Assembly: GCA_031380885.1 (NCBI GenBank)
Contig: JANMXL010000064.1
Span: forward strand, 5,842-69,841
From: Burkholderiales bacterium
GTDB lineage: Bacteria; Pseudomonadota; Gammaproteobacteria; Burkholderiales; Burkholderiaceae_C
Length of the DNA stretch: 64,000 nt
Direction: 5' to 3'
Shown here: one piece after another, positions 1 to 64,000 of the stretch
Position numbering within the stretch: the first letter of the stretch is position 1
How the letters are laid out: every line of letters starts with the position of its first letter
Translations under genes and position numbers: made by a program
Notes under the pieces: generated by a model
What the model saw: the letters and a program-made list of their open reading frames with translations, nothing else
Database searches by the model: none
What the model was told of the DNA's origin: nothing

Positions 1-1
1 C

Positions 2-616
2 GATGCCGAGGAAGGTTCTGCGGGGGCAGCGGAGTTCTTCGACGCGACGCTGAAATTCAGCGTGCGCTCGCCGAATACCGCCGACTTCATCATCGCGACG
101 CCGTGGGAAAACCTGCACCTGATGCAAGCCAGCGCGGCGCTGGATGAACTGCATGGCAAGTTGGAGAGTCGCCACAAGATCTACAAGCTGCGCGACGCGC
201 TGGTGGAGTTGGCCGACGACTACGACTCGATTTGGATCGACACGCCGCCCGCGCTGAATTTCTACACCCGCTCGGCACTGATCGCGGCCGAGGGCTGCCT
301 GATCCCGTTCGATTGCGACGACTTTTCACGCCGCGCGCTGTACGGCCTGCTGGAAAGCGTCAAGGAGATCCAGGCCGATCACAACCCGGACCTGCTGATC
401 GAGGGCATCGTCGTCAACCAGTTCCAGCCCCGCGCCAGCCTGCCACAGCGCACGGTGCAGGAACTGATCGCCGAGGGCCTGCCCGTGCTCGAGCCCTACC
501 TGAGCGCCAGCGTGAAGATCAAGGAGTCGCACGAGCTGGCGCGCCCGATGATCCACCTCGACCCGCGCCACAAGCTGACGCAGGAGTTTGTGGCGCTGTA
601 CGACACGCTGGCCTGA
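2..616 (+). CDS. ParA/MinD-family P-loop ATPase, C-terminal part (5' end outside the window)
   Basis: Frame is open from the window edge (ORF track 62..616). Motifs 'IWIDTPPALNFYT' and 'IEGIVVNQF' are typical of ParA/Soj-like ATPases. Confidence 0.8.
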   Translation, partial: DAEEGSAGAAEFFDATLKFSVRSPNTADFIIATPWENLHLMQASAALDELHGKLESRHKIYKLRDALVELADDYDSIWIDTPPALNFYTRSALIAAEGCLIPFDCDDFSRRALYGLLESVKEIQADHNPDLLIEGIVVNQFQPRASLPQRTVQELIAEGLPVLEPYLSASVKIKESHELARPMIHLDPRHKLTQEFVALYDTLA

Positions 617-736
617 GGTCGCGTTCGCCTGTTTCTGAAAGGTCCGACAAGCAGGATTCGACAGGCCTGATGAGCACATGCGTTGCAAGGCCTGCGTGCT
701 ATCTTCATCGCCCAAGCCATAACAGGATCGACACCC

Positions 737-1519
737 ATGAGCTACGACATCGATCTCTCCGGCCGCGTCGCGCTGGTCACCGGCGCCTCCAGCGGCCTCG
801 GCACGCAATTCGCGAAAACCTTGGCCAAGGCCGGTGCGGCCGTGGTGCTGGCCGGGCGCAACATGGAGCGGCTGAAAACGCTGCGCGCCGAAATCGAAGG
901 CGATGGTGGCGACGCGCACGTTGTCGTGCTCGACCCGACCGAGGTGGCGAGCATCCGCTCGGCCGTGGCACATGCCGAAACCGAGATGGGCACGATCGAC
1001 ATCCTGGTCAACAACTCCGGCGTCAGCACCACGCAGAAGCTGACCGAGGTGACCGAGGACGACTACGACTTCGTGTTCGACATCAACACCCGCGGCAGCT
1101 TCTTTGTTGCGCAGGAAGTCGGCAAGCGGATGATCGCGCGGGCCAAGGGCGCCGCGCCCGGCACCTACACCGGCGGGCGCATCGTCAACATCGCGTCGAT
1201 GGCTGGGCTGAAGGTGCTGAGCAAGATCGGCGTCTACAGCATGAGCAAGGCGGCAGTGATCCACATGACCCGCGCCATGGCGCTCGAATGGGGCAAGCAC
1301 GGCATCAACGTCAACGCGATCTGCCCTGGCTACATCGACACCGACATGAACCACCACGAGTGGCTGACCGACGCCGGCAAGCGGCTGGTCGACACGCTGC
1401 CGCGCAAGCGCATCGGCCAGCCAAAGGATCTGGACGTGGTGCTGATGATGCTGTGCGCCAACGAAAGCCATTTCGTCAATGGCGCCGTGATCCAGGCGGA
1501 CGACGGCTATGCGCTCTGA
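737..1519 (+). CDS. SDR-family short-chain dehydrogenase/reductase
   Basis: Internal ATG of ORF 683..1519. Has the 'VTGASSGLG' Rossmann motif and 'YSMSKAA' catalytic YxxxK. Confidence 0.9.
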   Translation: MSYDIDLSGRVALVTGASSGLGTQFAKTLAKAGAAVVLAGRNMERLKTLRAEIEGDGGDAHVVVLDPTEVASIRSAVAHAETEMGTIDILVNNSGVSTTQKLTEVTEDDYDFVFDINTRGSFFVAQEVGKRMIARAKGAAPGTYTGGRIVNIASMAGLKVLSKIGVYSMSKAAVIHMTRAMALEWGKHGINVNAICPGYIDTDMNHHEWLTDAGKRLVDTLPRKRIGQPKDLDVVLMMLCANESHFVNGAVIQADDGYAL

Positions 1520-1629
1520 GCCGCGGCCGTGCAGACGTCTCCAAGCCCTGCGCCCGGCGACGGCACAATCCGGAACCGGTGTGGCCAATTGACCGGTGGA
1601 CACGACTCTGAGTCCTGGAGAGGAATGCA

Positions 1630-2361
1630 ATGAACAAGGTGTATCCGAGCGCTGACGCGGCGCTCAAGGGCGTCGTTGCCGACGGCCAGTTGCTGGCCGT
1701 GGGCGGCTTCGGTCTGTGCGGCATTCCCGAGGCGCTGATCGCGGCACTGCGCGACAGCGGTGTCAAGAACCTGACGGTAATCTCGAACAACGCGGGCGTC
1801 GACGGATTCGGTCTGGGCCAGTTGCTGGAAACCCGCCAGATCAAGAAGATGATTTCCAGCTACGTCGGCGAGAACAAGGAGTTCGAGCGCCAGTACCTGG
1901 CGGGCGAACTGGAACTCGACTTCACGCCGCAAGGCACGCTGGCCGAGAAGCTGCGTGCCGGTGGCGCCGGCATCCCCGCGTTTTTCACCAAGACCGGTGT
2001 CGGCACGTTGGTGGCCGAAGGCAAGGAAACCCGCGAGTTCGACGGCTCGGTCTACGTGATGGAACGCGCGCTGTGCCCCGAGGTCAGCCTGGTGAAGGCC
2101 TGGAAGGCCGATGAGAGCGGCAACCTGCTGTTTCGCCGCACCGCGCGCAACTTCAACCCGGCGGTGGCGATGGCCGGCCGCATCACCATCGCCGAGGTCG
2201 AGGAGATCGTGCCGACTGGCACCTTCGACCCGGATTCGGTGCACCTGCCCGGCATCTATGTGCACCGCCTGGTGCTCAACAAGAACCCCGAGAAGCGCAT
2301 CGAGAAGCGCACGCTGACTGAGAAATCGACAGAGAAACCGGCACAGAAAGCGGGAGCCTGA
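1630..2361 (+). CDS. scoA: 3-oxoacid CoA-transferase subunit A
   Basis: '[10 protein letters not shown]' motif with family-typical length. Subunit B follows 3 nt downstream. Confidence 0.9.
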
Positions 2362-2363
2362 CC

Positions 2364-3002
<639 letters not shown>

Positions 3003-3147
3003 ACCGGCTGGGAATGTCAGAAATTCTGTGGGTGAGGCGGTTTTCTGAATTGGCTGTTGTCGCAGATGGCGTTGGTGCGGACATGGGGCGCAGTCGATCA
3101 GAGGCTGTTCAACGGGGTCACTCCACGAACAGCATCACCACAGATTT

Positions 3148-3669
3148 TCAGAACGACGGCGACGGTGTGCCGTCGGTGCACACGCCCTGGCGGGTGCGCA
3201 CGTTGGTGATCATCGGCGGCTCGGTGACGCCTTCGGGCAGCGGGTCGGTGCTGAATGACTTGCGCGTTGAGATCGAGAAGTACTTGCCGTTGGTGCGGTT
3301 GATCACAACGCCGGTGGCGTTGGCGCCGGTGCCGTTGGTCTTCGGGCCCGGCGCATCCTTGTTGTCCGGGTTGAAATCGGTCGCCGCGCCAAAGCTCATT
3401 TCCTTGTTGTCGATGGAGATCGGCGTCAGCTTGCCGGTGCGGGCGTTGGCGACACCTTTCTTCTCCAGGTCGATGGTGTATTCGATGCGAAAGTCGCCCT
3501 TGCGCGGTGGGTCTAGCTCGGTGCCGTAGATGATCTCGACGGTTTCCACGCCGCTGCACACCAGGTGCACTTTCGGCAGTGGGGCTGCCGCTTGGACCGA
3601 TGGGTTCAGCGAGAGCGCCAGCAGTGCGACGCAAGCCAGGCGCGGAATGGATGTCTCGAATGCCTTCAT
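3148..3669 (-). CDS. hypothetical exported protein
   Basis: Start moved to 'MKAFETSIPRLACVALLALSLNPSVQAAAP', a signal peptide. No family recognised. Lies 26 nt downstream of ppnP. Confidence 0.6.
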   Translation of the reverse strand: MKAFETSIPRLACVALLALSLNPSVQAAAPLPKVHLVCSGVETVEIIYGTELDPPRKGDFRIEYTIDLEKKGVANARTGKLTPISIDNKEMSFGAATDFNPDNKDAPGPKTNGTGANATGVVINRTNGKYFSISTRKSFSTDPLPEGVTEPPMITNVRTRQGVCTDGTPSPSF

Positions 3670-3695
3670 GCCCTGTTCTCCTTGGTGAGGGGCGT

Positions 3696-4007
3696 TCAAC
3701 CGAAATGACAGATGTAGTGCAGTGCGTCGCTGACGTCGATGTCGAACGACGACTGACCGGGCACGCTGAACGACTGGCCACCGGCGCAGTCGACCCAGTC
3801 ATTGCTGCCTGCGAGCTTCACCCGGCAGGCTCCTGCCACCAGCTCCATCACCTCGGGCGCGTCGGTGTTGAAAGTCAGGCTCGACGGCAGGATCACGCCG
3901 ACGCTCTTCTTCGTGCCGTCGGGCAGCGTGAGGCTGTGCGACACGCATTTGCCATCGAAGTACACATTGGCGCGGGTGGCGATGGAGGCGGTGATCTGAT
4001 CGGTCAT
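3696..4007 (-). CDS. ppnP: pyrimidine/purine nucleoside phosphorylase PpnP (DUF1255/YaiE family)
   Basis: About 100 aa. '[12 protein letters not shown]...' and C-terminal 'YICHF' are typical of PpnP. Confidence 0.85.
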
Positions 4008-4067
4008 GGCGGGGCAGTCGAGAGGTGCGTGATGGGTGTTCAGGGATGAATGCGGGCCGAGCGCAAC

Positions 4068-5471
<1,404 letters not shown>

Positions 5472-7562
5472 TCAGCCGCTATTCTCGTCGCCGCCGAGCT
5501 GCCGCCACAGGTAGGCAAATTCCATCGCTTGCAAATGCGCGCGCTGGGTGTTGTCGGCCGCGCCGCCGTGACCACCCTCGGTGTTTTCGTAGTAAAGCAG
5601 CGCATGGCCCAGTTCCATCATGCGGGCTGCCATCTTGCGGGCGTGTGCCGGGTGCACGCGGTCGTCACGGGTCGAGGTGGTGAACAGCACGAGTGGGTAA
5701 AGAGCGTCGGGCTTCAGGTTCTGATACGGGCTGTAGCGCGCGATGTGCGCCCAGTCTTCCAGAACGTCGGGGTTGCCGTACTCGGCCATCCACGAGGCGC
5801 CGGCCAGCAGCGTGTGGTAGCGCCGCATGTCGAGCAGCGGCACTTGGCAGACCACGGCGTTGAACAGCTCGGGCCGCCGGGTGAACACCGCGCCGACCAG
5901 CAGCCCGCCGTTGCTGCCGCCCATGATGCCGAGGTGCTTCGGACTCGTGACGCGCCGGTCGATCAGGTCTTCGGCCACCGCGATGAAGTCGTCGTAGCTG
6001 CGCTGCTTGTTTGCTCCGATGGCGGCTTGGTGCCAGGCCGGCCCGAACTCGCCGCCACCGCGGATGTTGGCCACCACCAGCGCGCCGCCACGTTCGAACC
6101 AGGCGCGGCCGTAGCTGCCGGAATACCACGGGTTCAGCGACACCTCGAAGCCGCCGTAGCCGTAGAGCAGCGTCGGCGTGCCGCCTTCGGCCTGCGCGTC
6201 GCGCGGCCAGACGATGAAGTAGGGCACGCGGGTGCCATCAGCGGACGTTGCGAAGCGCTGCTCGGTGCGCAGGCGGGTGGCGTCGAACAGCGCAGGGCGT
6301 GCTTTCAGCGGTTCGAGTGCGGGTTCACCGATCGGTGGCTGAGTGTGACCGAGCAGCACCGAATCGGGGGTAAGGAAATCGGTGTAGCCCAACATGAATC
6401 GCTCGGCCAGAAGGTCGTCGGCCTGCACCGGGTCGCACAGGCTGCGCACGCCGAGCGTGCCGGGGTGGGGTGCCTCGATGGCCCGTGCCTCGAAGCCGCC
6501 CGGCGTGCGCCGCCACAGTTCGAGCCGGCTCGCCACGTTGTCGAGCAGGTTGACGATGAGGTGCGTGCGCGTCGTCGAAAACCCGGCCAGCGAGCGCGTG
6601 GCGGTGGGCTCGAACAGCAGCGTGAAGACGCGCTCGCCTGCGAGATAGGCCGTCGCATCGGCGGCCAGCAGCGAGCCGCTCCGGTAGGTCGAACCCGCCA
6701 CCGTCCAGTCGCTGCGCAGCTCGATCAGCAGCGTGTCGATCGCATCGCCCGCGTGGTTCCAGAAGCTGAACGAGGCGTCGCTCGGCAGGTCGAACGGGAT
6801 CAGCCGATCACCGTCCAGCAGCACGTGCTGCTGGTGATAGAAATCGAGCGAACGGCTGAAGATCGTGCGTTCGTGGCCGGGCGTCAGATCGACCGACACG
6901 CTGACCGACACGTCGGTCGCTTCGCCCTCGAACACCGTGACGGCCGACGCCAGCGGCGTGCCGCGCGTCCAGCGCTGGACGAGGCGCGGGTAGCCGGAGT
7001 CGGTCAGGCTGCCGGGGCCGACATCGGTCCCGACGTACAGCGTGTTCATATCGACCCAGGTCACCTGTGACTTGGCTTCGGGCAGCGTGAAGCCGCCTTC
7101 GACGAATTGCTTCGCGGCGGTGTCGAACTCGCGCGTCACCGTCGCGTCGGCGCCGCCACGCGACAGTGACACCAGGCAGCGGTGTGGCTCCGTGTCGAGT
7201 GCGTTCGCACTGGCCCAGACCCAGTTCTCGCCCTCGGCCGCGGCCAGCGCGTCGATGTCGAGCACCGTCTCCCACGCCGGGTTCGGCGTGCGGTACTCGG
7301 CCAGCGTCGTGCGGCGCCACAGACCGCGCGGGTGCGTGTCGTCACGCCACAGGTTGTAGAAGTGATCGCCGCGCCGCGACACCTGCGGGATGCGCTCCTG
7401 CGAGTTCAGCACGTCCAGCAACTGCAGACGGATCGGTGCGTATTCGGGTCGCGCGGTCAGCAGGCCTTCGCTCTCGGCGTTGCGTTCGCGCACCCAGGCC
7501 AGTGCGCGTTCGCCGAGCACGTCTTCCAGCCAGCGATAGGGGTCGTCTTCGGTCGGGAGCAT
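5472..7562 (-). CDS. prolyl oligopeptidase family (S9) serine peptidase
   Basis: 696 aa. Nucleophile motif 'GGSNGGLL' and N-terminal 'DPYRWLED'. Confidence 0.9.
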   Translation of the reverse strand: MLPTEDDPYRWLEDVLGERALAWVRERNAESEGLLTARPEYAPIRLQLLDVLNSQERIPQVSRRGDHFYNLWRDDTHPRGLWRRTTLAEYRTPNPAWETVLDIDALAAAEGENWVWASANALDTEPHRCLVSLSRGGADATVTREFDTAAKQFVEGGFTLPEAKSQVTWVDMNTLYVGTDVGPGSLTDSGYPRLVQRWTRGTPLASAVTVFEGEATDVSVSVSVDLTPGHERTIFSRSLDFYHQQHVLLDGDRLIPFDLPSDASFSFWNHAGDAIDTLLIELRSDWTVAGSTYRSGSLLAADATAYLAGERVFTLLFEPTATRSLAGFSTTRTHLIVNLLDNVASRLELWRRTPGGFEARAIEAPHPGTLGVRSLCDPVQADDLLAERFMLGYTDFLTPDSVLLGHTQPPIGEPALEPLKARPALFDATRLRTEQRFATSADGTRVPYFIVWPRDAQAEGGTPTLLYGYGGFEVSLNPWYSGSYGRAWFERGGALVVANIRGGGEFGPAWHQAAIGANKQRSYDDFIAVAEDLIDRRVTSPKHLGIMGGSNGGLLVGAVFTRRPELFNAVVCQVPLLDMRRYHTLLAGASWMAEYGNPDVLEDWAHIARYSPYQNLKPDALYPLVLFTTSTRDDRVHPAHARKMAARMMELGHALLYYENTEGGHGGAADNTQRAHLQAMEFAYLWRQLGGDENSG

Positions 7563-7589
7563 TCGAGGGGTGTCGGCGGGAGAGGTCGC

Positions 7590-7904
7590 TCAGGCGCGCA
7601 GATCGTCGGTGTCCGCATGCCGCTGCATGTAGACCCGCACATACGAGCACAGCGGGTTGACCTTCAGGCCGTGCTCGCGCGCATGCGCCAAAGCGAACCG
7701 CACCAGCGCGGCCGCAATGCCACGGCCTTCGAGCGCAGGCGGCACCTCGGTGTGATCGATGTGCATCACGCTGTCGATCAATCGGTAGTCGATGACGCAG
7801 CGCAGGCCATCGACTGTGCATTCAAAGCAGGACTGCGCGGCGTCGTGGTGGATCTCGAGGGCAGTGGCGCGAACGTGCGGGCGGGGTGGTTTCATCCGGT
7901 CCAT
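7590..7904 (-). CDS. GNAT-like N-acetyltransferase (YjdJ type)
   Basis: 'HTEVPPALEGRGIAAALV...PLCSYV' matches the small YjdJ-type acetyltransferase fold. Start is uncertain (7904 or 7895). Confidence 0.75.
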   Translation of the reverse strand: MDRMKPPRPHVRATALEIHHDAAQSCFECTVDGLRCVIDYRLIDSVMHIDHTEVPPALEGRGIAAALVRFALAHAREHGLKVNPLCSYVRVYMQRHADTDDLRA

Positions 7905-7923
7905 TCTGGCCCCGATCGGCGGG

Positions 7924-8475
7924 TCAGGGGTTGAGCCGCACCGGCCGCACCTCGACCGAGCGCTCGCCTTCGCCGATCCAGACCACACCGTCTTGAACCG
8001 TCACCTGCAGCTGCATGCTGCGTTGGGCGAGCGCGGCCAGCGCCTGGCTCTGCTCGGTCTCGATCTGCCACACCGCGACATTGCGAGTGCGGGTGATGCG
8101 CGTTTCCAGGCCTTTCCACCACACCGGCGTGCTGTGGCTGAAGCTGATCACCGTGACCCGATCCGCGCGCGGGGCGGACTTCAGGATGCGCCGCTCATCG
8201 GGCTGGCCCACATCGATCCAGTGCACGATCTGGCCGGTCAGGTCCTTCTGCCAGAGGTCGGGCTCGTCGGTGTCCCACAGGCTCTTGGCCAGCTCCAGCG
8301 TGCCGTTGCGCGGGTCGGCCGGTACGTTCAACGCATAGGCCAGCACGCGGATCATCATCCGCTCGTCGGTCTCCGACGGATGGCGCGCGATGGTGAGTGC
8401 ATGCTCGCCATAGACGTTGCGGTCCATGTCGCTCAACTGCAGGCTGGCTTTGTGGATGGTGGCCTTCAGTGCCAT
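7924..8475 (-). CDS. yaeQ: YaeQ family protein
   Basis: Internal start 'MALKATIHKASLQLSDMDRNVY...' is the characteristic YaeQ N-terminus. Confidence 0.85.
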   Translation of the reverse strand: MALKATIHKASLQLSDMDRNVYGEHALTIARHPSETDERMMIRVLAYALNVPADPRNGTLELAKSLWDTDEPDLWQKDLTGQIVHWIDVGQPDERRILKSAPRADRVTVISFSHSTPVWWKGLETRITRTRNVAVWQIETEQSQALAALAQRSMQLQVTVQDGVVWIGEGERSVEVRPVRLNP

Positions 8476-8510
8476 GGATGCGTCCTGGTTGGCGCGAAGG
8501 AATTCAGCGC

Positions 8511-8548
8511 AGCCCTCGATTGTCGAGCACGCACGACAATCGAGGGCT
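8511..8548. promoter_or_regulatory. perfect 15-bp inverted repeat (AGCCCTCGATTGTCG-N8-CGACAATCGAGGGCT) in a divergent intergenic region
   Basis: Read directly and cross-checked codon by codon against ORF 8417..8869. Lies between the yaeQ start (8475) and the 8582 ORF start. Confidence 0.4.
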
Positions 8549-8581
8549 CGCGAACCCTCGCAGCGCACAGAGCACGACACC

Positions 8582-8869
8582 ATGAGCATGAAGAAAACCG
8601 ATCTGGTCAAGCACCTGGCCAGGAAGATCGACGGGCAGATGAAGGGGGTCGCGGTGCCCGGCCGCTTCGGGCAGCCCGCAAGCGGGGCGGTCGACAAGCG
8701 CGAGCAGCGCCGGCTCGACGCACAGGCCGGCCTGCTGCCGTTCGCCTGCAAGCTGCCGGCCGAACTGGTGCGGCAGCTGCACGACCGCGCGGTGGGTCAT
8801 GATGGCGGGCTTAACGCGCTGATCGCACAACTGCTGGGCCAGTCCATGCAGGGTGACGCCACGAAGTAA
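8582..8869 (+). CDS. hypothetical small protein
   Basis: Internal ATG 'MSMKKTDLVKHLARK...' of ORF 8417..8869. Followed by a terminator. No family recognised. Confidence 0.5.
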   Translation: MSMKKTDLVKHLARKIDGQMKGVAVPGRFGQPASGAVDKREQRRLDAQAGLLPFACKLPAELVRQLHDRAVGHDGGLNALIAQLLGQSMQGDATK

Positions 8870-8883
8870 TTCGGCGCGGACAT

Positions 8884-8910
8884 AAAAAAACGCGGCCGAA
8901 GCCGCGTTTC
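8884..8910. terminator. bidirectional rho-independent terminator
   Basis: A7 run, then CGCGGC-cgaa-GCCGCG, then TTT. Lies between the convergent 8582 ORF and cspA. Confidence 0.6.
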
Positions 8911-8932
8911 GAAAGCTGATATCGCAGCGCTT

Positions 8933-9142
8933 TTACAGCACGCGAATGTTGGCAGCTTGCAGGCCCTTCTGGCCTTGCTTGACTTCGAATTCGACCTTCT
9001 GGTTTTCAACCAGGGTCTTGAAGCCGCTGCCGGTGATGTCACGGAAGTGGGCGAAGAGGTCAGCACCACCCGCGTCTTGAGCGATGAAGCCGTAGCCTTT
9101 GCTCTCGTTGAACCACTTCACGGTACCTGTTTGCGTCGTCAT
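8933..9142 (-). CDS. cspA: CspA-family cold-shock protein
   Basis: '[15 protein letters not shown]' RNP1 motif, 69 aa. Start moved to 'MTTQTG'. Confidence 0.9.
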
Positions 9143-9424
9143 GGACGGTTTCCTATCAAATAACAAAATGATGCGACTGCACATGCAACCGCATGCAGAG
9201 ACACTCAAGAGCAACTGGGGATTTCTTGCGATCCCGCTTCAGAACAGAAGCGGGTAGATGATCACTAGCAACCACGGTCTTGCGTATACCTGTCAAAGTA
9301 ATGTACCCCATCGTGAAGGCAGGCGCATGCGTGTTTTTGGCGGGGGTGCCTCGATGACACAAAATCACGCTCCCCTGATCCCGATCACCTGAACCACCCG
9401 AGGGTGGGTTGAGATTGATACCCG

Positions 9425-9682
9425 ATGGAATTGATCGATTTCGAATTGCGCGGTGAGCACATCACGCTGGACGCCTTGCTGAAGGCCACCGGCGTGTCGC
9501 AGAGCGGCGGTGCGGCGAAGGCGCTGGTGGCCGCTGGCGGCGTGCAGGTCGATGGCCGCGATGAGTTGCGCAAGACCTGCAAGATCAGGGCAGGCCAGGT
9601 GGTCGCGGTGGCCGGCTGCCGCATCAAGGTGGCCGCAGCGTCCGCGTCTGTTTCGGCTCCCGCACCGCAGGCGCTGCCGTGA
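9425..9682 (+). CDS. S4-domain RNA-binding protein (YbcJ-like)
   Basis: 'ITLDALLKATGVSQSGGAAKALVAAGGVQVDG...' is a typical YbcJ pattern. Confidence 0.8.
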   Translation: MELIDFELRGEHITLDALLKATGVSQSGGAAKALVAAGGVQVDGRDELRKTCKIRAGQVVAVAGCRIKVAAASASVSAPAPQALP

Positions 9683-10428
9683 CGTCGCCGTTGCCGCCAT
9701 CGATCACGGCCGACGCGTTGCCGCAGGCCTTGCGCACCGTCGGCCATGCGGTGCTGGCGCCCGACGCCTTGCGCACGTTGATCGATGTCGACGCGGTGCC
9801 GCTGACGGCGCTGGTACCCAGCTGGTCTGACCTGCCGCCCGACGCCTTCCTGCGTGACGGTGGCCGCTACCGGCGCCGTCGACATTCTTGCTTCATCGTC
9901 GATGGCGCGCGGGTGACGCAGGTGCCTCACCGGCCCCACTGGCAGCCGCTCGAATACAACGCGCTGCATGGCGGGCTCGAACGCATCTTCGAGCCGATGC
10001 GCGCTGACATCACAAATCAACCTGCGTGGGCAGCGCTGCTGCACGGTCTGGCGGCCGTGTGCTCGCAGATCAAGGGCGCGCAGCTGTGGTTCGTCGAGGC
10101 GCACCAGTTCCGCATCGACACCACCGACGGCATCGGCCGGCCGACGCCGGAAGGCGCGCACCGCGACGGTGTCGATTTCGTCGTCGTCGTGTTGGTTGAT
10201 CGCCGCGGCGTGAAAGGCGGCGAGACGCGGGTCTTCGACGCCGACGGGCCGACCGGCATCCGCTTCACGATGGGCGAGCCATGGACGCTGCTGATGCTCG
10301 ACGACGCGCGGGTGATCCACGAAACCACGCCGATCCAGCCACTGCACGCGAGCCACCTGGACGGCCACCGCGACACGCTGGTGCTGACCTTCCGGCGTGG
10401 CGGTTTCCAGGGCCCGGGCAGCGCCTGA
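9679..10428 (+). CDS. 2OG-Fe dioxygenase family protein
   Basis: 'GGRYRRRRHSCF' and 'HRDGVDFVVVVLVDRRGVKGGET' are typical of the family. GTGA start/stop overlap with the upstream gene. Confidence 0.8.
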   Translation: MTSPLPPSITADALPQALRTVGHAVLAPDALRTLIDVDAVPLTALVPSWSDLPPDAFLRDGGRYRRRRHSCFIVDGARVTQVPHRPHWQPLEYNALHGGLERIFEPMRADITNQPAWAALLHGLAAVCSQIKGAQLWFVEAHQFRIDTTDGIGRPTPEGAHRDGVDFVVVVLVDRRGVKGGETRVFDADGPTGIRFTMGEPWTLLMLDDARVIHETTPIQPLHASHLDGHRDTLVLTFRRGGFQGPGSA

Positions 10429-10493
10429 CACGGCAGCGGTGGCTGGCTCAGACCAGCCGGATACAGCCTCGGATTCTGGCGCGGTCGTGGCCC

Positions 10494-11165
10494 TCAGAAC
10501 GGCGCTGCGCTCACCAGCGTCAAGGCTTGCGATGTGACCGGATGCCGCAGTTCGAGTCGCGTTGCGTGCAGCATCAGCCTGTCGGCAGTGGGCATCTCGC
10601 CTTTCGCATACAGCGCGTCGCCCGCGATCCGATGCCCGATCGCCAGCAGGTGCACCCGCAGCTGGTGCGTGCGCCCGGTCAGCGGCTGCAAGGTGAGCCG
10701 TGTGGTGCGCGTGGCCGCATCGCGCTGCAGCACGCGATAGCGCGTCAGCGAGGGCTTGCCCTGCAGCCGATCGACCTTCTGCCGCGGGCGCTGCGGCCAG
10801 TCAGCGAGCAGCGGCAGATCGATCTCGCCCTCATCGTGCTCGACCAGGCCTTCGACCACGGCCTCGTAGTGCTTGACGACTTCGCGCGCCTCGAACATCG
10901 CACTCAGCACGCGTTGCATCGGGGCGCCGCGGGCGAACAGCAGAAGCCCCGACGTCGCCATGTCGAGCCGGTGCACGGTTTGTGCATCGTGGAATTGCGC
11001 CTGCACTCGCGTCGCGGCGCAGTCGGCCTTGTCGGCCCCGCGACCCGGCACCGACAGCAGGCCGGCGGGCTTCTCGATCGCGACCAGCGCGTCGTCGGCA
11101 TGGACGATCACCAGCGGCGACAACGAAGGGAAACTCGGGGCGGAGGACACCCGGTCATCATGCAT
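10494..11165 (-). CDS. RluA-family pseudouridine synthase
   Basis: Catalytic 'HRLDMATSGLLLFA' motif. Confidence 0.9.
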   Translation of the reverse strand: MHDDRVSSAPSFPSLSPLVIVHADDALVAIEKPAGLLSVPGRGADKADCAATRVQAQFHDAQTVHRLDMATSGLLLFARGAPMQRVLSAMFEAREVVKHYEAVVEGLVEHDEGEIDLPLLADWPQRPRQKVDRLQGKPSLTRYRVLQRDAATRTTRLTLQPLTGRTHQLRVHLLAIGHRIAGDALYAKGEMPTADRLMLHATRLELRHPVTSQALTLVSAAPF

Positions 11166-11182
11166 CGGCTACGCTTGTGCGG

Positions 11183-13066
<1,884 letters not shown>

Positions 13067-13101
13067 AACATGCGCCCACCACCGCAGCCAGACCTATCCT
13101 G

Positions 13102-13412
13102 ATGAAGATCGCCACCATCCACCCACCACTGGCCGTGAACATCAAGGACGAGTCGTTCTTCAAGCAGCTGGGCACCCGCATCGCCCTGGCTCGCAAGGAA
13201 CGCAACATCACGCAGGTGCAGCTGGCCGCCACGCTCGGCATCGCTCAGCAGCCGCAATGGCGCATTGCGAGGGCGGACGGCTGCGGCTACCGGCTTCGCT
13301 GCTGCCCGCGTTGGCGCAGGAGTTGCAATTTCCTGTTGAAGGCCTGCTCGGGCAGTCCAACATCGCCAAGACCCGCAGCAAGCGCGCTGAGAACCTCAGG
13401 AGTCCGCAATGA
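13102..13412 (+). pseudogene. XRE-family HTH regulator, frameshifted
   Basis: The N-terminal HTH half ('RKERNITQVQLAATLGIAQQ') is in one frame. The continuation ('..MAHCEGGRLRLPASLLPALAQELQFPVEGLLG..*') is in another frame, ending at 13412 with an ATGA overlap onto the antitoxin. The frames switch near 13250-13258. Confidence 0.6.
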
Positions 13413-13660
13413 CAGCTATCGAAGTTCAGTTGATCGAGCGGTTGAAGAAGCTGCCCCCCAACCGCGTGGCCGAGGTGGTGGATTTTGTGGAGTTCCTGGC
13501 CTCGCGCGAGGAACGCGCGGCAGCGGCGCAGCGGCTCACCGAAGGGCTGGCCAGGCTCGATGCACTGAAGCTGCCGACGATCTCAGAAGATGAGATCGAG
13601 GAAGAGATTCAGGCCAGTCGCAAGGACAGGCAGAAGCGGCGCAGCAAGCAAGGCGCCTGA
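13409..13660 (+). CDS. type II antitoxin (small, acidic C-terminus)
   Basis: 83 aa, 'LIERLKKLPPNRVAEVVDFVEFL'. Lies 3 nt upstream of the PIN gene. Confidence 0.7.
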   Translation: MTAIEVQLIERLKKLPPNRVAEVVDFVEFLASREERAAAAQRLTEGLARLDALKLPTISEDEIEEEIQASRKDRQKRRSKQGA

Positions 13661-13663
13661 TCG

Positions 13664-14095
13664 GTGCGCTTCGGCCTCGACACGAATCTGCTCGTCTCGG
13701 CCGTCATCGCCGCTGGGCTGCCGCGCCGGCTGGTTGATGGCGCCAAAGCAGGAGAGTTCGAGTTTTGCACGAGCGAGGGGCTGCTGGCGGAGTTGCTCGA
13801 CGTGCTTTCGCGCAGCAAGTTCGCTGCGCGGCTCAGCCAGGCCGGCCTCACTCAGCAGGGCATCGTCGATGACTTGCGGCGCATCGCCGTCATCGTGTCT
13901 CCGGCGGACACGCCCCGGGTCGTGCCCACCGATCCCGACGACGATCACGTCATCGCCGCAGCACTCGCCGGCGCCGCCGATCTCATCGCCTCGGGCGACA
14001 AGCGCGATCTGCTGCCGATGGGCAGTTTCAACGGCATCGCCATCGTGACGGCGCGTGAGGCAGTCAAGCGGTTGGAGGCGCGGCGCGAAGGCTGA
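13664..14095 (+). CDS. PIN-domain toxin
   Basis: 'GLDTNLLVSAV', 'DPDDDHVIAAAL' and 'IASGDKRDL' supply the acidic PIN residues. GTG start. Confidence 0.8.
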   Translation: MRFGLDTNLLVSAVIAAGLPRRLVDGAKAGEFEFCTSEGLLAELLDVLSRSKFAARLSQAGLTQQGIVDDLRRIAVIVSPADTPRVVPTDPDDDHVIAAALAGAADLIASGDKRDLLPMGSFNGIAIVTAREAVKRLEARREG

Positions 14096-14134
14096 AGCGG
14101 ATCAACCAAGCGCGGGCTGCGCGGTGGTCAGTAG

Positions 14135-14350
14135 CTCACCATCAATCGACAACTCTGGGTCTGCACCGACAACCGCGAAGCGAAGACCGAGGCGCTGGCC
14201 ATGAGCCACGACACCTTCAGCCGCAACACGCGCAATCAGCTCAAGCAGGTCTTCGATGCGCTGCGCGAGCTGATGACGCCGCCCGATCCACCCAAGCGGC
14301 CGATTGGGTTCGTCACGCCAGACGAGAAGGGGAAGAAGGGTTCTGACTCG
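14135..14350 (+). pseudogene. possible C-terminal remnant of an ORF6N/KilA-N-type mobile-element protein
   Basis: '..[41 protein letters not shown]' resembles from memory the conserved tail of ORF6N-domain proteins. No N-terminal domain and no proper start. The end coordinate is arbitrary. Confidence 0.3.
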
Positions 14351-14593
14351 GGAAGAGGCAGCCGTCTGTGCGGCTCGCGCCGCTTCGACTCCATGCTCGA
14401 CGGAACGCGCGCCCTTGAGCGCCTGCCAAACCCCTGGCACCGGGCTGACAACACCCAGCGTGCTCAACGCAACGTCGGCTACTGCGGCACCGACCCCAGC
14501 GCCACCGTACACCGCGACGCCGAGCGTGCCCAGATCCGGTGTTGCCGGTGGCAACAACTGCGGAATAAGTGCAGAACAGAGTGGTGCAGCGCG

Positions 14594-15397
14594 CTAGTGC
14601 CGCTGCAGCTCGAAGGTTCGTGTGTTGACGCGCTGAAACGCACCGCGCTCGGTGCTGAAATCCCAGCGCTCGATGGCACAGCGGGCGGCATCTGCAGCCT
14701 CTTGCCGGATCACGTTCACCGAGTTGGCCACGCCGCGGCGCACCCGGCTCGACACGGCCGTGCCGGCCTGCGCGATGACGATGCGCGCGCCGTGGGCACC
14801 GGCGGGCGTCAGCTCGGCCACATAGGGCAGGTGGATGTGCCCGCCCAGCACGACATCGGCACCGGCCTCGGCCCAGCGCGCCAGTGCGGCACCGCGGCCG
14901 CGCAGCAGGTGCCGTGCCTCAGCCTCGCCTTCGACATGCAGCGGCTGGTGCACGACCACCACCCGCAGCTGTTCGGGCCGCGCGCGGCGCAGCCGCGCGG
15001 CCACGCGCTCCACCTGCGCGGCGTTGACTTCGCCTTCAATATGGCGCCACCAGCGCGTGGTCTTCACGCACTGCACCAGCAGCCCGGCGCTCTCGTGCAC
15101 CGGCTCCATCACGTCGCCGAACGCACGGCGGTAGCCGGCGTACGGCGCCAACAGCCGCGCCAAGGGGTTCACCACCGTCAGGTCATGGTTGCCGGGGATG
15201 CTGACAAAGGGCAGGGCCAGGCGATCGATGAAGCGCCGGGCGGCGGCGAACTGCGCTGTGCGCGCACGCTGGGTGATGTCGCCCGACAGCACCAGCAGAT
15301 CGGGTGACAGTTGACCTGCCAGCGTCGCCAGCGCCTCGACCACGGGCGCTTGTTCGGTGCCGAAGTGGGTGTCGGAGATGTGCAGCAGCGTCGTCAC
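14594..15397 (-). CDS. metallophosphoesterase
   Basis: 'ISDTHFG', 'GDITQ', 'GNHD' and 'GGHIH' motifs. The GTG start overlaps the upstream stop (GTGA). Confidence 0.85.
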   Translation of the reverse strand: MTTLLHISDTHFGTEQAPVVEALATLAGQLSPDLLVLSGDITQRARTAQFAAARRFIDRLALPFVSIPGNHDLTVVNPLARLLAPYAGYRRAFGDVMEPVHESAGLLVQCVKTTRWWRHIEGEVNAAQVERVAARLRRARPEQLRVVVVHQPLHVEGEAEARHLLRGRGAALARWAEAGADVVLGGHIHLPYVAELTPAGAHGARIVIAQAGTAVSSRVRRGVANSVNVIRQEAADAARCAIERWDFSTERGAFQRVNTRTFELQRH

Positions 15398-16311
15398 TGC
15401 GTCTGCTGGATGCCTGCGATGGCCCACTGGCCGCCGACGTTGGGCTTGACCAAATTCCAGACCTCGTCGAACGCCGTCACCGGGCCGTCGGCCTGCTCGC
15501 GGATCGTGCCGTGGTAGCGCACGCTGACCACCTGGCGCTCGGCCTCCTCGACGACATCGATCACCTCGGCATCGACGTGAATCACCTCGGTGTGCTGTTC
15601 GCCGTGCAGCCGGTCTTGCAGGTCGAGCTTGATCGCGGCGTACATCTCCGGCGTGGTGAACTGGCGCAGGTCGACCAGGTCGGCCGTGTCGTTGGCAGCC
15701 TGCATGCGGATGAAGGTCAGCTTGGCGATGCGTTCGAACGCCGCTTGATCGAAGCCGGGCGGCAGCATCGAAGGGGGCGCGAAGGTCTGTGCGTTGGCAG
15801 CCGCTGGCGGTGCCGCCGCAGAGGCGCTCCAACCCGAGCCCGAACTGGCGCCTGCCGCGGGAGCGTCGCCTGCAAAGCGCAGACCGTTGTAGCCCGCGGA
15901 CGATGGTCGGGCCCGTGAGCCAGCCATGCGGCTCATCACGAAACGGATCGCCACGAAGGCGACGATGCCCAGCAGCACCATCATGATCAGGTTGCCGAAT
16001 TCGGCGCCCATGCCGAAATGGCTCATCAACGCGGCAATGCCCAGCCCGGCGGCCAGACCGGCGATGGGGCCCATCCACGAGCGCTTGGGCGCTGGGGCGG
16101 CCGGCGCACCGGCGGTAGGCGGTGTCATCGGGGCGGCCTGCCCAGGCTTGGTAGGGGCCGGTGCTGGCGCCACATTCGGCGTGCTGCGCGGTGGCAGCTG
16201 GCGCTGCATGCCCGAGAAGCCACCGCCACCGAGGCGCTTGGCATCGACGTCAGAGGGGGTGAAGCCGGTCGCCAGCAGCGCCAGCGACAAAGCCAGGATC
16301 CAGGATTTCAT
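15394..16311 (-). CDS. Tim44-domain membrane protein
   Basis: Signal/TM N-terminus 'MKSWILALSLALLATG', a Pro/Ala-rich linker, then a C-terminal Tim44-like domain ending 'WAIAGIQQ'. Confidence 0.8.
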   Translation of the reverse strand: MKSWILALSLALLATGFTPSDVDAKRLGGGGFSGMQRQLPPRSTPNVAPAPAPTKPGQAAPMTPPTAGAPAAPAPKRSWMGPIAGLAAGLGIAALMSHFGMGAEFGNLIMMVLLGIVAFVAIRFVMSRMAGSRARPSSAGYNGLRFAGDAPAAGASSGSGWSASAAAPPAAANAQTFAPPSMLPPGFDQAAFERIAKLTFIRMQAANDTADLVDLRQFTTPEMYAAIKLDLQDRLHGEQHTEVIHVDAEVIDVVEEAERQVVSVRYHGTIREQADGPVTAFDEVWNLVKPNVGGQWAIAGIQQTQ

Positions 16312-16497
16312 CGGGTGCTCCTTCAATAGTGCCTCTGCGCAATGTGCGGGTCGGCGTGGTGAACACAAGAGGTGATTGTCTGCGGCCGCCGAACAGCTCG
16401 AAAAATCGGAAAAAACGCCCGATCGCTCTCACAATCGCGCTGCCGTTACCGAACGCTGCATCCTGCGGCTTTCGCTTCGGCCTGGGAGCCGCGCTCG

Positions 16498-17946
16498 ATG
16501 ACACACGCTTTGATCGTTGACGACGATGTGGATTCGGCGTCCACCCTGAAGGCGCTGATCATGGCCGAGCACTGCACCGTCGCCGTAGCCCACAACCTGC
16601 GCGATGCGCGGCGCCAAATCGTGTTGCAGCAACCGGAACTGGTGCTGCTCGATCTGCAACTGCCCGACGGCAATGGCCTGGACCTGTTCTCCGAGCCCGA
16701 GCTGCTGGCCGATTCCGAGGTGGTGCTGATCACCGGGCATGCCTCGCTGGACACCTCGATCCAGGCGCTGCGCCTTGGCGCGGCGGATTACCTGGTCAAG
16801 CCGATCAACCTTCGTCAACTGCAAGGCGTGCTGTCGCGGGTCACAAAGCCGGCGCTGTTGAAAGCCGAGGTCGAGACGCTGGCCGCGCAGGTGGCACCCA
16901 GCGGCCACTTCGGGGCGCTGTGGGGCCGCACGCCGGCGATGCTGCGGCTCTACGAGCAGATCGCCCGCGTGGCGCTGACCAGCGTCACCGTGTTTATTAC
17001 CGGCGAGAGCGGCAGCGGCAAGGAGGTGGTGGCGCAGACGGTGCATGACCTGAGCCGCCGCCGCAAGCAGCCTTTCCTCGCCGTCAACTGCGGTGCGATC
17101 TCGCCCAACCTGATCGAGAGCGAGATCTTCGGCCACGAGAAAGGCAGCTTCACCGGCGCCGACCGGCAGCACCTGGGCTTTTTCGAGCGCGCCAGCGGCG
17201 GCACGCTGTTTCTCGATGAAATCACCGAGATGCCGATGGAGCTGCAAGTCAAGCTGCTGCGCGTTCTGGAAACTGGCTGCTTCATGCGGGTGGGCTCGAC
17301 GCAGATGCAGGCGGCCGATGTGCGCGTGCTCGCCGCCACCAACCGCCGCCCGGATGAAGCGGTGGCCACCGGCAAGCTGCGCGAAGACCTGCTGTACCGG
17401 CTGAATGTGTTCCCGATCGAGCTGCCGCCGCTGCGTGATCGGCTCAGCGATGTGGGCCTGCTGGCGCAGCATTTCCTCAGCTCCTTCGGAGTGCAGGAAG
17501 GCCAGGCCAAGCACTTCAGCGCGGCTGCGCTCGAGCGGCTCGCGCAGTACCGCTGGCCGGGCAATGTGCGCGAGCTGCGCAACGCGGTGCAGCGCGCCTA
17601 TGTGATGGCTGCCGGTGACGTCATCGACGCGCAGTGGCTGCCGCAGCCGTCGCCCGCCGTTGTGGGCGCCATGGCGGGCGCCACCGCCTCGGTGACGCCG
17701 CTGCCCGCGGCGTCAGTGGCACGACGACCGGCCTCGGCATCGGACGAGGCGTTCGAACAGGAGTCGATCATGCTGCCCATCGGCACATCGCTGGCTTCGG
17801 CCGAGCGCACGCTGATCCTCGCCACCTTGCGCCACCACCATCACCAGAAGGAACGCACCGCCGCAGCGCTCGGCATCAGCCTGAAAACGCTCTACAACCG
17901 GCTCAAGGAATACGCCGCCGACGGCCTGGAGCATCCAGTGGCCTGA
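16498..17946 (+). CDS. sigma-54-dependent response regulator (REC, AAA+, Fis-type HTH)
   Basis: REC 'LIVDDD..LLDLQLPDGNG', Walker A 'GESGSGKE', sigma-54 contact loop 'GSFTGA', C-terminal HTH. No adjacent kinase. Confidence 0.9.
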   Translation: MTHALIVDDDVDSASTLKALIMAEHCTVAVAHNLRDARRQIVLQQPELVLLDLQLPDGNGLDLFSEPELLADSEVVLITGHASLDTSIQALRLGAADYLVKPINLRQLQGVLSRVTKPALLKAEVETLAAQVAPSGHFGALWGRTPAMLRLYEQIARVALTSVTVFITGESGSGKEVVAQTVHDLSRRRKQPFLAVNCGAISPNLIESEIFGHEKGSFTGADRQHLGFFERASGGTLFLDEITEMPMELQVKLLRVLETGCFMRVGSTQMQAADVRVLAATNRRPDEAVATGKLREDLLYRLNVFPIELPPLRDRLSDVGLLAQHFLSSFGVQEGQAKHFSAAALERLAQYRWPGNVRELRNAVQRAYVMAAGDVIDAQWLPQPSPAVVGAMAGATASVTPLPAASVARRPASASDEAFEQESIMLPIGTSLASAERTLILATLRHHHHQKERTAAALGISLKTLYNRLKEYAADGLEHPVA

Positions 17947-17985
17947 CGCACAGCCCGCGCAGGCAGCCGAGTGAGGTGCGTTTGC

Positions 17986-18630
17986 TCAGCCGCTCGCCGA
18001 TTGCGCGCGATCGCTGGCGGGATGGAGTCTGCTGTGGTCGGCCAGGATCAGCGGCGTCACCGCCTCCCAGCGGCTGCAGCGACTGTGCGGGGTGCGAAGC
18101 GGCGAGCGGCGCCATTCGGTCTCGCCGCCGGTGTCCAGCAGCAGCGTGCGACAGCCCGCGCGGCGGCCCGCTTCGACATCGTCGAGCGTGTCGCCGACCA
18201 TCCATGACGCTGCCAGATCGATGCGGTGTGCCCGTGCCGCACGGATCAGCATGCCCGGTGCGGGTGTGCGGCACAGGCAGGCCGGCTGGCCGTCGGGCGC
18301 CGGCGTGTGCGGGCACACCACGAAATCGGTCAGCGCGATGCCGGCCGCCTCGCCCAGCTGACGCTCCAGCGCCGCCTGCAACTGCGAGAACTGCCAGCGC
18401 GTGAAGTAGCCCAGCGACAGGCCGCTCTGGTTGGTGACCACGATCAGCGCCAGGCCAGCTGCCGCCAGCGCCGCCAGTGATTCGAGCGCGCCGGGCTGGA
18501 AGCGCAGCAGCGTCGGGTCGGCGTTGTGGGGCACGCTGTCGAGCAGCGTGCCGTCTTTGTCGATGAACACGGCTGTTCGCGCTGCAGCCGGGGGGCTGTC
18601 AACAGGGCGGATGGGCGCGGTGGCGATCAT
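17986..18630 (-). CDS. HAD-IIIA phosphatase, GmhB-like
   Basis: 'FIDKDGTLL', 'VVTNQSG' and 'CPH..(9)..CLCRTPAPGM', a GmhB-type Zn motif. Confidence 0.8.
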   Translation of the reverse strand: MIATAPIRPVDSPPAAARTAVFIDKDGTLLDSVPHNADPTLLRFQPGALESLAALAAAGLALIVVTNQSGLSLGYFTRWQFSQLQAALERQLGEAAGIALTDFVVCPHTPAPDGQPACLCRTPAPGMLIRAARAHRIDLAASWMVGDTLDDVEAGRRAGCRTLLLDTGGETEWRRSPLRTPHSRCSRWEAVTPLILADHSRLHPASDRAQSASG

Positions 18631-18668
18631 GGTGTGGGTGAGATGGGGCTGGACATGCCGCGGTGATG

Positions 18669-18682
18669 GCAAACGGCATGCC
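18669..18682 (-). promoter_or_regulatory. putative sigma-54 promoter core GGCATgccgtTTGC (minus strand), upstream of the GmhB-like gene
   Basis: Exact GG-N10-GC spacing with the TTGC -12 element. The -12 GC is 39 nt from the start codon. Confidence 0.55.
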
Positions 18683-18713
18683 GATCGCGCTCGAAGTGGG
18701 AAATGCCTCCACG

Positions 18714-18727
18714 GGCACAACGTTTGC
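18714..18727 (+). promoter_or_regulatory. putative sigma-54 promoter core GGCACaacgtTTGC, upstream of the L,D-transpeptidase gene
   Basis: Canonical GGCAC-N5-TTGC, 36 nt from the annotated TTG start. Back-to-back with the 18669 site. Confidence 0.55.
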
Positions 18728-18762
18728 CGTGAAGTGGGTCTCGTCCCGCTGCCACTCACGCC

Positions 18763-19425
18763 TTGACGCCCAACACCTGCACCGTCGATTCGATACCCCA
18801 GCGTGCGCGACGCTGGTTGATCACCGCTGTCCTGGCGTGTTTTGCCGCATCGGCCCCGGCCGCGCCGGAGGTGGCGTTGTCGAATGACGCCCAAGCCCTG
18901 GTGAAGCAGGTGGCGCTGTCGAACGATCACCAGGGTGCACCGTTCCTCGTGCTCGATAAACACCAGGCCCGCCTCTGGGTGTTCGACACCCAGGCGCGCC
19001 TGCAGGGAAGCACCCCGGTGCTGCTCGGCCTGGCGATCGGCGACGACACCGCGCCTGGCGTTGCCGAGCTGCCGCTGGCGCAGATCGCCGATGCCGCGCG
19101 CACCACGCCGGCCGGGCGCTTCGTCATCGAGCCCGGGCGCAACCTGCATGGCGACGAGATCCTGTGGATCGACTATGCCGCGGCGGTGTCGATGCACCGC
19201 GTGCGTTCGGTGAATGCGGGTGAACGTCGATTGCAACGGTTGGCGTCACCCATCCCGGCTGACAGGCGCATTTCCTATGGCTGCATCAACGTGCCGGTGG
19301 CCTTCTTCAACCGCGTGCTGACGCCGTTTCTTCAGCAGTCGCGGGCCATCGCCTACGTGCTGCCGGAAACGCGGCCGATGGAGGCGGTGTTCCCGTTCAT
19401 GGGAACGCAGGTGACTGGCCGCTGA
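18763..19425 (+). CDS. L,D-transpeptidase family protein
   Basis: YkuD-type catalytic 'SYGCINV' and signal-like 'WLITAVLACFAASAPA'. The TTG start is uncertain. Confidence 0.8.
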   Translation: MTPNTCTVDSIPQRARRWLITAVLACFAASAPAAPEVALSNDAQALVKQVALSNDHQGAPFLVLDKHQARLWVFDTQARLQGSTPVLLGLAIGDDTAPGVAELPLAQIADAARTTPAGRFVIEPGRNLHGDEILWIDYAAAVSMHRVRSVNAGERRLQRLASPIPADRRISYGCINVPVAFFNRVLTPFLQQSRAIAYVLPETRPMEAVFPFMGTQVTGR

Positions 19426-19434
19426 ATTGCCGAA

Positions 19435-19463
19435 CAGAGAAGGTGCACGCGGCACCTTCTCTG
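19435..19463. terminator. bidirectional hairpin terminator (12-bp stem)
   Basis: CAGAGAAGGTGC-acgcg-GCACCTTCTCTG between convergent genes. No long T run. Confidence 0.5.
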
Positions 19464-19469
19464 CATCGC

Positions 19470-19895
19470 TCAACCGCGGTCGCGGCGAGCGGCTCGGGTC
19501 ATTGGGGCCGGTGTTGTGGTGTCGTTCATCGAGTCGGTGGAACCGCTCGAGCCGGTGGAACCGTTGGAACGGTTGCGCATCATCTCGTCGGCCTGCATCG
19601 TGGTGCTGGTGCCGTTGGTTGTGCCAGAACGTGCATTGCCCGCAGGATCCGCCATGCCGCCTTCATTGCGCATCGTGCGGCTCGAACCGGTGCCGGTGCC
19701 GGGGGTCTGCGTGCCGGTCGCCGAGTTCGGCGTGCCGTCGGCGGGTCGGGTCTGCAGCGGGTTCGGGCTGGTGGTGGAATTCATCATGCCCGGCTTCGAG
19801 GGCGCGGTGTCGGATGCGGTCTGTGCGCCGGCCAGGCCGGTAGCAACAAGGAGGGCCGCGGCAAGGGCGGTCTTGCAATTGATGATGTGATGCAT
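19470..19895 (-). CDS. secreted low-complexity (Ser/Thr/Gly/Asn/Met-rich) protein
   Basis: Start 'MHHIINCKTALAAALLVATGLAGAQT' is a signal peptide. The rest is compositionally biased. Confidence 0.55.
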   Translation of the reverse strand: MHHIINCKTALAAALLVATGLAGAQTASDTAPSKPGMMNSTTSPNPLQTRPADGTPNSATGTQTPGTGTGSSRTMRNEGGMADPAGNARSGTTNGTSTTMQADEMMRNRSNGSTGSSGSTDSMNDTTTPAPMTRAARRDRG

Positions 19896-19972
19896 GTGTG
19901 TCTCCGTGGGGTTGAACGGGTCGCCGGTCTGCGCCGAAGATCGGGTTTGAGCAGCGTCGTGCAGCCCACCGG

Positions 19973-19986
19973 GCAAGCCGCGTTCC
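19973..19986 (-). promoter_or_regulatory. possible sigma-54-type core GGAACgcggcTTGC (minus strand)
   Basis: Correct spacing, but the -24 element is GGAAC rather than GGCAC. 78 nt upstream of the 19895 start. Confidence 0.35.
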
Positions 19987-20043
19987 TGACATCGCAACTG
20001 CCCGCCGCAGCCGCCTCCACCCACAACACGCCTGACGCGTTCA

Positions 20044-20057
20044 GGCATCCCGCTTGC
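20044..20057 (+). promoter_or_regulatory. putative sigma-54 promoter core GGCATcccgcTTGC, upstream of the GlsB/YeaQ-like gene
   Basis: GGCAT-N5-TTGC, 58 nt upstream of ATG 20115. Confidence 0.5.
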
Positions 20058-20114
20058 CCCACTCTTTCGGCAGAGCGCACGTCGCGCATCTGCGCACTTC
20101 ACAAGGACAATTTC

Positions 20115-20387
20115 ATGATCAATCTCATCGTCTGGCTCGTCATCGGCGGGCTCATCGGCTGGGTTGCCAGCATGCTGATGAAAACCGATGGACAACAGGG
20201 CATGTTCCTGAACATCGTTGTCGGCATCGTCGGCGCGGCACTTGGTGGCTGGTTCATCTCCCCACTGGTCGGCATTGCCAGCATCAACGACGGCAACTTC
20301 AGCATCGGCGCACTCGTCGTCTCGCTGATCGGCGCAGTCATCTTGCTGGCCATCGTCAACCTCTTTCGGCGCGGCTCCGCACGTTAA
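20115..20387 (+). CDS. GlsB/YeaQ/YmgE-family stress membrane protein
   Basis: 90 aa with three TM segments. 'LVIGGLIGWVASML' is typical of the family. Confidence 0.85.
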   Translation: MINLIVWLVIGGLIGWVASMLMKTDGQQGMFLNIVVGIVGAALGGWFISPLVGIASINDGNFSIGALVVSLIGAVILLAIVNLFRRGSAR

Positions 20388-20435
20388 GCGCCGCCGAGTC
20401 ACGCCCCAGCACTCATCAACCATCACCCGCGAAAG

Positions 20436-20687
20436 ATGTTGATGACAACAATGAATACCCCCGATGCCACCGACGGCCTGCGGTGCACGGTGTGGGGCAA
20501 CCCGCCGGGCGCATGGGTGACCGACTTTGCCAAGCCACCATTGGGGGTGGACTTCGACCTCGACTTGAATCCCAGTGACGATCCGAACGCAGGCTTCGTT
20601 TATGTGGAACGCGACACGGTCGATACCGAAGCTGCGGTGTTCGATGTGCTGTCTCGCGAGGTTGTGGATGGGGCCGAAGCTGACTGA
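20436..20687 (+). CDS. hypothetical acidic small protein
   Basis: ORF only. No recognisable family or strong RBS. Confidence 0.35.
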   Translation: MLMTTMNTPDATDGLRCTVWGNPPGAWVTDFAKPPLGVDFDLDLNPSDDPNAGFVYVERDTVDTEAAVFDVLSREVVDGAEAD

Positions 20688-20706
20688 GTGAGGTGGTCTT
20701 GCCGCC

Positions 20707-21987
20707 TCACTGATTCGTCGGCAACTTCGATCGGCGCTGCTTGTATGCACGCATCAGCGGCGTGGCTGACACACCGTGCAACACGATCGACAGCGCCACG
20801 CAGGCCAGCGTGGCCGAGGTGAGTGTTGTCGCGAGTGGACCGGACACACCGTGCTCCAGTGCGAACACCAGGTAGAACAGCGAGCCGATGCCGCGGATGC
20901 CGAACCAGCCGACCAGCCGGCGTTGGGCCTGCGGCATGTCGGTGCGGCGCACCACCGCCATCACCGACGCAGGTCGCACCCCAATCAGCAGCAACAGCGC
21001 GAAGCCCAGTTCGCGCCAACCGACGCCCACGCTGGCGAGCGCAGCGCCCACCGCCAGCACCAACGCCGCTTCGATCAAGCGTTCAATGCGCCCGCCGAAG
21101 GCATGCAATCGTTCGGTCAGGCGATCACCGGCTGATCCCGCTGGTGCGTCGCGCAGCGGCAGCAACAGGGTGGTGCCGGCTGCGAAGGCGACGATGAAAC
21201 TCGACGCGTTCAATGCGCGTGCCAGGCCGTATGACAGCACCACCACACCGACGTAGATGAACTCGTCGCGCAGCACGCGGTCGCCGTGCAGCAGAAGGCG
21301 TTTGAGCGCCAGCCCGATCAGCCAGCCCAACGCGCTCCCGACCACCGCACCGCCCGCGATGGGCCATGTGAAATCCGCCCACCACCAACGCGCGCCGCCT
21401 TCGCCCAGGCCATGCAAACCGAGCAGGCCGAGTGCCAGCATGACGCCCGGCAGCGCACCGCCGTCGTTCATGCCACCTTCTGCGGTCAGCGACAAACGCA
21501 CCGCATCGCGGTCTTCGCTGGATTCGATCTGCACATCGGACGCGAGCACGGGGTCGGTCGGCGCCACCACGCTGGCCAGCAGCAGCGCGGCGGGCCAGGG
21601 CAGGCCCAGCACCAGATGAGCGGCCAGCATCGCCAGCACGATCGTCACCACCATGCCGGGCCCGGCCAGCAGCAGGGCGACGCGCCATGCCTTGAAGGTC
21701 GGTGGCAGCGCCAGGCGCAACCCCACGGCAAAGAGTGACACCAGCACCGCCAGTTCGGTGACGAAAACGCCTGACGCTGCATGCTGCGTCAGCGTCTCGA
21801 TCCCCGGCCCGCCCAGCCACGTGGCGCCTGCCCAGCCGACCACCATGTAGATCAATGCTGGCGACATGGGCCACGGTCTGACGCTTCGCTCTGACAGCGC
21901 CAGCAGAAGCAGCACGCCGCCCAGCAGCAACAGCGCAGCGGTCAGCACTGGGCGTCCTCCGAATTGACGGGGCTGGCAGGGCCGCAA
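20707..21987 (-). CDS. cation:proton antiporter (CPA1-like Na+/H+ exchanger family)
   Basis: 426 aa, polytopic. 42 nt downstream of the hybrid kinase, so probably co-transcribed. Confidence 0.8.
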   Translation of the reverse strand: MRPCQPRQFGGRPVLTAALLLLGGVLLLLALSERSVRPWPMSPALIYMVVGWAGATWLGGPGIETLTQHAASGVFVTELAVLVSLFAVGLRLALPPTFKAWRVALLLAGPGMVVTIVLAMLAAHLVLGLPWPAALLLASVVAPTDPVLASDVQIESSEDRDAVRLSLTAEGGMNDGGALPGVMLALGLLGLHGLGEGGARWWWADFTWPIAGGAVVGSALGWLIGLALKRLLLHGDRVLRDEFIYVGVVVLSYGLARALNASSFIVAFAAGTTLLLPLRDAPAGSAGDRLTERLHAFGGRIERLIEAALVLAVGAALASVGVGWRELGFALLLLIGVRPASVMAVVRRTDMPQAQRRLVGWFGIRGIGSLFYLVFALEHGVSGPLATTLTSATLACVALSIVLHGVSATPLMRAYKQRRSKLPTNQ

Positions 21988-22028
21988 AATGTCAACGTCG
22001 ACTGCAGCAGCATGTCTTGCAGCAGGCC

Positions 22029-23909
22029 TTACCGATGGGCTGCAACACCTTCCATCGCGTCGTGCAGCGCGATCACCAGCGCGCCCGGCGGGCAGGGTTT
22101 GGCAAGCACGACGAAAAATTCGTCGGCCGATGTCAGCGCGGCATAGCCGCTCAGCAGCACCACCGGCAGGTCGGGGCAGTAATCACGCAGCACGCGCGCC
22201 AAGCCCAGGCCGTCCATGCCGCCAGGCATCCTGATGTCCGACAGCACCACATCGAACGCGGGTTCGTCGGCGATCAGCCGCAGTGCGCCCTGCGAATCAG
22301 CGGCACGCCGCACCTCGCAGCCCAGCTTCCTCAACAGCACCGCGGTCATGTCGGCCAGGTCGTCGTTGTCCTCCACCAGCAGCAGTCGGGTGCCGTCGAT
22401 CGAAGGTGCCCCGCCATTGAGCGCCGCCGGGGCGACGATGGCAGCCGGTTCGTCGCGCGCTGGCAGCAGCAGCGACACCGTGGTGCCCAACCCCTCGGTG
22501 CTGGTCAGCCGCGCGGTGCCGCCGGCTTGCTTGCAGAAACCCAGCACCTGGGCCAGGCTGAGCCCGGTGCCCTGGCCGACTTCCTTGGTGGTGAAAAAAG
22601 GCTCGAACACCTGCCCGGCCACGTTGTCGTCAATGCCCAGGCCGTCATCGCTGATGGTGATCAGCACATAGTCGCCGGCCGGCAGGTCGGGCACCTCGTC
22701 GTCGTGCGCGCGGCGTGCCTGCAGGTTCAGGTGACCGCCCAGCGGCATCGCGTCGCGGGCGTTTAGCGTCAGGTTGGTCAGCGCCAGTTCGAGTTCGTTG
22801 GTGTCGATGGTGACGCGCGGCGTGTCAGGCGCCACGGCCACCGTGACCTCGATGCGCGCGCCCAGCACGGTCTGCATCAGGTCCTGCAACTCGGGCAGCG
22901 CGCGCGCCAGATCGACCGGCTGCGCACTGACCGGCTGCTGCGCGGCGAAGCGCAGCAACCGCTGCGTCAGTCGGCTGCCCACCGCCACCGCGCGCAGCGT
23001 CGCGGCCAGCGGCGCCTGCAACTCGGCGGCGCTGCTCTGACGCTGCATCAGGTGGGCGCTGTTGCTGATCACGCCGAGCAGGTTGTTGAAGTCGTGCGCC
23101 ACGCCGCCGGTCAGCCGACCGAGCGCCTCGATGTGCTGGCTGCGTGAGATGCGCTGTTCGGCCTCGCGGGTGCGCGTGACGGCTTCGGCGACCCGGCGTT
23201 CGAGTTCGCTGCGGGAGTGCCTCAGCGCGTCGGCAGCGGTGGTCAGCGCTGTGGCCACCTCATCGTACTCGGCGATGCCGGTGCTGTGTCCTGTCACTGG
23301 CTCACCCCCCTGCATGCCGCTCGCAGCGCGCTGGAGTGCATGCACCGGCTCAACAATTCGGCGCGCCGCCCACAACGCGCCGAACACCGCGACCCCCAGC
23401 AACAGCAGCGAACCCAGCACCACCTTCTGCACCGCAGGCGGCATGGCAGCAACCAGCGTCGGCTGCGGCAGCGCACTGACCAGCGTCCAGCCGCTCACCG
23501 TGGTGTGGAGGTAGGCGCTCATCGCCCGGCCGTCCGCCCCGGTGGCCTCGAATGCCAGCTCGCGGCCAGGGGCCAGCTGTTGCCGCACCTCGGGCGTCAA
23601 GCGGGGCGCGGCGTTGGCGAGCCCCCCGGGTTGCACCACCACGATCTCGCCGCCCGGCGCCATCACCTGAACCACCCAATCCGGTGGCAGGCCTTGCCGG
23701 GCGATCAACCGCTGCAACTCGGCGGGGCGCTGCGGGGTCGCCAGGTCGATCGCCGTCGCCAGCGCACGGGTGGTCTCGCTCAGCTGGCGATCGAGTGCCT
23801 GTCGCTCCGCGTGGTAGGTCTGGTTGATGATCCAAAGCGCCGCCACCACGCCCGGCACCAGCACCGACAGCACGAGCAGCAACAGGCGGGAGCGGATGGA
23901 AACGGGCAT
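22029..23909 (-). CDS. hybrid sensor histidine kinase/response regulator
   Basis: Two TM segments with a periplasmic loop, H-box 'AHDFNNLL', ATPase 'GTGLSLA', C-terminal REC 'LLVEDNDD...DIRMPGGMDG'. Confidence 0.9.
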   Translation of the reverse strand: MPVSIRSRLLLLVLSVLVPGVVAALWIINQTYHAERQALDRQLSETTRALATAIDLATPQRPAELQRLIARQGLPPDWVVQVMAPGGEIVVVQPGGLANAAPRLTPEVRQQLAPGRELAFEATGADGRAMSAYLHTTVSGWTLVSALPQPTLVAAMPPAVQKVVLGSLLLLGVAVFGALWAARRIVEPVHALQRAASGMQGGEPVTGHSTGIAEYDEVATALTTAADALRHSRSELERRVAEAVTRTREAEQRISRSQHIEALGRLTGGVAHDFNNLLGVISNSAHLMQRQSSAAELQAPLAATLRAVAVGSRLTQRLLRFAAQQPVSAQPVDLARALPELQDLMQTVLGARIEVTVAVAPDTPRVTIDTNELELALTNLTLNARDAMPLGGHLNLQARRAHDDEVPDLPAGDYVLITISDDGLGIDDNVAGQVFEPFFTTKEVGQGTGLSLAQVLGFCKQAGGTARLTSTEGLGTTVSLLLPARDEPAAIVAPAALNGGAPSIDGTRLLLVEDNDDLADMTAVLLRKLGCEVRRAADSQGALRLIADEPAFDVVLSDIRMPGGMDGLGLARVLRDYCPDLPVVLLSGYAALTSADEFFVVLAKPCPPGALVIALHDAMEGVAAHR

Positions 23910-24008
23910 CGCAACGGTGTCGGAAGTGAATCAATTCGGCATGCGAGCCGTGTCGGCTCGCATGGCGCCCTCTGCAGTCATCGCAAGTCGCATCGGACCC
24001 CGACGATG

Positions 24009-24022
24009 GCAATTGTCGTTCC
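24009..24022 (-). promoter_or_regulatory. possible sigma-54-type core GGAACgacaaTTGC (minus strand), upstream of the hybrid kinase
   Basis: Correct spacing with a GGAAC -24 variant. A 10-bp-stem hairpin (23940..23964) lies in the would-be leader, which weakens the call. Confidence 0.3.
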
Positions 24023-24066
24023 CGGCCTGCACGCCGGTGCAGCGCGTGCAGGTCTTTCTCGTGGGG

Positions 24067-24954
24067 TCAGCGTGCAGCGAGGCGCCCTTCGGCATCGGAG
24101 AACAGCACCTCGACCCGGCGGTTGCGCTGCCGCCCGGCTGCACTGCCGTTGTCGGCCACCGGATTGGCCTCGCCCCAGGCACGCACCTCGATGCGCCCGG
24201 CCGCGACACCGCCGCTCATCAGCTCGCGCTGGAAGGCCTGGGCACGGCGCTGTGACAGCTGCAGGTTCATCTCATCGCTGCCCACGCTGTCGGTGAAGCC
24301 TTCAATCAGCACCCGGCGCTCGGGGTGATGGGTCAGCACCTGCACCAGCTGCGCGACGCTGCGCTGCGCGCCCGGTAGCAGGGTGGATTTGCCGGTGTCG
24401 AACAGCACATCACCCAGCGTCACCACCATGCCACGGTCGGTTTTTTGGGCCTTCAGGTCGGCCAGATCGCGCTCCAGCCCCTCGGCACGACCGGCTTGTT
24501 GCAAAGCGAGCATGGCCGCGGCATCAGCTTGCTGTTTCGACATCTGTGCATCGGCTTGCGCGGCACGGGCATCGGCGGTTGCCATGTCGGCCTCCTGGGT
24601 GCGGGCCTGCAGCCTCACCTTTTCGCGCTCGGCAGTGAACTGCTGAACGCGCTCGTCGGACTGCGCCTGCATGCCGACCGCCATCGCGATCTCGGCGCGC
24701 TGGCGCGCCAGGTAGGCGAGGTGGCGTGTCTGATCGACATCGCGGTCGGCGGCCCAGGCCGTCTCGGCGCGGGTCAGCGCCTGCTGCGCGTTTTGCAGCT
24801 CGACCGCGCCGCTGCGCGCGACGTAGGTGTTGCTGCGCGCCTGCTCCAGCGAACTGCGCGCGGCAGCAATGTCGGGGTTCAGTTCGGGGGTGGTCTGGCA
24901 GGCGGCGAGTGCCATCACGGTGGCGGTGGCGATCAGGGTGCGGGTGGTGTTCAT
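24067..24954 (-). CDS. OmpA-family lipoprotein with N-terminal DUF4398-like coiled coil
   Basis: Lipobox 'MALAAC', helical N-terminal half, C-terminal OmpA domain 'NRRVEVLF'. Confidence 0.85.
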   Translation of the reverse strand: MNTTRTLIATATVMALAACQTTPELNPDIAAARSSLEQARSNTYVARSGAVELQNAQQALTRAETAWAADRDVDQTRHLAYLARQRAEIAMAVGMQAQSDERVQQFTAEREKVRLQARTQEADMATADARAAQADAQMSKQQADAAAMLALQQAGRAEGLERDLADLKAQKTDRGMVVTLGDVLFDTGKSTLLPGAQRSVAQLVQVLTHHPERRVLIEGFTDSVGSDEMNLQLSQRRAQAFQRELMSGGVAAGRIEVRAWGEANPVADNGSAAGRQRNRRVEVLFSDAEGRLAAR

Positions 24955-24981
24955 GGTGTGCTCCGGAAGTGCATGCAGGGG

Positions 24982-25368
24982 TCAGGGCGTCGGGCGGGGG
25001 GCTTGCTTGGCGGCCGCACGGTTGAGCTCGTCGCGCAGCGTTTGCAGGCCGGTCTCCAGCTCGGTGACCGCGAGCCGCGAGCGTTCAGAGCCTGCCTTGG
25101 CGCGAGCCAGCTGCGCATCGACATCGGCTTGCTCGGCCATGCGCAGCGCGCCGCGGTCGTCGCCGGCAGCGGCCAGCGCGCGGGCTTTCTCCAGCTTGCT
25201 GCGCGCTTCACTCAAGTTGACAGAGTCCAGTTCCGGCGCACCGGCCGAGCGGGCGGCTTCGACCGAGGCCGCACTGGCGGCGATCGAAGGCGCCGATGAC
25301 TCGGTGGTGCCGCAGCCGGCCGCAACGGCGCAAGCGCCCAACAGCGCGGTGAGGGTGAATGGGTTCAT
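24982..25368 (-). CDS. DUF4398-like lipoprotein
   Basis: 'MNPFTLTALLGACAVAAGCG' lipobox, then a helical Ala/Arg/Glu-rich domain similar to the N-terminus of the downstream OmpA protein. Confidence 0.7.
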   Translation of the reverse strand: MNPFTLTALLGACAVAAGCGTTESSAPSIAASAASVEAARSAGAPELDSVNLSEARSKLEKARALAAAGDDRGALRMAEQADVDAQLARAKAGSERSRLAVTELETGLQTLRDELNRAAAKQAPRPTP

Positions 25369-25448
25369 TCGGTGTCTCCATGAGGTGTTCGACATTGAGT
25401 GAACCTCTCAGGCAAGCGACGCGCCCACATCGCCAGCGTGATCGACCG

Positions 25449-25462
25449 GGAACAGTCTTTGC
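25449..25462 (+). promoter_or_regulatory. possible sigma-54-type core GGAACagtctTTGC
   Basis: Correct spacing with a GGAAC variant. 78 nt upstream of ATG 25540. Confidence 0.35.
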
Positions 25463-25539
25463 CACCCTGCGCGAGCACGGCTGTTGACATCTGCGCTTGC
25501 TTTTTTCTCCCACCCACCGCCCTTACTGAAAGCGATGCC

Positions 25540-25902
25540 ATGAAAGACGAACCGATCTACAACACCAGCCAGCCGTTCATGAAGCTGGTCCAGTCCAACA
25601 TGGAACTGGTCAACCAGATGATGCCGAAACCGGAAGCGCTGTCGAACTCGATTGCCACTGGTGGCAAGTCGCTGTATCAACCCTCCGCGTTGACGAGCCC
25701 CTTCAACCAGGGCGCAGCATTTGGTCAGATGATGCAATCGATGATCAGGAACTACGCCGTCTTTCTGACCGAGTGGGGTCAGTGCTCGATGAACGCCATC
25801 GTGCACAGCCAGCAGGCTTTCCAGCACAGCGCCCAGCAGGCCGCCGACATGGCAATCGAAGCAAGCCGCAGCGCCGAAAAAATCAGAGCCAAAGCGGCTT
25901 GA
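25540..25902 (+). CDS. hypothetical protein, possibly phasin-like
   Basis: 'PFMKLVQSNMELVNQMM' resembles phasin N-termini. This is a weak family call. Confidence 0.5.
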   Translation: MKDEPIYNTSQPFMKLVQSNMELVNQMMPKPEALSNSIATGGKSLYQPSALTSPFNQGAAFGQMMQSMIRNYAVFLTEWGQCSMNAIVHSQQAFQHSAQQAADMAIEASRSAEKIRAKAA

Positions 25903-25915
25903 CGGCCCGCGCTTT

Positions 25916-25940
25916 GAAGGCCACATCCGGTGTGGCCTTC
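25916..25940. terminator. hairpin terminator between convergent genes
   Basis: GAAGGCCACA-tccgg-TGTGGCCTTC. Confidence 0.5.
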
Positions 25941-25947
25941 GAGCGCC

Positions 25948-27609
25948 TCAAGTCGTCTCGACAGGCCCTGGCGGGGCCGCCGGTTGGCCGGTCACCGGCA
26001 GCGTGATCGTGAACTCGCTGCCCAGGCCCTGACCTTCGCTGTGCGCCCTGACACTGCCACCGTGGGCGGCCACAAGTTCGCGCACCACCGTCAGGCCCAG
26101 GCCGAGGCCGTTGCCGTTGAAGGCGGCGGCATGCGTGTCCTGCACGAACGGGTCGAAGATGTGCGGCAGCGTGCGTGGGCTGATGCCGATGCCGTTGTCG
26201 CGCACCGTCAGCACCACGCTGTCGCCCACAGTCGCCATCGTCAGCGTGATGACACCTGCAGAAGGCGTGTACTTCGAGGCGTTGTCGAGCAGGTTGCGCA
26301 GCACCTGGGCCAGCCGCATCGGGTCGCCGTTGAGCAACAGTTCAGCCGTGGGCATATGAATCACGAGCTGCTGCCGTCGCTTGTCCATTGCCGGACGGCA
26401 GCTGTCGACCACCTCTTCGATCAGCGCGTGCATGTCCAGCTGCTGCCGCTCCAGCCGCAGCTTGCCGCCGTTGATGCGCGACACATCCAGCAGGTCGCCG
26501 ACCAGCCGCGACAGCTGCGCCACCTGCCGCTCGATGACGGCATTCATTCGCGGCAACATCGGATCGCTGCTGCCGCTGCGGCCCATCACTGCCGACGCGG
26601 TGCGGATCGACATCAGCGGCGATCGCAATTCGTGCACCGCCCGCACCATGTTTTCGGTGTGCCGTTGCAGCGCACGTTCGGCGCTGGTCTGCGAGGCCTT
26701 GGCATCAAGGGCGCTCAGCAGCAGGTGCTCGTTGGCCTCCTGCAACTGCGCCTGCCGTTGGACTTGGTCGCCGGGTGTGTTCGGTGTCGACACCAGCGTT
26801 CGACGCATCGAATCGGGTGGTGCGGCCGGCGACTCCAGTTCGGCAAAGTTGCTCCGGTCAAAGAACATGCGGTGGCTCTGGTCGAGCCGCTTTGCGCGGT
26901 ACATCGCGGCATCGGCCCGGTCGATCAGCGTGCACGCCTCATCGCCGTCGTCGGGGAAGAGGCTGATGCCGATGCTCGCCTTCAGGCTCAGCACTCGCTC
27001 GCCGATGCGGGTGGGCCGCGCCAGCGCCAGGTTGATCTTGTCGGCGATGGCCGCCGCGTCGCTGGCCTGCGCCACCTCGTCCAGCAGGATCAGGAATTCG
27101 TCGCCGCCGTGCCGACTGACGGTGTCCGATGCCCGTACCGACTCCACCATGCAGCGGGCGGCCAGCTTCAGCACCTCGTCACCCAGGGCGTGCCCGAAGG
27201 TGTCGTTGATCTGCTTGAAATGGTCGAGGTCGAGAAACAGCAGCGCCATGCGGGCGTTGCGGCGCCGCTTGCCGGCAATCGCCTGCGTGAAGCGGTCGAG
27301 AAACAGCATGCGGTTGGGCAGCTGCGTCAGCGCGTCGAGCTCGGCGACGCGCGAGACTTCCATCAACGCGCGCATCGCGCCTTCGGCATCGGTCTTCGCC
27401 TGCAGCACCGAGATCACCAGCCGCTCATTGGCCTCTAGCAGGTCAGCCACATGCGTCGACTTCAGCTGTGCCGACGCCGCGACGACACAGGCCTGCAATT
27501 GCGCCAGCACCCCCCGCGTGTGGTCTACCTCGGCACGCAACTCGGTGAGCTCACGTGTGGCGCGAGCGATTGCAGCGTCTGCGTCGTCGGGAGGGGCCGG
27601 CGTGTTCAC
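25948..27609 (-). CDS. GGDEF diguanylate cyclase fused to a histidine kinase (coiled coil, GGDEF, HisKA, HATPase)
   Basis: 'RHGGDEFLILL' preceded by 'RASD' at I-site spacing. H-box 'VHELRSPL'. ATPase 'GNGLGLGL'. GTG 27609 chosen because it is 22 nt after the kaiC stop; the longer ORF would overlap kaiC by 176 nt. Confidence 0.8.
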   Translation of the reverse strand: MNTPAPPDDADAAIARATRELTELRAEVDHTRGVLAQLQACVVAASAQLKSTHVADLLEANERLVISVLQAKTDAEGAMRALMEVSRVAELDALTQLPNRMLFLDRFTQAIAGKRRRNARMALLFLDLDHFKQINDTFGHALGDEVLKLAARCMVESVRASDTVSRHGGDEFLILLDEVAQASDAAAIADKINLALARPTRIGERVLSLKASIGISLFPDDGDEACTLIDRADAAMYRAKRLDQSHRMFFDRSNFAELESPAAPPDSMRRTLVSTPNTPGDQVQRQAQLQEANEHLLLSALDAKASQTSAERALQRHTENMVRAVHELRSPLMSIRTASAVMGRSGSSDPMLPRMNAVIERQVAQLSRLVGDLLDVSRINGGKLRLERQQLDMHALIEEVVDSCRPAMDKRRQQLVIHMPTAELLLNGDPMRLAQVLRNLLDNASKYTPSAGVITLTMATVGDSVVLTVRDNGIGISPRTLPHIFDPFVQDTHAAAFNGNGLGLGLTVVRELVAAHGGSVRAHSEGQGLGSEFTITLPVTGQPAAPPGPVETT

Positions 27610-27631
27610 GTTTTGAATCCGGCCAGATGTC

Positions 27632-29170
27632 TCAGCGCGCTGGCTCTGGTGCGGTGGGCACGGGGTCGGCGCTGTGGGGCGCTGGTGAGCCCTTGCGGGT
27701 CGGGCGGCCGCCCAGCAGGCCTTCGTGATCGGGCAGCATGCTGCCGACGACGATGCCTCTGTCATCGATGACGAATTCGCGCAACTCGTCGGAGTGCGCG
27801 CTGGCACGCACCTTGACCACCGCCATCACGCGGCGCAGGCGGCTCGCGACCTCGATGTAGCGCTGCACGATGATCGCGTCGGTCATGAACGCCGTGCCAT
27901 ACGGGCTGAAGCGCAGGTCGGTGTAGCGGTCTTCCAGCTCCGAGGTCATCAGCACCGTGACGCCGACATCCGTCATGGCCTTGACCAGACGCGACAGCGA
28001 TTCACGGAAGTCTTCGCGGAAGGTCGGCGCCACCGACAGCTCGAAGCCCGACAGCGAGTCGATGACGACACGGGTGGCGCCGCGGCGGTGGATCTCTTCG
28101 AGCAGCAGCACGATGATCTCGTCGATCGACAGATCAGGCGCGCGGCTGTCGACCACGCCAACCAGACCGGCCTCGACCAGATCGGCAACCACCCGATTGC
28201 GCGAGCGATTCGGGTGCTGCTCGAACACCGCGATCACGCCAGCCTCGCCGAGGCGTGCGCCTTCGGCCAGGAAGGCGGCTGCCAGGATGCTCTTGCCCGA
28301 CCCCGATGGCCCGGCCACCAGCAGTGAGTAGCCGCGCGGCAAGCCGCCGCCCAGCATGTCGTCGAGCGCGGGCACGCCGGTCAGTGCTCGCTGTGGCGTG
28401 AAGTGCGCCGACCCGTTGGCGACGCCATTCGCTGTCATGGTGGCGCCAGCAATTGACCGCGCGGCGGGTGGCGCGAAGATGCGCACGCCGCCGCTGTCGA
28501 TGCGAAAGGTGTGCAGGCCCGGCAGAGTGGGCTGGCCGCGCATTTTCATGATTTCCATCTTGCGAACGACCGAGTTGCGCAGCGCGCTTTGGCGCAGCCA
28601 GATCAGCCCGTCGGCGACGGTGAACACCGGGTTCGCGTCGGTCTCGACGAAGTACTCGCCGAGCAGGAAGGTGGTGGCCTGCCAGCTCGTCATCAGCATG
28701 CCGAGCTGTTGCACGAACTGCTGCAGGTTGTTGTGCGGGCTCGGCACCTGGCTGGCCGATTCGCTGGCCAGGATCACCGAGCGGAACGAGTCGACGAACA
28801 CCAGCGCCGGGCTATGGGTGGTGACTTCCTCCACGATGCGGCGCAGCACGCGGTCGAGGTCGCCGACCATCGCTTCCTCGGACAGGTTGATGAAGCGGAT
28901 CGAGGTGTTGACCACTTCGTTGTCGAAAAAGCCGAATTGCTGTTGGTAACGCAGCATCTTCAGCGGCGGCTCGCCGAGCACGGTGAAGTACAGCGCCGGG
29001 CGCTCGGGCGTGGCCAGCGCGAACATGATCTGGTGCGCCAGCGTGGTCTTGCCGCAGCCGGGTTGGCCCGCGATCAGGTTGAACGAGAACTCGGGCAGCC
29101 CTCCGCCCAACACTTCGTCCAACCCCGGCACGCCGGTGGCCAGGCGGTTGATGGTCACTTTGGCACTCAT
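27632..29170 (-). CDS. kaiC: KaiC-family double-domain RecA-like ATPase
   Basis: Two KaiC domains with Walker A 'GQPGCGKTT' and 'GPSGSGKS'. 'GVPGLDEVLGGGLP' and 'GVPALDDMLGGGLP' repeats. 512 aa. Confidence 0.9.
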   Translation of the reverse strand: MSAKVTINRLATGVPGLDEVLGGGLPEFSFNLIAGQPGCGKTTLAHQIMFALATPERPALYFTVLGEPPLKMLRYQQQFGFFDNEVVNTSIRFINLSEEAMVGDLDRVLRRIVEEVTTHSPALVFVDSFRSVILASESASQVPSPHNNLQQFVQQLGMLMTSWQATTFLLGEYFVETDANPVFTVADGLIWLRQSALRNSVVRKMEIMKMRGQPTLPGLHTFRIDSGGVRIFAPPAARSIAGATMTANGVANGSAHFTPQRALTGVPALDDMLGGGLPRGYSLLVAGPSGSGKSILAAAFLAEGARLGEAGVIAVFEQHPNRSRNRVVADLVEAGLVGVVDSRAPDLSIDEIIVLLLEEIHRRGATRVVIDSLSGFELSVAPTFREDFRESLSRLVKAMTDVGVTVLMTSELEDRYTDLRFSPYGTAFMTDAIIVQRYIEVASRLRRVMAVVKVRASAHSDELREFVIDDRGIVVGSMLPDHEGLLGGRPTRKGSPAPHSADPVPTAPEPAR

Positions 29171-29601
29171 GTCGTCAAGTCCTTTGCGGTGGGGCCGCTC
29201 GAAGCAGCGGCCCACACGGAACGCAGCAATCGTTCAGTAAGAGATGGTCCGACCATGCTGACCAGCAGGTCGTGGAAAGTTTCGAAAAGCAGGGCCGCGC
29301 CGGCTGTGGCCTCCAAATGCGATTGCTGCTTGAACACCGAATTCAGGTCGGACAGATTGACCGATGCCAGCGCGTGGTCATGCACCTCCATCAGCCACGG
29401 ATGGCCCTGCGCCGCCACATACACACTGCGCTTGTAGAGGGCCGCGAAACCGCGCGGGCCAACGATGGGTGTCAAGGCCGCATCGATCTCCTGCCATGCC
29501 ACAACGACAGCATCAGCGAGCCGGCCGGCATCTGCATAGGCGCTCACGCGGTGTGCTAAAGGGGGGGCGAGCGAGCCACTCGCAGGGCTTTCCATAGACA
29601 T
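29167..29601 (-). CDS. hypothetical protein, first gene of the kaiC operon
   Basis: ATGA overlap with the kaiC start. No family recognised and not KaiA/KaiB-like. The start may be 29595, 29601 or 29706. Confidence 0.55.
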   Translation of the reverse strand: MSMESPASGSLAPPLAHRVSAYADAGRLADAVVVAWQEIDAALTPIVGPRGFAALYKRSVYVAAQGHPWLMEVHDHALASVNLSDLNSVFKQQSHLEATAGAALLFETFHDLLVSMVGPSLTERLLRSVWAAASSGPTAKDLTT

Positions 29602-29780
29602 GTCCAGTGAACGTTCCTCATGGAGAGAGTGATGGTATGCCCCGTTTGTGGCAATCGCGTTCCACAACTCGATCAGGCGGCCGCTGACGCCGGGCGGCCG
29701 CTTCATCGAGGCTGTCGCTCAAGGCCGTGCTGGCGTGACATGGGAGTGGCTTGGTAGAGAGGGTGCATTGCGCAATCTTG

Positions 29781-29794
29781 GCAAGCGGTGTGCC
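29781..29794 (-). promoter_or_regulatory. putative sigma-54 promoter core GGCACaccgcTTGC (minus strand), upstream of the kaiC operon
   Basis: Canonical GGCAC-N5-TTGC. 75 nt from ATG 29706, or 180 nt from 29601. Confidence 0.55.
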
Positions 29795-29798
29795 CAAT

Positions 29799-29814
29799 GG
29801 ACACCGCGGTGTCC
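29799..29814. promoter_or_regulatory. perfect 16-bp palindrome GGACACCGCGGTGTCC
   Basis: Read directly. Lies 5 bp upstream of the -24 element of the kaiC-operon promoter and 130 bp upstream of the rpoN promoter. Confidence 0.4.
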
Positions 29815-29943
29815 TGACCGGCAAGGCGTGAACGCGCCTGATCGGCAAAATTTACCGTAATGCAGGCCGCATCGGTAAGGCGACCCGAGTGGCCCGGCGA
29901 GCGGGCCTGTCGCTTGCCCGGGCAGTTGCGCCTGGCGCGGCAC

Positions 29944-29957
29944 GGCACGGGGGTTGC
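29944..29957 (+). promoter_or_regulatory. putative sigma-54 promoter core GGCACgggggTTGC, upstream of the rpoN copy
   Basis: Canonical spacing. 37 nt upstream of GTG 29994, with AGGAG at 29981-29985. Confidence 0.55.
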
Positions 29958-29993
29958 GAACGCTCGGTGCAGACCCCTTGAGGAGCGGCCGCT

Positions 29994-31457
29994 GTGGTGA
30001 CCCTGAATTTTCAAACCGATACCCGTCAAGTGCAAGCCCTGTCGCCGCGTTTCCAGCATGCGGTGCGGCTGCTGCAGCTGTCGTCGATGGACTTTGCTGC
30101 CACGGTGCGCGACGTGCTGGGCCAGAACCCGTTTCTGGAGATCGAGGACGGCGTGGCGGAGGGCGAGGGCGCCGACGTCGATGCGTTGGACGGTGACAGT
30201 GCTGAGGCCTTGGCTTCAGCTGCGATGCCGTTCGACGACCACGCGATGTCGTCGGACGCGGAGGGCCTTGCCGACGACCGCGGCGACGATCGCGACCTGT
30301 GGCTGGTCGAAGGCTCGTCGTCGCAGCGGCAGGCGGGCGATGGCGACGTGTCGGCGCTGGACCTGATGGCGGTTGATCTTCCGCTGAATGCGCACCTGAA
30401 TGCCCAGCTCGATCTGCAACCGTTGGCGACCCGCGAGCTGTGGATGGCGCGCGCCATCGTCGAATCGCTCGACGACGACGGCTACCTGCGCACCCCGCTG
30501 GCCGAGCTGTGCGAACTGGTACCGCTGAATCCACCGGTGGACGCCGCCGAGATGCAAACGGCCTTGCAGCGCGTGCAGGCGTTGGACCCGGCGGGCGTGG
30601 GCGCTCGCAGCGTGGCCGAATGCCTCACGCTGCAGCTGCCGGCGATCGAATGCCCGCTGCTGCGCGGGCTGGCTGAGCGCATCGTGACCGAGCACCTGAC
30701 GCTGCTGGCGGCGCGCGATGTGAACGCGCTGGCGCGTGCGCTCGGCGAACCGGCGTTGCGGGTGCAGCAGGCGTGCGATCGCATCCGCCGCTTCGATCCG
30801 CGGCCTGGCTGGCGTTTCAGCTCGATTCGCACCGCCTATGTGGTGCCCGATGTGGTGGTGAAAAAGGTGCGCGGCGAATGGCGGGTGCAGCTGAACCCGG
30901 CGGTGATCCCGCGGGTGCGCCTGAACCAGGTTTATGCCGCGCTGTTCAAGCGCCACCGCAGCACCGCCAACGCCGACATGGCCGGCCACCTGCAGGAAGC
31001 GCGCTGGACGGTGAAGAACGTCGAGCAACGCTTCTCGACCATCCTCGACGTGGCCGAAGCGATCGTCAAGCGGCAGCGTCACTTCCTGGAATTCGGGCCG
31101 ATGGCGATGAAGCCGCTGGGCCTGAAGGAGATCGCCGATGAACTCGGCATCCACGAGTCCACCGTTTCGCGGGTCACCAACAACAAATTTATCGCCACCC
31201 CCAGCGGTGTGTTCGAACTGAAGCATTTTTTCTCGCGGGTGATGGTCACGGCCAACGGCAGCGCCTGTTCGGGCACGGCCATCCGCGGGTTGCTGAAAGA
31301 CTTGATCGCCGCCGAGGCACCCGATGCGCCGCTGTCCGATGCCGAAATCACCCGGCAGCTGGCCCAGCAGGGGCTGGTGGTGGCGCGGCGCACCGTCACC
31401 AAATACCGTCAGCTGCTGCGCATCGACGCGGTGGGACGGCGCCGCCGCCAGGCCTGA
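29994..31457 (+). CDS. rpoN: RNA polymerase sigma-54 factor outside the canonical rpoN context (likely paralog)
   Basis: Region I 'RLLQLSSMDF', acidic region II, C-terminal RpoN box 'ARRTVTKYR'. No lptB/hpf/ptsN neighbours. Confidence 0.9.
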   Translation: MVTLNFQTDTRQVQALSPRFQHAVRLLQLSSMDFAATVRDVLGQNPFLEIEDGVAEGEGADVDALDGDSAEALASAAMPFDDHAMSSDAEGLADDRGDDRDLWLVEGSSSQRQAGDGDVSALDLMAVDLPLNAHLNAQLDLQPLATRELWMARAIVESLDDDGYLRTPLAELCELVPLNPPVDAAEMQTALQRVQALDPAGVGARSVAECLTLQLPAIECPLLRGLAERIVTEHLTLLAARDVNALARALGEPALRVQQACDRIRRFDPRPGWRFSSIRTAYVVPDVVVKKVRGEWRVQLNPAVIPRVRLNQVYAALFKRHRSTANADMAGHLQEARWTVKNVEQRFSTILDVAEAIVKRQRHFLEFGPMAMKPLGLKEIADELGIHESTVSRVTNNKFIATPSGVFELKHFFSRVMVTANGSACSGTAIRGLLKDLIAAEAPDAPLSDAEITRQLAQQGLVVARRTVTKYRQLLRIDAVGRRRRQA

Positions 31458-31479
31458 CCTTGTGGCAGAAACCGCTTGC

Positions 31480-31493
31480 GGCACGTCGCTTGC
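31480..31493 (+). promoter_or_regulatory. putative sigma-54 promoter core GGCACgtcgcTTGC, upstream of the 31576-35336 operon
   Basis: Canonical GGCAC-N5-TTGC, 83 nt upstream of ATG 31576. Confidence 0.55.
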
Positions 31494-31575
31494 CATTAGT
31501 TACATCACCGGCGGCACCGTTTCGCTGTTGCAGCGCCGGACGGCTGTGCGCCGTGTGAACCTTGGAGCCACGTTT

Positions 31576-32166
31576 ATGAATATCGACATGAATCTGATCA
31601 AGCGCTGGCCGCGGCCGGTCTCGCTCGACATCGCGATCCACTACGAACGCAGCGTGCCGGATCGGCGCGCCTATCGCCTGGCGCCATGTGACGGCACGTC
31701 GCAAGTTCGGGTGCAGCTCCCGCAGCACGGCGCCATGCCGCTCGAAGTGCAGAGCATGGATTGGTCTCAGCTGCCGGGCAATACGCTGTATCTGCGCAGC
31801 CTCAGTGTGCTCGCCGTGCACCTGTTCGGCGCGGTGGCGATGCCGCCGCGTGTGTGCGGCGCACCGCTGTGGCAGCACATCAATGTTGGCATCTCGACCG
31901 ATGACCACAGCGCACACCCGCTGTATTTCGAGCTGGACGCCATCGACGACAGGCGCGCGGTGCTGCGTTACCGCTTTCAGCATCATCAGCCGCTGGTTCG
32001 CCGCGCGCTGGCTCTCGACCGGCTCGACGCCGACCCGTTACGTGCGCTGTTGCGTGTGGGAGCGACGCGCGTGCGCCCTGGTCTGACGCGAAACGCGGAG
32101 CCGATGCGCTCCGCGCCGCCGCCACGACACGTTCACGCGGCGGCCGACATGGCGCTGCGCGCGTGA
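31576..32166 (+). CDS. hypothetical protein
   Basis: ATG preceded by GGAG at 31564-31567. 196 aa. No family recognised. Confidence 0.55.
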   Translation: MNIDMNLIKRWPRPVSLDIAIHYERSVPDRRAYRLAPCDGTSQVRVQLPQHGAMPLEVQSMDWSQLPGNTLYLRSLSVLAVHLFGAVAMPPRVCGAPLWQHINVGISTDDHSAHPLYFELDAIDDRRAVLRYRFQHHQPLVRRALALDRLDADPLRALLRVGATRVRPGLTRNAEPMRSAPPPRHVHAAADMALRA

Positions 32167-32191
32167 GTGCAGCCACTGTGATCACGCGGCC

Positions 32192-32893
32192 ATGATTGCG
32201 GTCATCGTTCCGGTGCATAACGAGGAGGCGTACCTCGCCGCCTGCCTGCGTTCGGTACGCGAGGCCTCGCGGCGCCGGCGCCTGGACGGCGAGCCCGTGC
32301 TGCGGGTGGTGGTGCTCGACAACTGCAACGACGGCAGTGCGGACATCGCCCGCGTCTGCGGCGCCCACACGCTGCGCTTGCAGGCCTGCAACGTGGGCGC
32401 GGCACGGGCACTTGGTGCACAGTGGGCCATCGATCGAGGCGCACGCTGGTTGGCCTTCACCGATGCCGATTCAGTGGTTGCGCCCGAATGGTTGTCGTCA
32501 CAATTGGCGCTGCGCAGCGATGCGGTGTGTGGCACGGTCGCGGTCAGCAACTGGGGCGATTACGGTGAGCGCATGCGCCGCCATTACGACGCCACCTACA
32601 CCGATGCCGACGGCCACCATCACATCCACGGCGCGAATCTGGGCGTTAGCACGGCGGCGTACTGCCGCGCCGGGGGCTTTCAGCCGTTGACCAGCAGCGA
32701 AGACGTGGCGCTGGTGCGTGCGCTGCAAGCCAGCGGCGCTGCGATCGCCTGGTCAGCCGCGCCCCGCGTGACGACGAGTGCGCGGCAGCTCTACAAAGCG
32801 CCACTGGGCTTCGGAGCCACCCTGCAGCGCATCGATGCCGAGAGCCGGTACCGTGCCGAGGGCCGTGAAATAGGCGCTGCCACTGCGTCATGA
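32192..32893 (+). CDS. family 2 glycosyltransferase (short, soluble type)
   Basis: 'VIVPVHNEE', 'VLDNCNDGS' and 'FTDADS' (DxD). Confidence 0.85.
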   Translation: MIAVIVPVHNEEAYLAACLRSVREASRRRRLDGEPVLRVVVLDNCNDGSADIARVCGAHTLRLQACNVGAARALGAQWAIDRGARWLAFTDADSVVAPEWLSSQLALRSDAVCGTVAVSNWGDYGERMRRHYDATYTDADGHHHIHGANLGVSTAAYCRAGGFQPLTSSEDVALVRALQASGAAIAWSAAPRVTTSARQLYKAPLGFGATLQRIDAESRYRAEGREIGAATAS

Positions 32894-33972
32894 GCACCGC
32901 CAGTGCTGCCGTCAGGATGGTGTCGCCAACGCTGCTGATCCGCCTGCGCCGCGCGCTGGCCGATCAGGACCCGCAGGCTGAAGCTTGCGATCGGCTGAAC
33001 GCACTGGTGGCTGCTGGCTTCGGCGATTTGCCACAGCCTGGTGGCGGCCAGACGCTGCTGCGCTGGCAGGCGCTGGCGGCGGTCTCCGAACACGATCTGT
33101 CGCTGGGCAAACTGTATGAAGGCCACACCGATGCGCTTGCGGTGATGCGCGAGTTGGCGCTGGACCGCGACATCGCTGCCGACAGCACCTGGGGGATGTG
33201 GGCGGCCGAGGGATCTGGCGCGCGCGCCACGGTGAAGTCCCGGCCCGACGGCCGAGTGTCGCTGCACGGCGCCAAGACGTGGTGCTCGGGGGCGGCGCGC
33301 TTGAGCCATGGGCTGCTGACCGCCTGGCCCACGAATGATGTCGGGCCACAGCTGGTGCGCGTGGTCATGAATCAAGACGGGGTGACGGTTGATGGCAGCA
33401 CTTGGCGTGCTGTTGGCATGGCAGGCAGCGCCAGCGTGGATGTGTCGTTTTCAGGCGCGGTGGGTGATGCGGTCGGCGCACCCGGCGACTATCTGTCCCG
33501 GCCCGGCTTCTGGCAGGGCGGCGCGGGCATCGCGGCGTGCTGGTACGGCGGGGCGCGCGCGCTCGGCGTGGCGCTGCGCCACTCGGTCGCGCGCACGACC
33601 GACGCCACCCGCAGCCTGTTCGGCCCCTTGGCGGTCGGCCGTGTCGATGTGGCGCTGCACAGCACCGCGGCGCTGCTGCGCGATGCGGCGCAATGGATAG
33701 ACGCCCATCCGCTGGCCGATGCCAGTGAGGTGGCGCTGCGCACCCGGCTCGCGGCCGAGTTGTGCGCCAAGGTGTTGCTGGACGAGGCAGGTCGTGCCCT
33801 GGGCGCCGCGGCCTACTGTCGCGACCGGCACTTTGCACGCATGGCCGCTGATTTGCCGGTGTTCGTGCGGCAAAGCCATGCCGAGCGGGACTTCGCCGCA
33901 CTGGGCGAGCGGGTGGCGGCACCGCTGCCAGCCTCCCGCCATGGCACCGACGACAGCCCATGGGCGCTCTGA
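32890..33972 (+). CDS. acyl-CoA dehydrogenase-like protein
   Basis: ACAD-like middle and C-terminal pattern ('GAKTWCSGA', 'GGAGIAACWYGGA'). 4-nt overlap with the GT2 gene. Confidence 0.7.
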   Translation: MSTASAAVRMVSPTLLIRLRRALADQDPQAEACDRLNALVAAGFGDLPQPGGGQTLLRWQALAAVSEHDLSLGKLYEGHTDALAVMRELALDRDIAADSTWGMWAAEGSGARATVKSRPDGRVSLHGAKTWCSGAARLSHGLLTAWPTNDVGPQLVRVVMNQDGVTVDGSTWRAVGMAGSASVDVSFSGAVGDAVGAPGDYLSRPGFWQGGAGIAACWYGGARALGVALRHSVARTTDATRSLFGPLAVGRVDVALHSTAALLRDAAQWIDAHPLADASEVALRTRLAAELCAKVLLDEAGRALGAAAYCRDRHFARMAADLPVFVRQSHAERDFAALGERVAAPLPASRHGTDDSPWAL

Positions 33973-34721
33973 CCGCTCGACGTGCCATCGAAGGCGTCGG
34001 CTGCACCGAATCGGTGTGGCGCGAGTGGCTGGATGCCCTGGACGTGCCGACGCTGGCGTGGAACGACTGGCTGCCCGCAACGGCACGGCTGGTGGTGGTT
34101 GCGCCGCACCCCGACGACGAGGTGCTGGCCTGCGGCGCGCTGCTGGCGATGCATGCGGCGCGCGGTGGTGAGTGCTGCGTCGTGGCGGTCACTGACGGCG
34201 AAGGCAGCCACCCCGGATCGAAGCGGTGGACCCCCCAGCAGCTGACAGCTGTTCGCCGCGCCGAAAGAGCCGAAGGCCTGCTGCGGCTCGGCCTGGGTGG
34301 CGCGTCGCTGCATGGCCTGGGGCTGCCTGACGGTGCGGTGCAGACACAGGCCGACGTGCTCCGATTGCGCCTGACCGACTTGTTGCGGCCTGCCGATGTG
34401 GTGGTCACCACCTGGCCGCTCGACGGCCACCCCGACCACGATGCCTGCGGTGCCGCCGCCGTGCAGACCTGCGCTGCCGTGGGGTGCCGCTTGCTCACTG
34501 CGCCGGTGTGGATGTGGCATTGGGCCGCGCCCGGGGATGCGCGTGTGCCCTGGCATCGGCTGCGCGCGCTGCAAGTCGATTCGGCAGCGCTGCAGCGCAA
34601 GCAGGCGGCACTGGAGGCGCATGTGTCGCAGCGCACCGCGCGGGAAGGCGGGCAGGGCCCGGTGCTCGGCGCTGAAATCCTGGCCCGGGCGGCACGCGAG
34701 CGCGAATACTTTTTCGTTTGA
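33960..34721 (+). CDS. PIG-L/LmbE-family deacetylase
   Basis: 'VVAPHPDDEVLACG' Zn motif and 'HPDHDA'. Confidence 0.85.
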   Translation: MGALTARRAIEGVGCTESVWREWLDALDVPTLAWNDWLPATARLVVVAPHPDDEVLACGALLAMHAARGGECCVVAVTDGEGSHPGSKRWTPQQLTAVRRAERAEGLLRLGLGGASLHGLGLPDGAVQTQADVLRLRLTDLLRPADVVVTTWPLDGHPDHDACGAAAVQTCAAVGCRLLTAPVWMWHWAAPGDARVPWHRLRALQVDSAALQRKQAALEAHVSQRTAREGGQGPVLGAEILARAAREREYFFV

Positions 34722-34736
34722 ACCGAGGCCGCCACG

Positions 34737-35336
34737 ATGTCGCACACACCTGCCTATTTCGACTCGATGTTCCATGCCGACAGCGATCCGTGGAAGTTCC
34801 GCACGCGCTGGTACGAGGTGCGCAAACGCGCACTCACCCTGGCGTGCTTGCCGAAGTCTCACTACGACGCGGCCTACGAGCCGGGTTGCGCCAACGGCGA
34901 GCTGTCGGCCGCGTTGTCCGAGCGTTGCTCGCGCCTGCTCGTTTCCGATGGGTCGGCCCCGGCGGTGCAGTTGGCCCGACAACGCCTGGCGGGGCTTGCG
35001 CATGTTGAAGTGCGGCAGGCCTGGGTGCCGACGCAATGGCCAGACGAGCAGTTCGACCTGATCGTCATCAGCGAGCTGGCCTACTTTCTGACCGCCGGCG
35101 CACTGGACGCCATGATCGGAAAAATCAAGGCGTCCCTGAGTTCGGGCGGCACCGTGTTGGCGTGCCATTGGCGACGGCGCAGCGACGACTGCGAATTCAG
35201 CGGTGACCGGCTGCACCGCCAGCTGGGCAGCGGGCTCGGTTTGCCGCACCTGAGCCGCTTGATCGAGCCCGATGTGCGCGTCGATGTGTGGAGCGCCGAC
35301 CCGCGCTCGGTGGCGCAGCAGGAGGGTTTCGCGTGA
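34737..35336 (+). CDS. class I SAM-dependent methyltransferase (NodS-like)
   Basis: 'YFDSMFHADSDPWKFRTRWYEVRKR' N-terminus and 'EPGCANGELS' motif I. Confidence 0.85.
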   Translation: MSHTPAYFDSMFHADSDPWKFRTRWYEVRKRALTLACLPKSHYDAAYEPGCANGELSAALSERCSRLLVSDGSAPAVQLARQRLAGLAHVEVRQAWVPTQWPDEQFDLIVISELAYFLTAGALDAMIGKIKASLSSGGTVLACHWRRRSDDCEFSGDRLHRQLGSGLGLPHLSRLIEPDVRVDVWSADPRSVAQQEGFA

Positions 35337-35345
35337 TGCGCCCGG

Positions 35346-36095
35346 CTACAGGCTCAGCAGCTGTGACAGCAACGCGTTGACCTGAGATTGCGCGCCGAGC
35401 CGAAAGCGCGCGCAGCTGCTTGTGCCCACCGGCGCGATGCGCACGCTGACGCAGCCCGCACCGGCGCGGGCGAACGCCGGCTCGTCGTTCACGTCATCGC
35501 CAACGATCAAGGCGTTCGGTGCGCCGCATTCGTGCATCAGCTGCACCAGCGCGTCACCCTTGTTCGGCGCATTTGACGGGGTGATGTTCAGCACACTGTG
35601 GCCGTGTGCCGCGGCGATGCCGGGCCCGTGCGCTGCGGTCAGGCTGTCGAGCCAGCGGCGCACCGAGGCGACGTCTGCCGATCGCCGGTAGTGCCATGCC
35701 AGTGATGCGCCCTTGTCTTCGACATCGACGCCGCGCTCATCGAACACCCGGGCCCACTGCCGCGCCTGCTCGCGACAGCCGGCGAGCGCGTGGTGCGGTG
35801 CCGGGAATGAGGTGCTGCCGGCCCGCTCGGCACCGTGATTGCCCACCAGGAAGCGCGGCTCGAAGCCGAGGCGAAGCCGGGCGTCGGCCACCGCCCGACC
35901 GGTGATCACTGCCACCGGCCAGCGCCGCGCCAGCGCTTGCAGCCGTGCGGCGGTGATGCGCGAGACCGCCGCATCGCTCGGCCGCATGACGAGCGGTGCC
36001 AGTGTGCCGTCGAGGTCGAAGGCAAGCAACGCATGCCTGTGGCTGAGTCGCCGCAAGGCCCGCAGCCCTTGCGGTGAGAAGAGCGATGCGGTCAT
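35346..36095 (-). CDS. otsB: trehalose-phosphatase
   Basis: 'LAFDLDGTLAP' HAD motif and 'VGDDVNDEPAF'. ATGA overlap with otsA. Confidence 0.85.
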   Translation of the reverse strand: MTASLFSPQGLRALRRLSHRHALLAFDLDGTLAPLVMRPSDAAVSRITAARLQALARRWPVAVITGRAVADARLRLGFEPRFLVGNHGAERAGSTSFPAPHHALAGCREQARQWARVFDERGVDVEDKGASLAWHYRRSADVASVRRWLDSLTAAHGPGIAAAHGHSVLNITPSNAPNKGDALVQLMHECGAPNALIVGDDVNDEPAFARAGAGCVSVRIAPVGTSSCARFRLGAQSQVNALLSQLLSL

Positions 36096-37681
36096 GTCCC
36101 CGTCATGGTCTGCGCATGGCGGTGGTGCGGCGCGTGGTGAGCCAAGCTGGTCGGGTGGTGCGATGCATCGAGCGGATGCTGCGCCGTGGCCTCCTGCAGC
36201 AGGCTTGCCGCCCAGTGCTCTGCACTGTGCCGCTGCACCGTGGCGCGCAGGGCGAGCATCCGCGCGTGCTGCTCCGCGGGCAGCATGGTCAGCCCCTGGT
36301 GCAGGGCCTCGGCCACCTGCGCCAAGTGGTAAGGATTCACACACAGCGCGTCGATCAACTCGGCCGCCGCACCGGCGTGTTCACTGAGCACCAGCACCCC
36401 TTGTTTGTCGTCACGTGCGGCGATGAATTCCTTGCAGACCAGGTTCATGCCGTCGTGCAGCGGGGTGACCAGGCAGACGTCAGCGGCACGGTAGGCGGCT
36501 GTCACGGCGACGCGGTCATGGCAGGTGTCCAGCAGCAACACCGGTGTCCACCCCGGCCGCACATAGCGCGCGTTGATGCGTGCGACTTCGTCGTGCACCT
36601 CCGCCTGGAACGCGGAATACGCGGGCAGTGTCGACCGGGTGGGTGCGGCGATCTGCACGAAGCGCAGTCGGCCTACCCATTCGGGATGCCTGACCAGCAG
36701 CTGCTCGACCGCACGCAGCCGCTCGATCAGGCCTTTGGTGTAGTCGAAACGGTCGATGCCGACGATCAGCTTGCCGCCCACCGGCACCGACCAGCGCTGC
36801 GCAGCTTCGCGCCGGCTGTGCGCAACGGTCGGCATCGCCCCCACCTGTGCTGCAGTCGGCCAGGCGACCGACACCGCACAGTCGCGCACCTCGGTGAGCG
36901 AGCCCGCACGTTCCACTGGCCCGCTGACATCGGCGTCTAGCTGCAAACCGGCGCGCTGCACGCTGGCGTTGAAGTGATGCCTGTGAGTGGCCGTCTGGAA
37001 AGCCAGCGTGTCGCAGCCCAGCAATCCGGCAATCAGCTCACTCAGCCACGGGCAGATTTCCATTTGTTCCGGGTGTCCCCACGGGATGTGCCAGAAGCCC
37101 AGAATCCGCGCCTGCGGCAGGCGCTGCCGCACCAGCGCAGGGACCAGCGCGAGCTGGTAGTCGTGGACCCAGACGATCGGGTTGGCTCGCTGCGCTTCGT
37201 GCACCACCGCATCGGCGAAGCGCTGGTTCACGCGGCGATAGACAGCCCAGTCACTGTCGGTGAACGTCGGGCGCACATGAACCATGTGACACAAGGGCCA
37301 CAACCCGCTGTTGGCGGCGCCGTCGCGGTAGCCGCGCTGCTCGTCGGCGCTGAGCCACAGATAACGCAACCGATAGCCGCCGAATAGATGCCCCGCGGTG
37401 GTGACTTGCCAGGTGTCGTCGGCGTCGGTGAATTGGCGGTCGGCATTGCCGCTGCCGTGGGCAATCCAGGTCCGGCTGCCGGCACCTCTTTGCATCACCG
37501 GCTCGATGGCGCTGACCAGACCGCTGGCCGGCTGCACCGCCTGAACGCCGTCACCTGCACGTTGAAGCGACCACGGTGCGCGGTCGGAGACGACGATCAG
37601 TTGCCGGTCGGGCAGCGTCGTGCCGGGCAAATGTCGCCATGGCGAACTGGCGGCTCGGGTCGTCTCGGCAAAGCGCGTCAT
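36092..37681 (-). CDS. otsA: alpha,alpha-trehalose-phosphate synthase (GT20)
   Basis: '[12 protein letters not shown]' and 'GMNLVCKEF' motifs. Start moved to 'MTRFAETT'. Confidence 0.9.
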
Positions 37682-38012
37682 GGGTAGTGCATGCGGTGGT
37701 GGAGGGCGGCCAATTCGGGCAATCGAGATACCCGCGCCCATCACCCAGCGGGCTGGCATCGGAATTGCCGCCTTTTCTGATTGAGCACCCGACGTTGGCG
37801 CGATTGCGCGACAGCCTTTGCGCAGATCTGCCCCAGAGGAATGTGGTGCACGCTGCCTCTGCGGGTTTGCTCACGGCGTTCGGCCGTGAACCCGTGGTGA
37901 CGGACATGGGCGCTCTGCAAGAGCCTGCAGCGTCGGCAGCGCCGTTCGCCATGCCCGCACAGGCGCCACACGCCATGGGGTGCGCCGAGAACGTTGGTGC
38001 GTTGGTAGCCCG

Positions 38013-38339
38013 TCAGCGGGCGCGGCGCAATAGGTCGCGTCGGCGAGTGTCGTCCAGTCCGGCGGTCGCGCGCAGATCGGTGTCGACCAGGCCCGCGTCC
38101 AGGTCCTTCTTCGCCTGCACCATCACATCCTGCGGGTGTGGGTTGACTTCGCCGGGCCTCTCATCGCGTTCGCTGGGCATCGGCAACCGTTGACCGTCCT
38201 GGGCCGGACGGGATCCTGGTGCGGTGGGCGACCGGGCCACGCCGACATGGGCGTTGGGCTTTTGGGTCCGCGCCGATCGTTTGGCTGGCGGGGCCGAGTT
38301 GACGGTGGTGGGAGGCTGCGGTGCGGTCTGGCGTTTCAT
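38013..38339 (-). CDS. hypothetical small basic/Pro-rich protein
   Basis: The C-terminal 'DVMVQAKKDLDAGLVDTDLR' looks like a conserved small-protein tail. No family name known to me. Confidence 0.5.
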   Translation of the reverse strand: MKRQTAPQPPTTVNSAPPAKRSARTQKPNAHVGVARSPTAPGSRPAQDGQRLPMPSERDERPGEVNPHPQDVMVQAKKDLDAGLVDTDLRATAGLDDTRRRDLLRRAR

Positions 38340-38408
38340 CGGAAATCCTGTCGGTAAGTCTTGCCAGGGAGCGTGGCAAATCGTGCGCCCGCAGGGCGAA
38401 TCGCTGTC

Positions 38409-40454
38409 TCAGCCGGCGCCGCTGACGCGGTGCTGCCAAGCGGCGAGCCTGTCGATCAGCGCCTGCGGATCGACAGGCTTGGTGTAGTGGTGGTCGAAGC
38501 CTGCGGCCTGCGAGCGGCGCTGGTCTTCTTGCTGCCCCCAACCGGTGAGCGCCACGATCAGCATGTCGGCGCCCCACGGTTCGCGGCGCAGGCGGCGTGC
38601 CACCTCGTGGCCGTCGAGCCCCGGCATGCCGATGTCGAGCAGCGCCACCTGCGGGCGCACCTGCGAGGCCAGCGCCAGCGCGCTCGGGCCATCGCTGGCC
38701 ACATGCACCGTGTGGTGCTCCAGGCCCAGCAGCATCGCCAGGCTGTCGGCCGCATCCTGGTTGTCGTCGGCAATCAGGATCGACAGTGCAGCCTTCGGTT
38801 CTGTCGTGCTGCCAGTGTGCTGTGGCGCCGCCACGTCGAGCGGCACGGGCTTCGATCCGGTGAGCCTGACAGGCAGCAGCAGGCTGAAGGTGCTGCCGCA
38901 GCTAAGCCCGGCGCTCGCCGCGACCAGGCGCCCGCAGTGCAATTCGACCAGGCCGCGTGACAGTGCCAGCCCGATGCCCAAGCCGCCGTGCGCGTGGTGG
39001 CTGGCGTTTCGCAACGGCGAAAACATGTCGAACACATAGGGCAGCTGTTCGGGCGTAATGCCGACGCCGTTGTCGCTGATGGCGATCGCCAGGGTGTCGG
39101 CATCGACCTGCGCGGTGATGCCGATGCGGCCACCAGGCTCGGTGTACTTCGCGGCGTTGAGCAGCAGGTTGGCCAGCACTTGCGACAGGCGCACCTCGTC
39201 GACCTCGACATCGATCGACGGCAAGTCGATGTGCAGCGTGTGGCGCTTCTCGTCGAGCAGGGGCCGGGCGGTCTCGATGGCCGTCTGCACCACCTCACGC
39301 AGAGGCTGCTCACGCAGGCTCAGCTCCAGCCGACCGGCCGAGATGCGCGAGATGTCCAGCAGGTCGTCGAGCAGCCAAGCCATGTGCCGGACCTGCCGGT
39401 TGATGATGTCCCGGCTGGCAGCCAGTTCGTCGGGGGTCAGGCCCGGGTGGCCGAGCACCGAAGCCGCGCTGCGGATCGGCGCCAGCGGGTTGCGCAGCTC
39501 GTGCGCAAGGATCGCCAGGAATTCGTCCTTGCGTCGATCGGCTTCGCGCAGCGCTTCAGACGCTTGCCGCGCCTCGGTCACGTCGATGTGCACACCGACC
39601 CATTCGCGCACCGACCCGTCGATGTCCAACACCGGCACCGCGCGCACCGCATAGCGCCGCCAGCTGCCATCGAGGCTGCACACGCGGTGCTCCCATTCGA
39701 AGTTTCGCTGCTGGGCCACGGCCTGCTTCCAGGCTGCCAGCGTCGGTGCTGCGTCGTCAGGATGGACGGCGGCCGCCCAGCCATGGCCCTGGTACTGCGC
39801 CAGCGTCTGTCCACTGATGGCCGCCCAGCCGGGCTGCTCGCCGACCATTTCACCCTGCGCGGTGTTGGTCCACATCAGGCCAACGGCGCGCACGGCAGCC
39901 TTGAAGCGCTCCTCGCTCAGGCGGCGGGACGATTCGGCCAGCTGCAGCCGGGCCTGGGCCTCGTCACGCAGGCGTTGCTCGATGCGCAGCGTGGCGCAGA
40001 TGCAGAACAGGCCGACCACCGCGCCAGCGTCGTCGCGCACCGGGTGGTAGCTGAAGGAAAAACGGGTTTCAACCGGCACGCCGTCGCGCTGCACCGTCAA
40101 CCGCAGGTCGTCGATCTGCACGCTGTGACCGGCATCGACCCGGTCGAACAGCGGGCTGATGATCTGCCAAAGCTCGGGCCAAACCTGCCGCATCGGCTGA
40201 CCGAGCGCTGCCGGATGACGCGTGCCGAGGATCGGTGCGTAGGCGTCGTTGTAGAAAAAAATCCGCTGCGGGCCCCATGCGACGAACATCGCTTCGCTGG
40301 CGCCGAGGATCAGGCCGGTCAACAGCCGCAATTCGGCCGGCCAGTCGGCGGGCGCACCGAGCGCCGCGACGGCGGCGCTGTCGACACCGTCGCGCAGCAG
40401 CCGTGCCGAGGCCCCGGGGTGATCGAGGAACGCAGGCGTTGGCGAGACGGGCAT
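38409..40454 (-). CDS. PAS-domain hybrid sensor histidine kinase/response regulator (cytoplasmic)
   Basis: Two PAS-like regions, H-box 'AHELRNPL', ATPase 'GGLGIGL', REC 'ILIADDNQD...DIGMPGLDG'. Start at 'MPVSPTPAF'. Confidence 0.9.
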   Translation of the reverse strand: MPVSPTPAFLDHPGASARLLRDGVDSAAVAALGAPADWPAELRLLTGLILGASEAMFVAWGPQRIFFYNDAYAPILGTRHPAALGQPMRQVWPELWQIISPLFDRVDAGHSVQIDDLRLTVQRDGVPVETRFSFSYHPVRDDAGAVVGLFCICATLRIEQRLRDEAQARLQLAESSRRLSEERFKAAVRAVGLMWTNTAQGEMVGEQPGWAAISGQTLAQYQGHGWAAAVHPDDAAPTLAAWKQAVAQQRNFEWEHRVCSLDGSWRRYAVRAVPVLDIDGSVREWVGVHIDVTEARQASEALREADRRKDEFLAILAHELRNPLAPIRSAASVLGHPGLTPDELAASRDIINRQVRHMAWLLDDLLDISRISAGRLELSLREQPLREVVQTAIETARPLLDEKRHTLHIDLPSIDVEVDEVRLSQVLANLLLNAAKYTEPGGRIGITAQVDADTLAIAISDNGVGITPEQLPYVFDMFSPLRNASHHAHGGLGIGLALSRGLVELHCGRLVAASAGLSCGSTFSLLLPVRLTGSKPVPLDVAAPQHTGSTTEPKAALSILIADDNQDAADSLAMLLGLEHHTVHVASDGPSALALASQVRPQVALLDIGMPGLDGHEVARRLRREPWGADMLIVALTGWGQQEDQRRSQAAGFDHHYTKPVDPQALIDRLAAWQHRVSGAG

Positions 40455-40519
40455 GCCCGATGGTATGCGCCGCTCATATTCGACCGCAAGTTGATGCGAA
40501 GGCAAATTGGCGTCGGTCC

Positions 40520-40533
40520 GGCACGCCGTTTGC
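40520..40533 (+). promoter_or_regulatory. putative sigma-54 promoter core GGCACgccgtTTGC, upstream of the Crp/Fnr-family gene
   Basis: Canonical GGCAC-N5-TTGC, 51 nt upstream of ATG 40584. Confidence 0.55.
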
Positions 40534-40583
40534 CGATGGGTGGCATGAAATGCCTTTGCGAATCTCCTCCTCGACGCTTTGCG

Positions 40584-41336
40584 ATGCCGATCCCGATGCC
40601 GCTGCACAGCGCGGCGCTGGACATCAGCCAGAGTGCCCACAGGAACGGCCTGCTGGCGCGGTTGCCCGAGGCGGCGTGGCAGCGCTGGCTGCCACAGCTC
40701 GAATGGGTCGACCTGCCGCAGGGCCACGTGCTGCATGAATCGGGCACGTCGCTCGCGCACGCCTACTTCCCGACCACCGCCATCGTGTCGCTGCTCAATG
40801 TGACGCAGGACGGCGCTTCGACTGAGATCGCTGCGGTCGGCAATGAAGGCGTGGTCGGGGTGTCACTGTTCATGGGCGGGGTGTCGGCCTGCAGCCGTGC
40901 CGTCGTTCAAAGCGCCGGCTTCGGGTTGCGGCTGAAGGCGCATGCGATGCGCGCCGAGTTCGAACGTTCCTCGGAAGTGATGCAGGTGCTTCTGCGCTAC
41001 ACCCAGGCCCTGATGACGCAGATGGGGCAGACGGCGGTGTGCAATCGCCACCACTCGATCGACCAGCAGCTGTGCCGCTGCCTCCTGCTGAACCTGGACC
41101 GGCTGGGCGGCAACGAGATCGTGATGACGCACGAGCTGATCGCAGGCACCCTGGGCGTGCGCCGCGAAGGCGTTACCGAGACGGCGCTGAAGTTGCAAGC
41201 GGCCGGATTGATCCGCTATGCGCGCGGGCACATCACCGTGCTCGACCGTGGTGGTCTGGAGCGCCGCGCCTGTGAGTGCTATTCGGTGGTGAGAAAGGAA
41301 TACGACAGCCTTCTGACCGACCAACTGGCAGCCTGA
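40584..41336 (+). CDS. Crp/Fnr-family transcriptional regulator
   Basis: cNMP-binding-like N-terminus and C-terminal HTH 'HELIAGTLGVRREGVTE'. This is the C-terminal part of an artefactually long ORF. Confidence 0.85.
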   Translation: MPIPMPLHSAALDISQSAHRNGLLARLPEAAWQRWLPQLEWVDLPQGHVLHESGTSLAHAYFPTTAIVSLLNVTQDGASTEIAAVGNEGVVGVSLFMGGVSACSRAVVQSAGFGLRLKAHAMRAEFERSSEVMQVLLRYTQALMTQMGQTAVCNRHHSIDQQLCRCLLLNLDRLGGNEIVMTHELIAGTLGVRREGVTETALKLQAAGLIRYARGHITVLDRGGLERRACECYSVVRKEYDSLLTDQLAA

Positions 41337-41495
41337 TGCCCTCCAGCCCGCCGCGTTGCATTCGGCCGCGGAACTTCGCTGCACCGCGGTGACGCCCTGG
41401 TCGGTGCCCGTCGCCCCTCTATCATTGGCGATGCTCGGGCGATGCCGCCGCCACCGCGGTTGTAGCTCAGCCTGAGATTGCCTCTTTTACCGCCC

Positions 41496-42794
41496 ATGCC
41501 GCGCCCGATCACTGCTGCTGCCTCCCGCTTTTTCACCGCCGCATGGGCCGCCCTGGCGGTTTCATTGACGGTCATCCCCGCCGCACAGGCCCAGCTTCGG
41601 GTCGAGATGTCGGGGGTCGGCGCCTCCCAGGTGCCGATTGCGGTGGTGGGCTTCCGGCATGAGGAAACCCTCGCGCAGCCGCTGTCGCAGATCGTGCGGG
41701 CCGACCTGGAGCGCAGCGGCCTGTTTCGCGCGGTCGATGCACCGGGCGTGCTCGACGAGGCCGCCCAACCGGCCATGGCCGACTGGCGGCGCCGCGCCGC
41801 CGATGCGCTGGTCGGCGGCTCGGTGACGCGGCTGGCCGACGGCCGCTACGACGTGCGCTTCAAACTGTGGGACGTGGTCAAGGGCGCTGAGCTGGGCGCA
41901 CAAAGCACGGTGGTCGCGGCCGCCGACCTGCGGCTGGCAGCGCACCGCATCGCCGACTTCATCCATGAAAAGCTGACCGGTCAGAAGGGCGTGTTCTCAA
42001 CGCGCATCGCCTACGTCACCCGGATGGGCAAGCGCTACACGCTGAACATCGCCGATGCCGATGGCGAAGGCGGGCAGATCGCCTTGAACAGCGCCGAGCC
42101 GATCATTTCGCCGGCCTGGTCACCCGATGGCCGCGAACTGGCCTATGTGTCGTTCGAGACCCAGAAGGCGGTGGTCTACGTGCAGGACGTGGCCAACGGC
42201 AAGCGGCGACCAGTCGCGAATTTTCGCGGCTCGAACAGCGCACCGGCCTGGTCGCCCGATGGCCAGACGCTGGCGGTGACCTTGTCGCGCGACGGTGGCT
42301 CGCAGATCTACCTGATGGGGCGCAACGGCGACAACGTTCGCCGGCTCACGCAAAGCATCGGCATCGACACCGAGCCGGTGTTCTCGCCCGACGGCCGCAG
42401 CATCTACTTTGTCAGCGACCGCAGTGGTGGGCCGCAGGTGTACCGCATCCCGACGGGTGGCGGCGCGGCCGAGCGGATCACCTTTGCGGGCAGTTACAAC
42501 ATCAGCCCGGCGATCAGCCCTGACGGGCGCACCCTGGCCTATGTGTCGCGCGAAGGCAATGCCTTCCGGCTGTATGTGCAGGACCTGTCCGGCGGCGCGC
42601 CGATGTCGGTCAGCAACACCACCGACGACGAGAGCCCGAGCTTTGCACCGAACGGCCGTTCGATCATCTATGCGTCGCGCGCGCAGGGCCGCGATGTGTT
42701 GCTGACCACCTCGCTGGACGGCAAGATCAGATCGCGCCTGGTGTCGTCGTCGGCCGATGTGCGCGAGCCGGTCTGGGGGCCTTACGGGCGCTGA
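41496..42794 (+). CDS. tolB: Tol-Pal system beta-propeller protein TolB
   Basis: Signal peptide and repeated 'SPDG..LAYVS' and 'SPDGR' beta-propeller motifs. Confidence 0.9.
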   Translation: MPRPITAAASRFFTAAWAALAVSLTVIPAAQAQLRVEMSGVGASQVPIAVVGFRHEETLAQPLSQIVRADLERSGLFRAVDAPGVLDEAAQPAMADWRRRAADALVGGSVTRLADGRYDVRFKLWDVVKGAELGAQSTVVAAADLRLAAHRIADFIHEKLTGQKGVFSTRIAYVTRMGKRYTLNIADADGEGGQIALNSAEPIISPAWSPDGRELAYVSFETQKAVVYVQDVANGKRRPVANFRGSNSAPAWSPDGQTLAVTLSRDGGSQIYLMGRNGDNVRRLTQSIGIDTEPVFSPDGRSIYFVSDRSGGPQVYRIPTGGGAAERITFAGSYNISPAISPDGRTLAYVSREGNAFRLYVQDLSGGAPMSVSNTTDDESPSFAPNGRSIIYASRAQGRDVLLTTSLDGKIRSRLVSSSADVREPVWGPYGR

Positions 42795-42887
42795 TGGCTG
42801 CCTCCGGTTGGCCGTCGTCGATGCGCCTACTCAGTTGTTCTGCTGTCCCGTACCACTGATAATTTGTTCACTTCACAAGGAGTCCTC

Positions 42888-43445
42888 ATGAACACGAATT
42901 CCATGCCATTTCGCCCGACTCAACGACTGCTCTGGGCTGCGCTGTGCGCTATGGCGCTGGAGGGCTGCGGTTCCAACGTGAAGCTCGACGACAAGAACGT
43001 GCCGGTGGAAACGCGCAGTGGCACCGGCGTCGACACCAGCTCGGCAGGCACGCCGCAATCGCAGGTCACCCCGGTCGATTTGACGAAAAACAGCGGTGGC
43101 ACTGGTTTGTTCGCCAGCACCGGCAAGGTGGTGTACTTCGACTTCGACAGCTACACCGTGCGCGACGACGCCCGCCCGGTGATCGACGCGAACGCCAAGG
43201 TGCTGGCGGCGAACAAGACGGCGAAACTGGCCGTCGAAGGCCACACCGACGAACGCGGCGGTCGCGAATACAACCTGTCGCTGGGTCAGAAGCGCGCTGA
43301 AGCGGTGGTGCGTGCGCTGACCCTGGCGGGTGCGACCGATGGCCAGCTGGAAGCCACCAGCTTCGGCAAGGAGCGCCCGGCCGTCGCCGGCAGCGACGAA
43401 GCGGCTTATGCGAAGAACCGCCGCGTCGAGCTGGTCGCCCGTTGA
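42888..43445 (+). CDS. pal: peptidoglycan-associated lipoprotein Pal
   Basis: Lipobox 'ALEGCGS' and OmpA-like 'EGHTDERG..YNLSLGQKRA..NRRVEL'. The start was derived by frame arithmetic from the ORF track. Confidence 0.9.
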   Translation: MNTNSMPFRPTQRLLWAALCAMALEGCGSNVKLDDKNVPVETRSGTGVDTSSAGTPQSQVTPVDLTKNSGGTGLFASTGKVVYFDFDSYTVRDDARPVIDANAKVLAANKTAKLAVEGHTDERGGREYNLSLGQKRAEAVVRALTLAGATDGQLEATSFGKERPAVAGSDEAAYAKNRRVELVAR

Positions 43446-43455
43446 GGGCGTGCCG

Positions 43456-44241
43456 ATGAGCGCCGCGCCGGTCAGGCGGAACACGGGGGTGGCGCCTTGG
43501 ACGACCGCTGCCTGTTTGGTGCTGGCGCTGTCGGCACCGGCTGCACAGGCTGGGCTGTTCGATGACGACGAGGCGCGCCGCGCGATCCTCGACCTGCGCC
43601 AGAAGATCGAGCAGAGCAACGAGCAGGCCCGTGCGGCCCAGGCCGAGCAGATTGCGCAGCTGCGTGCCAGCCTGGCCGACCTGAGTCGGCAGCTTGACCT
43701 GATGCGCACCGAAAACGCCAGCCTGCGCGGCCAGGTCGAGCAAATGGCGCGCGACGTCAGCCTGATGCAGGTCCAGATGAAAGATCTGAAGCAAGGCTAC
43801 GACGAGCGCCTCGCCCGCGTCGAGCCGCAGAAGGCCTCGGTCGATGGCCGCGAGTTCACGGCCGACGCCGAGGAAATTCGTCGATACGACGCCGCGATGG
43901 CACAGGTGCGCAGTGGTGACTTCGCCGCTGCCGCCACCTCGCTGGCGGTGTTTCGCAGCCGCTACCCGAGCAGCGGCTACGGCCAGTCGGTGCTGTTCTG
44001 GCTGGGCAATGCGCAGTACGGCAAACGCAGCTATGCCGACGCCATTTCGTCGTTCCGCAGTTTCGCCACCAGCTACCCCGGCGACCTGCGTGCGCCCGAG
44101 GCGCTGCTGGCGATCGCGAACTGCCAGTTCGAGCTGAAAGACACGAGGGCCGCGCGCCGGGCGCTTGATGAGCTGTTCAAGACCTATCCGGACTCCGAGG
44201 CAGCGCAAGCGGGCAAGGCACGTCTCGCTGCGCTGAAGTGA
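43456..44241 (+). CDS. cpoB: Tol-Pal cell-division coordinator CpoB (YbgF)
   Basis: Signal peptide, coiled coil, then C-terminal TPR 'YGQSVLFWLGNAQY'. Confidence 0.85.
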   Translation: MSAAPVRRNTGVAPWTTAACLVLALSAPAAQAGLFDDDEARRAILDLRQKIEQSNEQARAAQAEQIAQLRASLADLSRQLDLMRTENASLRGQVEQMARDVSLMQVQMKDLKQGYDERLARVEPQKASVDGREFTADAEEIRRYDAAMAQVRSGDFAAAATSLAVFRSRYPSSGYGQSVLFWLGNAQYGKRSYADAISSFRSFATSYPGDLRAPEALLAIANCQFELKDTRAARRALDELFKTYPDSEAAQAGKARLAALK

Positions 44242-45065
44242 ACGCGCCGCAGGCCATCGACGACGCGCCGGTGGCCGATCTCGAACGCCGCTTTGGCGGT
44301 CTGCGCCGGCTGCACGGCGATGCGGCCTACGACCGTTTGCGCGCGGCCCGCATCGCGGTGGTCGGCCTCGGTGGCGTGGGCTCCTGGGCTGCCGAAGCGC
44401 TGGCGCGCTGTGGCGTGGCGGAGTTGACGCTGATTGACCTGGACCATGTGTCGGAAGGCAACATCAACCGCCAGGTGCAGGCGCTAGGGTGCACGGTCGG
44501 CCAGTCCAAGGCGCTGGCGTTGTGCGAGCGCCTGGCCGACATCCATCCCGGCTGCGTGTTGCGGCCGATCGAGGAATTTGTCGAGGCGGGCAACTGGCCG
44601 GCGCTGCTGTCGCAGCCGGTCGATGCGGTGATCGACGCTTGTGACCAGGTGCGTGCCAAGGCGGTGCTCGCCGCCTGGGCGATCGGTACGGGTACCGCCT
44701 TTGTCAGCGTCGGCGCCGCCGGCGGAAAGCAACACCCGCAGGCTGTCGAGGTCAGTGATCTGACTGATGTGACGCACGATCCGTTGCTGGCCTCGCTGCG
44801 CCAGCGCCTGCGTCAGCACCATGGCGCCGCGCGCCACGGGCCCATCGGCATCCGCTGTGTCTACTCTCGTGAAGCAGTGCGTCAGCCGACCGCGTCCTGC
44901 GACACCGAAGGCAACCTGAACTGCCATGGCTACGGATCGAGCGTGACAGTGACCGCGACCTTCGGCATGGTCGCCGCAAGCGAGGTCGTGCGTGCCTGGT
45001 TGAGTCGCCAAGTGCCGCCGCTGCGCACACACGCGCCGCCAACAGGCGCGGAAGTCGGGCTATAA
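44238..45065 (+). CDS. tcdA: tRNA threonylcarbamoyladenosine dehydratase (ThiF/E1-like)
   Basis: 'VVGLGGVGSWAAEALARCGV..LIDLD' Rossmann motif. GTGA overlap with cpoB. Confidence 0.85.
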   Translation: MNAPQAIDDAPVADLERRFGGLRRLHGDAAYDRLRAARIAVVGLGGVGSWAAEALARCGVAELTLIDLDHVSEGNINRQVQALGCTVGQSKALALCERLADIHPGCVLRPIEEFVEAGNWPALLSQPVDAVIDACDQVRAKAVLAAWAIGTGTAFVSVGAAGGKQHPQAVEVSDLTDVTHDPLLASLRQRLRQHHGAARHGPIGIRCVYSREAVRQPTASCDTEGNLNCHGYGSSVTVTATFGMVAASEVVRAWLSRQVPPLRTHAPPTGAEVGL

Positions 45066-45080
45066 TTCCAGGTTGTTCCG

Positions 45081-45156
45081 GGGTTGTTAGCTCAGTTGGT
45101 AGAGCAGCGGACTTTTAATCCGTAGGTCGTGGGTTCGAGTCCCGCACAACCCACCA
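45081..45156 (+). tRNA. tRNA-Lys (anticodon UUU)
   Basis: 76 nt. Acceptor GGGTTGT/ACAACCC, D arm GCTCAGTTGGTAGAGC, anticodon loop CT-TTT-AA, T arm GTGGGTTCGAGTCCCGC, encoded CCA. Confidence 0.95.
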
Positions 45157-45194
45157 CCGGCACACATCGTTTTCATCCGAAGGCGTCAAGCTTC

Positions 45195-45270
45195 GGGCTC
45201 TTAGCTCAGTTGGTAGAGCAGCGGACTCTTAATCCGTAGGTCGAGTGTTCGAGTCACTCAGGGCCCACCA
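45195..45270 (+). tRNA. tRNA-Lys (anticodon CUU)
   Basis: 76 nt. Acceptor GGGCTCT/AGGGCCC, anticodon loop CT-CTT-AA, T arm GAGTGTTCGAGTCACTC, encoded CCA. Confidence 0.95.
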
Positions 45271-45290
45271 AAAATTAAGTGTTGAAGATC

Positions 45291-45324
45291 AACGGCCTGG
45301 CGGAAACGCTAGGCCGTTTTGTTT
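45291..45324 (+). terminator. rho-independent terminator after tRNA-Lys(CUU)
   Basis: AACGGCCTGGCG-gaaa-CGCTAGGCCGTT followed by TTGTTTGT. Confidence 0.6.
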
Positions 45325-45466
45325 GTGTCGACGACCTCGCGAGACCGCGATGTTCATGGCATCAGCACAGAATCGGCACGCGCTGAGACTGGTGCCGACA
45401 GCCACGCGCTATGGTCAACCGGCAGGTTGCGAATCGATGCAAAGAAGGCGACATTCGACGCCGAAT

Positions 45467-46069
45467 ATGCATCAATCTTTGCCCTCCCTGCTGTTCCCTG
45501 AGTACCGGCGCCGCGTGCTGGGGCTTTTGCTGCTTCGCCCAGATGAGGCTCTGCATGGGCGTGAAATCGCGCGTCGGACAGGCCTGGCCCCAGGCACCAT
45601 CACCCGCGAGCTGACGAGGCTCGCAGAAGTGGGTTTGCTCAAACGCGAGAAGCGCGGCAACCAGCAGCTGTACAGCGCCGACACCGGCGGGCCAATCTTC
45701 GCGGAACTGGCGAGCATCTTGCGCAAGACCTCCGGCATGGCCGACGTGCTCGTTCAAGCGCTCGCGCCGGTGGCTCCGAAACTTCGTCTTGCATTCGTGT
45801 TCGGCTCGACAGCACAGGGACGCGAAACTGCTGGCAGCGACATCGACCTCATGCTGATTGGCGACATCAGCTTCCGAGAGGTTGTGGCGCTTCTCTACTC
45901 CGTTCAAACGACGCTTGGCCGCGAGGTGAATCCGAAGGTGTACTCGGCCATCGAGTTTTCTTCGAAGGCATCGGTGGAGCCGTTTCTCGCCGACGTGCTG
46001 GCCAAGCCAAAAATATTCTTGATCGGGAACGCGCATGATCTTGAAGAACTTGCTGGGCGTCAGCCTTGA
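45467..46069 (+). CDS. wHTH plus minimal nucleotidyltransferase (MNT-type antitoxin-like)
   Basis: N-terminal wHTH 'GREIARRTGLAPGTITRELTRLAEVGLL' and NTase 'FGSTAQGRETAGSDIDLML'. Confidence 0.8.
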   Translation: MHQSLPSLLFPEYRRRVLGLLLLRPDEALHGREIARRTGLAPGTITRELTRLAEVGLLKREKRGNQQLYSADTGGPIFAELASILRKTSGMADVLVQALAPVAPKLRLAFVFGSTAQGRETAGSDIDLMLIGDISFREVVALLYSVQTTLGREVNPKVYSAIEFSSKASVEPFLADVLAKPKIFLIGNAHDLEELAGRQP

Positions 46070-46472
46070 CGCCGTTGCCGCCGACAAGGTGTCGGTGGGA
46101 GTGCTCGTCGCTGCCGCCGAGCGCAACATTGCCGATGCACAGCTCCAAGGGCTGAGCAGCGAGAACCGGTTCGACGCCGCACACAAAGCGATCATGCAAA
46201 TGGCGATGGTGGCCTTGAACGCGAATGGCTACCGGACGCTGAGGAGCAAACCCGGGCATCACCAGACGGCGATCTAGACGCTATCGCTCACCGTGGGTCT
46301 TCCGCAGCCGAAGGTCATCGTTGTTGATGCGCTGCGCAAACAACGCAATCTTTCGGACTACTCTGGTGATTTGGTGCCCGACGCGGCGGCGGCAGAGTGC
46401 GTAATGAGCGCGAAGGAGCTGCTGGCCCACGTCAGGTCATGGCTCAAGGCGAACAGACCCGACCTGCTTTGA
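46035..46472 (+). pseudogene. HEPN-domain toxin-like gene interrupted by an in-frame TAG (46275-46277)
   Basis: ORF 46035..46277 continues in the same frame after the TAG as 'TLSLTVGLPQPKVIVVDALRKQRNLSDYSGDLV...LKANRPDLL*' to 46472. Together they make about 145 aa with a HEPN-like 'RN..DY' motif. Confidence 0.6.
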
Positions 46473-46522
46473 TGATGGTCCAACACTGGCACAAATTTGG
46501 CTGACCGCAGGCGCTGAATTTC

Positions 46523-46569
46523 GACTCTTTATCCGTAGGTCGAGTGTTCGAGTCACTCAGGGCCCACCA
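46523..46569 (+). repeat. direct repeat of the anticodon-loop-to-CCA part of tRNA-Lys(CUU) (att-like)
   Basis: 46 of 47 nt identical to 45224..45270 at a constant offset of 1299 nt. The single mismatch is at the tRNA position 37 equivalent. Confidence 0.9.
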
Positions 46570-46577
46570 GTCAAAAC

Positions 46578-46605
46578 AACGGCTTGCCAGCAATGGCAGG
46601 CCGTT
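46578..46605 (+). terminator. hairpin terminator after the tRNA fragment
   Basis: AACGGCTTGCCA-gcaa-TGGCAGGCCGTT. The stem resembles the terminator at 45291. Confidence 0.55.
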
Positions 46606-46619
46606 TGTCATTTGTAAAA

Positions 46620-46660
46620 CGACACATGGTTTGAGGCTTCAGACCGCCTGTCGTTTTTTT
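46620..46660 (+). terminator. rho-independent terminator (compound hairpin plus T7 run)
   Basis: ACGACA..GGTTTGA-ggct-TCAGACC..TGTCG followed by TTTTTTT. Confidence 0.55.
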
Positions 46661-46988
46661 CTTGTTTTGGTGCAACTGTGCTTCAGCGCAGAGCCAACCG
46701 GTCAGACCTTCGGCACCGAGACGCTGGCGTTCACCAGGCTCAATCTGCTGCGCGCAGTGGAGCAGTGACAGCAGTCAATCTGCGGCTGAGCCAGATCACC
46801 ATCGAGCGGCTTCTGGACTGGGCCGATTGCATCGCCCGATACGACCGGCTGCACGCCCTTTTTCTACCTCGCCGGCCGTATTTCTCGACCGCTGGCTATG
46901 GGCTGGAATTCAGCGCGAAACAGGTTCACCGGGTGTTCAGCCGGGACTGCCGATTTGCCTGCATGCGAAGGGTGCGGTTCAGAAGGCA

Positions 46989-47873
46989 TCAAGCCCCCAG
47001 CTTCCACCCCAGCCACTCCCGCAGCACCAGCCGCACCCGCTCGAAGCCGGCCGAGGTTGGCAACCACGCCAGCTGCGGAATGTCGGCCTTCGTGGCCAGC
47101 CCCATCGGCGCGGCTTCGATGCGGATGCCGCTTTCGGCCGCCGCTGCGTCGAACAGCGCCTTGGCGCGCTGCATGTGCCAGCCGCGCGTCACCAGCAACA
47201 CATGGCGCACGCCTGCGGCCTGCAGCAGTGGCAGGCTGCGCACGGCGTTCTCACGGGTGTCGCGTGACTCGGCCTCGACCCAGCGCAGCGGGCGGCCGTA
47301 TTCCTGCGTGGCGATTCGCGCGGCCACGTCGGCCTCGGCCGCACCGCTTCCGTTGCCCCAACCGGTGCCGCCGCTGAAGCCGACCGGCCAGCCGGTTTCG
47401 CGGCCGAGCCACAGGCCGTAGCGCAGGCTCTCCAGCGAGTAATGCGACAGGCTGCTCATGCCGTATTCCGGCGCATACGGCTCGACCCCGCCACCCAGCA
47501 CCAGGATCGCGACCTCGCTGCGGCCATTGCGGTTGCTGGCGGCAGAAGCACCGGTTGCTGAGCGGCCCTCTGCACGCAGCGCGGCGATGCGCTCTGATCG
47601 CAGCGGTGGCGAGGCGGCGAGCAGCAGCGGCTCGATCACGTGGGCGAAGCCGGTGCAGGCGGTCAGCCACAGCCCGGCAACGCTGAGAGACACCACCAGC
47701 CAGCCCCAGCCACGGCGCGCCGGCATCAGCCGCGCACCGATCAGCACCGCCAGCAGCAGCGGCACCGGCGGCAGCAGCAGGGCGGTCAGCACGGGCTTCC
47801 AGGTCTCGATGCCGAGCAGGTTGATGAGGTCGTGCAAGCGGGGTTCCTTGGCCTCTGCGGGGACAATCTTCAT
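46989..47873 (-). CDS. YdcF/ElyC-family (DUF218) membrane protein
   Basis: N-terminal TM segments and a DUF218 core ('ILVLGGG', 'ESRDTRENA', 'LLVTRGWHMQRA'). Confidence 0.85.
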   Translation of the reverse strand: MKIVPAEAKEPRLHDLINLLGIETWKPVLTALLLPPVPLLLAVLIGARLMPARRGWGWLVVSLSVAGLWLTACTGFAHVIEPLLLAASPPLRSERIAALRAEGRSATGASAASNRNGRSEVAILVLGGGVEPYAPEYGMSSLSHYSLESLRYGLWLGRETGWPVGFSGGTGWGNGSGAAEADVAARIATQEYGRPLRWVEAESRDTRENAVRSLPLLQAAGVRHVLLVTRGWHMQRAKALFDAAAAESGIRIEAAPMGLATKADIPQLAWLPTSAGFERVRLVLREWLGWKLGA

Positions 47874-47952
47874 TGTGAGCGAGCGTGAGCGCATGACACG
47901 ATAGGCAGCTGGGCCCGTGGCATCGCTCGGTTGATGTGGCAGGAGACAAGCA

Positions 47953-50900
47953 GTGAAGTGGTTTCGGCGTTTCGGTTGGGCGGGTGGGGCGTTGACCGTG
48001 TTGTGGGTGCTGGCGTGGGCGATCGTGCCGCCGGTGCTGAAGTCGCAGGCGCAGCAACGCCTCGGTGAAGCGCTCGGTCGCAGCGTGACGCTGGGCGGGG
48101 TCAGCTTCAGCCCCTGGTCGCTCGAACTGACGCTGCGCGACATCGTGATCGGCGGCGCGCCCGGTGACGCGAAGGCGCTGCCGCTGCTCAAGGTGGCGCG
48201 GCTGTATGTCAACGCCGACATCAGTTCGCTGCTGCACGCCGCGCCGGTGGTCGAGGCGTTCGAGATCGACGCCCCCGAACTGCGCGTTGCGCGCACCGCA
48301 CCGGGCCACTACGACATCGACGACCTGATCGCTCGCCTTCAAGCCACCACGCCCGAGCCGCCGCCCTCGGAGCCGTTGCGCTTCGCCCTCTACAACTTGA
48401 AGGTCAGCAATGCGGCGGTGTACGTCGATGACCGCCCGGTGCATCAGCAGCACAGGCTCGAAGCACTGAACCTGGGGCTTCCCTTCCTCGCCAACCTGCC
48501 GTCGACGATCGATGTGAAGGTCGAGCCGCGGCTCGCTTTTCGCTTCAACGGCACCCCGTTCGACACCGGCGCGCAGGCCACACCGTTCGCGCAGACCCGG
48601 CAGGCGACGCTGCAGTTGAAGATGGGCGAGCTCGACCTGCTGCCCTACATCGGCTACCTGCCCGAATCGCTGCCGGTGCGTTTGCGCGGCGGCAGCGTCG
48701 CGGCTGATCTGGTGCTGGACTTCGCGATGCCGCTCCATGCCGAGCCCAGCGCCGCCCTGCGTGGCAGTGTCGGCGTCAACAACCTGGCGCTGGACGACGC
48801 TGCGGGCGCGCCGCTGCTGGAATGGAAACGTCTGGCGGTGGCGTTGCGCGAAGTCAGGCCGCTGCACCGCGAGCTGGCTTTCGGTGCCATCGAACTCGAC
48901 GCGCCCACATTGCATGTGAACCGCGACGCGGCGGGCCGCTTGAACCTGGCCACACTTGCTGGCACGCCATCGAAGGCCGCTGCGGCGCCTGCGGTCGTGG
49001 CTTCGGCTGTCACGACATCGCGCGCACACGCCGCGCCATGGAAGGTGCAGGTCGATGCCTTGCGGCTCAACGGCCTGAACGTGCTGTGGGCCGATGCGAG
49101 CGTGTCGCCACCGGCCGCGCTGGCGCTGCAAGCGGTTGATTTGAAGGCCGGTCCGCTGGCCTATCCCTTCGCAGCGGATGGCGCGATGCCGCTGAGCCTG
49201 CAAGCCACGCTGGCCGGGTCGGCGGCGGGTGCACCAGCACAGGGCAGCCTCACGGTTGATGGGCGCGCCAGCGACCGGCAGGCGCAGCTCGATGTCAAGC
49301 TGAGCGCATTCGCATTGGAGGCCTTGGCGCCTTACGTGTCGCAGTCGCTGCCAGCCCAGGTGAGTGGCAGGCTGGCCGCATCGGCGCAGCTGAACTGGGC
49401 AGCGGGCGACGCGCCCAAGCTCACGGTCGCGCATGGCGAGATCACGCTCGACGATCTGCAGATTGCCGATCGCGTCGTCGCGCCCGCCAAGGGCAAGCCA
49501 GCCTCGACGCCGCCCGCCATTGCGTTGAAGCAGTTCGCGGTGCAGGGTGCGGATGTCGATGTGCTGGCGCGCAGCGTCACGCTGGCCAGCGTCAAGGTCA
49601 CGCAGCCAGCGCTGGCGATGTCGCGTGACCGCGAAGGCGTGTGGAATGCGCAGCGCTGGATCAAGACCACTGCACCGGCCGCTGCGCCAGCACGCCCTGT
49701 CGCTGCTTTTGCGACGACACCTGCGTCGGCACCCGCGCCTGCACCGGCGTCGGGAGGCGATGTCGGCTGGCGCGTCGATCTGCGCGATGTCGGCATCGAT
49801 GGCGGATCGTTGCGCCTCGACGATGCTTATGTGGTCGGCCTTCCCGACACCGAGCCGGTGCGCATCGATGTGCGCGCGATCCAGCTCGCCGTGCAAGCCT
49901 TGACGCTGAACGGCGCCCGCACCATCGCACCAGCCAAGGTGCAGTTCAGCGCCCGCCTGCTCGGCCCGCGCGACATCGATCAGGCGGCCAGCCAGGCCAG
50001 CGACAAATCGCCGGCGGTGGCGCTGGGCGCCGCGACGTCGGGCGTGCTGGACTGGCGCGGCCAGCTCGGCCTGCAGCCGCTGATGGCCAAGGGCGCGCTG
50101 ACGCTCGATCGCTTTCCGTTGCAGGCGTTCGAGCCCTATGTGCGCGACCAGTTGCCAGTGCGCCTGCTGCGTGCCGAGACGGGCATCAAGGCCAGTGTGT
50201 CGGTCAAGGCGCTGCCCGCGGGGCTGGACATTGGTGTCACCGGCGACGTGCTGCTGGCCGACGTGCTGGTGCACAGTCGGCCGGCTGCTGGCGCCAAGCC
50301 TGGGTTCGGCAACACTGATGAGCTGCTGAGTTGGCAGTCGCTCAAGCTCAGTGGCGTCACCCTGGCGATGGCGCCCGGGCGCGCGCCGGTGATCGACATC
50401 ACTGAAGCAGCGCTGGCCGATTTCTATTCCCGTCTGGTGATCACCGAAGACGGGCGCTTCAACCTGCAGGACATGTCGGCGAGCCGGGCTGCGGCGCCGG
50501 GTGACGCGGCCAGTGCGCCGGTGGCAACGCAGGCACCACCCGCGCCCTCTGCCGTGACCGCGAGCCCCGCGGCTTCGGCCGCTTCCGGTGTGGCCGCCAT
50601 CGCCGCGACCCCGGCGACGCCGATGCAGCTGAGCATCGGTGCGACCCAGCTCGCCAACGGCCGCGTCGACTTCAGCGATCACTTCGTTCGGCCCAACTAC
50701 AGCGCCGAGCTGACCGAACTGAACGGCAGCCTGGGCGCGTTCCGTTCGGGCTCGCGCGAGATGGCCACGCTGGCGCTGCACGGCCGCGCGGCTGGCACCG
50801 CGCTGCTCGACATCTCCGGGCAGCTGAACCCGACGGCCCAGCCGCTGGCGCTGAACATCCGCGCGAAAGCGACCGACCTCGAACTGGCACCGTTCTCGCC

Positions 50901-51840
50901 GTACGCGGGCAAGTACGCCGGCTACGCGATCGAGCGCGGCAAACTCAGCATGGACGTGTCGTACGCGATCACTGCCGATGGCCGCCTGGAGGCGAAGAAC
51001 CAGGTGATCCTGAACCAGCTGACCTTCGGCGAGCGCATCGACAGCCCAAGCGCCACCAAGCTGCCGGTGCTGCTGGCGGTGGCGCTGTTGACCGACCGCC
51101 ACGGCGTGATCGACCTCAACCTGCCGATCAGCGGCTCGCTGAACGACCCACAGTTCAGCGTCGCCGGCATCATCGTCAAGGTCATCTTCAACCTGATCGA
51201 AAAAGCCATTACCGCGCCTTTCTCGCTGATGTTCGGTGGCGGCAGTGAAGACCTCAGCGAAGTGGCCTTCGGTGTCGGCGTGCCGTATGTCACCGAGTCC
51301 GGTGCCGCGGCGCTGGACAAGGTGGCGCAGGCACTGGCCGATCGGCCCTCGCTGAAGATGACGGTGACCGGCGTGTCCGATCCGGCCACCGATCGCGACG
51401 GCTATGTGCAGGCGGCGCTCAATGCGCGCCTGGCGCAGGAACGCAAGAAGGAGGCGGCGCGCTCCGGTGCGGCAGCCACGGCGGCCCCTGCGCCCACGGC
51501 GCCGGTGGTCGCTTTGGTATTCGGCGCGGGCGAGCGCGATGAGCTGCTGAAGGCGGTCTACAAGGACACCGACATCCCGGACAAGCCGCGCAACCTGGTC
51601 GGGCTGGCCAAGAGTCTGCCACCTGCTGAAATGGAAGCCTTGCTGAAATCGACCATCGAAGTCACGTCCGATGCGATGCGCCAGCTGGCGCTGCAACGCG
51701 GCCTGGCGGTGCGCGATGCGCTGGTCGCCAAGGGCTTGCCGAGCGAGCGGCTGTTCATCGCGGCGCCGAAGGTGCGCAGCGCGGCCGACGGTGCCGAAGC
51801 CTGGCTGCCGAGCGCCAAGCTGTCGCTGACCAATGACTGA
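47953..51840 (+). CDS. very large DUF748-family exported/membrane-anchored protein (AsmA-like architecture)
   Basis: 1295 aa. N-terminal anchor 'GGALTVLWVLAWAIV', repetitive beta-rich body, DUF748-like 'FSDHFVRPNYSAELTELNG'. Confidence 0.75.
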   Translation: MKWFRRFGWAGGALTVLWVLAWAIVPPVLKSQAQQRLGEALGRSVTLGGVSFSPWSLELTLRDIVIGGAPGDAKALPLLKVARLYVNADISSLLHAAPVVEAFEIDAPELRVARTAPGHYDIDDLIARLQATTPEPPPSEPLRFALYNLKVSNAAVYVDDRPVHQQHRLEALNLGLPFLANLPSTIDVKVEPRLAFRFNGTPFDTGAQATPFAQTRQATLQLKMGELDLLPYIGYLPESLPVRLRGGSVAADLVLDFAMPLHAEPSAALRGSVGVNNLALDDAAGAPLLEWKRLAVALREVRPLHRELAFGAIELDAPTLHVNRDAAGRLNLATLAGTPSKAAAAPAVVASAVTTSRAHAAPWKVQVDALRLNGLNVLWADASVSPPAALALQAVDLKAGPLAYPFAADGAMPLSLQATLAGSAAGAPAQGSLTVDGRASDRQAQLDVKLSAFALEALAPYVSQSLPAQVSGRLAASAQLNWAAGDAPKLTVAHGEITLDDLQIADRVVAPAKGKPASTPPAIALKQFAVQGADVDVLARSVTLASVKVTQPALAMSRDREGVWNAQRWIKTTAPAAAPARPVAAFATTPASAPAPAPASGGDVGWRVDLRDVGIDGGSLRLDDAYVVGLPDTEPVRIDVRAIQLAVQALTLNGARTIAPAKVQFSARLLGPRDIDQAASQASDKSPAVALGAATSGVLDWRGQLGLQPLMAKGALTLDRFPLQAFEPYVRDQLPVRLLRAETGIKASVSVKALPAGLDIGVTGDVLLADVLVHSRPAAGAKPGFGNTDELLSWQSLKLSGVTLAMAPGRAPVIDITEAALADFYSRLVITEDGRFNLQDMSASRAAAPGDAASAPVATQAPPAPSAVTASPAASAASGVAAIAATPATPMQLSIGATQLANGRVDFSDHFVRPNYSAELTELNGSLGAFRSGSREMATLALHGRAAGTALLDISGQLNPTAQPLALNIRAKATDLELAPFSPYAGKYAGYAIERGKLSMDVSYAITADGRLEAKNQVILNQLTFGERIDSPSATKLPVLLAVALLTDRHGVIDLNLPISGSLNDPQFSVAGIIVKVIFNLIEKAITAPFSLMFGGGSEDLSEVAFGVGVPYVTESGAAALDKVAQALADRPSLKMTVTGVSDPATDRDGYVQAALNARLAQERKKEAARSGAAATAAPAPTAPVVALVFGAGERDELLKAVYKDTDIPDKPRNLVGLAKSLPPAEMEALLKSTIEVTSDAMRQLALQRGLAVRDALVAKGLPSERLFIAAPKVRSAADGAEAWLPSAKLSLTND

Positions 51841-53992
51841 CGCCTTGAACGTGCGCCGCGTCTTCAGGCTTCGCATTCAGGCAGTGCTGTCGGGTGCCGC
51901 TGTGCTCGCGTTGGTGTGCGATGCCCACGCTCAAGCGGGCCCGCCCGCCACGGTGCTTGACACTGTCGTTATCTCGGGCCAGCGGGCGCGCGAGCCCTCG
52001 TTCGACGTGCCCTCGGCGATCTCGGCTGTGACCCGTGACGCGATCGAGAACGCCGGCCCGCAGGTCAGTCTGGCCGAGGTGTTGAACCGGGTGCCGGGCA
52101 TCTCGGTGTTGAACCGCAACAACGACGCGCAGGATCTGCAGATGTCGATCCGCGGCTTCGGCGCGCGCTCGACCTTCGGCATCCGCGGCGTCAAGGTGCT
52201 GGTCGATGGCATCCCGGCGACGATGCCCGACGGCCAGGGCCAGGTGTCGAATGTGGCGCTGGGTTCTGTCGGGCGCATCGAGGTGCTGCGCGGCCCGTTG
52301 GCGCAGCTGTACGGCAATGCCGCCGGTGGCGTGGTGCAGGTGTTCACCGAGGACGATGCGCTGGTGCCGACGGGCACGTTCAGCGCCACGCGCAGCCGCT
52401 TTGGGCTGTGGAAGCTCGGCGTCAAGGCCAGCACCAGCACGCCCGCTTACGGCTTGACGATCGAAGGCGCCGAATTCCACACCGATGGGTTCCGCCCGCA
52501 CAGCGAGTCCACGCGGCGCCAGCTGAATGCGCGCTGGCAAAGCCAATGGACAGCCGACACCCATGTCGCCGTGGTGCTCAACGTGCTCGACCAGCCGATG
52601 TCGAAAGACCCGCTGGGCTTGACCGCCGCGCAGTTCCGCAGCCACCGCGCGGGCAGCAACCCGGCCTACCTCGCGGCGCTGGCGCAGGACCCGCGCAAGA
52701 CGGTGCGGCAGCAGCAGGTGGGCACCTCGATCGAGCACCGCTTGAGCGACGCCACTGCGCTGTCGGCGCGGGTCTACATCGGCTCGCGCGAGCTGGCGAA
52801 CGCGCTGTCGATCCCGATCGCGGCGCAGGGCACGCCGACGTCGAGCGGCGGCATCGTGGACTTCGACCGCACCTACGGCGGCGCGGCGCTTCAGGGCAAC
52901 CACCGCATCGCACTCGGCGACGGCCGCGCTTTGAAGCTGACCGCAGGCGTCGAGGTGGAAACCTACCGCGAAGACCGCCAGGGCTACGTCAACACGCGTG
53001 GCGAGCGCGGTGCCCTGAAGCGCGACGAGGTCAACACCGTGCGCAGCACCGATGTGTTCGTGCAAGCGGCCTACGACCTGACCTCCACGTGGACGCTGAC
53101 CGCCGGCGCGCGGCACAGCCATGTCAGGTTCGACTCCGCCGACCGCTACATCGCTGCGGGCAACCCCGACGACAGCGGCCGGCTCGCTTTCAGCGCGACC
53201 AACCCGGTGGCAGGCCTCGCCTGGAAGGCGACGCCGACGCTCAATCTGTACGCCAATATCGGCCGCGGTCTCGAGACGCCGACCGTCAATGAGCTGTCGT
53301 ACCGACCGGGTGGCCAGACGGGTCTCAACACCGACTTGAAAGCCTCGCGCAGCCGCCACGCCGAGGTCGGCGCGAAGTGGAAGATCAGCAACTACCAGCG
53401 CCTTGATGTGGCGGTGTTCGACATCGAGACCGACGACGAGCTCGTCGTTGCCAGCAACGCAGGCGGCCGCTCGACCTTCAAGAACGCCGGGCGCACCTCG
53501 CGGCGCGGCATCGAGCTGTCGCACGATGCCCAGCTCAGCGACACCTTGCACAGCGTCGTCAGCCTGACCGCGCTGCGCGCACGCTTCGACGACGCGTTCG
53601 TCAGCGGCTCGGGCAGCGGCGCTGCCCTGGTGCGCGCCGGCAACCGATTGCCCGGCACGCCTGATCGCCATCTGTACGCCGAACTCGCCTGGACCCCGAA
53701 TCAGCCCTGGGGCGGCTTCAGCGCTGCGGCCGAAGGGGTGCACACCGGCCGGCTGTACGTCAACGACACGAACACCGACGCCACCTCGACCCGCACGCTG
53801 TTCAACCTGCGCGCCCGCTGGAAGCAGACCGTCGGTGGCTGGCAGTTCAGCGAGCTGTTGCGCATCGACAACCTGACGAATCGGTATGACGCCGGATCGG
53901 TCATCGTCAACGAAGGCGCTGGTCGCTACTTCGAGACCGCACTGCCGCGCACCTGGACCGCCGGCATCACCGCGACGTACGCCTGGCAGTGA
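51833..53992 (+). CDS. TonB-dependent receptor
   Basis: Signal peptide, plug 'LDTVVISGQR' and 'IEVLRGP', C-terminal aromatic 'TATYAWQ'. 8-nt overlap with the DUF748 gene. Confidence 0.9.
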   Translation: MTDALNVRRVFRLRIQAVLSGAAVLALVCDAHAQAGPPATVLDTVVISGQRAREPSFDVPSAISAVTRDAIENAGPQVSLAEVLNRVPGISVLNRNNDAQDLQMSIRGFGARSTFGIRGVKVLVDGIPATMPDGQGQVSNVALGSVGRIEVLRGPLAQLYGNAAGGVVQVFTEDDALVPTGTFSATRSRFGLWKLGVKASTSTPAYGLTIEGAEFHTDGFRPHSESTRRQLNARWQSQWTADTHVAVVLNVLDQPMSKDPLGLTAAQFRSHRAGSNPAYLAALAQDPRKTVRQQQVGTSIEHRLSDATALSARVYIGSRELANALSIPIAAQGTPTSSGGIVDFDRTYGGAALQGNHRIALGDGRALKLTAGVEVETYREDRQGYVNTRGERGALKRDEVNTVRSTDVFVQAAYDLTSTWTLTAGARHSHVRFDSADRYIAAGNPDDSGRLAFSATNPVAGLAWKATPTLNLYANIGRGLETPTVNELSYRPGGQTGLNTDLKASRSRHAEVGAKWKISNYQRLDVAVFDIETDDELVVASNAGGRSTFKNAGRTSRRGIELSHDAQLSDTLHSVVSLTALRARFDDAFVSGSGSGAALVRAGNRLPGTPDRHLYAELAWTPNQPWGGFSAAAEGVHTGRLYVNDTNTDATSTRTLFNLRARWKQTVGGWQFSELLRIDNLTNRYDAGSVIVNEGAGRYFETALPRTWTAGITATYAWQ

Positions 53993-54077
53993 CCACCGGA
54001 AAGAATGCCCGGCCCACGGCGACCCAGGGTCTTGGATTGCTTCCGATAATCCGCACATCAGATCGAAGGAGATGGTC

Positions 54078-54614
54078 ATGGCACAAGAAGTCATCACACT
54101 GGGCGGCGGTTGTTTCTGGTGCACCGAGGCGGTGTTTGAGCAGGTTGAAGGCGTCACCGCGGTCGAATCGGGCTACAGCAATGGCCAAGTCGCCAGGCCC
54201 ACGTACGAGCAGGTCTGCAGTGGCAACACCGGCTGCGTCGAGGTGATCCGCGTGGCTTTCGACAACGAGCGCATCAGCCTGCGCGAGGTGCTGGAGATCT
54301 TCTTCGTGATCCACGACCCGACCACGCTGAACCGCCAGGGTGCCGACACCGGCACCCAGTACCGCTCGGGCATCTACTTCCATCGGCCGGAGCAAGAGGC
54401 CGTGGCCCGCGAGGTGATGGACGAGGTCGACCAGAAGGTGGCCGGCAAGCTGGTCACCGAGCTGCTGCCGGTGGCCGACTATTCACGCGCCGAGGATGAC
54501 CACCAGCACTACTACGCGAACCACCCGACCCAGGGCTATTGCGCGATGGTCGCTGCGCCGAAGATCGAGAAATTCCGCAAGACCTTCGCCAGCCGGGTCA
54601 AGCAGACCGCGTGA
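54078..54614 (+). CDS. msrA: peptide-methionine (S)-S-oxide reductase
   Basis: 'GGGCFWCTEAVF' active site. AAGGAG sits 6 nt upstream of the chosen ATG. Confidence 0.95.
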   Translation: MAQEVITLGGGCFWCTEAVFEQVEGVTAVESGYSNGQVARPTYEQVCSGNTGCVEVIRVAFDNERISLREVLEIFFVIHDPTTLNRQGADTGTQYRSGIYFHRPEQEAVAREVMDEVDQKVAGKLVTELLPVADYSRAEDDHQHYYANHPTQGYCAMVAAPKIEKFRKTFASRVKQTA

Positions 54615-55018
54615 TGAAGACCGCCTGGCCCCGCGTGGCCTTCGCTGCGGCGCTGTGGTTAAGCGCGCTGCTGGTGCAATCGATCGGGTTGCTGCACGGC
54701 TATGTGCATCCGCAGGGCGGATACGCCCACCAGGCCGGGCAGGCGCAGGCCGGTGTGCGCCTCGGCGCTGACCCCGAGGCGATCACGGCAGCGCAGCCAG
54801 CGCACGGCTGGCTGCAGGCGATGTTTGCCGGTCACCACGGCGGCAGCGCCGGTTGCACCCTGTTCGATCAGCTGACGCACGCCGACCTCCTGCACGACCT
54901 GCCGGTGCTTGCCCTCGCCTTTGCGGCGCCGGTTCAACCCGACGCCGTCCATGCCGCGTGGCACCACGCCACGCAAGTCACGGGCTTCCTCGCCCGCGCA
55001 CCGCCCGCGATCGGCTGA
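54614..55018 (+). CDS. small exported His-rich protein, DUF2946-like
   Basis: Signal/TM N-terminus, several His and a single Cys ('GHHGGSAGCTLFDQL'). Positioned ahead of a TonB-dependent receptor, as I recall DUF2946 genes usually are. The family call is tentative. Confidence 0.45.
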   Translation: MKTAWPRVAFAAALWLSALLVQSIGLLHGYVHPQGGYAHQAGQAQAGVRLGADPEAITAAQPAHGWLQAMFAGHHGGSAGCTLFDQLTHADLLHDLPVLALAFAAPVQPDAVHAAWHHATQVTGFLARAPPAIG

Positions 55019-55180
55019 ATGGCGCTTGCCCGGCCGCTGGCCGGGCTCACACGCGCGTTCTGACTCCCTCACGCACGCCGCTGTCCGCGACGGACCGCGG
55101 TGTCACCTTATTCAAAGCGTCATCGGTGCGCCGGGCCTTCAGGTCGCGCGTCGGTGTTCGCATGTTCCGAGTTCCTCATC

Positions 55181-57292
55181 ATGCACCCACGTTTTCATCC
55201 TCCGCGCAGCGCGCTGGCGCTGTCCTTGAGCCTGGTCTTTGCGGCCGTTGTTCCGCGGCTCGCTCAGGCGCAGAGCCGCGCCGATGCACCCTCTGCGGCC
55301 ACCACAGCGCCGCCGTCACGCACCCTCGACACCGTCGTGATCACCGGCAACCCGCTGGGCAGCGTGCAGATCGCGGCACCGGTGTCGGTGCTCGCAGGCG
55401 ACGGCCTGGTGCTGCGACGCGGCAGCTCGCTCGGCGACACGCTGTCCGGTCTGCCCGGTGTCTCGTCGACCTACTTCGGGCCCAACGCCAACCGGCCAGT
55501 GATCCGCGGGCTCGACGGCGACCGCGTGCGCATCCTCAGCAACGCGGGCGCCTCGATCGACGCCTCGTCATTGAGCTACGACCATGCGGTGCCAATCGAC
55601 CCGCTGATCGTCGACCGCATCGAGGTGCTGCGCGGCCCGGGCGCGCTGTTCTACGGCGGCAGCGCGGTCGGCGGTGTCGTCAACACGCTGGACAACCGGA
55701 TTCCGCGTGCGCCACTGTCCGGCTTCTCCGGTGCGGCCGAAGCCCGGCTGGGCGGCGCCGCCCGCGAGCGCAGCGGTGCGGCGCTGATCGAGTCCGGCAA
55801 CGACCGCTTTGCCGTTCATGCCGATGTGTTCGGCCGCGACACCTCGAACCTGCGCGTGCCGCGCTACACGCCGGTGGCGGATGGCGTGCCATTGGACCGC
55901 AGCCGACGCGTGCGCAATTCAGCGGCCGAGACAAGTGGTGGTGCGCTCGGTGGATCGCTGTTCTTTGGTGGCGGAGCCGAGCCCATGCGAGGCCACATCG
56001 GCTTGTCGGTGGACACCTATGACAGCGACTACGGCATCACCGCCGAGCCCGATGTGAAGATCAAGCTGAAGCGCGACCATGTCGGTTTCGCCAGCGAGCT
56101 CAAGATCACCGACGGCCCGCTGCGGGCCCTGCGGCTGAATGCCAACTACACCGACTACCAGCACAAGGAAATCGAAGGCAGCGGCGCGGTTGGCACGGTG
56201 TTCAGCAGCACAGGCTACGACCTGCGCCTGGAGGCCGAACACGCCCAGGTCGGCCCGCTGCGCGGCGTGGTCGGCGTGCAGCACGAGGACTTCGATTTCT
56301 CGGCGCTGGGCGAGGAGGCGTTCGTGCCGAAGACGACTACCCGCAAGACCGGGCTGTTCGCACTCGAAGAGCTGGCCTGGGTCGGCGGCACGCTGTCCAC
56401 AGGCGCGCGATTCGAGTACGCCGAAGTCGATTCCAGAGGCGATGTCGGCGCGGGCTCGCCGAAGTTCGGCAACGCGCTTCAACGCAACTTCTCCTTGCAC
56501 AGCTTTTCGCTCGCCAACGTCACCCCGCTGTCATCCACGTGGTCGTTGACCGGAACGCTCGGCACCACCGAGCGCGCGCCCACCTACTTTGAGCTGTACG
56601 CCAATGGCGTTCATGCCGCGACCGGATCCTACGAGCAGGGCAACACCCGCTTGAAGGCCGAGCGCGGCAGCAACCTCGATCTGGCGTTGCAATGGAAGAC
56701 GGAAACCGATCAGCTGCGCCTGGGCACGTTCTATTCACGCTTCTCGCGCTTCATCTCGCTCGATGCGTCGGGCGAGCGGGTGGATGAGTCCGGCACGGTG
56801 GTGCCCGACGGCACACCCGACAGCGTTCCGTTCTATCGCTTCAACTCGGTCAAAGCGCGCTTGTACGGCGTCGAGATCGAAGGCCGCAAACGCCTGCTCG
56901 ATGTGCCGTGGACGCTGGATGGCACGACGAAATTCGACGCCACCCGCGCCACCAACCGCACGACCAGCGAGCCGCTGCCGCGCGTTGCGCCGTGGCGGCT
57001 GAACCTCGGACTCGATGCGGCACGGGGCCCGTGGGCGGCGCGCTTCGAGGTCGATCATTCGGCGCGTCAAAGCCGGGTGCCCGACACCGACCGGCCGACG
57101 GCGGGCCATACCCTGGTCAACCTGTCTCTGTCGCAGCGCATCAGCGTGAACCTGGCTGACGCGATCTGGTTCGTCAAGTTGACCAACCTGGGCAACGAGC
57201 GGGCGTTCAGCGCCTCGACGATCCAGACGATCCGTGGCCTGTCGCCGTTGCCGGGGCGTGCGCTGCAGGTGGGGATGCGCGTGAGCTTCTGA
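55181..57292 (+). CDS. TonB-dependent receptor
   Basis: Signal peptide, plug 'LDTVVITGNP' and 'IEVLRGP', C-terminal 'GMRVSF'. Confidence 0.9.
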   Translation: MHPRFHPPRSALALSLSLVFAAVVPRLAQAQSRADAPSAATTAPPSRTLDTVVITGNPLGSVQIAAPVSVLAGDGLVLRRGSSLGDTLSGLPGVSSTYFGPNANRPVIRGLDGDRVRILSNAGASIDASSLSYDHAVPIDPLIVDRIEVLRGPGALFYGGSAVGGVVNTLDNRIPRAPLSGFSGAAEARLGGAARERSGAALIESGNDRFAVHADVFGRDTSNLRVPRYTPVADGVPLDRSRRVRNSAAETSGGALGGSLFFGGGAEPMRGHIGLSVDTYDSDYGITAEPDVKIKLKRDHVGFASELKITDGPLRALRLNANYTDYQHKEIEGSGAVGTVFSSTGYDLRLEAEHAQVGPLRGVVGVQHEDFDFSALGEEAFVPKTTTRKTGLFALEELAWVGGTLSTGARFEYAEVDSRGDVGAGSPKFGNALQRNFSLHSFSLANVTPLSSTWSLTGTLGTTERAPTYFELYANGVHAATGSYEQGNTRLKAERGSNLDLALQWKTETDQLRLGTFYSRFSRFISLDASGERVDESGTVVPDGTPDSVPFYRFNSVKARLYGVEIEGRKRLLDVPWTLDGTTKFDATRATNRTTSEPLPRVAPWRLNLGLDAARGPWAARFEVDHSARQSRVPDTDRPTAGHTLVNLSLSQRISVNLADAIWFVKLTNLGNERAFSASTIQTIRGLSPLPGRALQVGMRVSF

Positions 57293-57321
57293 CGCCGCGA
57301 GCTTTCTCAAAAACCGCCGGA

Positions 57322-57957
57322 TCAGGGGGCCAGCCGCTCCCTGATCCACCGTTGCTCTTGCAATTGGTATCGCAGCCGGTCGTGCAGCCGCGACCGGCGG
57401 CCTTGCCAGAACTCCCAGCGGTCAGGCACCAGGCGATAGCCGCCCCAGTGCGGCGGGCGCGGCGGGTTCAGCAGGTACTGCGCGCCGTAGGTCGCGGCAT
57501 TCGTGACCAGCACGCTGCGCGAGGCGATCACTTCGCTTTGCGGCGAGGCCCAGGCGCCGATGCGCGAATCGAGCGGGCGCGAGGCGAAGTAGGCATCCGA
57601 CTCGGCCGCATCGACCTTCTCGACCCGGCCTTCGATGCGCACGACCCGCTCCAGCTCGACCCAGTGGAACTGCAGCGCGGCCTGCGGCTGCGCCGCGAGC
57701 TCGTGGCCCTTGCGGCTGTCGTAGTTGGTGTACCAGACGATGCCGCGTGCGTCGCAGCCCTTGATCAGCACCACGCGCGTCGAGGGCCGCCCATCGGCGC
57801 CGACGGTGGCCAGCGTCATCGCATTCGGCTCGGGCAGCTCGCCGCTCAAGGCCTGCTGCAGCCACAGCTCGAACTGCGCCAGCGGGTCGGCGAGCGACGC
57901 GCTCTCGTCGAGTTCGGCACGTTCATAGCTCTTGCGGAGATCGGCGATGTGGCTCAT
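57322..57957 (-). CDS. pdxH: pyridoxamine 5'-phosphate oxidase
   Basis: '[17 protein letters not shown]' and 'RVVLIKG' motifs. 211 aa. Confidence 0.95.
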
Positions 57958-58069
57958 CGGTCAAGTATAGAAAGCCCCCCTGTCCGATGTCAGTGATGCC
58001 CCTCTGGTGCGCCGGACGCGTTGCCTGCATCCTCGGAATCTGGTTCTTCAGAACGACAGGACACAGACG

Positions 58070-58717
58070 ATGACTTCCGGGCCCGCGATCATTGTGTTGG
58101 CGGCTGGCCTCGGCTCCCGCTTCCAGGACGCCGGACACAAGCTGAGCCAGCCCTTGGGCGGCACCAGTGTGCTCGGCGCCACGCTGGCCCAAGCGATCGG
58201 CAGCGGGCTGCCGCTGGTGGTGATCACCACCGAGGCGCTGGTGGCGGAAGCGGCTCGCCATGTCGCCCGCCAGGACATCGTGGTGCTCGAAGCGGCGTCA
58301 AGGTTGGTCGAAGGCCGCAGCGACCTGCGCGCGGTCAACGCCCGGCTCGGCATGGGCGCATCGATCGCTGCCGGAGTCGCTGCACGCTCGAACGCCGATG
58401 GCTGGCTGGTGCTGCCGGGCGACATGCCCTTGGTGCAACCGGCCACGCTTTTGCAGGTGGCCGCCGCGCTGCGCGATCACACGATTGCTTACGCCCAGCT
58501 CCACGGGCAGCGCGGTCACCCGGTCGGCTTCAATGCCGAGCTGTATTCCGAGCTGGTCACGCTGCAAGGCGACGAGGCCGCGCGCCGCATGGTGTCGCGC
58601 TACCCGGCGCACCCGGTCGAGGTCGACGACCCGGGTGTGCTGGTCGATGTGGACACCGTGGCCGACCTGGCGCGGGTGCGCGTGTTGTGGGCGCGCGAGG
58701 AGGCGGTGCCGCAATAG
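58070..58717 (+). CDS. MobA/MocA-like nucleotidyltransferase family protein
   Basis: 'IVLAAGLGSRF' NTP-binding loop and 'LPGDMPLV'. Confidence 0.8.
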   Translation: MTSGPAIIVLAAGLGSRFQDAGHKLSQPLGGTSVLGATLAQAIGSGLPLVVITTEALVAEAARHVARQDIVVLEAASRLVEGRSDLRAVNARLGMGASIAAGVAARSNADGWLVLPGDMPLVQPATLLQVAAALRDHTIAYAQLHGQRGHPVGFNAELYSELVTLQGDEAARRMVSRYPAHPVEVDDPGVLVDVDTVADLARVRVLWAREEAVPQ

Positions 58718-59043
58718 ACCGCTTGTTTTCGTCACATTGGGCATCGCGCTCGCCATGGGGTCAGTGTCATGACCCGCAAGCAACGAAACACGATTCCGCT
58801 CTTGTCACCGCCGATCGATGCACGTAGGCGTTGGAAGCGGTCACGGTTTTGGGCTGTCTGCGCCCGCATCGCCTGTCTTTCTGGATGTGGCTGCGATTCA
58901 GTCGGTGATCGACTGCATCCAGATTTGAACTTATCTCGTAAGTGGTACAGCGCAACTCGACTCCCCGGAGCGGGCACGCCATTCAGGTCGCAGCACCTTG
59001 GTGCTGCGCGTGAACCCCACAACCTAGAAATGAGACACCACCC

Positions 59044-60783
59044 ATGAAAACAACACAGACGCCATCCACTCGCCTGCTGCCGATCATCGGCGCGCTGGCC
59101 GCTGCCTACGGACTCAGTGCGGCGCTGCCGGCGCACGCTTCCAGCCACCGCGAGGCACCGTCGATCGGAGGCTCGTCGCGCGTCGATGCGACCGACTTTT
59201 ACATGTTTAACAGCTATGAGACCGGCCGCGGCGACTTCGTCTCGATCATGGCGAACTACCAGCCATTCCAAGATCCATACGGCGGCCCGAACTTCTTCCC
59301 GCTCGACCCGAACGCGCTGTACGAAATCCACATCGACAACAACGGCGACGGCAAAGAAGACATCACCTTTCAGTTCCACTTCAAGAACAACTTGAAAGGC
59401 ACTGCCGCATCGCCAGGCATTCAGATTCCGATCCCACCCACCGCGAGCACACCGTTGGTGGCGATTCCGCTGACTCAGGCCGGTGGAGTCACCGTGCCGA
59501 ATTCGCCCAATCTGAATGTGAATGAAACCTTCACCGTCGACATCATCCGCGGTAACCGTCGTACCGGCACCAAGGCCGCGATCACCAACGTGGCGGGCGG
59601 CTCGGCCACCTTCGACAAGCCTGCGGACAACATTGGCAGCAAGACCATCCCCGACTACACCGCTTACGCCAATCAGCATATCTACAGCGTCAACATCCCT
59701 GGCTGCTCGATACCGGGCAAGGTGTTCGTCGGTCAGCGCAAAGACCCGTTCGCCGTCAACGTGGGGGTGATTTTCGATCTGGTGAACGTGCCTTTGTCCG
59801 TCATCACCAACCCAGCGTTGAAAAATGCCGCGCGCGACCCGGCGAACAACGCTGGTAAAGATGTCCTCGAAGACAAGAACGTCACCACCCTGGCCATCGA
59901 AGTGCCGAAGTCTTGTCTGACCTCCGGCACCGATCCTGTCATCGGCGGCTGGACGACGGCCAGCCAGCGCCAAGGCCGCCTGCTGAACCCGATTCCACGT
60001 CGCGGCCACGGCACCACAGCCGTCAACGGCGGCGCCTGGACCCAGGTGTCGCGCCTGGGCATGCCCCTGGTCAACGAGGTGGTTATCGGCTTGCCTGACA
60101 AGGATCGTTTCAACGGCTCTAAGCCAGCGGGGGATGTGCAATTCGCCACGTACGTGACGAATCCGACGCTGCCGCGCCTGCTTGAGATTGCTTTCGCCAC
60201 GCCCGCCGGCGCGATTGCCCCGACCAACCTGCCGCGCACCGACTTGTTGAACGTGTTCTTGAACGGCATCGCAGGGGTCAACCGGCCGACCACCAGCCTG
60301 ACCTCGGCTGGCCTCGTTCCGGCTGAAATGCTGCGCCTGAACACTGCCAACGCTGCAGTGCCCTTGGCTTCGCAAAACCGCTTGGGCGTGGCCGGTGAGC
60401 TGGTGCGTGTGGGCGGTGCAGCCAACCTTGGCAGCGCCGTGGACTTGGCCGGGTTCCCGAACGGTCGCCGTCCGAATGACGACGTGGTCGACATTTCGTT
60501 GATCGCTGTGGCGGGTGGGCTTTGCCTGGCCAACAGCGTCGGCAATCTGTCGGCGATCAACGCCACCAACAACGCCAACGTGCTGGGCTTGAACACCTTC
60601 ACCATTCCCGGCGCCACGCCGACAGTGTTGTCTTCGACTTGCAATGTCGCCGCCGTGCCGCAAGGTGCCACCGCACTTTCGCTGCATGACGGTATCGACC
60701 AAGCAGTCGACACGCCGAACTATGTGCGCACCAGCACCTTCCCGTACTTTGCCAAGCCGATTCCCGGCGCCGGCACGAACTAA
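59044..60783 (+). CDS. DUF4331-family secreted protein
   Basis: A signal peptide ending 'PAHA' is followed by the family-typical 'SSHREAP' and 'DATDFYMF'. 579 aa. Confidence 0.85.
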   Translation: MKTTQTPSTRLLPIIGALAAAYGLSAALPAHASSHREAPSIGGSSRVDATDFYMFNSYETGRGDFVSIMANYQPFQDPYGGPNFFPLDPNALYEIHIDNNGDGKEDITFQFHFKNNLKGTAASPGIQIPIPPTASTPLVAIPLTQAGGVTVPNSPNLNVNETFTVDIIRGNRRTGTKAAITNVAGGSATFDKPADNIGSKTIPDYTAYANQHIYSVNIPGCSIPGKVFVGQRKDPFAVNVGVIFDLVNVPLSVITNPALKNAARDPANNAGKDVLEDKNVTTLAIEVPKSCLTSGTDPVIGGWTTASQRQGRLLNPIPRRGHGTTAVNGGAWTQVSRLGMPLVNEVVIGLPDKDRFNGSKPAGDVQFATYVTNPTLPRLLEIAFATPAGAIAPTNLPRTDLLNVFLNGIAGVNRPTTSLTSAGLVPAEMLRLNTANAAVPLASQNRLGVAGELVRVGGAANLGSAVDLAGFPNGRRPNDDVVDISLIAVAGGLCLANSVGNLSAINATNNANVLGLNTFTIPGATPTVLSSTCNVAAVPQGATALSLHDGIDQAVDTPNYVRTSTFPYFAKPIPGAGTN

Positions 60784-60796
60784 GGAGCCCACCATC

Positions 60797-61054
60797 ATGG
60801 CCAAGCAAACCTTGCTATTGATGAGCTTCGCATCGGTGCTGTTGACCGCTTGCGGAGGTGGTGGTGGTGGTGGTGGATCCATCCCGGTCACTGAAGCGGT
60901 GCCTGCGGCCGCGTCCAGCGACCCAGTGGCGGCCACCAACTATGTCACCGCGTTGACGGCAGTGCCTGCGACAACGACCGACACGCTGGAGCCAGTCACG
61001 GTTCCCGACACGCTGGCCTCCAGCGACACGACCGAGCCGGCTGCCATCCCCTGA
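60797..61054 (+). CDS. small lipoprotein with a Gly8 linker
   Basis: AAGGAG RBS, lipobox 'LLTAC' followed by GGGGGGGG. 85 aa. Confidence 0.6.
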   Translation: MAKQTLLLMSFASVLLTACGGGGGGGGSIPVTEAVPAAASSDPVAATNYVTALTAVPATTTDTLEPVTVPDTLASSDTTEPAAIP

Positions 61055-61149
61055 CGAACGGTAAGAGAGGGTAAGAGAGAATCCCGGCGCGATGCCCCTT
61101 GCGGGGCAGCGCGCCGGTTTTTTGAGTGAGTCCCACAGGAGCGAGGGCG

Positions 61150-62319
61150 ATGTTTCAAGTTTCAGCCTGGCGCTTCGCTATGGTGCTGGCCGGTGGCGTG
61201 CTGGCGGTGTGGTGGAGCCAGGGCGCGCATGCCGAGCCGCTGAACCCGACCCGGGACACCGAAGTGATCGAGATACTGCCCGCCGGTGGCAGCTCAGCCG
61301 AAGACCGGCAACTGAGGCGCTTGTGGGTCAATCACCCCACCGACGTGGCAACGGCCGTGTCGTTGGCCCGGCGCTACCTTTCGCGGGCGCGTGATCTGGG
61401 CGACCCACGCTACGCCGGGCAGGCGCTGGCCGTCCTGCAATCGTGGCCGAATGCGAAAACCGCACCCGACGATGTGTTGCTGTTGCAGGCCACGGTGCAG
61501 CAGTACCTGCATGAGTTCGATATTTCGGCCGGTCACCTGGAGATGCTGGTGGCGCGCCAACCCGACCACGCGCAGGCGTGGTTGACGCTGGCCACGGTGC
61601 GCCGTGTGCAGGGCCGTTATGCCGCCTCCAACGCGGCCTGCCTGGGTCTGCAAGCGGCCGGCGCGCGCCTCGAATCGCAAGCCTGCCTGGCCGAAAACGC
61701 CAGCCTGCGCGGTGACAACGAGTCGGCGCGCAGCATGCTGCAGCAGCTGCTGACGCCGCCACGCTTGCCCGCATCGACAAAGTCCTGGCTGCTGACCACG
61801 CTGGCCGAGCTGGAGCAGCGTGATGGCAAGCCCGAAGCGGCTGAAGCGGACTTCAAGAAAGCACTCGAAGCCGAGACCGGTGGCTACACGCTGCTGACCT
61901 ACATCGACTTTCTGTTCGAACAGGGCCGTGAAGACGAAGCCCTGGCGTTGCTGGTGCCGCAGCCGCGCACCGACGCGGTGATGCTGCGGCTGGCGATGGC
62001 CGGTGCACGGCTGAAAACGCCGAACGCGGCCGTCGATGCCCGACTCGTGCGCGACGCGATGGCGCAGGCCAATCTGCGACCGGGTGCGCGCGGCACGCAT
62101 GCCCGCGAGCAAGCCATGTTCGCCTTGTGGGTCGATGGCAAACCCGCCGCTGCGCTGGCACTGGCGCGTGAGAACGTGCGCAAGCAGCGCGAACCGCTGG
62201 ACCTGCTGGTGCTGGCGCATGCCGCGCGCGCCGCGGGCGACGCCAAGGCGATCCGCGAAGCCGATCAACTGCGCAAGGAGATGGGTCTGCACGACCAGCG
62301 CCTCGATGCCTTGCTCTGA
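61150..62319 (+). CDS. exported tetratricopeptide-repeat protein
   Basis: Signal peptide 'VLAGGVLAVWWSQGAHA' and TPR-like helical repeats. Confidence 0.7.
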   Translation: MFQVSAWRFAMVLAGGVLAVWWSQGAHAEPLNPTRDTEVIEILPAGGSSAEDRQLRRLWVNHPTDVATAVSLARRYLSRARDLGDPRYAGQALAVLQSWPNAKTAPDDVLLLQATVQQYLHEFDISAGHLEMLVARQPDHAQAWLTLATVRRVQGRYAASNAACLGLQAAGARLESQACLAENASLRGDNESARSMLQQLLTPPRLPASTKSWLLTTLAELEQRDGKPEAAEADFKKALEAETGGYTLLTYIDFLFEQGREDEALALLVPQPRTDAVMLRLAMAGARLKTPNAAVDARLVRDAMAQANLRPGARGTHAREQAMFALWVDGKPAAALALARENVRKQREPLDLLVLAHAARAAGDAKAIREADQLRKEMGLHDQRLDALL

Positions 62320-62320
62320 G

Positions 62321-63550
62321 GTGTCGGTGACATCGATCGTTCGACGCAAGTGGCGGGCTCTGGCATGGCTGGTCTGCGGTCTGGTGGCCGGCCCGGCAAT
62401 GGCGCACAAGGGCAGCGATGCCTACCTGCAGCTGAAGCTGGGCGGAGCGGCATCGACGCTGCGTGTCGATCTGGCGCTGCGCGATCTCGACGCGGTGCAA
62501 GACATCGATGCCGATGCCAATGGCCAGCTGACTTGGGGCGAGGTGAAGGCCGCACTCCCGGCCATCGAGCGCTATCTCGCGGCCCGGGTGCTGGTCGATG
62601 GCTGCCAGTGGCAGTCGGTGGCGACGGGTCTCGAACGTCGCGCCGATGGCGTTTATGCGGCGCTGACCTGGTCGGGCAGCTGTGCGGTCGACGCCACGTT
62701 GCCGACGATCCGCTACAGCGCGCTGCGCGAGATCGACCCGACGCACCGCGCCATCGCCAAGATCGAGCGGCCTGGCAGCGATCCGGTGGTGCAGGTGCTC
62801 GACCCGACCAAGGTGTTGCCGCCGGCGGCGAAGGCCGCTGCGTCGGCTGCGGGCGTGGGCGTTGCCGCAGCGGTGTCGGCTGGTGTCACAGCGAGCGGCC
62901 CTGAGGCCGGTGTGACGGCGGCTGCTCAGCCGGAGCCGACAGCGTCTGCTGGCTTCGTCAGGGAAGGCATGCGCCACATCCTCGGCGGCTACGACCATGT
63001 GCTGTTTCTGCTGGCGCTGCTGCTGCCTGCGGTGATGCGCCGAACGACGACGGGTTGGCAGCCGGTGGAGCGCCTGGCGCAGGCCATCATGCCGGTGGCG
63101 GTGATCGTGACCGCGTTCACCGTCGCGCATTCGGTGACATTGACGCTGGCCGGCTTGAAGCTGGTGTCGCTGTCGTCGGCGTTCATTGAACCCGCGATCG
63201 CGGTGACCATCGTGCTCGCCGCGATAGACAACCTGACGCCGATTTTCCGCGGGCGCCGGGCCGTCGTGACCTTCTTGTTCGGCCTGATCCACGGTTTCGG
63301 TTTCGCCGGCGTGCTGGGCGAGCTGAACCTGCCGACGGTGCAGTTCGCCTGGGCGCTGTTTCAGTTCAACCTGGGCATCGAGTTGGGGCAGTTGTTCATC
63401 GTCGCGATTGCTGTCACCGCGCTGTTCGCATTTCGACGACAGGCCTGGTATCCGTTCGTGGTGATCCGCGGTGGCTCGGCGGTGGCCATCGTCATCGGCT
63501 CGCTCTGGTTCATCGACCGCACGGCCAACCTGGCGATCCTGCCGTTTTGA
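62321..63550 (+). CDS. HupE/UreJ-family membrane protein with an N-terminal periplasmic extension of about 190 aa
   Basis: C-terminal half has 'HILGGYDHVLFLLALLLP' and 'FGLIHGFGFAG' HupE-type motifs. GTG start at 62321 or 62327. Confidence 0.8.
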   Translation: MSVTSIVRRKWRALAWLVCGLVAGPAMAHKGSDAYLQLKLGGAASTLRVDLALRDLDAVQDIDADANGQLTWGEVKAALPAIERYLAARVLVDGCQWQSVATGLERRADGVYAALTWSGSCAVDATLPTIRYSALREIDPTHRAIAKIERPGSDPVVQVLDPTKVLPPAAKAAASAAGVGVAAAVSAGVTASGPEAGVTAAAQPEPTASAGFVREGMRHILGGYDHVLFLLALLLPAVMRRTTTGWQPVERLAQAIMPVAVIVTAFTVAHSVTLTLAGLKLVSLSSAFIEPAIAVTIVLAAIDNLTPIFRGRRAVVTFLFGLIHGFGFAGVLGELNLPTVQFAWALFQFNLGIELGQLFIVAIAVTALFAFRRQAWYPFVVIRGGSAVAIVIGSLWFIDRTANLAILPF

Positions 63551-63585
63551 CGCTTAAAATTTCCGGCTGCACAGGTTCAAACAGG

Positions 63586-63614
63586 GCGCGGTTGTGGACC
63601 GCGCTTTTTCTTTT
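63586..63614 (+). terminator. rho-independent terminator
   Basis: GCGCGGT-tgtgg-ACCGCGC followed by TTTTTCTTTT. Confidence 0.65.
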
Positions 63615-63628
63615 CCGACGGAGCTTTG

Positions 63629-64000
63629 ATGATCTCGATTCAGTTGCCCGATGGCTCACAGCGCCAGTTCCCAGGCCCGGTGACGGTGGCCGAGGTGGCT
63701 GCGTCCATCGGTAGCGGGCTGGCCAAGGCGGCACTGGCCGGGCGGGTGGGCAGCGGGGCTGCGGCCAAGGTGGTCGATACCAGCCACCTGATCGAGCACG
63801 ACACGGCGCTGGCCATCATCACCGAGAAAGATGCCGACGGGCTCGACGTCATCCGCCACTCGACGGCGCACTTGCTGGCGCATGCTGTGAAAGAGCTCTA
63901 CGCGGATGCGCAGGTGACGATCGGCCCGGTGATCGAGAACGGCTTCTTCTACGACTTCTCATACAAGCGCCCGTTCACGCCGGACGACTTGGCTGCGATC
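63629..64000 (+). CDS. thrS: threonine--tRNA ligase, N-terminal (TGS domain) part; 3' end outside the window
   Basis: Not in the ORF track because it runs off the window. My own translation gives '[40 protein letters not shown]...[15 protein letters not shown]'. GGAG lies upstream. Confidence 0.9.

What the first reader, a model, noticed from the sequence alone, without database searches (positions are those of the whole stretch)
18669..40533. Constellation of sigma-54-type -24/-12 promoter cores in a 22-kb stress and signalling region
Reading intergenic DNA by eye, I find ten matches to GG[C/A]A[C/T]-N5-TTGC with exact GG-N10-GC spacing. All lie in intergenic DNA and point at the adjacent start codon. 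The -12 GC is 36 to 100 nt upstream of the start, except the kaiC operon, where it is 75 or 180 nt depending on the start chosen. Seven carry the canonical GGCA[C/T]: 18669(-), 18714(+), 20044(+), 29781(-), 29944(+), 31480(+) and 40520(+). Three carry GGAAC: 19973(-), 24009(-) and 25449(+). Nine of the ten read TTGCC. By my own rough arithmetic, assuming about two-thirds GC, GGCA[CT]-N5-TTGC should occur about once by chance in the 128 kb of two-strand sequence. Seven correctly oriented hits in a few kb of intergenic DNA is therefore unlikely to be chance. Three pairs are back-to-back and divergent; at 18.7 kb the two -24 elements are only 31 bp apart. The genes served are a GmhB-like phosphatase, an L,D-transpeptidase, a GlsB/YeaQ protein, a low-complexity secreted protein, a hybrid kinase with an antiporter, a phasin-like protein, the kaiC operon, rpoN itself, the GT2 operon and a Crp-like regulator. 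I did not scan coding DNA systematically.
Basis: partly seen in the sequence, partly recalled or inferred. Interest (0 to 1): 0.8.

Follow-up and report, generated by a model that had tools for sequence, protein, structure and literature searches.

The report
Stress-gene cluster run by sigma-54 promoters
A 25-kb block of stress and signalling genes in an uncultured Burkholderiales bacterium carries about thirteen sigma-54-type promoters, its own sigma-54 gene and a matching activator gene, and the same arrangement recurs in related genera, so it looks like a self-contained stress regulon that has not been described.

Summary
All ten sites sit at the stated coordinates. GGCAY-N5-TTGC occurs 10 times in the window against 2.6 expected. 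In intergenic DNA alone the wider pattern occurs 11 times against 0.5.

The motif has sigma-54 geometry (GG-N10-GC) and follows gene direction (19 right, 1 wrong). It tracks the presence of the local rpoN gene, not kaiC or the Crp-like gene. An rpoN gene (29994-31457) and a REC-AAA+-HTH activator gene (16498-17946) lie in or beside the cluster.

The same promoter type recurs upstream of stress genes next to orthologous rpoN genes in Rubrivivax, Roseateles, Pelomonas and several MAGs. These genes include catalase, BON, CsbD, YeaQ, DUF2383, hemerythrin, otsBA and kaiC.

I add three variant promoters at 25412(-), 37719(-) and 38376(-). The sites differ from the textbook consensus: no T at -26, and C at -11. 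This rpoN is never in the lptB-rpoN-hpf context, so it is probably a specialised paralogue. No enhancer was found. Verdict: a new member of a known kind, of moderate interest.

The parts
16498..17946 (+). Enhancer-binding protein: response-regulator receiver, AAA+ sigma-54 interaction domain (GSFTGA loop) and Fis-type HTH. It is the only such gene in the window.
   Evidence: Pfam domains Response_reg, Sigma54_activat and HTH_8. Below the cut-off of every named NCBIfam equivalog. Orthologues at 72-93% identity lie on the same contigs as rpoN orthologues.
18669..18682 (-). -24/-12 core GGCATGCCGTTTGC(C), serving the HAD phosphatase gene 18630-17986.
   Evidence: 21.3 bits. Conserved in L065.
18714..18727 (+). 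-24/-12 core GGCACAACGTTTGC(C), serving the unknown secreted protein gene 18763/18817-19425. Back-to-back with the previous core.
   Evidence: Conserved in L065.
19973..19986 (-). -24/-12 core GGAACGCGGCTTGC(C), serving the low-complexity secreted protein gene 19895-19470.
   Evidence: 18.6 bits.
20044..20057 (+). -24/-12 core GGCATCCCGCTTGC(C), serving the Transgly_assoc (YeaQ/GlsB) gene 20115-20387 and the small ORF 20442-20687.
   Evidence: Transgly_assoc genes in L066 and L070 carry the same motif.
24009..24022 (-). -24/-12 core GGAACGACAATTGC(C), serving the hybrid histidine kinase gene 23909-22029 and the Na+/H+ exchanger gene 21948-20707. This is the weakest of the ten.
   Evidence: 12.2 bits. 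The GC is lost in L065. Hybrid-kinase genes in L067 and L069 have good sites.
25412..25425 (-). New variant core GGCGCGTCGCTTGC(C), serving DUF4398 25368-24982 and the OmpA/DUF4398 gene 24954-24067.
   Evidence: Matrix hit of 11.8 bits. Conserved as GGCGC-N5-TTGCC in L065 and L071.
25449..25462 (+). -24/-12 core GGAACAGTCTTTGC(C), serving the 120-aa unknown protein gene 25540-25902.
   Evidence: The orthologous position in L071 carries GGAACGGCCCTTGCC in front of a catalase gene.
29781..29794 (-). -24/-12 core GGCACACCGCTTGC(C), serving the operon of a 142-aa unknown protein (29589-29167), kaiC (29170-27632) and a GGDEF histidine kinase (27609-25948).
   Evidence: Conserved in L007, L008 and L065, degenerate in L071, absent in L009-L011.
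29841..29878 (.). Conserved block TTACCGAT..N..CGGTAAAT.TTGCCGATC (TTTACCG/CGGTAAA inverted repeat) between the rpoN and kaiC-operon promoters. Candidate regulator or enhancer site specific to rpoN.
   Evidence: Present upstream of rpoN in the window, L007-L009, L065, L067, L070 and L071, in variant form in L010 and L011, and with CGGTAAAA instead in L069.
29944..29957 (+). -24/-12 core GGCACGGGGGTTGC(G), serving rpoN. It has G or A rather than C at -11 in all 12 orthologous loci. A weaker second match lies at 29904-29917.
29994..31457 (+). rpoN (sigma-54), 487 aa, complete, and not in the lptB-rpoN-hpf context.
   Evidence: Pfam AID, CBD and DBD domains. TIGR02395 score 408 against a cut-off of 277. 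RpoN box ARRTVTKYR and HTH HESTVSRVTNNK. Genomic contexts, compared with E. coli.
31480..31493 (+). -24/-12 core GGCACGTCGCTTGC(C), serving the operon of unknown 196-aa protein, GT2, acyl-CoA-dehydrogenase-like protein, PIG-L deacetylase and methyltransferase (31576-35336).
   Evidence: 20.6 bits. Conserved in L007, L065 and L071.
37719..37732 (-). New variant core GGTATCTCGATTGC(C), serving otsA 37681-36092 and otsB 36095-35346 (trehalose synthesis).
   Evidence: 11.9 bits. The same position reads GGCACCCGAATTGCC in L008 and GGCTCCTCGATTGCC in L071.
38376..38389 (-). New variant core GGCGCACGATTTGC(C), serving the conserved 108-aa unknown protein gene 38339-38013.
   Evidence: Conserved in L008 and L071 together with the downstream leader.
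40520..40533 (+). -24/-12 core GGCACGCCGTTTGC(C), serving the Crp-like regulator gene. The conserved in-frame ATG at 40545 is 12 nt after the -12 C, so the mRNA is predicted to be leaderless.
   Evidence: (22.1 bits).

Best explanation
The ten sites, plus three variants that I add, are sigma-54-type (-24/-12) promoters. Together they serve almost every transcription unit of a 25-kb gene block (about 16.5-41.3 kb).

The block encodes:
- its own sigma-54 (rpoN, 29994-31457);
- one response-regulator-type enhancer-binding protein (16498-17946);
- three histidine kinases;
- stress-type cargo: trehalose synthesis (otsBA), a YeaQ-type membrane protein, OmpA/DUF4398 lipoproteins, a Na+/H+ exchanger, a KaiC operon, a glycosyltransferase operon and a Crp-like regulator.

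Proposed mechanism (inferred):
1. RNA polymerase carrying this sigma-54 sits in closed complexes on the GGCAC-N5-TTGCC cores.
2. A stress signal sensed by one of the clustered kinases phosphorylates the receiver domain of the activator.
3. The activator assembles and uses ATP to open all the promoters together.
4. rpoN and at least one kinase gene carry such promoters too, which gives feedback or a cascade.

The promoter 'dialect' (no T at -26, C at -11) and the non-canonical genomic context suggest that this rpoN is a specialised paralogue with its own promoter set.

Shown here: motif, geometry, direction, conservation, co-occurrence and protein domains.
Inferred: transcription starts, dependence on this sigma factor and this activator, the signal, and paralogue specificity.
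For: Enrichment and location:
- Strict-pattern excess over shuffles and within intergenic DNA alone.
- Intergenic location and correct orientation.
- Unbiased enumeration of gapped dyads puts GGCA-N7-TGCC first in intergenic DNA, both in the window and in the related loci.
- A matrix trained on other genera recovers the sites.

Promoter-like behaviour:
- Direction in tandem intergenic regions is 19 right against 1 wrong.
- The cores are phylogenetic footprints.

Link to this rpoN:
- Six loci from other genera carrying orthologous rpoN genes have 54 matches in 17.4 kb of intergenic DNA, against 22 in 111 kb of coding DNA.
- These sites lie in front of BON, CsbD, Transgly_assoc, DUF2383, hemerythrin, catalase, hybrid kinase and rpoN genes.
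- Motif density is 2.72 per 10 kb where rpoN is present, against 0.13-0.26 where only kaiC or Crp homologues are present.

Geometry:
- Distances from the GC to the start codon are 12 and 14 nt, then 30 nt or more.
- The conserved start codons of the Crp-like gene (6 genomes) and of Top1B (2 genera) lie 12-13 nt after the -12 C. That is exactly where a sigma-54 start site would be.

Proteins:
- The sigma-54 protein is complete.
- The activator is complete, adjacent and co-inherited.

Literature:
- The related Aquincola has four rpoN paralogues, and its RpoN1 promoter is canonical TGGCAC (PMC9850573).
- RpoN paralogues in Rhodobacter sphaeroides differ in their -11 preference and pair with cognate activators (PMC3162934; PMC11999139).
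- Burkholderia pseudomallei RpoN2 is needed for katE expression in late stationary phase (PMC4745423).
Against: - There are no transcription-start, expression or mutant data for this organism or its relatives.
- No shared upstream enhancer was found. Several promoter pairs are back-to-back and only 10-31 bp apart, which leaves no room for a conventional enhancer at -80 to -150.
- The sites lack the T at -26 (0 of 10 in the window, 6 of 49 elsewhere). They carry C instead of A/T at -11.
- I could not show a second, housekeeping rpoN in this genome.
- The core is nearly palindromic (GGCA-N7-TGCC), so a dimeric DNA-binding protein is conceivable.
- The sites at 24009(-) and 29781(-) are not conserved in all relatives.
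- Roseateles has RpoS, so this system does not simply replace RpoS.
Confidence: 0.8

Rival explanations
1. The sites are genuine sigma-54 promoters, but they are read by the cell's general sigma-54. The local rpoN is then either the only copy or functionally interchangeable, and the -26/-11 deviations are just lineage-wide drift of the consensus.
For: - The RpoN box and HTH of this protein are close to those of E. coli.
- No second rpoN could be shown in this genome.
- In Bradyrhizobium japonicum the two rpoN copies are reported to be interchangeable (PMC4371752).
- In Ralstonia, rpoN2 expression depends on rpoN1.
- The rpoN promoter here differs from the rest at -11, which suggests some cross-talk.
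Against: - This rpoN is never found in the lptB-rpoN-hpf context.
- The related Aquincola has four paralogues, and its mapped RpoN1 promoter is canonical TGGCAC.
- C at -11 in 41 of 49 sites plus 9 of 10 sites, with background-level T at -26, is a consistent dialect.
- The motif clusters around this rpoN and its activator.
Confidence: 0.17
2. The motif is the operator of a dimeric transcription factor, for example the Crp-like protein encoded at 40545-41336, which would bind the near-palindrome GGCA-N7-TGCC. On this reading it is not a promoter.
For: - GGCA-N7-TGCC is the top dyad and is two-fold symmetric.
- A Crp-like gene is part of the cluster, and Crp homologues are often near kaiC operons.
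Against: - The asymmetric positions (C/T at -21 against an invariant T at -15) follow gene direction 19 to 1.
- Loci with Crp and kaiC but no rpoN have 0.13 matches per 10 kb, against 2.72 with rpoN.
- The odd 7-bp spacer differs from the Crp and Fnr site architectures known to me (my own knowledge).
- The fixed 12-13 nt spacing to conserved start codons fits a transcription start, not an operator.
Confidence: 0.02
3. The matches are a chance or compositional artefact of GC-rich intergenic DNA, or copies of a short mobile repeat.
For: The pattern is short. Shuffles give 2.6-3.5 matches per window. One good match lies inside otsB and one points the wrong way.
Against: - 11 observed against 0.47 expected in intergenic DNA, with a maximum of 4 in 1000 resamplings.
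- Flanks outside -27 to -9 are at background composition, so the sites are not a repeat family.
- The sites are conserved at orthologous positions across genera.
Confidence: 0.01

Closest known systems
Paralogue-specific sigma-54 modules of Rhodobacter (Cereibacter) sphaeroides: RpoN1 with NifA, RpoN2 with FleQ/FleT, RpoN3 with AprX
   Same: - A dedicated rpoN copy is paired with a cognate enhancer-binding protein and a defined gene set.
- Promoter sets are distinguished at position -11 (PMC3162934; PMC11999139).
- Here the regulon sites carry C at -11 and rpoN lies beside its targets.
   Different: - The cargo here is stress and dormancy-type genes, not nif, flagellar or ctrA-control genes.
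- The -26 position also deviates.
- About 13 promoters plus rpoN plus the activator sit in one 25-kb block.
- Paralogue specificity is inferred, not tested.
RpoN2 of Burkholderia pseudomallei (chromosome 2) and of Ralstonia solanacearum (megaplasmid)
   Same: - Both are second rpoN copies in Burkholderiales outside the lptB context.
- B. pseudomallei RpoN2 is needed for katE in late stationary phase, and an RpoN box precedes katE (PMC4745423). A large catalase gene carries the motif in L071.
- The Ralstonia rpoN2 locus holds an activator 55% identical to the one here, a PAS hybrid kinase, and DUF883, DUF1328, BrkB and DUF2334 genes.
- Ralstonia rpoN2 has a sigma-54 promoter of its own and depends on rpoN1.
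   Different: - Ralstonia RpoN2 is only 43% identical to this RpoN, so it belongs to a different clade.
- Its neighbouring sites read TTGGCAC-N5-TTGCA and GGTAC-N5-TTGCTGCACC, a different flavour.
- Its function is described as enigmatic.
- No regulon of this breadth has been reported in the papers I could search.
Canonical sigma-54 promoters, TGGCAC(A/G)-N4-TTGC(A/T)
   Same: GG and GC are exactly 10 nt apart, the GGCAC and TTGC cores match, G is preferred at -20, and the sites lie upstream of genes and depend on an AAA+ activator (consensus as quoted in PMC4371752).
   Different: - T at -26 is at background level (0 of 10 and 6 of 49).
- Position -11 is C in about 85% of sites instead of A/T.
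- No enhancer was detected.
- Many promoters are back-to-back pairs.
General stress regulons under RpoS (gamma- and beta-proteobacteria), EcfG (alpha-proteobacteria) and SigB (Firmicutes)
   Same: The gene content resembles them: otsBA, a large catalase, OsmY-like BON, CsbD, YeaQ-type, DUF2383 and OmpA-like genes. That these are typical members of RpoS or SigB regulons is my own knowledge.
   Different: - The sigma factor is of the sigma-54 family and needs an ATP-driven activator.
- RpoS coexists in at least one relative (Roseateles depolymerans, PMC10037100), so this is an additional layer, not a replacement.

Membership tests
Sigma-54-dependent (-24/-12) promoter | Invariant GG and GC dinucleotides separated by exactly 10 nt | tested here: met
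   All ten reader sites and three added sites meet this. So do 49 sites in six related loci.
Sigma-54-dependent (-24/-12) promoter | Extended consensus TGGCAC(A/G)-N4-TTGC(A/T): T at -26 and A/T at -11 | tested here: not met
   At -26, T occurs in 0 of 10 window sites and 6 of 49 related sites. At -11, C occurs in 9 of 10 and 41 of 49. GGCAC, G at -20 and TTGC are met.
Sigma-54-dependent (-24/-12) promoter | Located upstream of a gene and co-oriented with it, at a distance compatible with a start site 12 nt after the GC | tested here: met
   All sites are intergenic and co-oriented. Distances are 12-14 nt or at least 30 nt. Conserved start codons lie at +1 or +2 for the Crp-like gene and Top1B.
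Sigma-54-dependent (-24/-12) promoter | A sigma-54 gene and an enhancer-binding protein with an intact GAFTGA loop in the genome | tested here: met
   rpoN is at 29994-31457. The activator at 16498-17946 has Walker A GESGSGKE and the loop GSFTGA, with F and T retained.
Sigma-54-dependent (-24/-12) promoter | Upstream activator (enhancer) sites about 80-150 bp upstream | tested here: inconclusive
   No shared dyad was found in the -160 to -27 regions of 62 sites, apart from an rpoN-specific CGGTAAAT block. Back-to-back pairs leave little room for an enhancer.
Sigma-54-dependent (-24/-12) promoter | Transcription starts 11-13 nt after the GC and depends on rpoN and on ATP hydrolysis by the activator | not testable with these tools
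   This needs 5' end mapping, mutants or in vitro transcription. The only expression data set found for a relative was truncated just before the cluster.
RpoN (sigma-54) protein family | Activator-interacting, core-binding and DNA-binding domains, with an RpoN box and HTH | tested here: met
   PF00309, PF04963 and PF04552. TIGR02395 scores 408 against a cut-off of 277. ARRTVTKYR and HESTVSRVTNNK align with E. coli.
Housekeeping rpoN locus | Genomic context lptA-lptB-rpoN-hpf-ptsN | tested here: not met
   Here rpoN lies between the kaiC operon and a glycosyltransferase operon. Orthologues in seven other loci sit among stress genes. The E. coli reference context is.
Specialised RpoN paralogue with cognate activator (Rhodobacter sphaeroides type) | More than one rpoN gene in the same genome | not testable with these tools
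The related Aquincola tertiaricarbonis has four paralogues (PMC9850573).
Specialised RpoN paralogue with cognate activator (Rhodobacter sphaeroides type) | A promoter set distinguishable from the canonical one (position -11), with a co-inherited activator | tested here: met
   The dialect has C at -11. The activator is adjacent or on the same contig in the window, L010, L065 and L067, and by matching contig lengths in five further cases (against 78). These are correlations only.
Operator of a dimeric Crp/Fnr-type regulator | Two-fold symmetric site, orientation-independent, co-occurring with the regulator gene | tested here: not met
   Symmetry is only partial. Orientation is 19 right to 1 wrong. 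Density is 0.13 per 10 kb in loci with a Crp homologue but no rpoN.
ECF/EcfG-type promoter (GGAAC at -35, then 16-17 nt, then a -10 element) | Two elements about 16-17 nt apart | tested here: not met
   The second conserved element (TTGC) lies 5 nt after GGAAC/GGCAC. Nothing is conserved 16-17 nt downstream.

The most novel reading that the evidence does not exclude
This rpoN defines a 'stress sigma-54'. It would be a paralogue, conserved across the Rubrivivax-Roseateles-Pelomonas-Rhizobacter lineage of Burkholderiales, with its own promoter dialect (GGCAC-N5-TTGCC, no T at -26, C at -11). Together with one phosphorylation-controlled activator it would drive an RpoS-like general stress or dormancy regulon: trehalose synthesis, catalase, BON/OsmY, CsbD, YeaQ, DUF2383, hemerythrin, LigD, topoisomerase IB and, in this sublineage, a KaiC operon. 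That would be a fourth, activator-gated architecture for a general stress response, beside RpoS, EcfG and SigB. The 'enigmatic' RpoN2 of Ralstonia and Burkholderia might be distant relatives of it.
Probability: 0.4. Interest if true: 0.75.

Novelty: new member of a known kind. Interest (0 to 1): 0.55.

Why it matters
Sigma-54 promoters cannot open without an ATP-driven activator, so they are silent until signalled. If a whole stress and dormancy gene set sits behind one dedicated sigma-54 paralogue and one phosphorylation-controlled activator, that would be an unusually tight, switch-like way to run a stress response.

It would also give a concrete function to second rpoN copies in Burkholderiales. 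The papers I could read call these copies enigmatic or link them to a single gene (katE).

The promoter dialect gives testable predictions about how sigma-54 paralogues partition promoters: C at -11, no T at -26, and a different -11 base at rpoN's own promoter.

It also places a non-cyanobacterial KaiC operon under a defined regulator.

The work can be done in cultured relatives, Rubrivivax gelatinosus and Roseateles.

Tried and rejected
- **Shared enhancer.** I enumerated gapped dyads in the -160 to -27 regions of 62 sites, with promoter cores masked. Only CGGTAAAT came up, and it is confined to the rpoN upstream region. TTRCCGAT is likewise not shared among promoters.
- **Sigma-70-type promoters.** The scan of 18-32 kb found 1 site against 1.0 expected, and that site lies inside a gene.
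- **Known RNA families.** Rfam gave none in the cluster, only two tRNA-Lys genes at 45 kb.
- **ECF/EcfG reading of the GGAAC sites.** Rejected: the second element is 5 nt away, not 16-17 nt.
- **Crp-operator reading.** Rejected on orientation and co-occurrence.
- **Repeat or mobile-element reading.** Rejected because the flanks are at background composition.
- **The motif as a general feature of kaiC operons.** Rejected: 53 of 58 kaiC loci lack rpoN, and none of these 53 has the motif upstream of the first gene.
- **Expression data.** The Roseateles depolymerans starvation transcriptome table is truncated just where the homologous cluster begins, and its normalised values are uninformative.
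- **Aquincola rpoN paper.** The paper describing the four paralogues (PMC5494619) is not held.
- **Second, housekeeping rpoN.** I could not show one in the same genome.
- **RpoN2 replacing RpoS.** Not supported: a relative is reported to express RpoS.

Full report
**1. The observation**

The pattern GGCAYN5TTGC occurs 10 times in the 64-kb window against 2.59 expected from dinucleotide-preserving shuffles. None of 100 shuffles reaches 10. GGMAYN5TTGC occurs 14 times against 3.52 expected.

I built a gene map from codon statistics, the gene calls of near-identical metagenome contigs and Pfam. On that map all ten sites lie in intergenic DNA and point at the neighbouring gene. Restricting the test to the roughly 8 kb of intergenic DNA gives 11 matches against 0.47 expected. 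The maximum in 1000 resamplings was 4.

- 4063(-), on the argG stop codon upstream of ppnP;
- 35829(+), inside otsB;
- 37755(+), intergenic but pointing the wrong way;
- 47834(-).

**2. What surrounds the sites**

The cluster spans about 16.5-41.3 kb. It lies between housekeeping genes on the left and tolB-pal-ybgF on the right. It encodes:
- a REC-AAA+-HTH_8 enhancer-binding protein (16498-17946, loop GSFTGA);
- a HAD phosphatase;
- two unknown secreted proteins;
- a Transgly_assoc (YeaQ-type) protein;
- a hybrid histidine kinase with a Na+/H+ exchanger;
- DUF4398 and OmpA lipoproteins;
- a 120-aa unknown protein;
- an operon of a 142-aa unknown protein, KaiC and a GGDEF histidine kinase;
- a complete sigma-54 gene (29994-31457; TIGR02395 score 408 against a cut-off of 277);
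- an operon of an unknown protein, GT2, an acyl-CoA-dehydrogenase-like protein, PIG-L and a methyltransferase;
- otsB and otsA;
- a 108-aa unknown protein;
- a PAS hybrid kinase;
- a Crp-like regulator.

This is the only enhancer-binding protein gene in the window. It does not reach the cut-off of any named NCBIfam equivalog.

**3. Is the motif a promoter?**

Five independent lines say yes.

(a) *Unbiased discovery.* I enumerated all 4-mer/gap/4-mer dyads. GGCA-N7-TGCC and its sub-dyads rank at or near the top of those enriched in intergenic over coding DNA. This holds in the window (14 against 1.1) and in related loci (80 against 4.4).

At 15 bits or more there are 10 intergenic hits and 1 coding hit.

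(c) *Direction.* The core is nearly palindromic, but its asymmetric positions follow gene direction. In intergenic regions flanked by two co-directional genes, 19 sites point with the genes and 1 against (p = 4e-5).

(d) *Footprints.* The cores are the conserved islands in otherwise diverged orthologous intergenic regions.

(e) *Geometry.* Distances from the GC to the start codon are 12 and 14 nt, then 30 nt or more. The Crp-like gene has a conserved in-frame N-terminus, MKC(L/H/I/N)CE. Its ATG lies 12-13 nt after the -12 C in six genomes, while the intervening bases are not conserved. The topoisomerase IB gene starts 12 nt after the -12 C in both Roseateles and Rubrivivax. That is exactly where a sigma-54 transcription start would lie, so these mRNAs are predicted to be leaderless.

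**4. The link to this rpoN**

The 142-aa-protein/kaiC pair is widespread: 58 loci in Burkholderiales, Xanthomonadales and Pseudomonas. rpoN lies next to it in only five Rhizobacter-like genomes.

Homologues of this RpoN at 63-91% identity are numerous. I fetched seven contexts: Burkholderiales PBB1, Rubrivivax gelatinosus, Roseateles puraquae, Pelomonas sp. P7, a TARA MAG, a JGI contig and the window's own contigs.
- None is in the lptB-rpoN-hpf context seen in E. coli.
- All are surrounded by stress-type genes: Transgly_assoc, BON, CsbD, DUF2383, hemerythrin, a large catalase, OmpA/glycine-zipper proteins, LigD, otsBA, AI-2E transporters and hybrid kinases.

In six of these loci the pattern occurs 54 times in 17.4 kb of intergenic DNA, against 22 times in 111 kb of coding DNA. 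It is again co-oriented with the downstream genes.

Motif density is 2.72 per 10 kb in the 11 loci that carry this rpoN. It is 0.13 in loci with Crp-like and kaiC genes but no rpoN, and 0.26 in the remaining kaiC loci.

The activator is co-inherited:
- it is adjacent or on the same contig in L010, L065 and L067;
- orthologues at 72-93% identity share contig lengths with RpoN orthologues in five further cases (against 78).

In R. gelatinosus the activator sits at a separate locus that carries further motif sites. The motif therefore marks a regulon, not just one cluster.

**5.

Three transcription units that seemed to lack a promoter have variant cores conserved at orthologous positions:
- 25412(-) GGCGCGTCGCTTGCC, serving DUF4398/OmpA (L065, L071);
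- 38376(-) GGCGCACGATTTGCC, serving the 108-aa protein gene (L008, L071);
- 37719(-) GGTATCTCGATTGCC, serving otsA. The same position reads GGCACCCGAATTGCC in L008 and GGCTCCTCGATTGCC in L071.

With these, every unit between 17986 and 41336 is served except the PAS kinase gene. The activator gene itself also lacks a site.

The kaiC-operon site is present in the closer relatives only.

**6. The dialect**

I tabulated 49 sites from other genera plus the 10 window sites.
- Position -26 is T in 6 of 49 and 0 of 10. That is background level.
- Position -11 is C in 41 of 49 and 9 of 10.
- G is preferred at -20 and at -17.

The consensus quoted in the literature is TGGCAC(A/G)NNNNTTGC(A/T) (PMC4371752). 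A mapped RpoN1-dependent promoter in the related Aquincola reads TGGCAC...CTGCTT (PMC9850573).

rpoN's own promoter, GGCACGGGGGTTGC(G/A), is conserved in all 12 orthologous loci and never has C at -11. This may mean it is read differently, for example by a housekeeping RpoN. In Ralstonia, rpoN2 expression depends on rpoN1.

The DNA-binding motifs of the protein are close to E. coli. Small clade-specific differences exist, such as TNNK against TTQK in the HTH. I draw no conclusion from them.

**7. Paralogue or not**

I could not show a second rpoN in this genome. The inference rests on four points:
- the non-canonical context in eight loci;
- the dialect;
- the report that Aquincola tertiaricarbonis, from the same group, has four rpoN paralogues;
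- established precedents for paralogue-specific promoter sets and cognate activators in Rhodobacter sphaeroides.

A relative, Roseateles depolymerans, is reported to express RpoS. This system therefore adds to RpoS rather than replacing it.

**8. Comparison with what is known**

The closest experimental precedent in the order is Burkholderia pseudomallei RpoN2. It is required for katE expression at 48-72 h, and an RpoN box precedes katE (PMC4745423). A large catalase gene carries the motif in L071.

Ralstonia solanacearum RpoN2 is described as enigmatic and is only 43% identical to this RpoN. Its locus nevertheless contains:
- an activator 55% identical to the one here;
- a second, REC-less activator;
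- a PAS hybrid kinase;
- DUF883, DUF1328, BrkB and DUF2334 genes.

It also has sigma-54-type sites of a different flavour. Full-text searches found no paper that describes a sigma-54-paralogue stress regulon in this lineage, or a kaiC-rpoN link.

**9. What remains open**

- No shared enhancer was found.
- Many promoters are back-to-back pairs whose -24 elements are only 10-31 bp apart, so how one activator reaches them is unknown.
- A conserved TTTACCG/CGGTAAA inverted repeat lies upstream of rpoN in most loci. Its role is unknown.
- The signal, the cognate kinase, and whether KaiC feeds into the activator are all inferred.

**10. Verdict**

The feature is a new member of a known kind: a sigma-54 regulon with its own rpoN copy and activator. 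Its notable traits are stress-type cargo, a promoter dialect and clade-wide conservation. Interest is moderate (0.55), because all functional steps are still inferred and the concept has precedents.

Noticed in passing
window 40534-40583: The Crp-like gene probably starts at the ATG at 40545, not at the called start 40584. The N-terminus MKC(L/H/I/N)CE is conserved in six genomes and begins 12-13 nt after the -12 C. This predicts a leaderless mRNA from a sigma-54-type promoter. Topoisomerase IB genes in L067 and L073 show the same 12-nt spacing.
   Followed up: yes
window 29841-29878; also L007-L011, L065, L067, L069-L071 upstream of rpoN: A conserved block TTACCGAT..CGGTAAAT.TTGCCGATC (inverted repeat TTTACCG/CGGTAAA with variable spacing) lies upstream of rpoN in most orthologous loci, whatever the divergent neighbour is. 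It is not found at the other promoters. It could be an rpoN-specific regulator site or a sigma-70-type promoter.
   Followed up: partly
window 37682-38012: The otsA upstream region carries an insertion of about 200 bp relative to L008 and L071. The insertion contains the one 'wrong-way' strict match, 37755(+), lying back-to-back with the otsA core at 37719(-).
   Followed up: partly
window 35829-35842 (+): A strong match (17 bits), GGCACCGTGATTGCC, lies inside otsB on the antisense strand. It could be chance or an antisense promoter. I did not check whether it is conserved.
   Followed up: no
window 4063-4076 (-): GGCACCTGAGTTGCG overlaps the argG stop codon, about 55 nt upstream of the ppnP start. 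It has G at -11 and scores only 10.5 bits. It lies outside the cluster.
   Followed up: no
window 29167-29589 (-); L007-L064: A protein of about 142 aa with no Pfam or NCBIfam family precedes kaiC in 58 loci across Burkholderiales, Xanthomonadales and Pseudomonas. It has an invariant C-terminal motif, LTERLLRSVW. It looks like an uncharacterised KaiC partner. The 179-aa call in the window is probably too long at the N-terminus.
   Followed up: partly
L068 (Ralstonia solanacearum megaplasmid AP024098, 2117748-2139244): The rpoN2 locus holds two enhancer-binding proteins (one 55% identical to the window's, one without a receiver domain), a PAS hybrid kinase, and DUF883, DUF1328, BrkB and DUF2334 genes. 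A canonical TTGGCACAGCCTTTGCA lies before rpoN2. There are also two sites reading GGTAC-N5-TTGCTGCACC. This suggests that the 'enigmatic' RpoN2 heads an analogous small stress module.
   Followed up: partly
L009 9945-10000; L010 and L011 about 9960-9985: Upstream of the 142-aa gene, L009 has five tandem copies of CGCCAACAG, and L010 and L011 have a poly-C tract of 10-15 bases. These replace the sigma-54-type core found in closer relatives.
   Followed up: no
window 45081-47950: Two tRNA-Lys genes (anticodons TTT and CTT) are followed by about 2.5 kb of low coding density, with a MarR-HTH/nucleotidyltransferase gene and small ORFs. This may be the remnant of an integration site.
   Followed up: no
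window 32192-35336: The four-gene cassette of GT2 glycosyltransferase, acyl-CoA-dehydrogenase-like protein, PIG-L deacetylase and SAM methyltransferase is preceded by an unknown 196-aa protein gene. It is conserved with rpoN in L008 and L071 and absent in L065. Its product is unknown.
   Followed up: no
window 24027-24042: A perfect palindrome, CTGCACGCCGGTGCAG, lies immediately upstream of the -24 element of the 24009(-) core and just after the OmpA stop codon. It could be a terminator hairpin or an NtrC-like half-site pair (TGCAC-N4-GTGCA).
   Followed up: no
window 13409-14095: A small ORF followed by a PIN-domain gene looks like a type II toxin-antitoxin pair. It lies just left of the cluster.
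   Followed up: no

Follow-up and report, generated by a model that had tools for sequence, protein, structure and literature searches.

Terrettaz, Cabete, Geiser, Valentini and Gonzalez (bioRxiv 10.1101/2022.01.26.477890) characterised the KaiC homologs of groups I and III only, and those of Pseudomonas were found to bind physically to the adjacent kinases via the kinase N-terminal domain. Group II, from Pseudomonas and Xanthomonadales, was described there only by its association with histidine kinases; the terms GGDEF, diguanylate, c-di-GMP and RpoN do not occur in that work, and no small upstream gene is mentioned. A catalogue from 2011 (PMC3164672) reported histidine kinases (HK), REC or GGDEF/EAL proteins beside kaiC homologs, and treated kaiC homologs with poor phosphosites (e.g. 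the "AF" profile) as a separate group. Its KaiB-less kaiC-HK operons include the "dark-blue group", with Rta_04330/Rta_04340 of Ramlibacter tataouinensis, as well as a heterogeneous "black group". Since kaiC was already known there beside HK or GGDEF/EAL genes, a link from KaiC to c-di-GMP is not conceptually new.

Here we analyse a locus from the genome of a Burkholderiales bacterium, located in a stretch of 64,000 nucleotides (the window), in which three minus-strand genes encode a small helical protein (29706/29601-29167), a KaiC homolog (29170-27632) and an output enzyme (27609-25948). The TGA of the small gene (29169-29167) shares bases with the ATG of the KaiC homolog (29170-29168) in an ATGA overlap, and the third gene starts at GTG 27609, exactly 22 nt past the stop of the second; this close packing was described in the original prediction and is fully present on re-reading. 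Public gene calls for two ENA contigs of 100% identity contain the same trio of 179, 512 and 553 aa. Shine-Dalgarno sequences are weak before both candidate starts of the small gene and before the third gene, and a terminator-like hairpin with a T-run (25877-25899, minus strand; stem AGCCG/TGGCT, tail CTGATTTTTT), which matches the consensus only weakly, lies about 50 nt past the third gene. We consider it reasonably probable (about 0.6 for the whole explanation, mechanism included) that the trio functions as a dedicated signalling module in the cytoplasm, centred on a group II KaiC-like ATPase, and not as a circadian oscillator.

The second gene (27632-29170, minus strand) encodes a double-domain KaiC-like ATPase of the RecA superfamily with 512 aa, which matches PF06745 twice (1.3e-65), contains both Walker A motifs intact (GQPGCGKT and GPSGSGKS) and finds its best PDB match in 8zn5 (8e-49). 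To this extent the original assignment as a KaiC homolog was right, but it does not extend to KaiC proper. The clock phosphosites S431/T432 are replaced by A/F (a loss that had gone unremarked) and T426 by S, one catalytic Glu is lost per half (EE to EQ in CII, EE to GE in CI), and seven residues are deleted at the KaiB-binding B-loop; all these changes are conserved in 44 orthologs. Because of the A/F sites, the deleted B-loop and scores below the cut-offs of the NCBIfam KaiC equivalogs (200.9 vs 408 and 118.7 vs 546), we classify the protein by its sequence as KaiC-like and not as a clock KaiC. Its ATPase activity is an unproven prediction, given one of the two catalytic Glu in CI and EQ in CII.

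The protein corresponds to group II, left uncharacterised by Terrettaz et al., with which the trio shares a double-domain KaiC homolog with non-phosphorylatable S431/T432 positions and two conserved Thr nearby, the lack of KaiB, and a histidine-kinase gene immediately downstream; close relatives are found in Xanthomonas, Lysobacter, Dyella and Pseudomonas. New relative to that group are the partner family, the GGDEF insertion, the EANE boxes of the output enzyme and a clade-specific sigma-54/rpoN linkage. As in the cyanobacterial KaiABC-SasA/CikA system, a two-domain RecA-superfamily ATPase of hexameric type is combined with adjoining small regulator gene(s) and a histidine-kinase output. However, the trio lacks KaiA, KaiB, S431/T432 and one catalytic Glu per half, its KaiB/SasA-binding B-loop is seven residues shorter, and its partner is predicted to have an unrelated, all-helical fold. 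As expected from the original prediction, which saw no KaiA, KaiB or SasA-type partner nearby, tblastn (with approximate query sequences) revealed neither KaiA nor KaiB in the window or in 140 related loci, and the trio has no SasA-like thioredoxin domain. The Ramlibacter operon likewise combines a betaproteobacterial kaiC with a co-transcribed downstream signalling gene and lacks kaiA/kaiB (PMC3164672), but its KaiC has two phosphorylatable sites (SY/TY) in contrast to the AF profile found here, the N-terminal domain of its kinase is KaiB/SasA-like where the output enzyme of the trio uses EANE-box helices, and the trio includes an obligatory small upstream gene.

These replacements bear on whether the trio could be a KaiB-less timer of the hourglass type, in which the KaiC-like protein would autophosphorylate on the two Thr flanking the lost sites (g-T-A-F-m-T-D), the small protein would balance kinase and phosphatase activities in the manner of KaiA and KaiB, and the output enzyme would read the phosphorylation state. 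None of the 44 orthologs lacks either Thr or the S that replaces T426, and CII retains Walker A, E318 and the arginine finger; the possibility was raised for group II by Terrettaz et al., and such a role was proposed for KaiB-less KaiC-HK pairs (PMC3164672). Nonetheless, the canonical sites cannot be phosphorylated, Q stands in place of E319, and phosphorylation of the Pseudomonas group I and III proteins tracked culture age, not time of day. Although a timer and a switch are not distinguishable by sequence, we regard the timer as possible but unlikely.

The first gene (29167-29706, minus strand) encodes a small all-helical protein, with 179 aa if translated from ATG 29706; in-frame ATGs at 29601 and 29595 would give 145 and 143 aa. 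Positions 29601-29167 encode the family core of about 143 aa, and the 35-aa N-terminal extension is kept as protein only in the closest clade. The family had not been recognised in the original prediction, and it is undescribed also by our searches, as no match was found in Pfam or NCBIfam at E<=0.1, in PADLOC, in a PDB profile search, or by Foldseek in PDB and BFVD. Since it has 202 close homologs and 3110 representatives at E<=1e-3, a conserved length with 19 invariant columns, and a confident AF2 model of five helices (pLDDT 79.8, pTM 0.74), we conclude from sequence and model that it is a real protein under selection. Incidental adjacency, with a spurious or unrelated small ORF and a chance match to the sigma-54 consensus, would agree with the GC3 of this gene, which is below that of its neighbours (0.70 vs 0.85), but for the small gene it is refuted by a family of thousands with invariant residues, conserved length and fixed position, and we give it almost no credence.

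The gene-neighbourhood survey suggested with the original prediction revealed strong co-conservation in related genomes. The small gene lies directly upstream of group II kaiC in about 55 of 58 genome loci seeded with the small protein, which span Burkholderiales, Rhodocyclales, Xanthomonadales, Pseudomonas and one Gemmatimonadales MAG, and in all 77 KaiC-seeded metagenome loci with enough upstream DNA, although the latter are phylogenetically redundant and do not amount to 77 independent events. The 4-nt ATGA overlap is retained in 39/57 genome and 75/78 metagenome loci. Sequence and comparison show that the genes of the small protein and of the KaiC-like ATPase are an invariant pair, apparently with translational coupling, which upholds the early suggestion that the small protein is a candidate KaiC partner, and in our opinion the best one.

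The third gene (25948-27609, minus strand) encodes a soluble enzyme of 553 aa with GGDEF (6.6e-45), HisKA and HATPase_c domains of Pfam. An N-terminal helical hairpin with EANE box 1 (27441-27394) is followed by the GGDEF domain (27342-26884), a disordered linker, EANE box 2 (26745-26695), HisKA (26637-26464) and HATPase_c (26328-25990). Its motifs are intact, including the GGDEF motif of the cyclase active site, the I-site RASD, the H-box HELRSPL and the N, G1, F and G2 boxes. The fusion of kinase and diguanylate cyclase was correctly predicted for this locus, but it is not the norm of the module, as it is one of three output architectures (GGDEF-HK, HK only and GGDEF only), which have in common two stalk helices of the form L-x-EANEQLV-x-x-AL-x-AQ. 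A count over 1.3 Mb of six-frame translation gave 184 copies of this motif, nearly all of them in the gene that follows kaiC. In the AF2 model, helix 51-88, which contains box 1, runs into the GGDEF domain, and box 2 lies at the beginning of helix 281-344, which holds H326; sequence, comparison and this model identify the EANE helices of the window protein as predicted stalks that lead straight into the GGDEF domain and the kinase dimerisation helix.

In having a long helix directly before each catalytic domain (as modelled), with a register that could determine the geometry of the dimer, the enzyme resembles diguanylate cyclases and histidine kinases regulated by coiled-coil stalks or signalling helices, and its GGDEF, I-site and DHp/CA motifs are canonical. 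In contrast to them, it has no membrane, PAS, GAF, HAMP or receiver input domain, and its only recognisable inputs are the EANE-box hairpin and the co-encoded KaiC-small pair. Compared with SasA, it has a GGDEF domain in place of the thioredoxin-like N-domain. It is unusual for a single polypeptide to carry a GGDEF domain inserted between its input helices and DHp, and we know of no characterised example.

Two further explanations concern this enzyme. The small protein might act on it as an adaptor or inhibitor through the EANE-box hairpin, or sense a small ligand, with KaiC as an unfoldase or remodelling ATPase of the small protein. A compact helical bundle could pack on the helical hairpin, remodelling of partners is possible for RecA/KaiC-type hexamers, and the order small-kaiC-output is fixed. 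On the other hand, the stop of the small gene overlaps the start of kaiC and not that of the output gene, the small-kaiC pair is kept in two loci (L051 and L060) with no output gene adjacent, and the small protein accompanies HK-only, GGDEF-only and fused outputs alike, so that we find this explanation quite unlikely.

Alternatively, the kinase could be the true output, with a SasA-like phosphorelay to a distant response regulator (e.g. an NtrC-type activator) and a sigma-54 feedback loop, the GGDEF domain being just an insert that senses c-di-GMP or GTP. The HK-only form, box1-box2-HisKA-HATPase without GGDEF, looks ancestral and occurs in 35+ loci; the window protein keeps its His, N, G1, F and G2 boxes as well as the RxxD I-site, and the clade shows synteny for both an NtrC-type regulator and a hybrid kinase. 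However, in the fused form the GGDEF motif is kept in 42/43 orthologs (RxxD in 41/43), while the phospho-accepting His is lost in 14/43, and therefore the kinase half may be structural rather than an output. GGDEF-only outputs without any kinase also exist, and the operon encodes no response regulator, all of which makes this explanation very doubtful.

For the signalling module that we favour, gene order, conservation and monomer models suggest the following mechanism, for which the binding of the Pseudomonas group I and III homologs to their kinases is a precedent. The small protein would bind the KaiC-like hexamer at about 1:1 and tune its cycle of ATP binding and hydrolysis, filling a KaiA/KaiB-type regulatory role with an unrelated fold. 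In the output enzyme, a dimer, the nucleotide state of this complex would be read by the EANE-box stalks, and a shift of coiled-coil register would act as the switch for c-di-GMP synthesis and, since this lineage retains the phospho-accepting His, also for kinase autophosphorylation toward a response regulator. Because S431/T432 are A/F, the signal would be an ATPase or conformational state and not the ordered phosphorylation of the clock. For the large group of KaiC relatives to which the ATPase belongs, such a trio offers a partner and an output that are concrete and testable, c-di-GMP being a biofilm signal. The wiring had been predicted to be undescribed, and no description of the GGDEF-inserted kinase or of the small partner was found in the literature searched; the GGDEF-HK fusion is nevertheless a specific form of an arrangement already known, as kaiC beside HK or GGDEF/EAL genes had been reported (PMC3164672).

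Upstream of the trio lies a sigma-54 (-24/-12) core, GGCACACCGCTTGC (29781-29794, minus strand), with canonical GG-N10-GC spacing. The pattern GGCAC-N5-TTGC is found seven times in the window vs 1.5 expected, a number reached in 1/100 shuffles. Under incidental adjacency, chance alone would yield a degenerate 14-nt motif about 1.5 times per window; against this, four diverged relatives (L003, L004, L061 and L062) carry the core, identical or nearly so, in the orthologous place, amid diverged intergenic DNA. The core is absent from L005-L007 and from the region upstream of the small gene in >50 other loci, so that sigma-54 control, proposed originally for the unit, is on sequence grounds limited to a small Rhizobacter-like clade and does not characterise the module as such. 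The perfect 16-bp palindrome GGACACCGCGGTGTCC (29799-29814), also noticed at the outset, abuts the -24 element 4 nt upstream of the core, but L003 has only its inner 12 bp and L004 a degenerate version, L061 and L062 lack it, and it is probably lineage-specific.

Unlike the palindrome, the block TTACCGAT-N14-TTACGGTAAAT-N-TTGCCGAT (29841-29878) is strictly conserved in the window and these four relatives, where it is the only other such intergenic stretch, and partially in L005-L007. It is located between two divergent sigma-54 cores, 44-84 nt upstream of that of the operon and 66-106 nt upstream of that of a sigma-54 (RpoN) paralog, and it is a candidate for a shared enhancer site to which an activator would bind. 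The paralog, not remarked on originally, is complete (29994-31457, plus strand, 487 aa), with strong Sigma54_AID, CBD and DBD domains, and is divergent from the trio only in L003-L007, L061, L062, L141 and L142. Its core GGCACGGGGGTTGC (29944-29957, plus strand), 37 nt upstream of its start, is kept at the corresponding place in each of the seven rpoN-adjacent loci that were checked. In this clade the operon would be transcribed from the sigma-54 promoter, with the upstream block shared with the sigma-54-dependent rpoN paralog, so that its expression would depend on an enhancer-binding protein. Within the window there is a single candidate, the NtrC-type regulator at 16372-17946, 8 kb from the operon and tied to it by synteny only; together with the hybrid kinase it is syntenic in the Rhizobacter-like clade. 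The genes around the operon are concerned with trehalose synthesis or encode OmpA/DUF4398 and a Na+/H+ exchanger, which suggests an osmotic or desiccation-stress setting for the operon of this clade.

The three genes lie on the minus strand, in a window whose G+C content is 66.7%. A small ORF (29167..29706, 179 aa, with further in-frame ATGs at 29601 and 29595) is followed by the gene for a KaiC homolog (27632..29170, 512 aa), whose ATG shares the tetranucleotide ATGA with the TGA of the small ORF, and by a third gene (553 aa), which starts with GTG at 27609, 22 nt past the KaiC stop, and ends at 25948; beyond it, at 25899-25877, lies a hairpin with a T-run that weakly resembles a terminator. 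This layout, on which the original prediction was built, agrees with public gene calls on two ENA metagenome contigs, where the same 179, 512 and 553 aa are found and the third protein (P0269) is 100% identical. Since the sigma-54 core (29794-29781) and the perfect 16-bp palindrome (29814-29799) upstream can likewise be read in the sequence, all features noted originally are present and that observation is confirmed. Pfam assigns two KaiC domains (PF06745) to the KaiC homolog and GGDEF, HisKA and HATPase_c domains to the third protein, and NCBIfam concurs. A convergent 120-aa ORF (25540-25902, +), for which no Pfam family was found, ends within the terminator region; it is also called on the identical ENA contigs, and a 43%-identical homolog occupies the matching position in the related locus L004.

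Co-conservation of the small gene and kaiC was examined both ways, with the small protein as seed in genomes and the KaiC-like protein as seed in metagenomes. The genome scan yielded 58 loci, from Rhizobacter, Methylibium, Rubrivivax, Rhodoferax, Caballeronia and Rhodocyclales as well as Xanthomonas, Lysobacter, Dyella, Rhodanobacter, Pseudomonas and a Gemmatimonadales MAG, and in nearly all of them a KaiC-like gene (68-87% identity) lies immediately 3' of the small gene. The metagenome scan yielded 80 loci, with the small gene directly upstream in 77/77 of those with enough upstream DNA. The 4-nt ATGA stop/start overlap is found in 39/57 genome loci and 75/78 metagenome loci; phylogenetic redundancy among the metagenome loci makes their counts too high as a measure of independent events, a weakness from which the taxonomic spread of the genome scan is free. 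Two loci, in Lysobacter sp. A03 and Pseudomonas sp. UMAB-08, have the pair on its own, with unrelated metabolic genes on both sides, which argues that the small-KaiC pair is, as judged from gene order, the invariant core of the module. Set against the neighbourhoods found in both scans, the idea that the adjacency of the three genes is incidental is hardly credible. The small gene, proposed originally as a candidate KaiC partner, has thus turned out to be an obligatory and translationally coupled neighbour, and stays a candidate. Gene-based surveys may miss some trios: in L002 (8745-11553) apparent frameshifts, probably introduced by assembly, divide kaiC and the output gene among several short gene calls, and contigs of this sort would conceal the trio.

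Close homologs of the small protein (n = 202) are nearly all 140-146 aa long and all unnamed or 'hypothetical', while a profile search of a library clustered at 50% identity detected 3110 representatives at E<=1e-3, of which 1628 at E<=1e-10. In a 34-sequence alignment 19 columns are invariant, clustered in LTPIxGxRGxAALYKRS and LVGPSLTERLLRSVW. The 35-residue N-terminal extension of the window protein (29602-29706, -; MKxPPGVSxR..LW...AYHQ..EER) shows protein-level conservation in the closest relatives only (loci L003 and L004, proteins P0002-P0013), and together with the sigma-54 core it lies on ~200 bp of DNA missing from L005-L007. None of the 10 longer family members has an extra Pfam domain, so their additional length probably reflects miscalled starts. 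Nor was a natural fusion of the small protein with KaiC present among the homologs listed. AlphaFold2 gave a confident model of five helices (pLDDT 79.8, pTM 0.74). The original reading of the first gene as belonging to no recognised family held in profile and structure searches: there was no match in Pfam, NCBIfam or PADLOC, a sequence-profile search of the PDB returned only chorismate mutase at E=6, and Foldseek comparison of the model with the PDB and BFVD gave no E below 2 and TM-scores <=0.37. With neither a structural neighbour nor a PDB profile match, the protein is neither KaiA-like nor KaiB-like; globin-like and sigma/anti-sigma-like folds were also ruled out by Foldseek against the PDB and BFVD. 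It represents a real, large, unannotated family tied to the KaiC-like protein.

The KaiC homolog comprises tandem RecA-like domains (PF06745 in two stretches, 1.3e-65) with both Walker A motifs (GQPGCGKT and GPSGSGKS) intact, as originally stated, but its designation as KaiC has to be qualified. It misses both NCBIfam KaiC equivalogs, PRK09302 / TIGR02655 (200.9 bits vs a cut-off of 408; 118.7 vs 546.25), and in phmmer searches it aligns well with solved KaiC structures in its C-terminal half only. The clock phosphosites S431/T432 are replaced by A/F and T426 by S (phmmer alignment to PDB KaiC chains and MAFFT), constantly so in 44 orthologs. The Glu pair reads EQ in CII (phmmer to PDB KaiC chains) and GE in CI (MAFFT), and both forms are kept across the orthologs, as is a 7-residue gap at the position of the B-loop, the KaiB- and SasA-binding element of KaiC; the gap was located in a MAFFT alignment of the 44 orthologs with an S. 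elongatus KaiC sequence, whose CII part was cross-checked against the phmmer alignment. KaiA and KaiB, of which nothing had originally been seen nearby, had no tblastn match in either the window or 140 related loci, although this is a weak test. Judged by these residues, the protein is KaiC-like and devoid of clock-specific features. A defence-system reading was dropped, as the matches were confined to the Walker A region.

Among KaiC-like classes, group II of Terrettaz et al. lacks phosphorylatable residues at 431/432 but has two conserved threonines close by, and an association with histidine kinases is the sole statement made of it, with no experiments (bioRxiv 10.1101/2022.01.26.477890). 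The motif g-T-A-F-m-T-D, conserved in the KaiC-like orthologs, corresponds to this threonine pattern; most loci have an HK-containing gene downstream of the KaiC-like gene, and Xanthomonas, Lysobacter, Dyella, Rhodanobacter and Pseudomonas have orthologs that are 68-78% identical. Thus, by the published residue description and its Xanthomonadales and Pseudomonas relatives, the KaiC homolog matches group II. The flanking threonines could in principle serve a phospho-timer, for which their conservation would speak; with A/F constant at the clock phosphosites themselves, we consider such a timer unlikely.

Three kinds of kaiC context have been distinguished, namely kaiBC, kaiC with a specific kinase, and a heterogeneous group with poor phosphosites (including "AF") near HK, REC or GGDEF/EAL genes (PMC3164672). 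A KaiC-like ATPase coupled with a two-component-type output outside cyanobacteria is therefore of a known kind, with group II already named, and the "undescribed wiring" of the original prediction stands only in its particulars: in the searchable literature no description was found of an obligatory small partner family, of the EANE-box element, of a GGDEF-inserted kinase with the cyclase as its conserved output, or of the clade-specific linkage to sigma-54 and an rpoN paralog.

The EANE box is a ~20-residue helix with the consensus L-x-EANEQLV-x-x-AL-x-AQ, with 184 occurrences across 1.3 Mb translated in six frames, nearly all in the gene after kaiC; the 64-kb window has just two, both of them in the third gene. 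Three architectures of the output enzyme were found: box1-GGDEF-box2-HisKA-HATPase (~540 aa, the window type), box1-box2-HisKA-HATPase (~340 aa) and box1-GGDEF-box2 (~270-370 aa). Automatic selection of the third ORF gave shadow frames at L027, L033, L043, L050, L051 and L060, of which L051 and L060 were redone by hand. Database homologs with the GGDEF-HK architecture are abundant and either labelled "diguanylate cyclase" or nameless. No transmembrane, PAS, GAF, HAMP or receiver domain was detected by Pfam search. In the AlphaFold2 model (pLDDT 72; pTM 0.39, which makes the domain packing unreliable) an N-terminal helical hairpin (12-48 and 51-88) carries box 1 in its second helix, leading into the GGDEF domain, and beyond a disordered linker (252-282) one long helix (281-344) has box 2 at its start and the phospho-accepting H326 within, so that each catalytic domain appears to be fed by a box-bearing stalk helix. 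L069 (~704, +), L088 (~6937, -), L126 (~3605, -), L134 and L139 (~1679, + in both) have further genes for EANEQLV-box proteins (REANEQLVISALNAHTAAEL) close to the trio yet not directly 3' of kaiC; these proteins may be additional clients of the KaiC-like module.

The cyclase site of the third protein is complete, with RHGGDEF, LDLDHFKQINDTFGH (PF00990 6.6e-45) and, five residues upstream of GGDEF, the RxxD inhibitory site in the form RASD. The kinase boxes HELRSPL, LLDNASKY, DNGIGI, IFDPF and GNGLGLGL are present too, with the histidine retained, and this could be taken to mean that the kinase, not the cyclase, is the true output. Among 43 fused GGDEF-HK orthologs, however, GGDEF is kept in 42/43 and RxxD in 41/43, whereas 14/43 have N, D, Q, S, K or E in place of the H-box histidine (L001, L010, L019, L021, L044, L046, L056, L058, L063, L066, L089, L099, L111, L135), with the N, G1 and G2 ATP-binding boxes mostly kept. 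These substitutions indicate repeated conversion to a pseudo-kinase, and against this background the cyclase looks like the conserved output of the architecture. No receiver gene lies within the operon, and synteny of the hybrid HK-REC (22029-23909) and the NtrC-type regulator (16372-17946) is limited to the close clade. The kinase as true output is therefore, in our judgement, a decidedly improbable alternative.

The comparison thus shows a coupled invariant pair, a swappable box-stalk output, an intact cyclase site and the loss of clock-specific features. We favour, with a probability of roughly 60%, a module in which an invariant coupled small-KaiC pair signals its nucleotide state to a cyclase through a swappable EANE-box output. 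The small protein would bind the KaiC-like hexamer and tune its nucleotide cycle, the box helices would carry the nucleotide state to the dimeric output enzyme, and this nucleotide state would set c-di-GMP synthesis, and kinase activity too where the histidine is kept, as in the window protein. For transmission from KaiC to output there is a precedent in Pseudomonas, where group I and III KaiC bind adjacent kinases via the kinase N-terminal domain (bioRxiv 10.1101/2022.01.26.477890). That the small protein acts on the output enzyme and not on KaiC would suit the fixed order of the three genes; given its coupling to kaiC and the two pairs that occur alone, we hold this to be quite unlikely.

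Beyond this favoured module, we advance only tentatively the bolder proposal that KaiC homologs without KaiB and without phosphosites have in the small protein their missing regulatory subunit, and that the two form a self-contained, nucleotide-driven (not phosphorylation-driven) timer or switch, whose state would pass through the EANEQLV box, as a hitherto unrecognised docking or stalk element, straight to c-di-GMP synthesis. If true, it would constitute a third widespread wiring of a KaiC-type ATPase to physiology, beside KaiABC-SasA and KaiC-PAS-kinase. KaiC homologs are widespread in non-photosynthetic bacteria, and group II, which takes in plant-associated members of Xanthomonas and Pseudomonas as well as Burkholderiales common in soil, is the least understood set. 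An obligatory, translationally coupled family of thousands of members without annotation is an obvious candidate for the ATPase regulator, and the short, highly specific EANEQLV box, which marks the client enzymes and could dock or transmit, for the interface. The predicted output, c-di-GMP, is an assayable product, and the carriers include cultivable, genetically tractable species; cultivable carriers identified are Xanthomonas arboricola CFBP3123, X. campestris pv. asclepiadis NCPPB 4013, Caballeronia sp. dw_19, Rhodanobacter glycinis S10, Dyella ginsengisoli Gsoil3046 and Pseudomonas morbosilactucae MAFF 302030. If the coupling holds, a clock-family ATPase would reach biofilm and motility control without a phospho-oscillator, and would illustrate the swapping of output domains on a fixed input stalk.

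Sigma-54 promoters have the consensus TGGCAC-N5-TTGC. The operon core GGCACACCGCTTGC (gGGCAC-ACCGC-TTGC; 29794-29781, -) has the -24 GG and -12 GC at exact spacing and is conserved within diverged flanks in L003, L004, L061 and L062; it is absent in L005-L007 and every other locus examined. Sigma-54 control of the unit, as originally proposed, therefore stands as a predicted, clade-specific promoter, and as a module-wide property it was rejected, the core being absent in >50 loci. The emphasis originally placed on the palindrome did not hold up: it is unconserved save for a 12-bp remnant in L003, and its role as an operator was dropped.

Divergent to the trio lies a complete sigma-54 (RpoN) paralog (29994..31457, +) with AID, CBD and DBD domains, in a non-canonical setting without lptB/hpf/ptsN neighbours. 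Pattern matches place one core 37 nt 5' of it (29944-29957, +) and another just past it (31480-31493, +), and both are conserved in 7/7 related loci with rpoN adjoining the trio, which suggests an autoregulated second-sigma-54 regulon. The latter core precedes a 196-aa gene of no assigned family and then a GT2/ACAD-like/PIG-L/NodS-methyltransferase cluster. In the whole window GGCAC-N5-TTGC occurs 7 times (4063, 18714, 29781, 29944, 31480, 35829, 40520) vs 1.5 expected, and 1/100 shuffles reaches 7; the match at 40520, within a coding region, is probably due to chance. A 182-aa gene without an assigned family begins ~150 nt downstream of the core at 18714-18727 (+). Between the divergent cores a block, TTACCGAT-N14-TTACGGTAAAT-N-TTGCCGAT (29878-29841), is conserved and is, on this ground, a candidate shared enhancer; the TTRCCGAT half-site forms no informative pattern elsewhere in the window. 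The sole enhancer-binding protein in the window is the NtrC-type response regulator at 16372-17946 (+; REC, sigma-54 AAA+ with GSFTGA, HTH_8), a candidate activator of the operon core, which shares 79% identity with a syntenic counterpart in L006 and is also encoded on the identical ENA contigs; in relatives it is jointly syntenic with the hybrid kinase and the OmpA/DUF4398 gene.

Around the trio, the window encodes DUF4398, DUF4398-OmpA, hybrid HK-REC, Na+/H+ exchanger and Transgly_assoc proteins (20707-25000), and trehalose-6-phosphate synthase and phosphatase (34700-37900), a neighbourhood that resembles an osmotic or desiccation-stress context. BON, Usp and hemerythrin genes border the trio in L002. 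The clade-specific position of the trio beside a second rpoN, with genes for trehalose synthesis, OmpA and ion exchange nearby, suggests a stress (osmotic/desiccation) regulon. As context, in P. putida the group III KaiC aids resistance to osmotic and oxidative stress (bioRxiv 10.1101/2022.01.26.477890). An Rfam scan of the window revealed no leader RNA or c-di-GMP riboswitch; the only gathering-level matches are two tRNA genes, far off at 45081-45153 and 45195-45267 (+). Unrelated to the trio, a PIN-domain protein (13661-14095, +; PF13470 3e-16) is probably the toxin of a toxin-antitoxin system.

Follow-up and report, generated by a model that had tools for sequence, protein, structure and literature searches.

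Introduction

How sigma-54 paralogs keep their regulons separate, despite near-identical -24/-12 promoters, is understood in few species only. Among the rhizobia, a second sigma-54 gene, rpoN2, was reportedly described in Rhizobium etli by Michiels et al. in 1998. Another is found in Mesorhizobium loti, where an RpoN promoter and a NifA upstream activator site (UAS) precede prxS-rpoN2, and where substantial prxS-rpoN2 expression remains in rpoN2 mutants (PMC3538637). A sigma-54 promoter also lies ahead of rpoN2 in Ralstonia solanacearum, and an rpoN1 mutant no longer expresses this gene (PMC4371752); rpoN2 has no known phenotype there (PMC4371752, PMC4676750). For RpoN1 to RpoN4 of Cereibacter (Rhodobacter) sphaeroides, the work of Poggio et al. 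(2002, 2006), as summarised in PMC3162934 and PMC3538637, describes discrimination between promoters at position -11 as well as cognate activators. Burkholderia pseudomallei carries an rpoN2 on chromosome 2, and katE expression drops in its mutant (PMC4745423). Such second copies are uncommon, multiple sigma-54 genes having been counted in about 5% of genomes in one survey (PMC12316311).

The gene discussed here lies in a 64-kb stretch of DNA with a G+C content of 67%, which is referred to as the window. A preliminary description of this DNA had recognised an rpoN copy and regarded a self-type promoter on such a paralog as worth testing. For related genes this has already been done, as Ralstonia rpoN2 needs rpoN1 (PMC4371752) and the M. 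loti gene has an RpoN promoter (PMC3538637). In the literature searched, nothing relevant was found on a link between KaiC and rpoN, or on rpoN2 in Comamonadaceae and in the Rubrivivax group.

The rpoN2-type gene and its product

The open reading frame (ORF) at 29994..31457 on the plus strand starts with GTG and encodes a complete sigma-54 of 487 aa. All three sigma-54 domains are identified by Pfam, namely the AID or region I (PF00309, residues 9-50, 37.7 bits against a cut-off of 23.8), the CBD (PF04963, residues 131-314, 183.5 bits), and the DBD (PF04552, residues 331-485, 190 bits). The NCBIfam models NF009118 (504 bits, cut-off 396) and TIGR02395 (408, cut-off 277) are likewise exceeded, and residues 11-484, region I included, align with the enterobacterial sigma-54 structure PDB 7qv9_M. 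The protein contains the RpoN box ARRTVTKYR, the helix-turn-helix (HTH) sequence ESTVSRVTNNK and the motif RLLQLS, and is acidic over a stretch from about residue 50 to 125. With its region I, CBD, HTH and RpoN box, it is a member of the sigma-54 (RpoN) family. Length, start codon, RpoN box, acidic region II and RLLQLS had all been read correctly in the preliminary description, which had also called region I divergent. The latter holds in part: region I is Leu-poor, with 7 Leu in 50 residues compared with 10-15 in canonical RpoN, and bears the clade-specific signature SPRFQHAVRLLQLSSMDF, but it is recognisable by Pfam and its features are a family-wide trait rather than an aberration. Two further signatures distinguish the clade of the window protein from canonical RpoN. 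These are SRVTNNK in the HTH helix, where canonical RpoN has SRVT[TS]QK, and ARRTVTKYRQ in the RpoN box, in place of ARRT[VI]AKYRE.

Housekeeping rpoN genes are found in the order lptB-rpoN-hpf(-ptsN-hprK-rapZ). According to Pfam and NCBIfam searches of the flanking ORFs, neither lptB, hpf nor ptsN is among the neighbours of the window gene, which is flanked by genes for a 179-aa protein (p179) and a KaiC-like ATPase on one side, and for a 196-aa protein (p196) and a GT2 glycosyltransferase on the other. The lptB/hpf context is also absent from all 80 related genome loci, which were collected by scanning a genome collection with paralog-specific peptide patterns, a scan that recovered only paralog loci. 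For other RpoNs, the canonical kdsDC-lptCAB-rpoN-hpf-ptsN arrangement was verified in loci L092-L094. In a neighbour-joining tree (476 columns, 100 bootstraps; a distance method only), the window protein groups with all copies from stress contexts and with the RpoN2 of the Ralstonia megaplasmid at a bootstrap value of 97/100, and the RpoNs in verified lptB context fall outside of this group; the canonical-looking query RpoNs P0148 and P0390 stem from Burkholderiales MAGs and Casimicrobiaceae, not from the Rubrivivax group. Over aligned columns, the window protein shares 36-42% identity with canonical beta- and gammaproteobacterial RpoNs and about 43-44% with Ralstonia RpoN2. As the latter is barely closer by identity, the grouping is carried by the tree and the shared signatures. 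The window protein also scores below the NCBIfam equivalog cut-offs of NF004598, NF004595 and NF004597.

No other rpoN lies within the 64-kb window. A protein identical to the window protein is encoded in assembly GCA_043739975.1. A published table (S5) lists 2-3 rpoN genes in Rubrivivax (R. gelatinosus), Roseateles, Caldimonas, Aquabacterium, Piscinibacter, Delftia and Hydrogenophaga, and the same genera carry the rpoN2-type copy. An identity as housekeeping (primary) rpoN was considered and rejected, as the 97/100 branch separates the protein from lptB-context RpoNs and the synteny is absent. Judged by tree and gene context, the gene is a paralog-type rpoN of the betaproteobacterial RpoN2 family, which bears out the earlier remark that this copy lies outside the lptB-rpoN-hpf context.

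The surrounding island

The island of the rpoN2-type gene adjoins tolB-pal. On the minus strand, upstream of rpoN2, an operon comprises, as its first gene, that of the 179-aa protein (29167..29706), followed by a two-domain KaiC-like ATPase (27632..29170), and a GGDEF, HisKA and HATPase_c fusion protein assigned by Pfam (25948..27609). A circadian KaiABC clock was considered for this operon and rejected, since both models stay below their cut-offs, NF006799 with 201 bits (cut-off 408) and TIGR02655 with 118 (cut-off 546); neither KaiB nor KaiA domains were detected in neighbouring ORFs. By these scores the ATPase is KaiC-like only. A hybrid histidine kinase with HATPase_c and receiver domains is encoded further away on the same strand (22029..23909), and its orthologues lie behind TTGCC-class promoters (see below) in 27 loci.

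On the plus strand, rpoN2 is followed by the gene of the 196-aa protein (31576..32166), which is retained behind rpoN in every locus of the KaiC type, and by genes for a GT2 glycosyltransferase, an acyl-CoA-dehydrogenase-like protein, a PIG-L deacetylase and a NodS-like methyltransferase (32192..35336; Pfam, NCBIfam). The 179-aa and 196-aa proteins have no Pfam or NCBIfam match, even at E = 0.1. A Crp/Fnr-family regulator is encoded at 40584..41336 (plus strand). The island also contains the trehalose genes otsBA, which have no TTGCC-class promoter of their own. In the orthologous island of L010, a KatE-type catalase gene is located.

A response-regulator-type bacterial enhancer-binding protein (bEBP) is encoded at 16372..17946 on the plus strand. 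The domain search identifies Response_reg, Sigma54_activat and HTH_8 domains with a GSFTGA loop, and the true start is probably an internal Met near 16498. The window gene has the response-regulator bEBP that accompanies members of the RpoN2 family. An orthologue with 60-69% identity to this bEBP is encoded no more than 5 kb from rpoN2 in 27 other loci, or in 28 if the 52% identical Ralstonia homologue is counted.

The promoter and candidate enhancer of rpoN2

The element GGCACGGGGGTTGC is located at 29944-29957, 37 nt upstream of the GTG start at 29994. It forms the core of a -24/-12 promoter, CGGCACGGGGGTTGCGA, at 29943..29959 on the plus strand, with GG at 29944-45 and GC at 29956-57; the base following TTGC is G. 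These core columns are invariant in the intergenic alignment A1, the mean identity of which is 41%. A Shine-Dalgarno sequence AGGAG, also conserved in A1, lies at 29981..29985 (plus strand), 8 nt ahead of the GTG. The GTG start is backed by orthologues, with ATG at the same position in L015. In 75 of the 80 related loci, compared with about 1 expected, the orthologous gene is preceded by a GGYAY-N5-YTGC element at a distance of 45-145 nt. Within the window, GGCAC-N5-TTGC has 7 matches against 1.52 expected, a number reached by 1 in 100 shuffles, and all but one of the 7 lie upstream of co-oriented genes. That the motif is not a chance occurrence is concluded chiefly from its conservation across orthologous loci, which is stronger evidence than the count in the window.

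In the surroundings of the gene, a simple and insensitive scan found no sigma-70 consensus, an Rfam scan gave no match, and a terminator scan gave a single terminator-like site, located within the rpoN reading frame, which is fewer than shuffles give. By phylogenetic footprinting, the sigma-54-type promoter is real, and the window gene shares the upstream -24/-12 promoter of the RpoN2 family. The preliminary description had placed such a promoter 37 nt before the GTG, with AGGAG in between, and had named a sigma-70 promoter as the alternative; its coordinates are correct, and the alternative finds no counterpart in the sigma-70 scan.

Between the divergent promoters of rpoN2 and the kaiC-like operon, a conserved island of A1 at 29843..29878 is a candidate UAS. 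It consists of the near-palindrome CGGCAAAATTTACCG (29843-29857) and a third half-site, CGGTAA (29873-29878). Across loci the consensus is a palindrome, CGGCAA-N3-TTGCCG, which is matched with at most 2 mismatches at -68 to -186 in 55 of 74 loci, as opposed to 2.3% of control regions. The window holds a single copy with at most 1 mismatch. A role as general enhancer of the regulon was rejected, since the palindrome is absent upstream of the other -24/-12 promoters in the window.

A second promoter class

The broader motif GGCA[CT]-N5-TTGC has 283 matches in 940 kb of related loci, compared with about 29 in simulated sequence. Among these sequences, a second class of promoter becomes apparent, GGCAC-GCCGn-TTGCC, with C at -11 and without T at -26. 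C occupies -11 in 1 of 73 own promoters of rpoN2 but in 180 of 210 other promoters (86%; Fisher p = 1e-41), the 73 own promoters being orthologous to one another and thus not independent observations. At this position the own promoters vary among G, A and T, with mostly G. The own promoter in the window deviates from the canonical consensus by C at -26 and G at -11. In a crude 5-mer count of listed validated sigma-54 promoters, TTGCT occurs 247 times, TTGCA 129, TTGCC 53 and TTGCG 20 times. G is therefore the rarest base at -11, and the own promoter is no textbook RpoN1 promoter.

Four promoters of the TTGCC class are assigned in the window. The first, GGGCACACCGCTTGCC, at 29780..29795 on the minus strand, is divergent from rpoN2, precedes the p179-kaiC-GGDEF/HK operon and is conserved in 8 of 12 orthologous regions. 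The others lie on the plus strand and were assigned by motif scan and orthologous or related loci. CGGCACGTCGCTTGCC, at 31479..31494, is found 22 nt past the rpoN stop codon; L010 and L012-L017 have this promoter at the corresponding position, and equivalent TTGCC-class elements come after rpoN in L018-L022. CGGCACGCCGTTTGCC, at 40519..40534, lies upstream of the crp-like gene. An identical or near-identical element precedes crp in L010, L012, L013 and L019-L022, in some with a spacer one base off, and related elements are present in L016, L018 and L043. The fourth, at 18713..18728, precedes a gene at 18763..19425. In relatives, genes for hemerythrin, BON, YeaQ-like, topoisomerase IB and hybrid-kinase proteins likewise lie behind TTGCC-class promoters, as assigned by a crude ORF rule. 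By these comparisons, two -24/-12 promoter classes exist around this rpoN2 clade.

Regulatory model and alternative explanations

A sigma-54-type promoter on an rpoN2-type gene implies a cascade or autoregulation, as was proposed in the preliminary description and is supported by the conservation of this promoter. We consider it reasonably probable that the gene encodes a second, specialised sigma-54 in a stress/envelope island, which is driven by RpoN1 in a cascade and reads variant promoters. The host of the island would belong to the Rubrivivax/Roseateles/Rhizobacter-type Burkholderiales. An enhancer-binding ATPase would act at CGGCAA-N3-TTGCCG, about 100 nt upstream, causing the conserved -24/-12 promoter to fire; for this activator, the best candidate is the response-regulator bEBP with the GSFTGA loop that is encoded in the same island. 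As the own promoter needs a sigma-54 and an activator, the first RpoN2 molecules would have to come via another sigma-54, namely from RNA polymerase with the housekeeping RpoN1, in a cascade from RpoN1 to rpoN2 as in Ralstonia. RpoN2 would then steer polymerase to the GGCAC-GCCGn-TTGCC promoters. In the window its targets would be the operon of the KaiC-like ATPase, the gene of the 196-aa protein along with those for sugar modification, and the crp-like gene, and in relatives also the hemerythrin, BON, YeaQ-like, topoisomerase IB and hybrid-kinase genes. We infer this pairing of holoenzymes and promoter classes, like the stress role of RpoN2, from a full-length sigma-54 of the paralog clade found with a conserved promoter and UAS and with two promoter classes. 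The class split and the altered DNA-binding helix favour, at the level of sequence, a cascade with paralog-specific promoters.

In the main alternative, positive autoregulation, RpoN2 rather than RpoN1 would use the promoter at 29943-29959, and a feed-forward loop would raise the level of a basal transcript after the activator has been switched on. This promoter is indeed of the -24/-12 type, and RpoN2 retains its RpoN box and HTH. In the window, moreover, the promoter is off the canonical consensus at -26 and -11, and the UAS-containing intergenic region is common to it and to a TTGCC-class promoter. The substantial expression of M. loti prxS-rpoN2 in rpoN2 mutants shows that either sigma factor can serve such promoters (PMC3538637). 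On the other hand, the own promoter avoids the C at -11 of the regulon (1/73 versus 180/210), even though this position varies among G, A and T, Ralstonia rpoN2 is not expressed without rpoN1 (PMC4371752), and a purely self-dependent promoter could not start. Autoregulation is thus considered unlikely here.

The same bootstrap problem applies if the gene is the only rpoN of the organism, i.e., a primary gene that has moved away from lptB-hpf and serves all sigma-54 functions. The protein is a complete sigma-54, and a search of the 64-kb window revealed no second rpoN. It clusters with Ralstonia RpoN2 apart from lptB-context RpoNs (97/100), however, shares only 36-42% identity with the canonical RpoNs of its own class, and belongs to a type found in genera that are listed with 2-3 rpoN genes, which makes this explanation highly improbable. 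Even less credible is a chance match of GGCAC-N5-TTGC in GC-rich DNA, in which case a sigma-70-type promoter that escaped recognition would drive transcription. The G+C content is 67%, chance alone should yield about 1.5 of these motifs per window, and the simple sigma-70 scan is insensitive, but the element recurs at a consistent distance in 75 of 80 loci where about 1 is expected, its columns are invariant amid a 41%-identical alignment, a conserved palindrome lies at enhancer distance, and the same arrangement was validated experimentally in Ralstonia (PMC4371752).

Starting from the RpoN1-driven cascade, a wider reading can be put forward tentatively. The RpoN2 subclade of the Rubrivivax-Roseateles group, Caldimonas, Hydrogenophaga and Delftia might be a dedicated stress/envelope sigma-54 with its own promoter dialect, forming an insulated two-tier cascade over a general-stress-like regulon. 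The dialect, GGCAC-GCCGn-TTGCC, would be read via the altered HTH helix SRVTNNK and the RpoN box ARRTVTKYRQ, and the rpoN2 promoter itself, with its conserved CGGCAA-N3-TTGCCG enhancer, would lie outside of it. The regulon might then comprise the KaiC-like ATPase, the c-di-GMP/kinase protein, the Crp-like regulator, and hemerythrin, BON, YeaQ-like, GSP26-like and topoisomerase IB proteins.

Comparison with known systems

The housekeeping rpoN, encoded in kdsDC-lptCAB-rpoN-hpf-ptsN-hprK-rapZ, shares with the window gene the three-domain protein, the type of promoter recognition and the AAA+ activators. It differs in gene context, in the signatures of region I, HTH and RpoN box, and in its separate clade, and the three canonical rpoN loci read yielded no -24/-12 element.

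The closest counterpart is rpoN2 on the megaplasmid of R. solanacearum (Ray et al. 2015, PMC4371752; Lundgren et al. 2015, PMC4676750), which belongs to the same paralog clade (97/100). It is likewise a second sigma-54 outside the lptB-hpf context and behind a -24/-12 promoter, the motif of which, TGGCACAGCCTTTGCA, was re-found in locus L095. Its neighbours include genes for a PAS kinase and for a response-regulator bEBP homologous to that of the window (52% identity), and the region I signature TPRLQ...EF is common to both sigma-54 proteins. The differences are nevertheless considerable. Ralstonia RpoN2 is only 44% identical to the window protein, its HTH helix reads SRATGNK where the window protein has SRVTNNK, and its promoter is, unlike that of the window, a perfect canonical TGGCAC-N5-TTGCA. 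The 13.5-kb Ralstonia rpoN2 locus contains neither kaiC-like genes, stress-gene neighbours nor TTGCC-class promoters, and the TTGCC class may be restricted to the present subclade.

M. loti rpoN2 is also a second sigma-54 whose promoter depends on RpoN and has an activator site upstream, and it serves a dedicated regulon without being interchangeable with rpoN1 (PMC3538637). The rhizobial genes, however, are alphaproteobacterial and located on a symbiosis island or plasmid, with NifA as activator, a nif/fix regulon, and co-transcription with prxS. RpoN1 to RpoN4 of C. sphaeroides, as far as they are covered in the papers cited above, are sigma-54 paralogs with distinct regulons, and the two promoter classes of the window suggest the same logic. 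Their lineage is unrelated, their regulons are those of nif and flagellar genes, and their specificity is experimental, whereas here it is deduced from sequence statistics. B. pseudomallei rpoN2 resembles the window gene in being a second sigma-54 in Burkholderiales that is tied to a stress gene; no kaiC link is reported for it (PMC4745423).

An rpoN2 behind a sigma-54 promoter is thus a known design in Ralstonia and rhizobia, to which the window gene adds a member, and since it repeats this design, the core finding alone is of modest interest. Unlike the core arrangement, the second promoter class looks undescribed. The value of the locus lies in its comparative signal, i.e., the clade-wide palindromic enhancer, the sharp class split at -11, and the matching changes in the DNA-reading helix, which together provide a concrete and cheaply testable hypothesis of paralog-specific promoter recognition. 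Beyond the design known from Ralstonia and rhizobia, these signals point to a possible sigma-54-driven general-stress regulon of freshwater and soil Burkholderiales that is linked to a KaiC-like ATPase.

A sigma-54 gene outside the lptB-hpf context

The rpoN ORF of the window (29994-31457, + strand; GTG start) encodes a sigma-54 of 487 aa. The protein is intact, with Pfam matches to the activator-interacting (residues 9-50), core-binding (131-314) and DNA-binding (331-485) domains. It exceeds the thresholds of both NCBIfam NF009118 and TIGR02395, and residues 11-484 can be aligned to solved enterobacterial sigma-54. Its nearest proteins come from Burkholderiales MAGs, Rhizobacter, Rubrivivax and Roseateles; the G+C content of the window is 67%. 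An AGGAG at 29981-29985 (+) lies between the promoter and the GTG at 29994, and this start position is kept in the orthologues, one of which has ATG there.

The preliminary description placed this gene outside the canonical rpoN context, which is borne out by its KaiC-like and p196 neighbours and by 80 related loci from species-representative genomes of Rubrivivax, Roseateles, Rhizobacter/Piscinibacter, Caldimonas, Aquabacterium, Ideonella, Hydrogenophaga and Delftia. Neither lptB nor hpf adjoins rpoN in any of the 80, where the neighbours are stress-type genes. RpoNs whose N-terminus is of the classical type (L-TPQLQQSIRLLQLST) are located in kdsDC-lptCAB-rpoN-hpf-ptsN-hprK-rapZ clusters. A neighbour-joining tree built on 476 columns with 100 bootstraps unites the window RpoN, all stress-context copies, a set of 'PRLQ'-type cluster representatives and the Ralstonia megaplasmid RpoN2 in a single clade (97/100), and the lptB-context RpoNs fall outside it. 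Two rpoN genes are listed for Rubrivivax gelatinosus IL144, Roseateles depolymerans, Roseateles sp. DAIF2, Mitsuaria sp. 7, Caldimonas brevitalea, Aquabacterium olei, Delftia lacustris and Hydrogenophaga sp. BPS33, and three for Piscinibacter gummiphilus (PMC12316311, S5 table). These genera are also the ones in which the rpoN2-type copy was recovered.

Canonical region I reads L-TPQLQQ[SA]I[RK]LLQLST-LEL, with 10-15 Leu per ~50 residues, whereas the rpoN2 clade has [ST]PRLQHAVRLLQ[LM]SS[LM]DF and 6-9 Leu; the window protein (SPRFQHAVRLLQLSSMDF) has 7. The HTH recognition helix is ESTVSRVTNNK in the clade versus ESTISRVT[TS]QK in canonical RpoN, and the RpoN box is ARRTVTKYRQ versus ARRT[VI]AKYRE.

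Own promoter and enhancer palindrome

The sigma-54-type promoter claimed upstream of rpoN is upheld by comparison across loci. The -24/-12 element GGCACGGGGGTTGC (29944-29957, +) lies upstream of the GTG at 29994, and GGYAY-N5-YTGC occurs 45-145 nt upstream of rpoN in 75/80 loci, against a chance estimate of ~1 locus. This conservation argues for a promoter more strongly than the motif excess in the window (seven GGCAC-N5-TTGC matches versus 1.5 expected). When the kaiC-rpoN intergenic regions of 12 orthologous loci are aligned, columns are on average 41% identical and three conserved islands emerge: the rpoN promoter (29943-29959, +), the promoter of the kaiC-like operon (29780-29795, - strand) and a central element (29843-29878) with the near-palindrome CGGCAA-N3-TTGCCG. 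Allowing up to two mismatches, 55/74 loci carry the palindrome 68-186 nt 5' of the -24 element (median 118), compared with 2.3% of random regions; with at most one mismatch, it is the sole copy in the window. Such placement is the geometry of a putative sigma-54 activator enhancer. Scans of the surroundings of rpoN for a sigma-70 consensus, terminators and Rfam families were all negative.

The left half of the palindrome is missing from two related MAG loci, L021 (~5780-5800) and L022 (equivalent position), where 10-15 consecutive G take its place; this stretch may be a tract prone to slippage or an artefact of assembly. In one Rhizobacter MAG (L020, ~1390-1440), GGCGCTGTT is repeated five times in tandem between kaiC and rpoN.

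The TTGCC promoter class and its putative regulon

Six of the seven GGCAC-N5-TTGC matches in the window precede co-oriented genes, namely ppnP, the 18763 gene, p179-kaiC, rpoN, p196 and a crp-like gene. Over 81 loci (940 kb), GGCA[CT]-N5-TTGC has 283 matches, versus ~29 in Markov-simulated sequence, and these separate sharply into two classes. At -11, the base after TTGC, the 73 promoters of rpoN itself have G in 42, A in 16, T in 14 and C in one, whereas 180/210 other promoters of the rpoN2 loci have C (Fisher p = 1e-41, the own promoters being orthologous and hence not independent). T at -26 is present in 35/73 own versus 18/210 other promoters, and the spacer is GGnnG versus GCCGn. Among 720 validated sigma-54 promoters listed in the literature, a crude 5-mer count yields TTGCT 247, TTGCA 129, TTGCC 53 and TTGCG 20.

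TTGCC-class promoters precede genes for a hybrid histidine kinase (27 loci), the p196 family and Crp-like regulators (12 loci each), hemerythrin (11), YeaQ/YmgE-type membrane proteins (10), BON-domain lipoproteins (8) and the p179-kaiC operon (4), as well as a GSP26-like protein, an outer-membrane beta-barrel protein and a metallopeptidase. As a group, the genes behind these promoters resemble a set for general stress and the envelope. Unexpectedly, the putative regulon also includes a bacterial type IB DNA topoisomerase (11 loci, e.g. L063, a compared genome locus, 2424-3749). In the window, such a promoter at 18713 precedes a gene for a 220-aa protein (18763-19425, +) with 57-87% identity in several loci and no Pfam match. 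Its ...SYGCINVP... motif resembles an L,D-transpeptidase catalytic site. The -24/-12 match GGCACCTGAGTTGC (4063-4076, -) lies 56 nt 5' of ppnP (3696-4007, -), which encodes a PpnP-family nucleoside phosphorylase; the match also extends into the end of the gene before it. A TTGCC-class match, CGGCACCGTGATTGCC (35828-35843, +), is antisense within the trehalose-phosphatase gene otsB (35346-36095, -) and is either a chance match or an antisense promoter.

Neighbourhood of rpoN

On the minus strand 5' of rpoN lie the uncharacterised 179-aa ORF p179, a two-domain KaiC-like ATPase and, directly 3' of the latter and co-conserved with it, a GGDEF-HisKA-HATPase_c fusion (25948-27609; GGDEF N-terminal, the kinase domains C-terminal), through which KaiC may control c-di-GMP and phosphorelay signalling. 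The score of the KaiC-like protein is well short of the circadian KaiC cut-offs, and no KaiB partner was found among the neighbours. This layout, with rpoN and p196 diverging, is kept where RpoN identity is 62-92%.

Downstream of rpoN, the uncharacterised 196-aa ORF p196 is followed by a four-gene set (32192-35336, +) for a GT2 glycosyltransferase, an acyl-CoA-dehydrogenase-like protein, a PIG-L-type deacetylase weakly similar to BshB/MshB and a NodS-like methyltransferase. The pairing of glycosyltransferase and deacetylase is reminiscent of pathways for low-molecular-weight thiols or glycolipids; some orthologous islands have the set, and PBB1 lacks it. Beyond it lie otsBA (minus strand), a PAS hybrid kinase, a Crp-like regulator and tolB-pal-cpoB. 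Further features are an ORF joining a MarR-type HTH to a Pol-beta-type nucleotidyltransferase domain (45245-46069, +) and, after the tol-pal cluster, an AsmA/DUF748-family envelope protein of 1295 aa (47953-51840, +).

Cascade or autoregulation

The window encodes a response-regulator-type enhancer-binding protein (bEBP; 16372-17946). Orthologues with 60-69% identity lie <5 kb from rpoN2 in Caldimonas, Delftia and Hydrogenophaga loci, and the homologue beside Ralstonia rpoN2 is 52% identical. All 29 bEBPs near rpoN2-type genes, i.e., those of the window (17143), 27 genome loci (Caldimonas group L062-L091, Delftia L083, Hydrogenophaga L040) and one Ralstonia locus (L095), have GSFTGA instead of the usual GAFTGA. 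Changes in this sigma-54 contact loop and in region I of rpoN2-type sigma factors might go together.

Of autoregulation and a sigma-54 cascade, both initially considered, the cascade is the best-supported reading of the sequence data. An activator, probably the co-localised bEBP, would bind the palindrome and stimulate rpoN2 transcription by RNA polymerase carrying the other sigma-54; RpoN2 would then read the TTGCC-class promoters of the island. Pure autoregulation, with RpoN2 driving its own promoter, is less supported because that promoter consistently avoids the regulon-marking -11 C (1/73), because a self-dependent promoter has no means to start, and because Ralstonia solanacearum rpoN2 is no longer expressed when rpoN1 is mutated (PMC4371752). 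Counting against closing the case for the cascade, the own promoter is mostly TTGCG and thus non-canonical too.

Comparison with known systems

The literature search found no paper on the rpoN2 clade, the KaiC-like neighbour, the enhancer palindrome or the TTGCC class; together they make up the most novel part of the reading, which is a hypothesis. Discrimination at -11 is reported for the sigma-54 paralogs of R. sphaeroides, as cited in PMC3162934 and PMC3538637, and B. pseudomallei rpoN2 affects katE (PMC4745423). A sigma-54 promoter precedes rpoN2 of Ralstonia solanacearum (PMC4371752), and its motif was found again in the Ralstonia locus sequence. In R. etli, a second sigma-54 gene reportedly also lies behind a sigma-54 promoter. 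The prxS-rpoN2 genes of Mesorhizobium loti have an RpoN promoter and an upstream enhancer site (UAS) for NifA (PMC3538637). The core arrangement, in which a promoter of the sigma-54 type drives a second sigma-54 gene, is thus already established in Ralstonia and Mesorhizobium loti and is not new.
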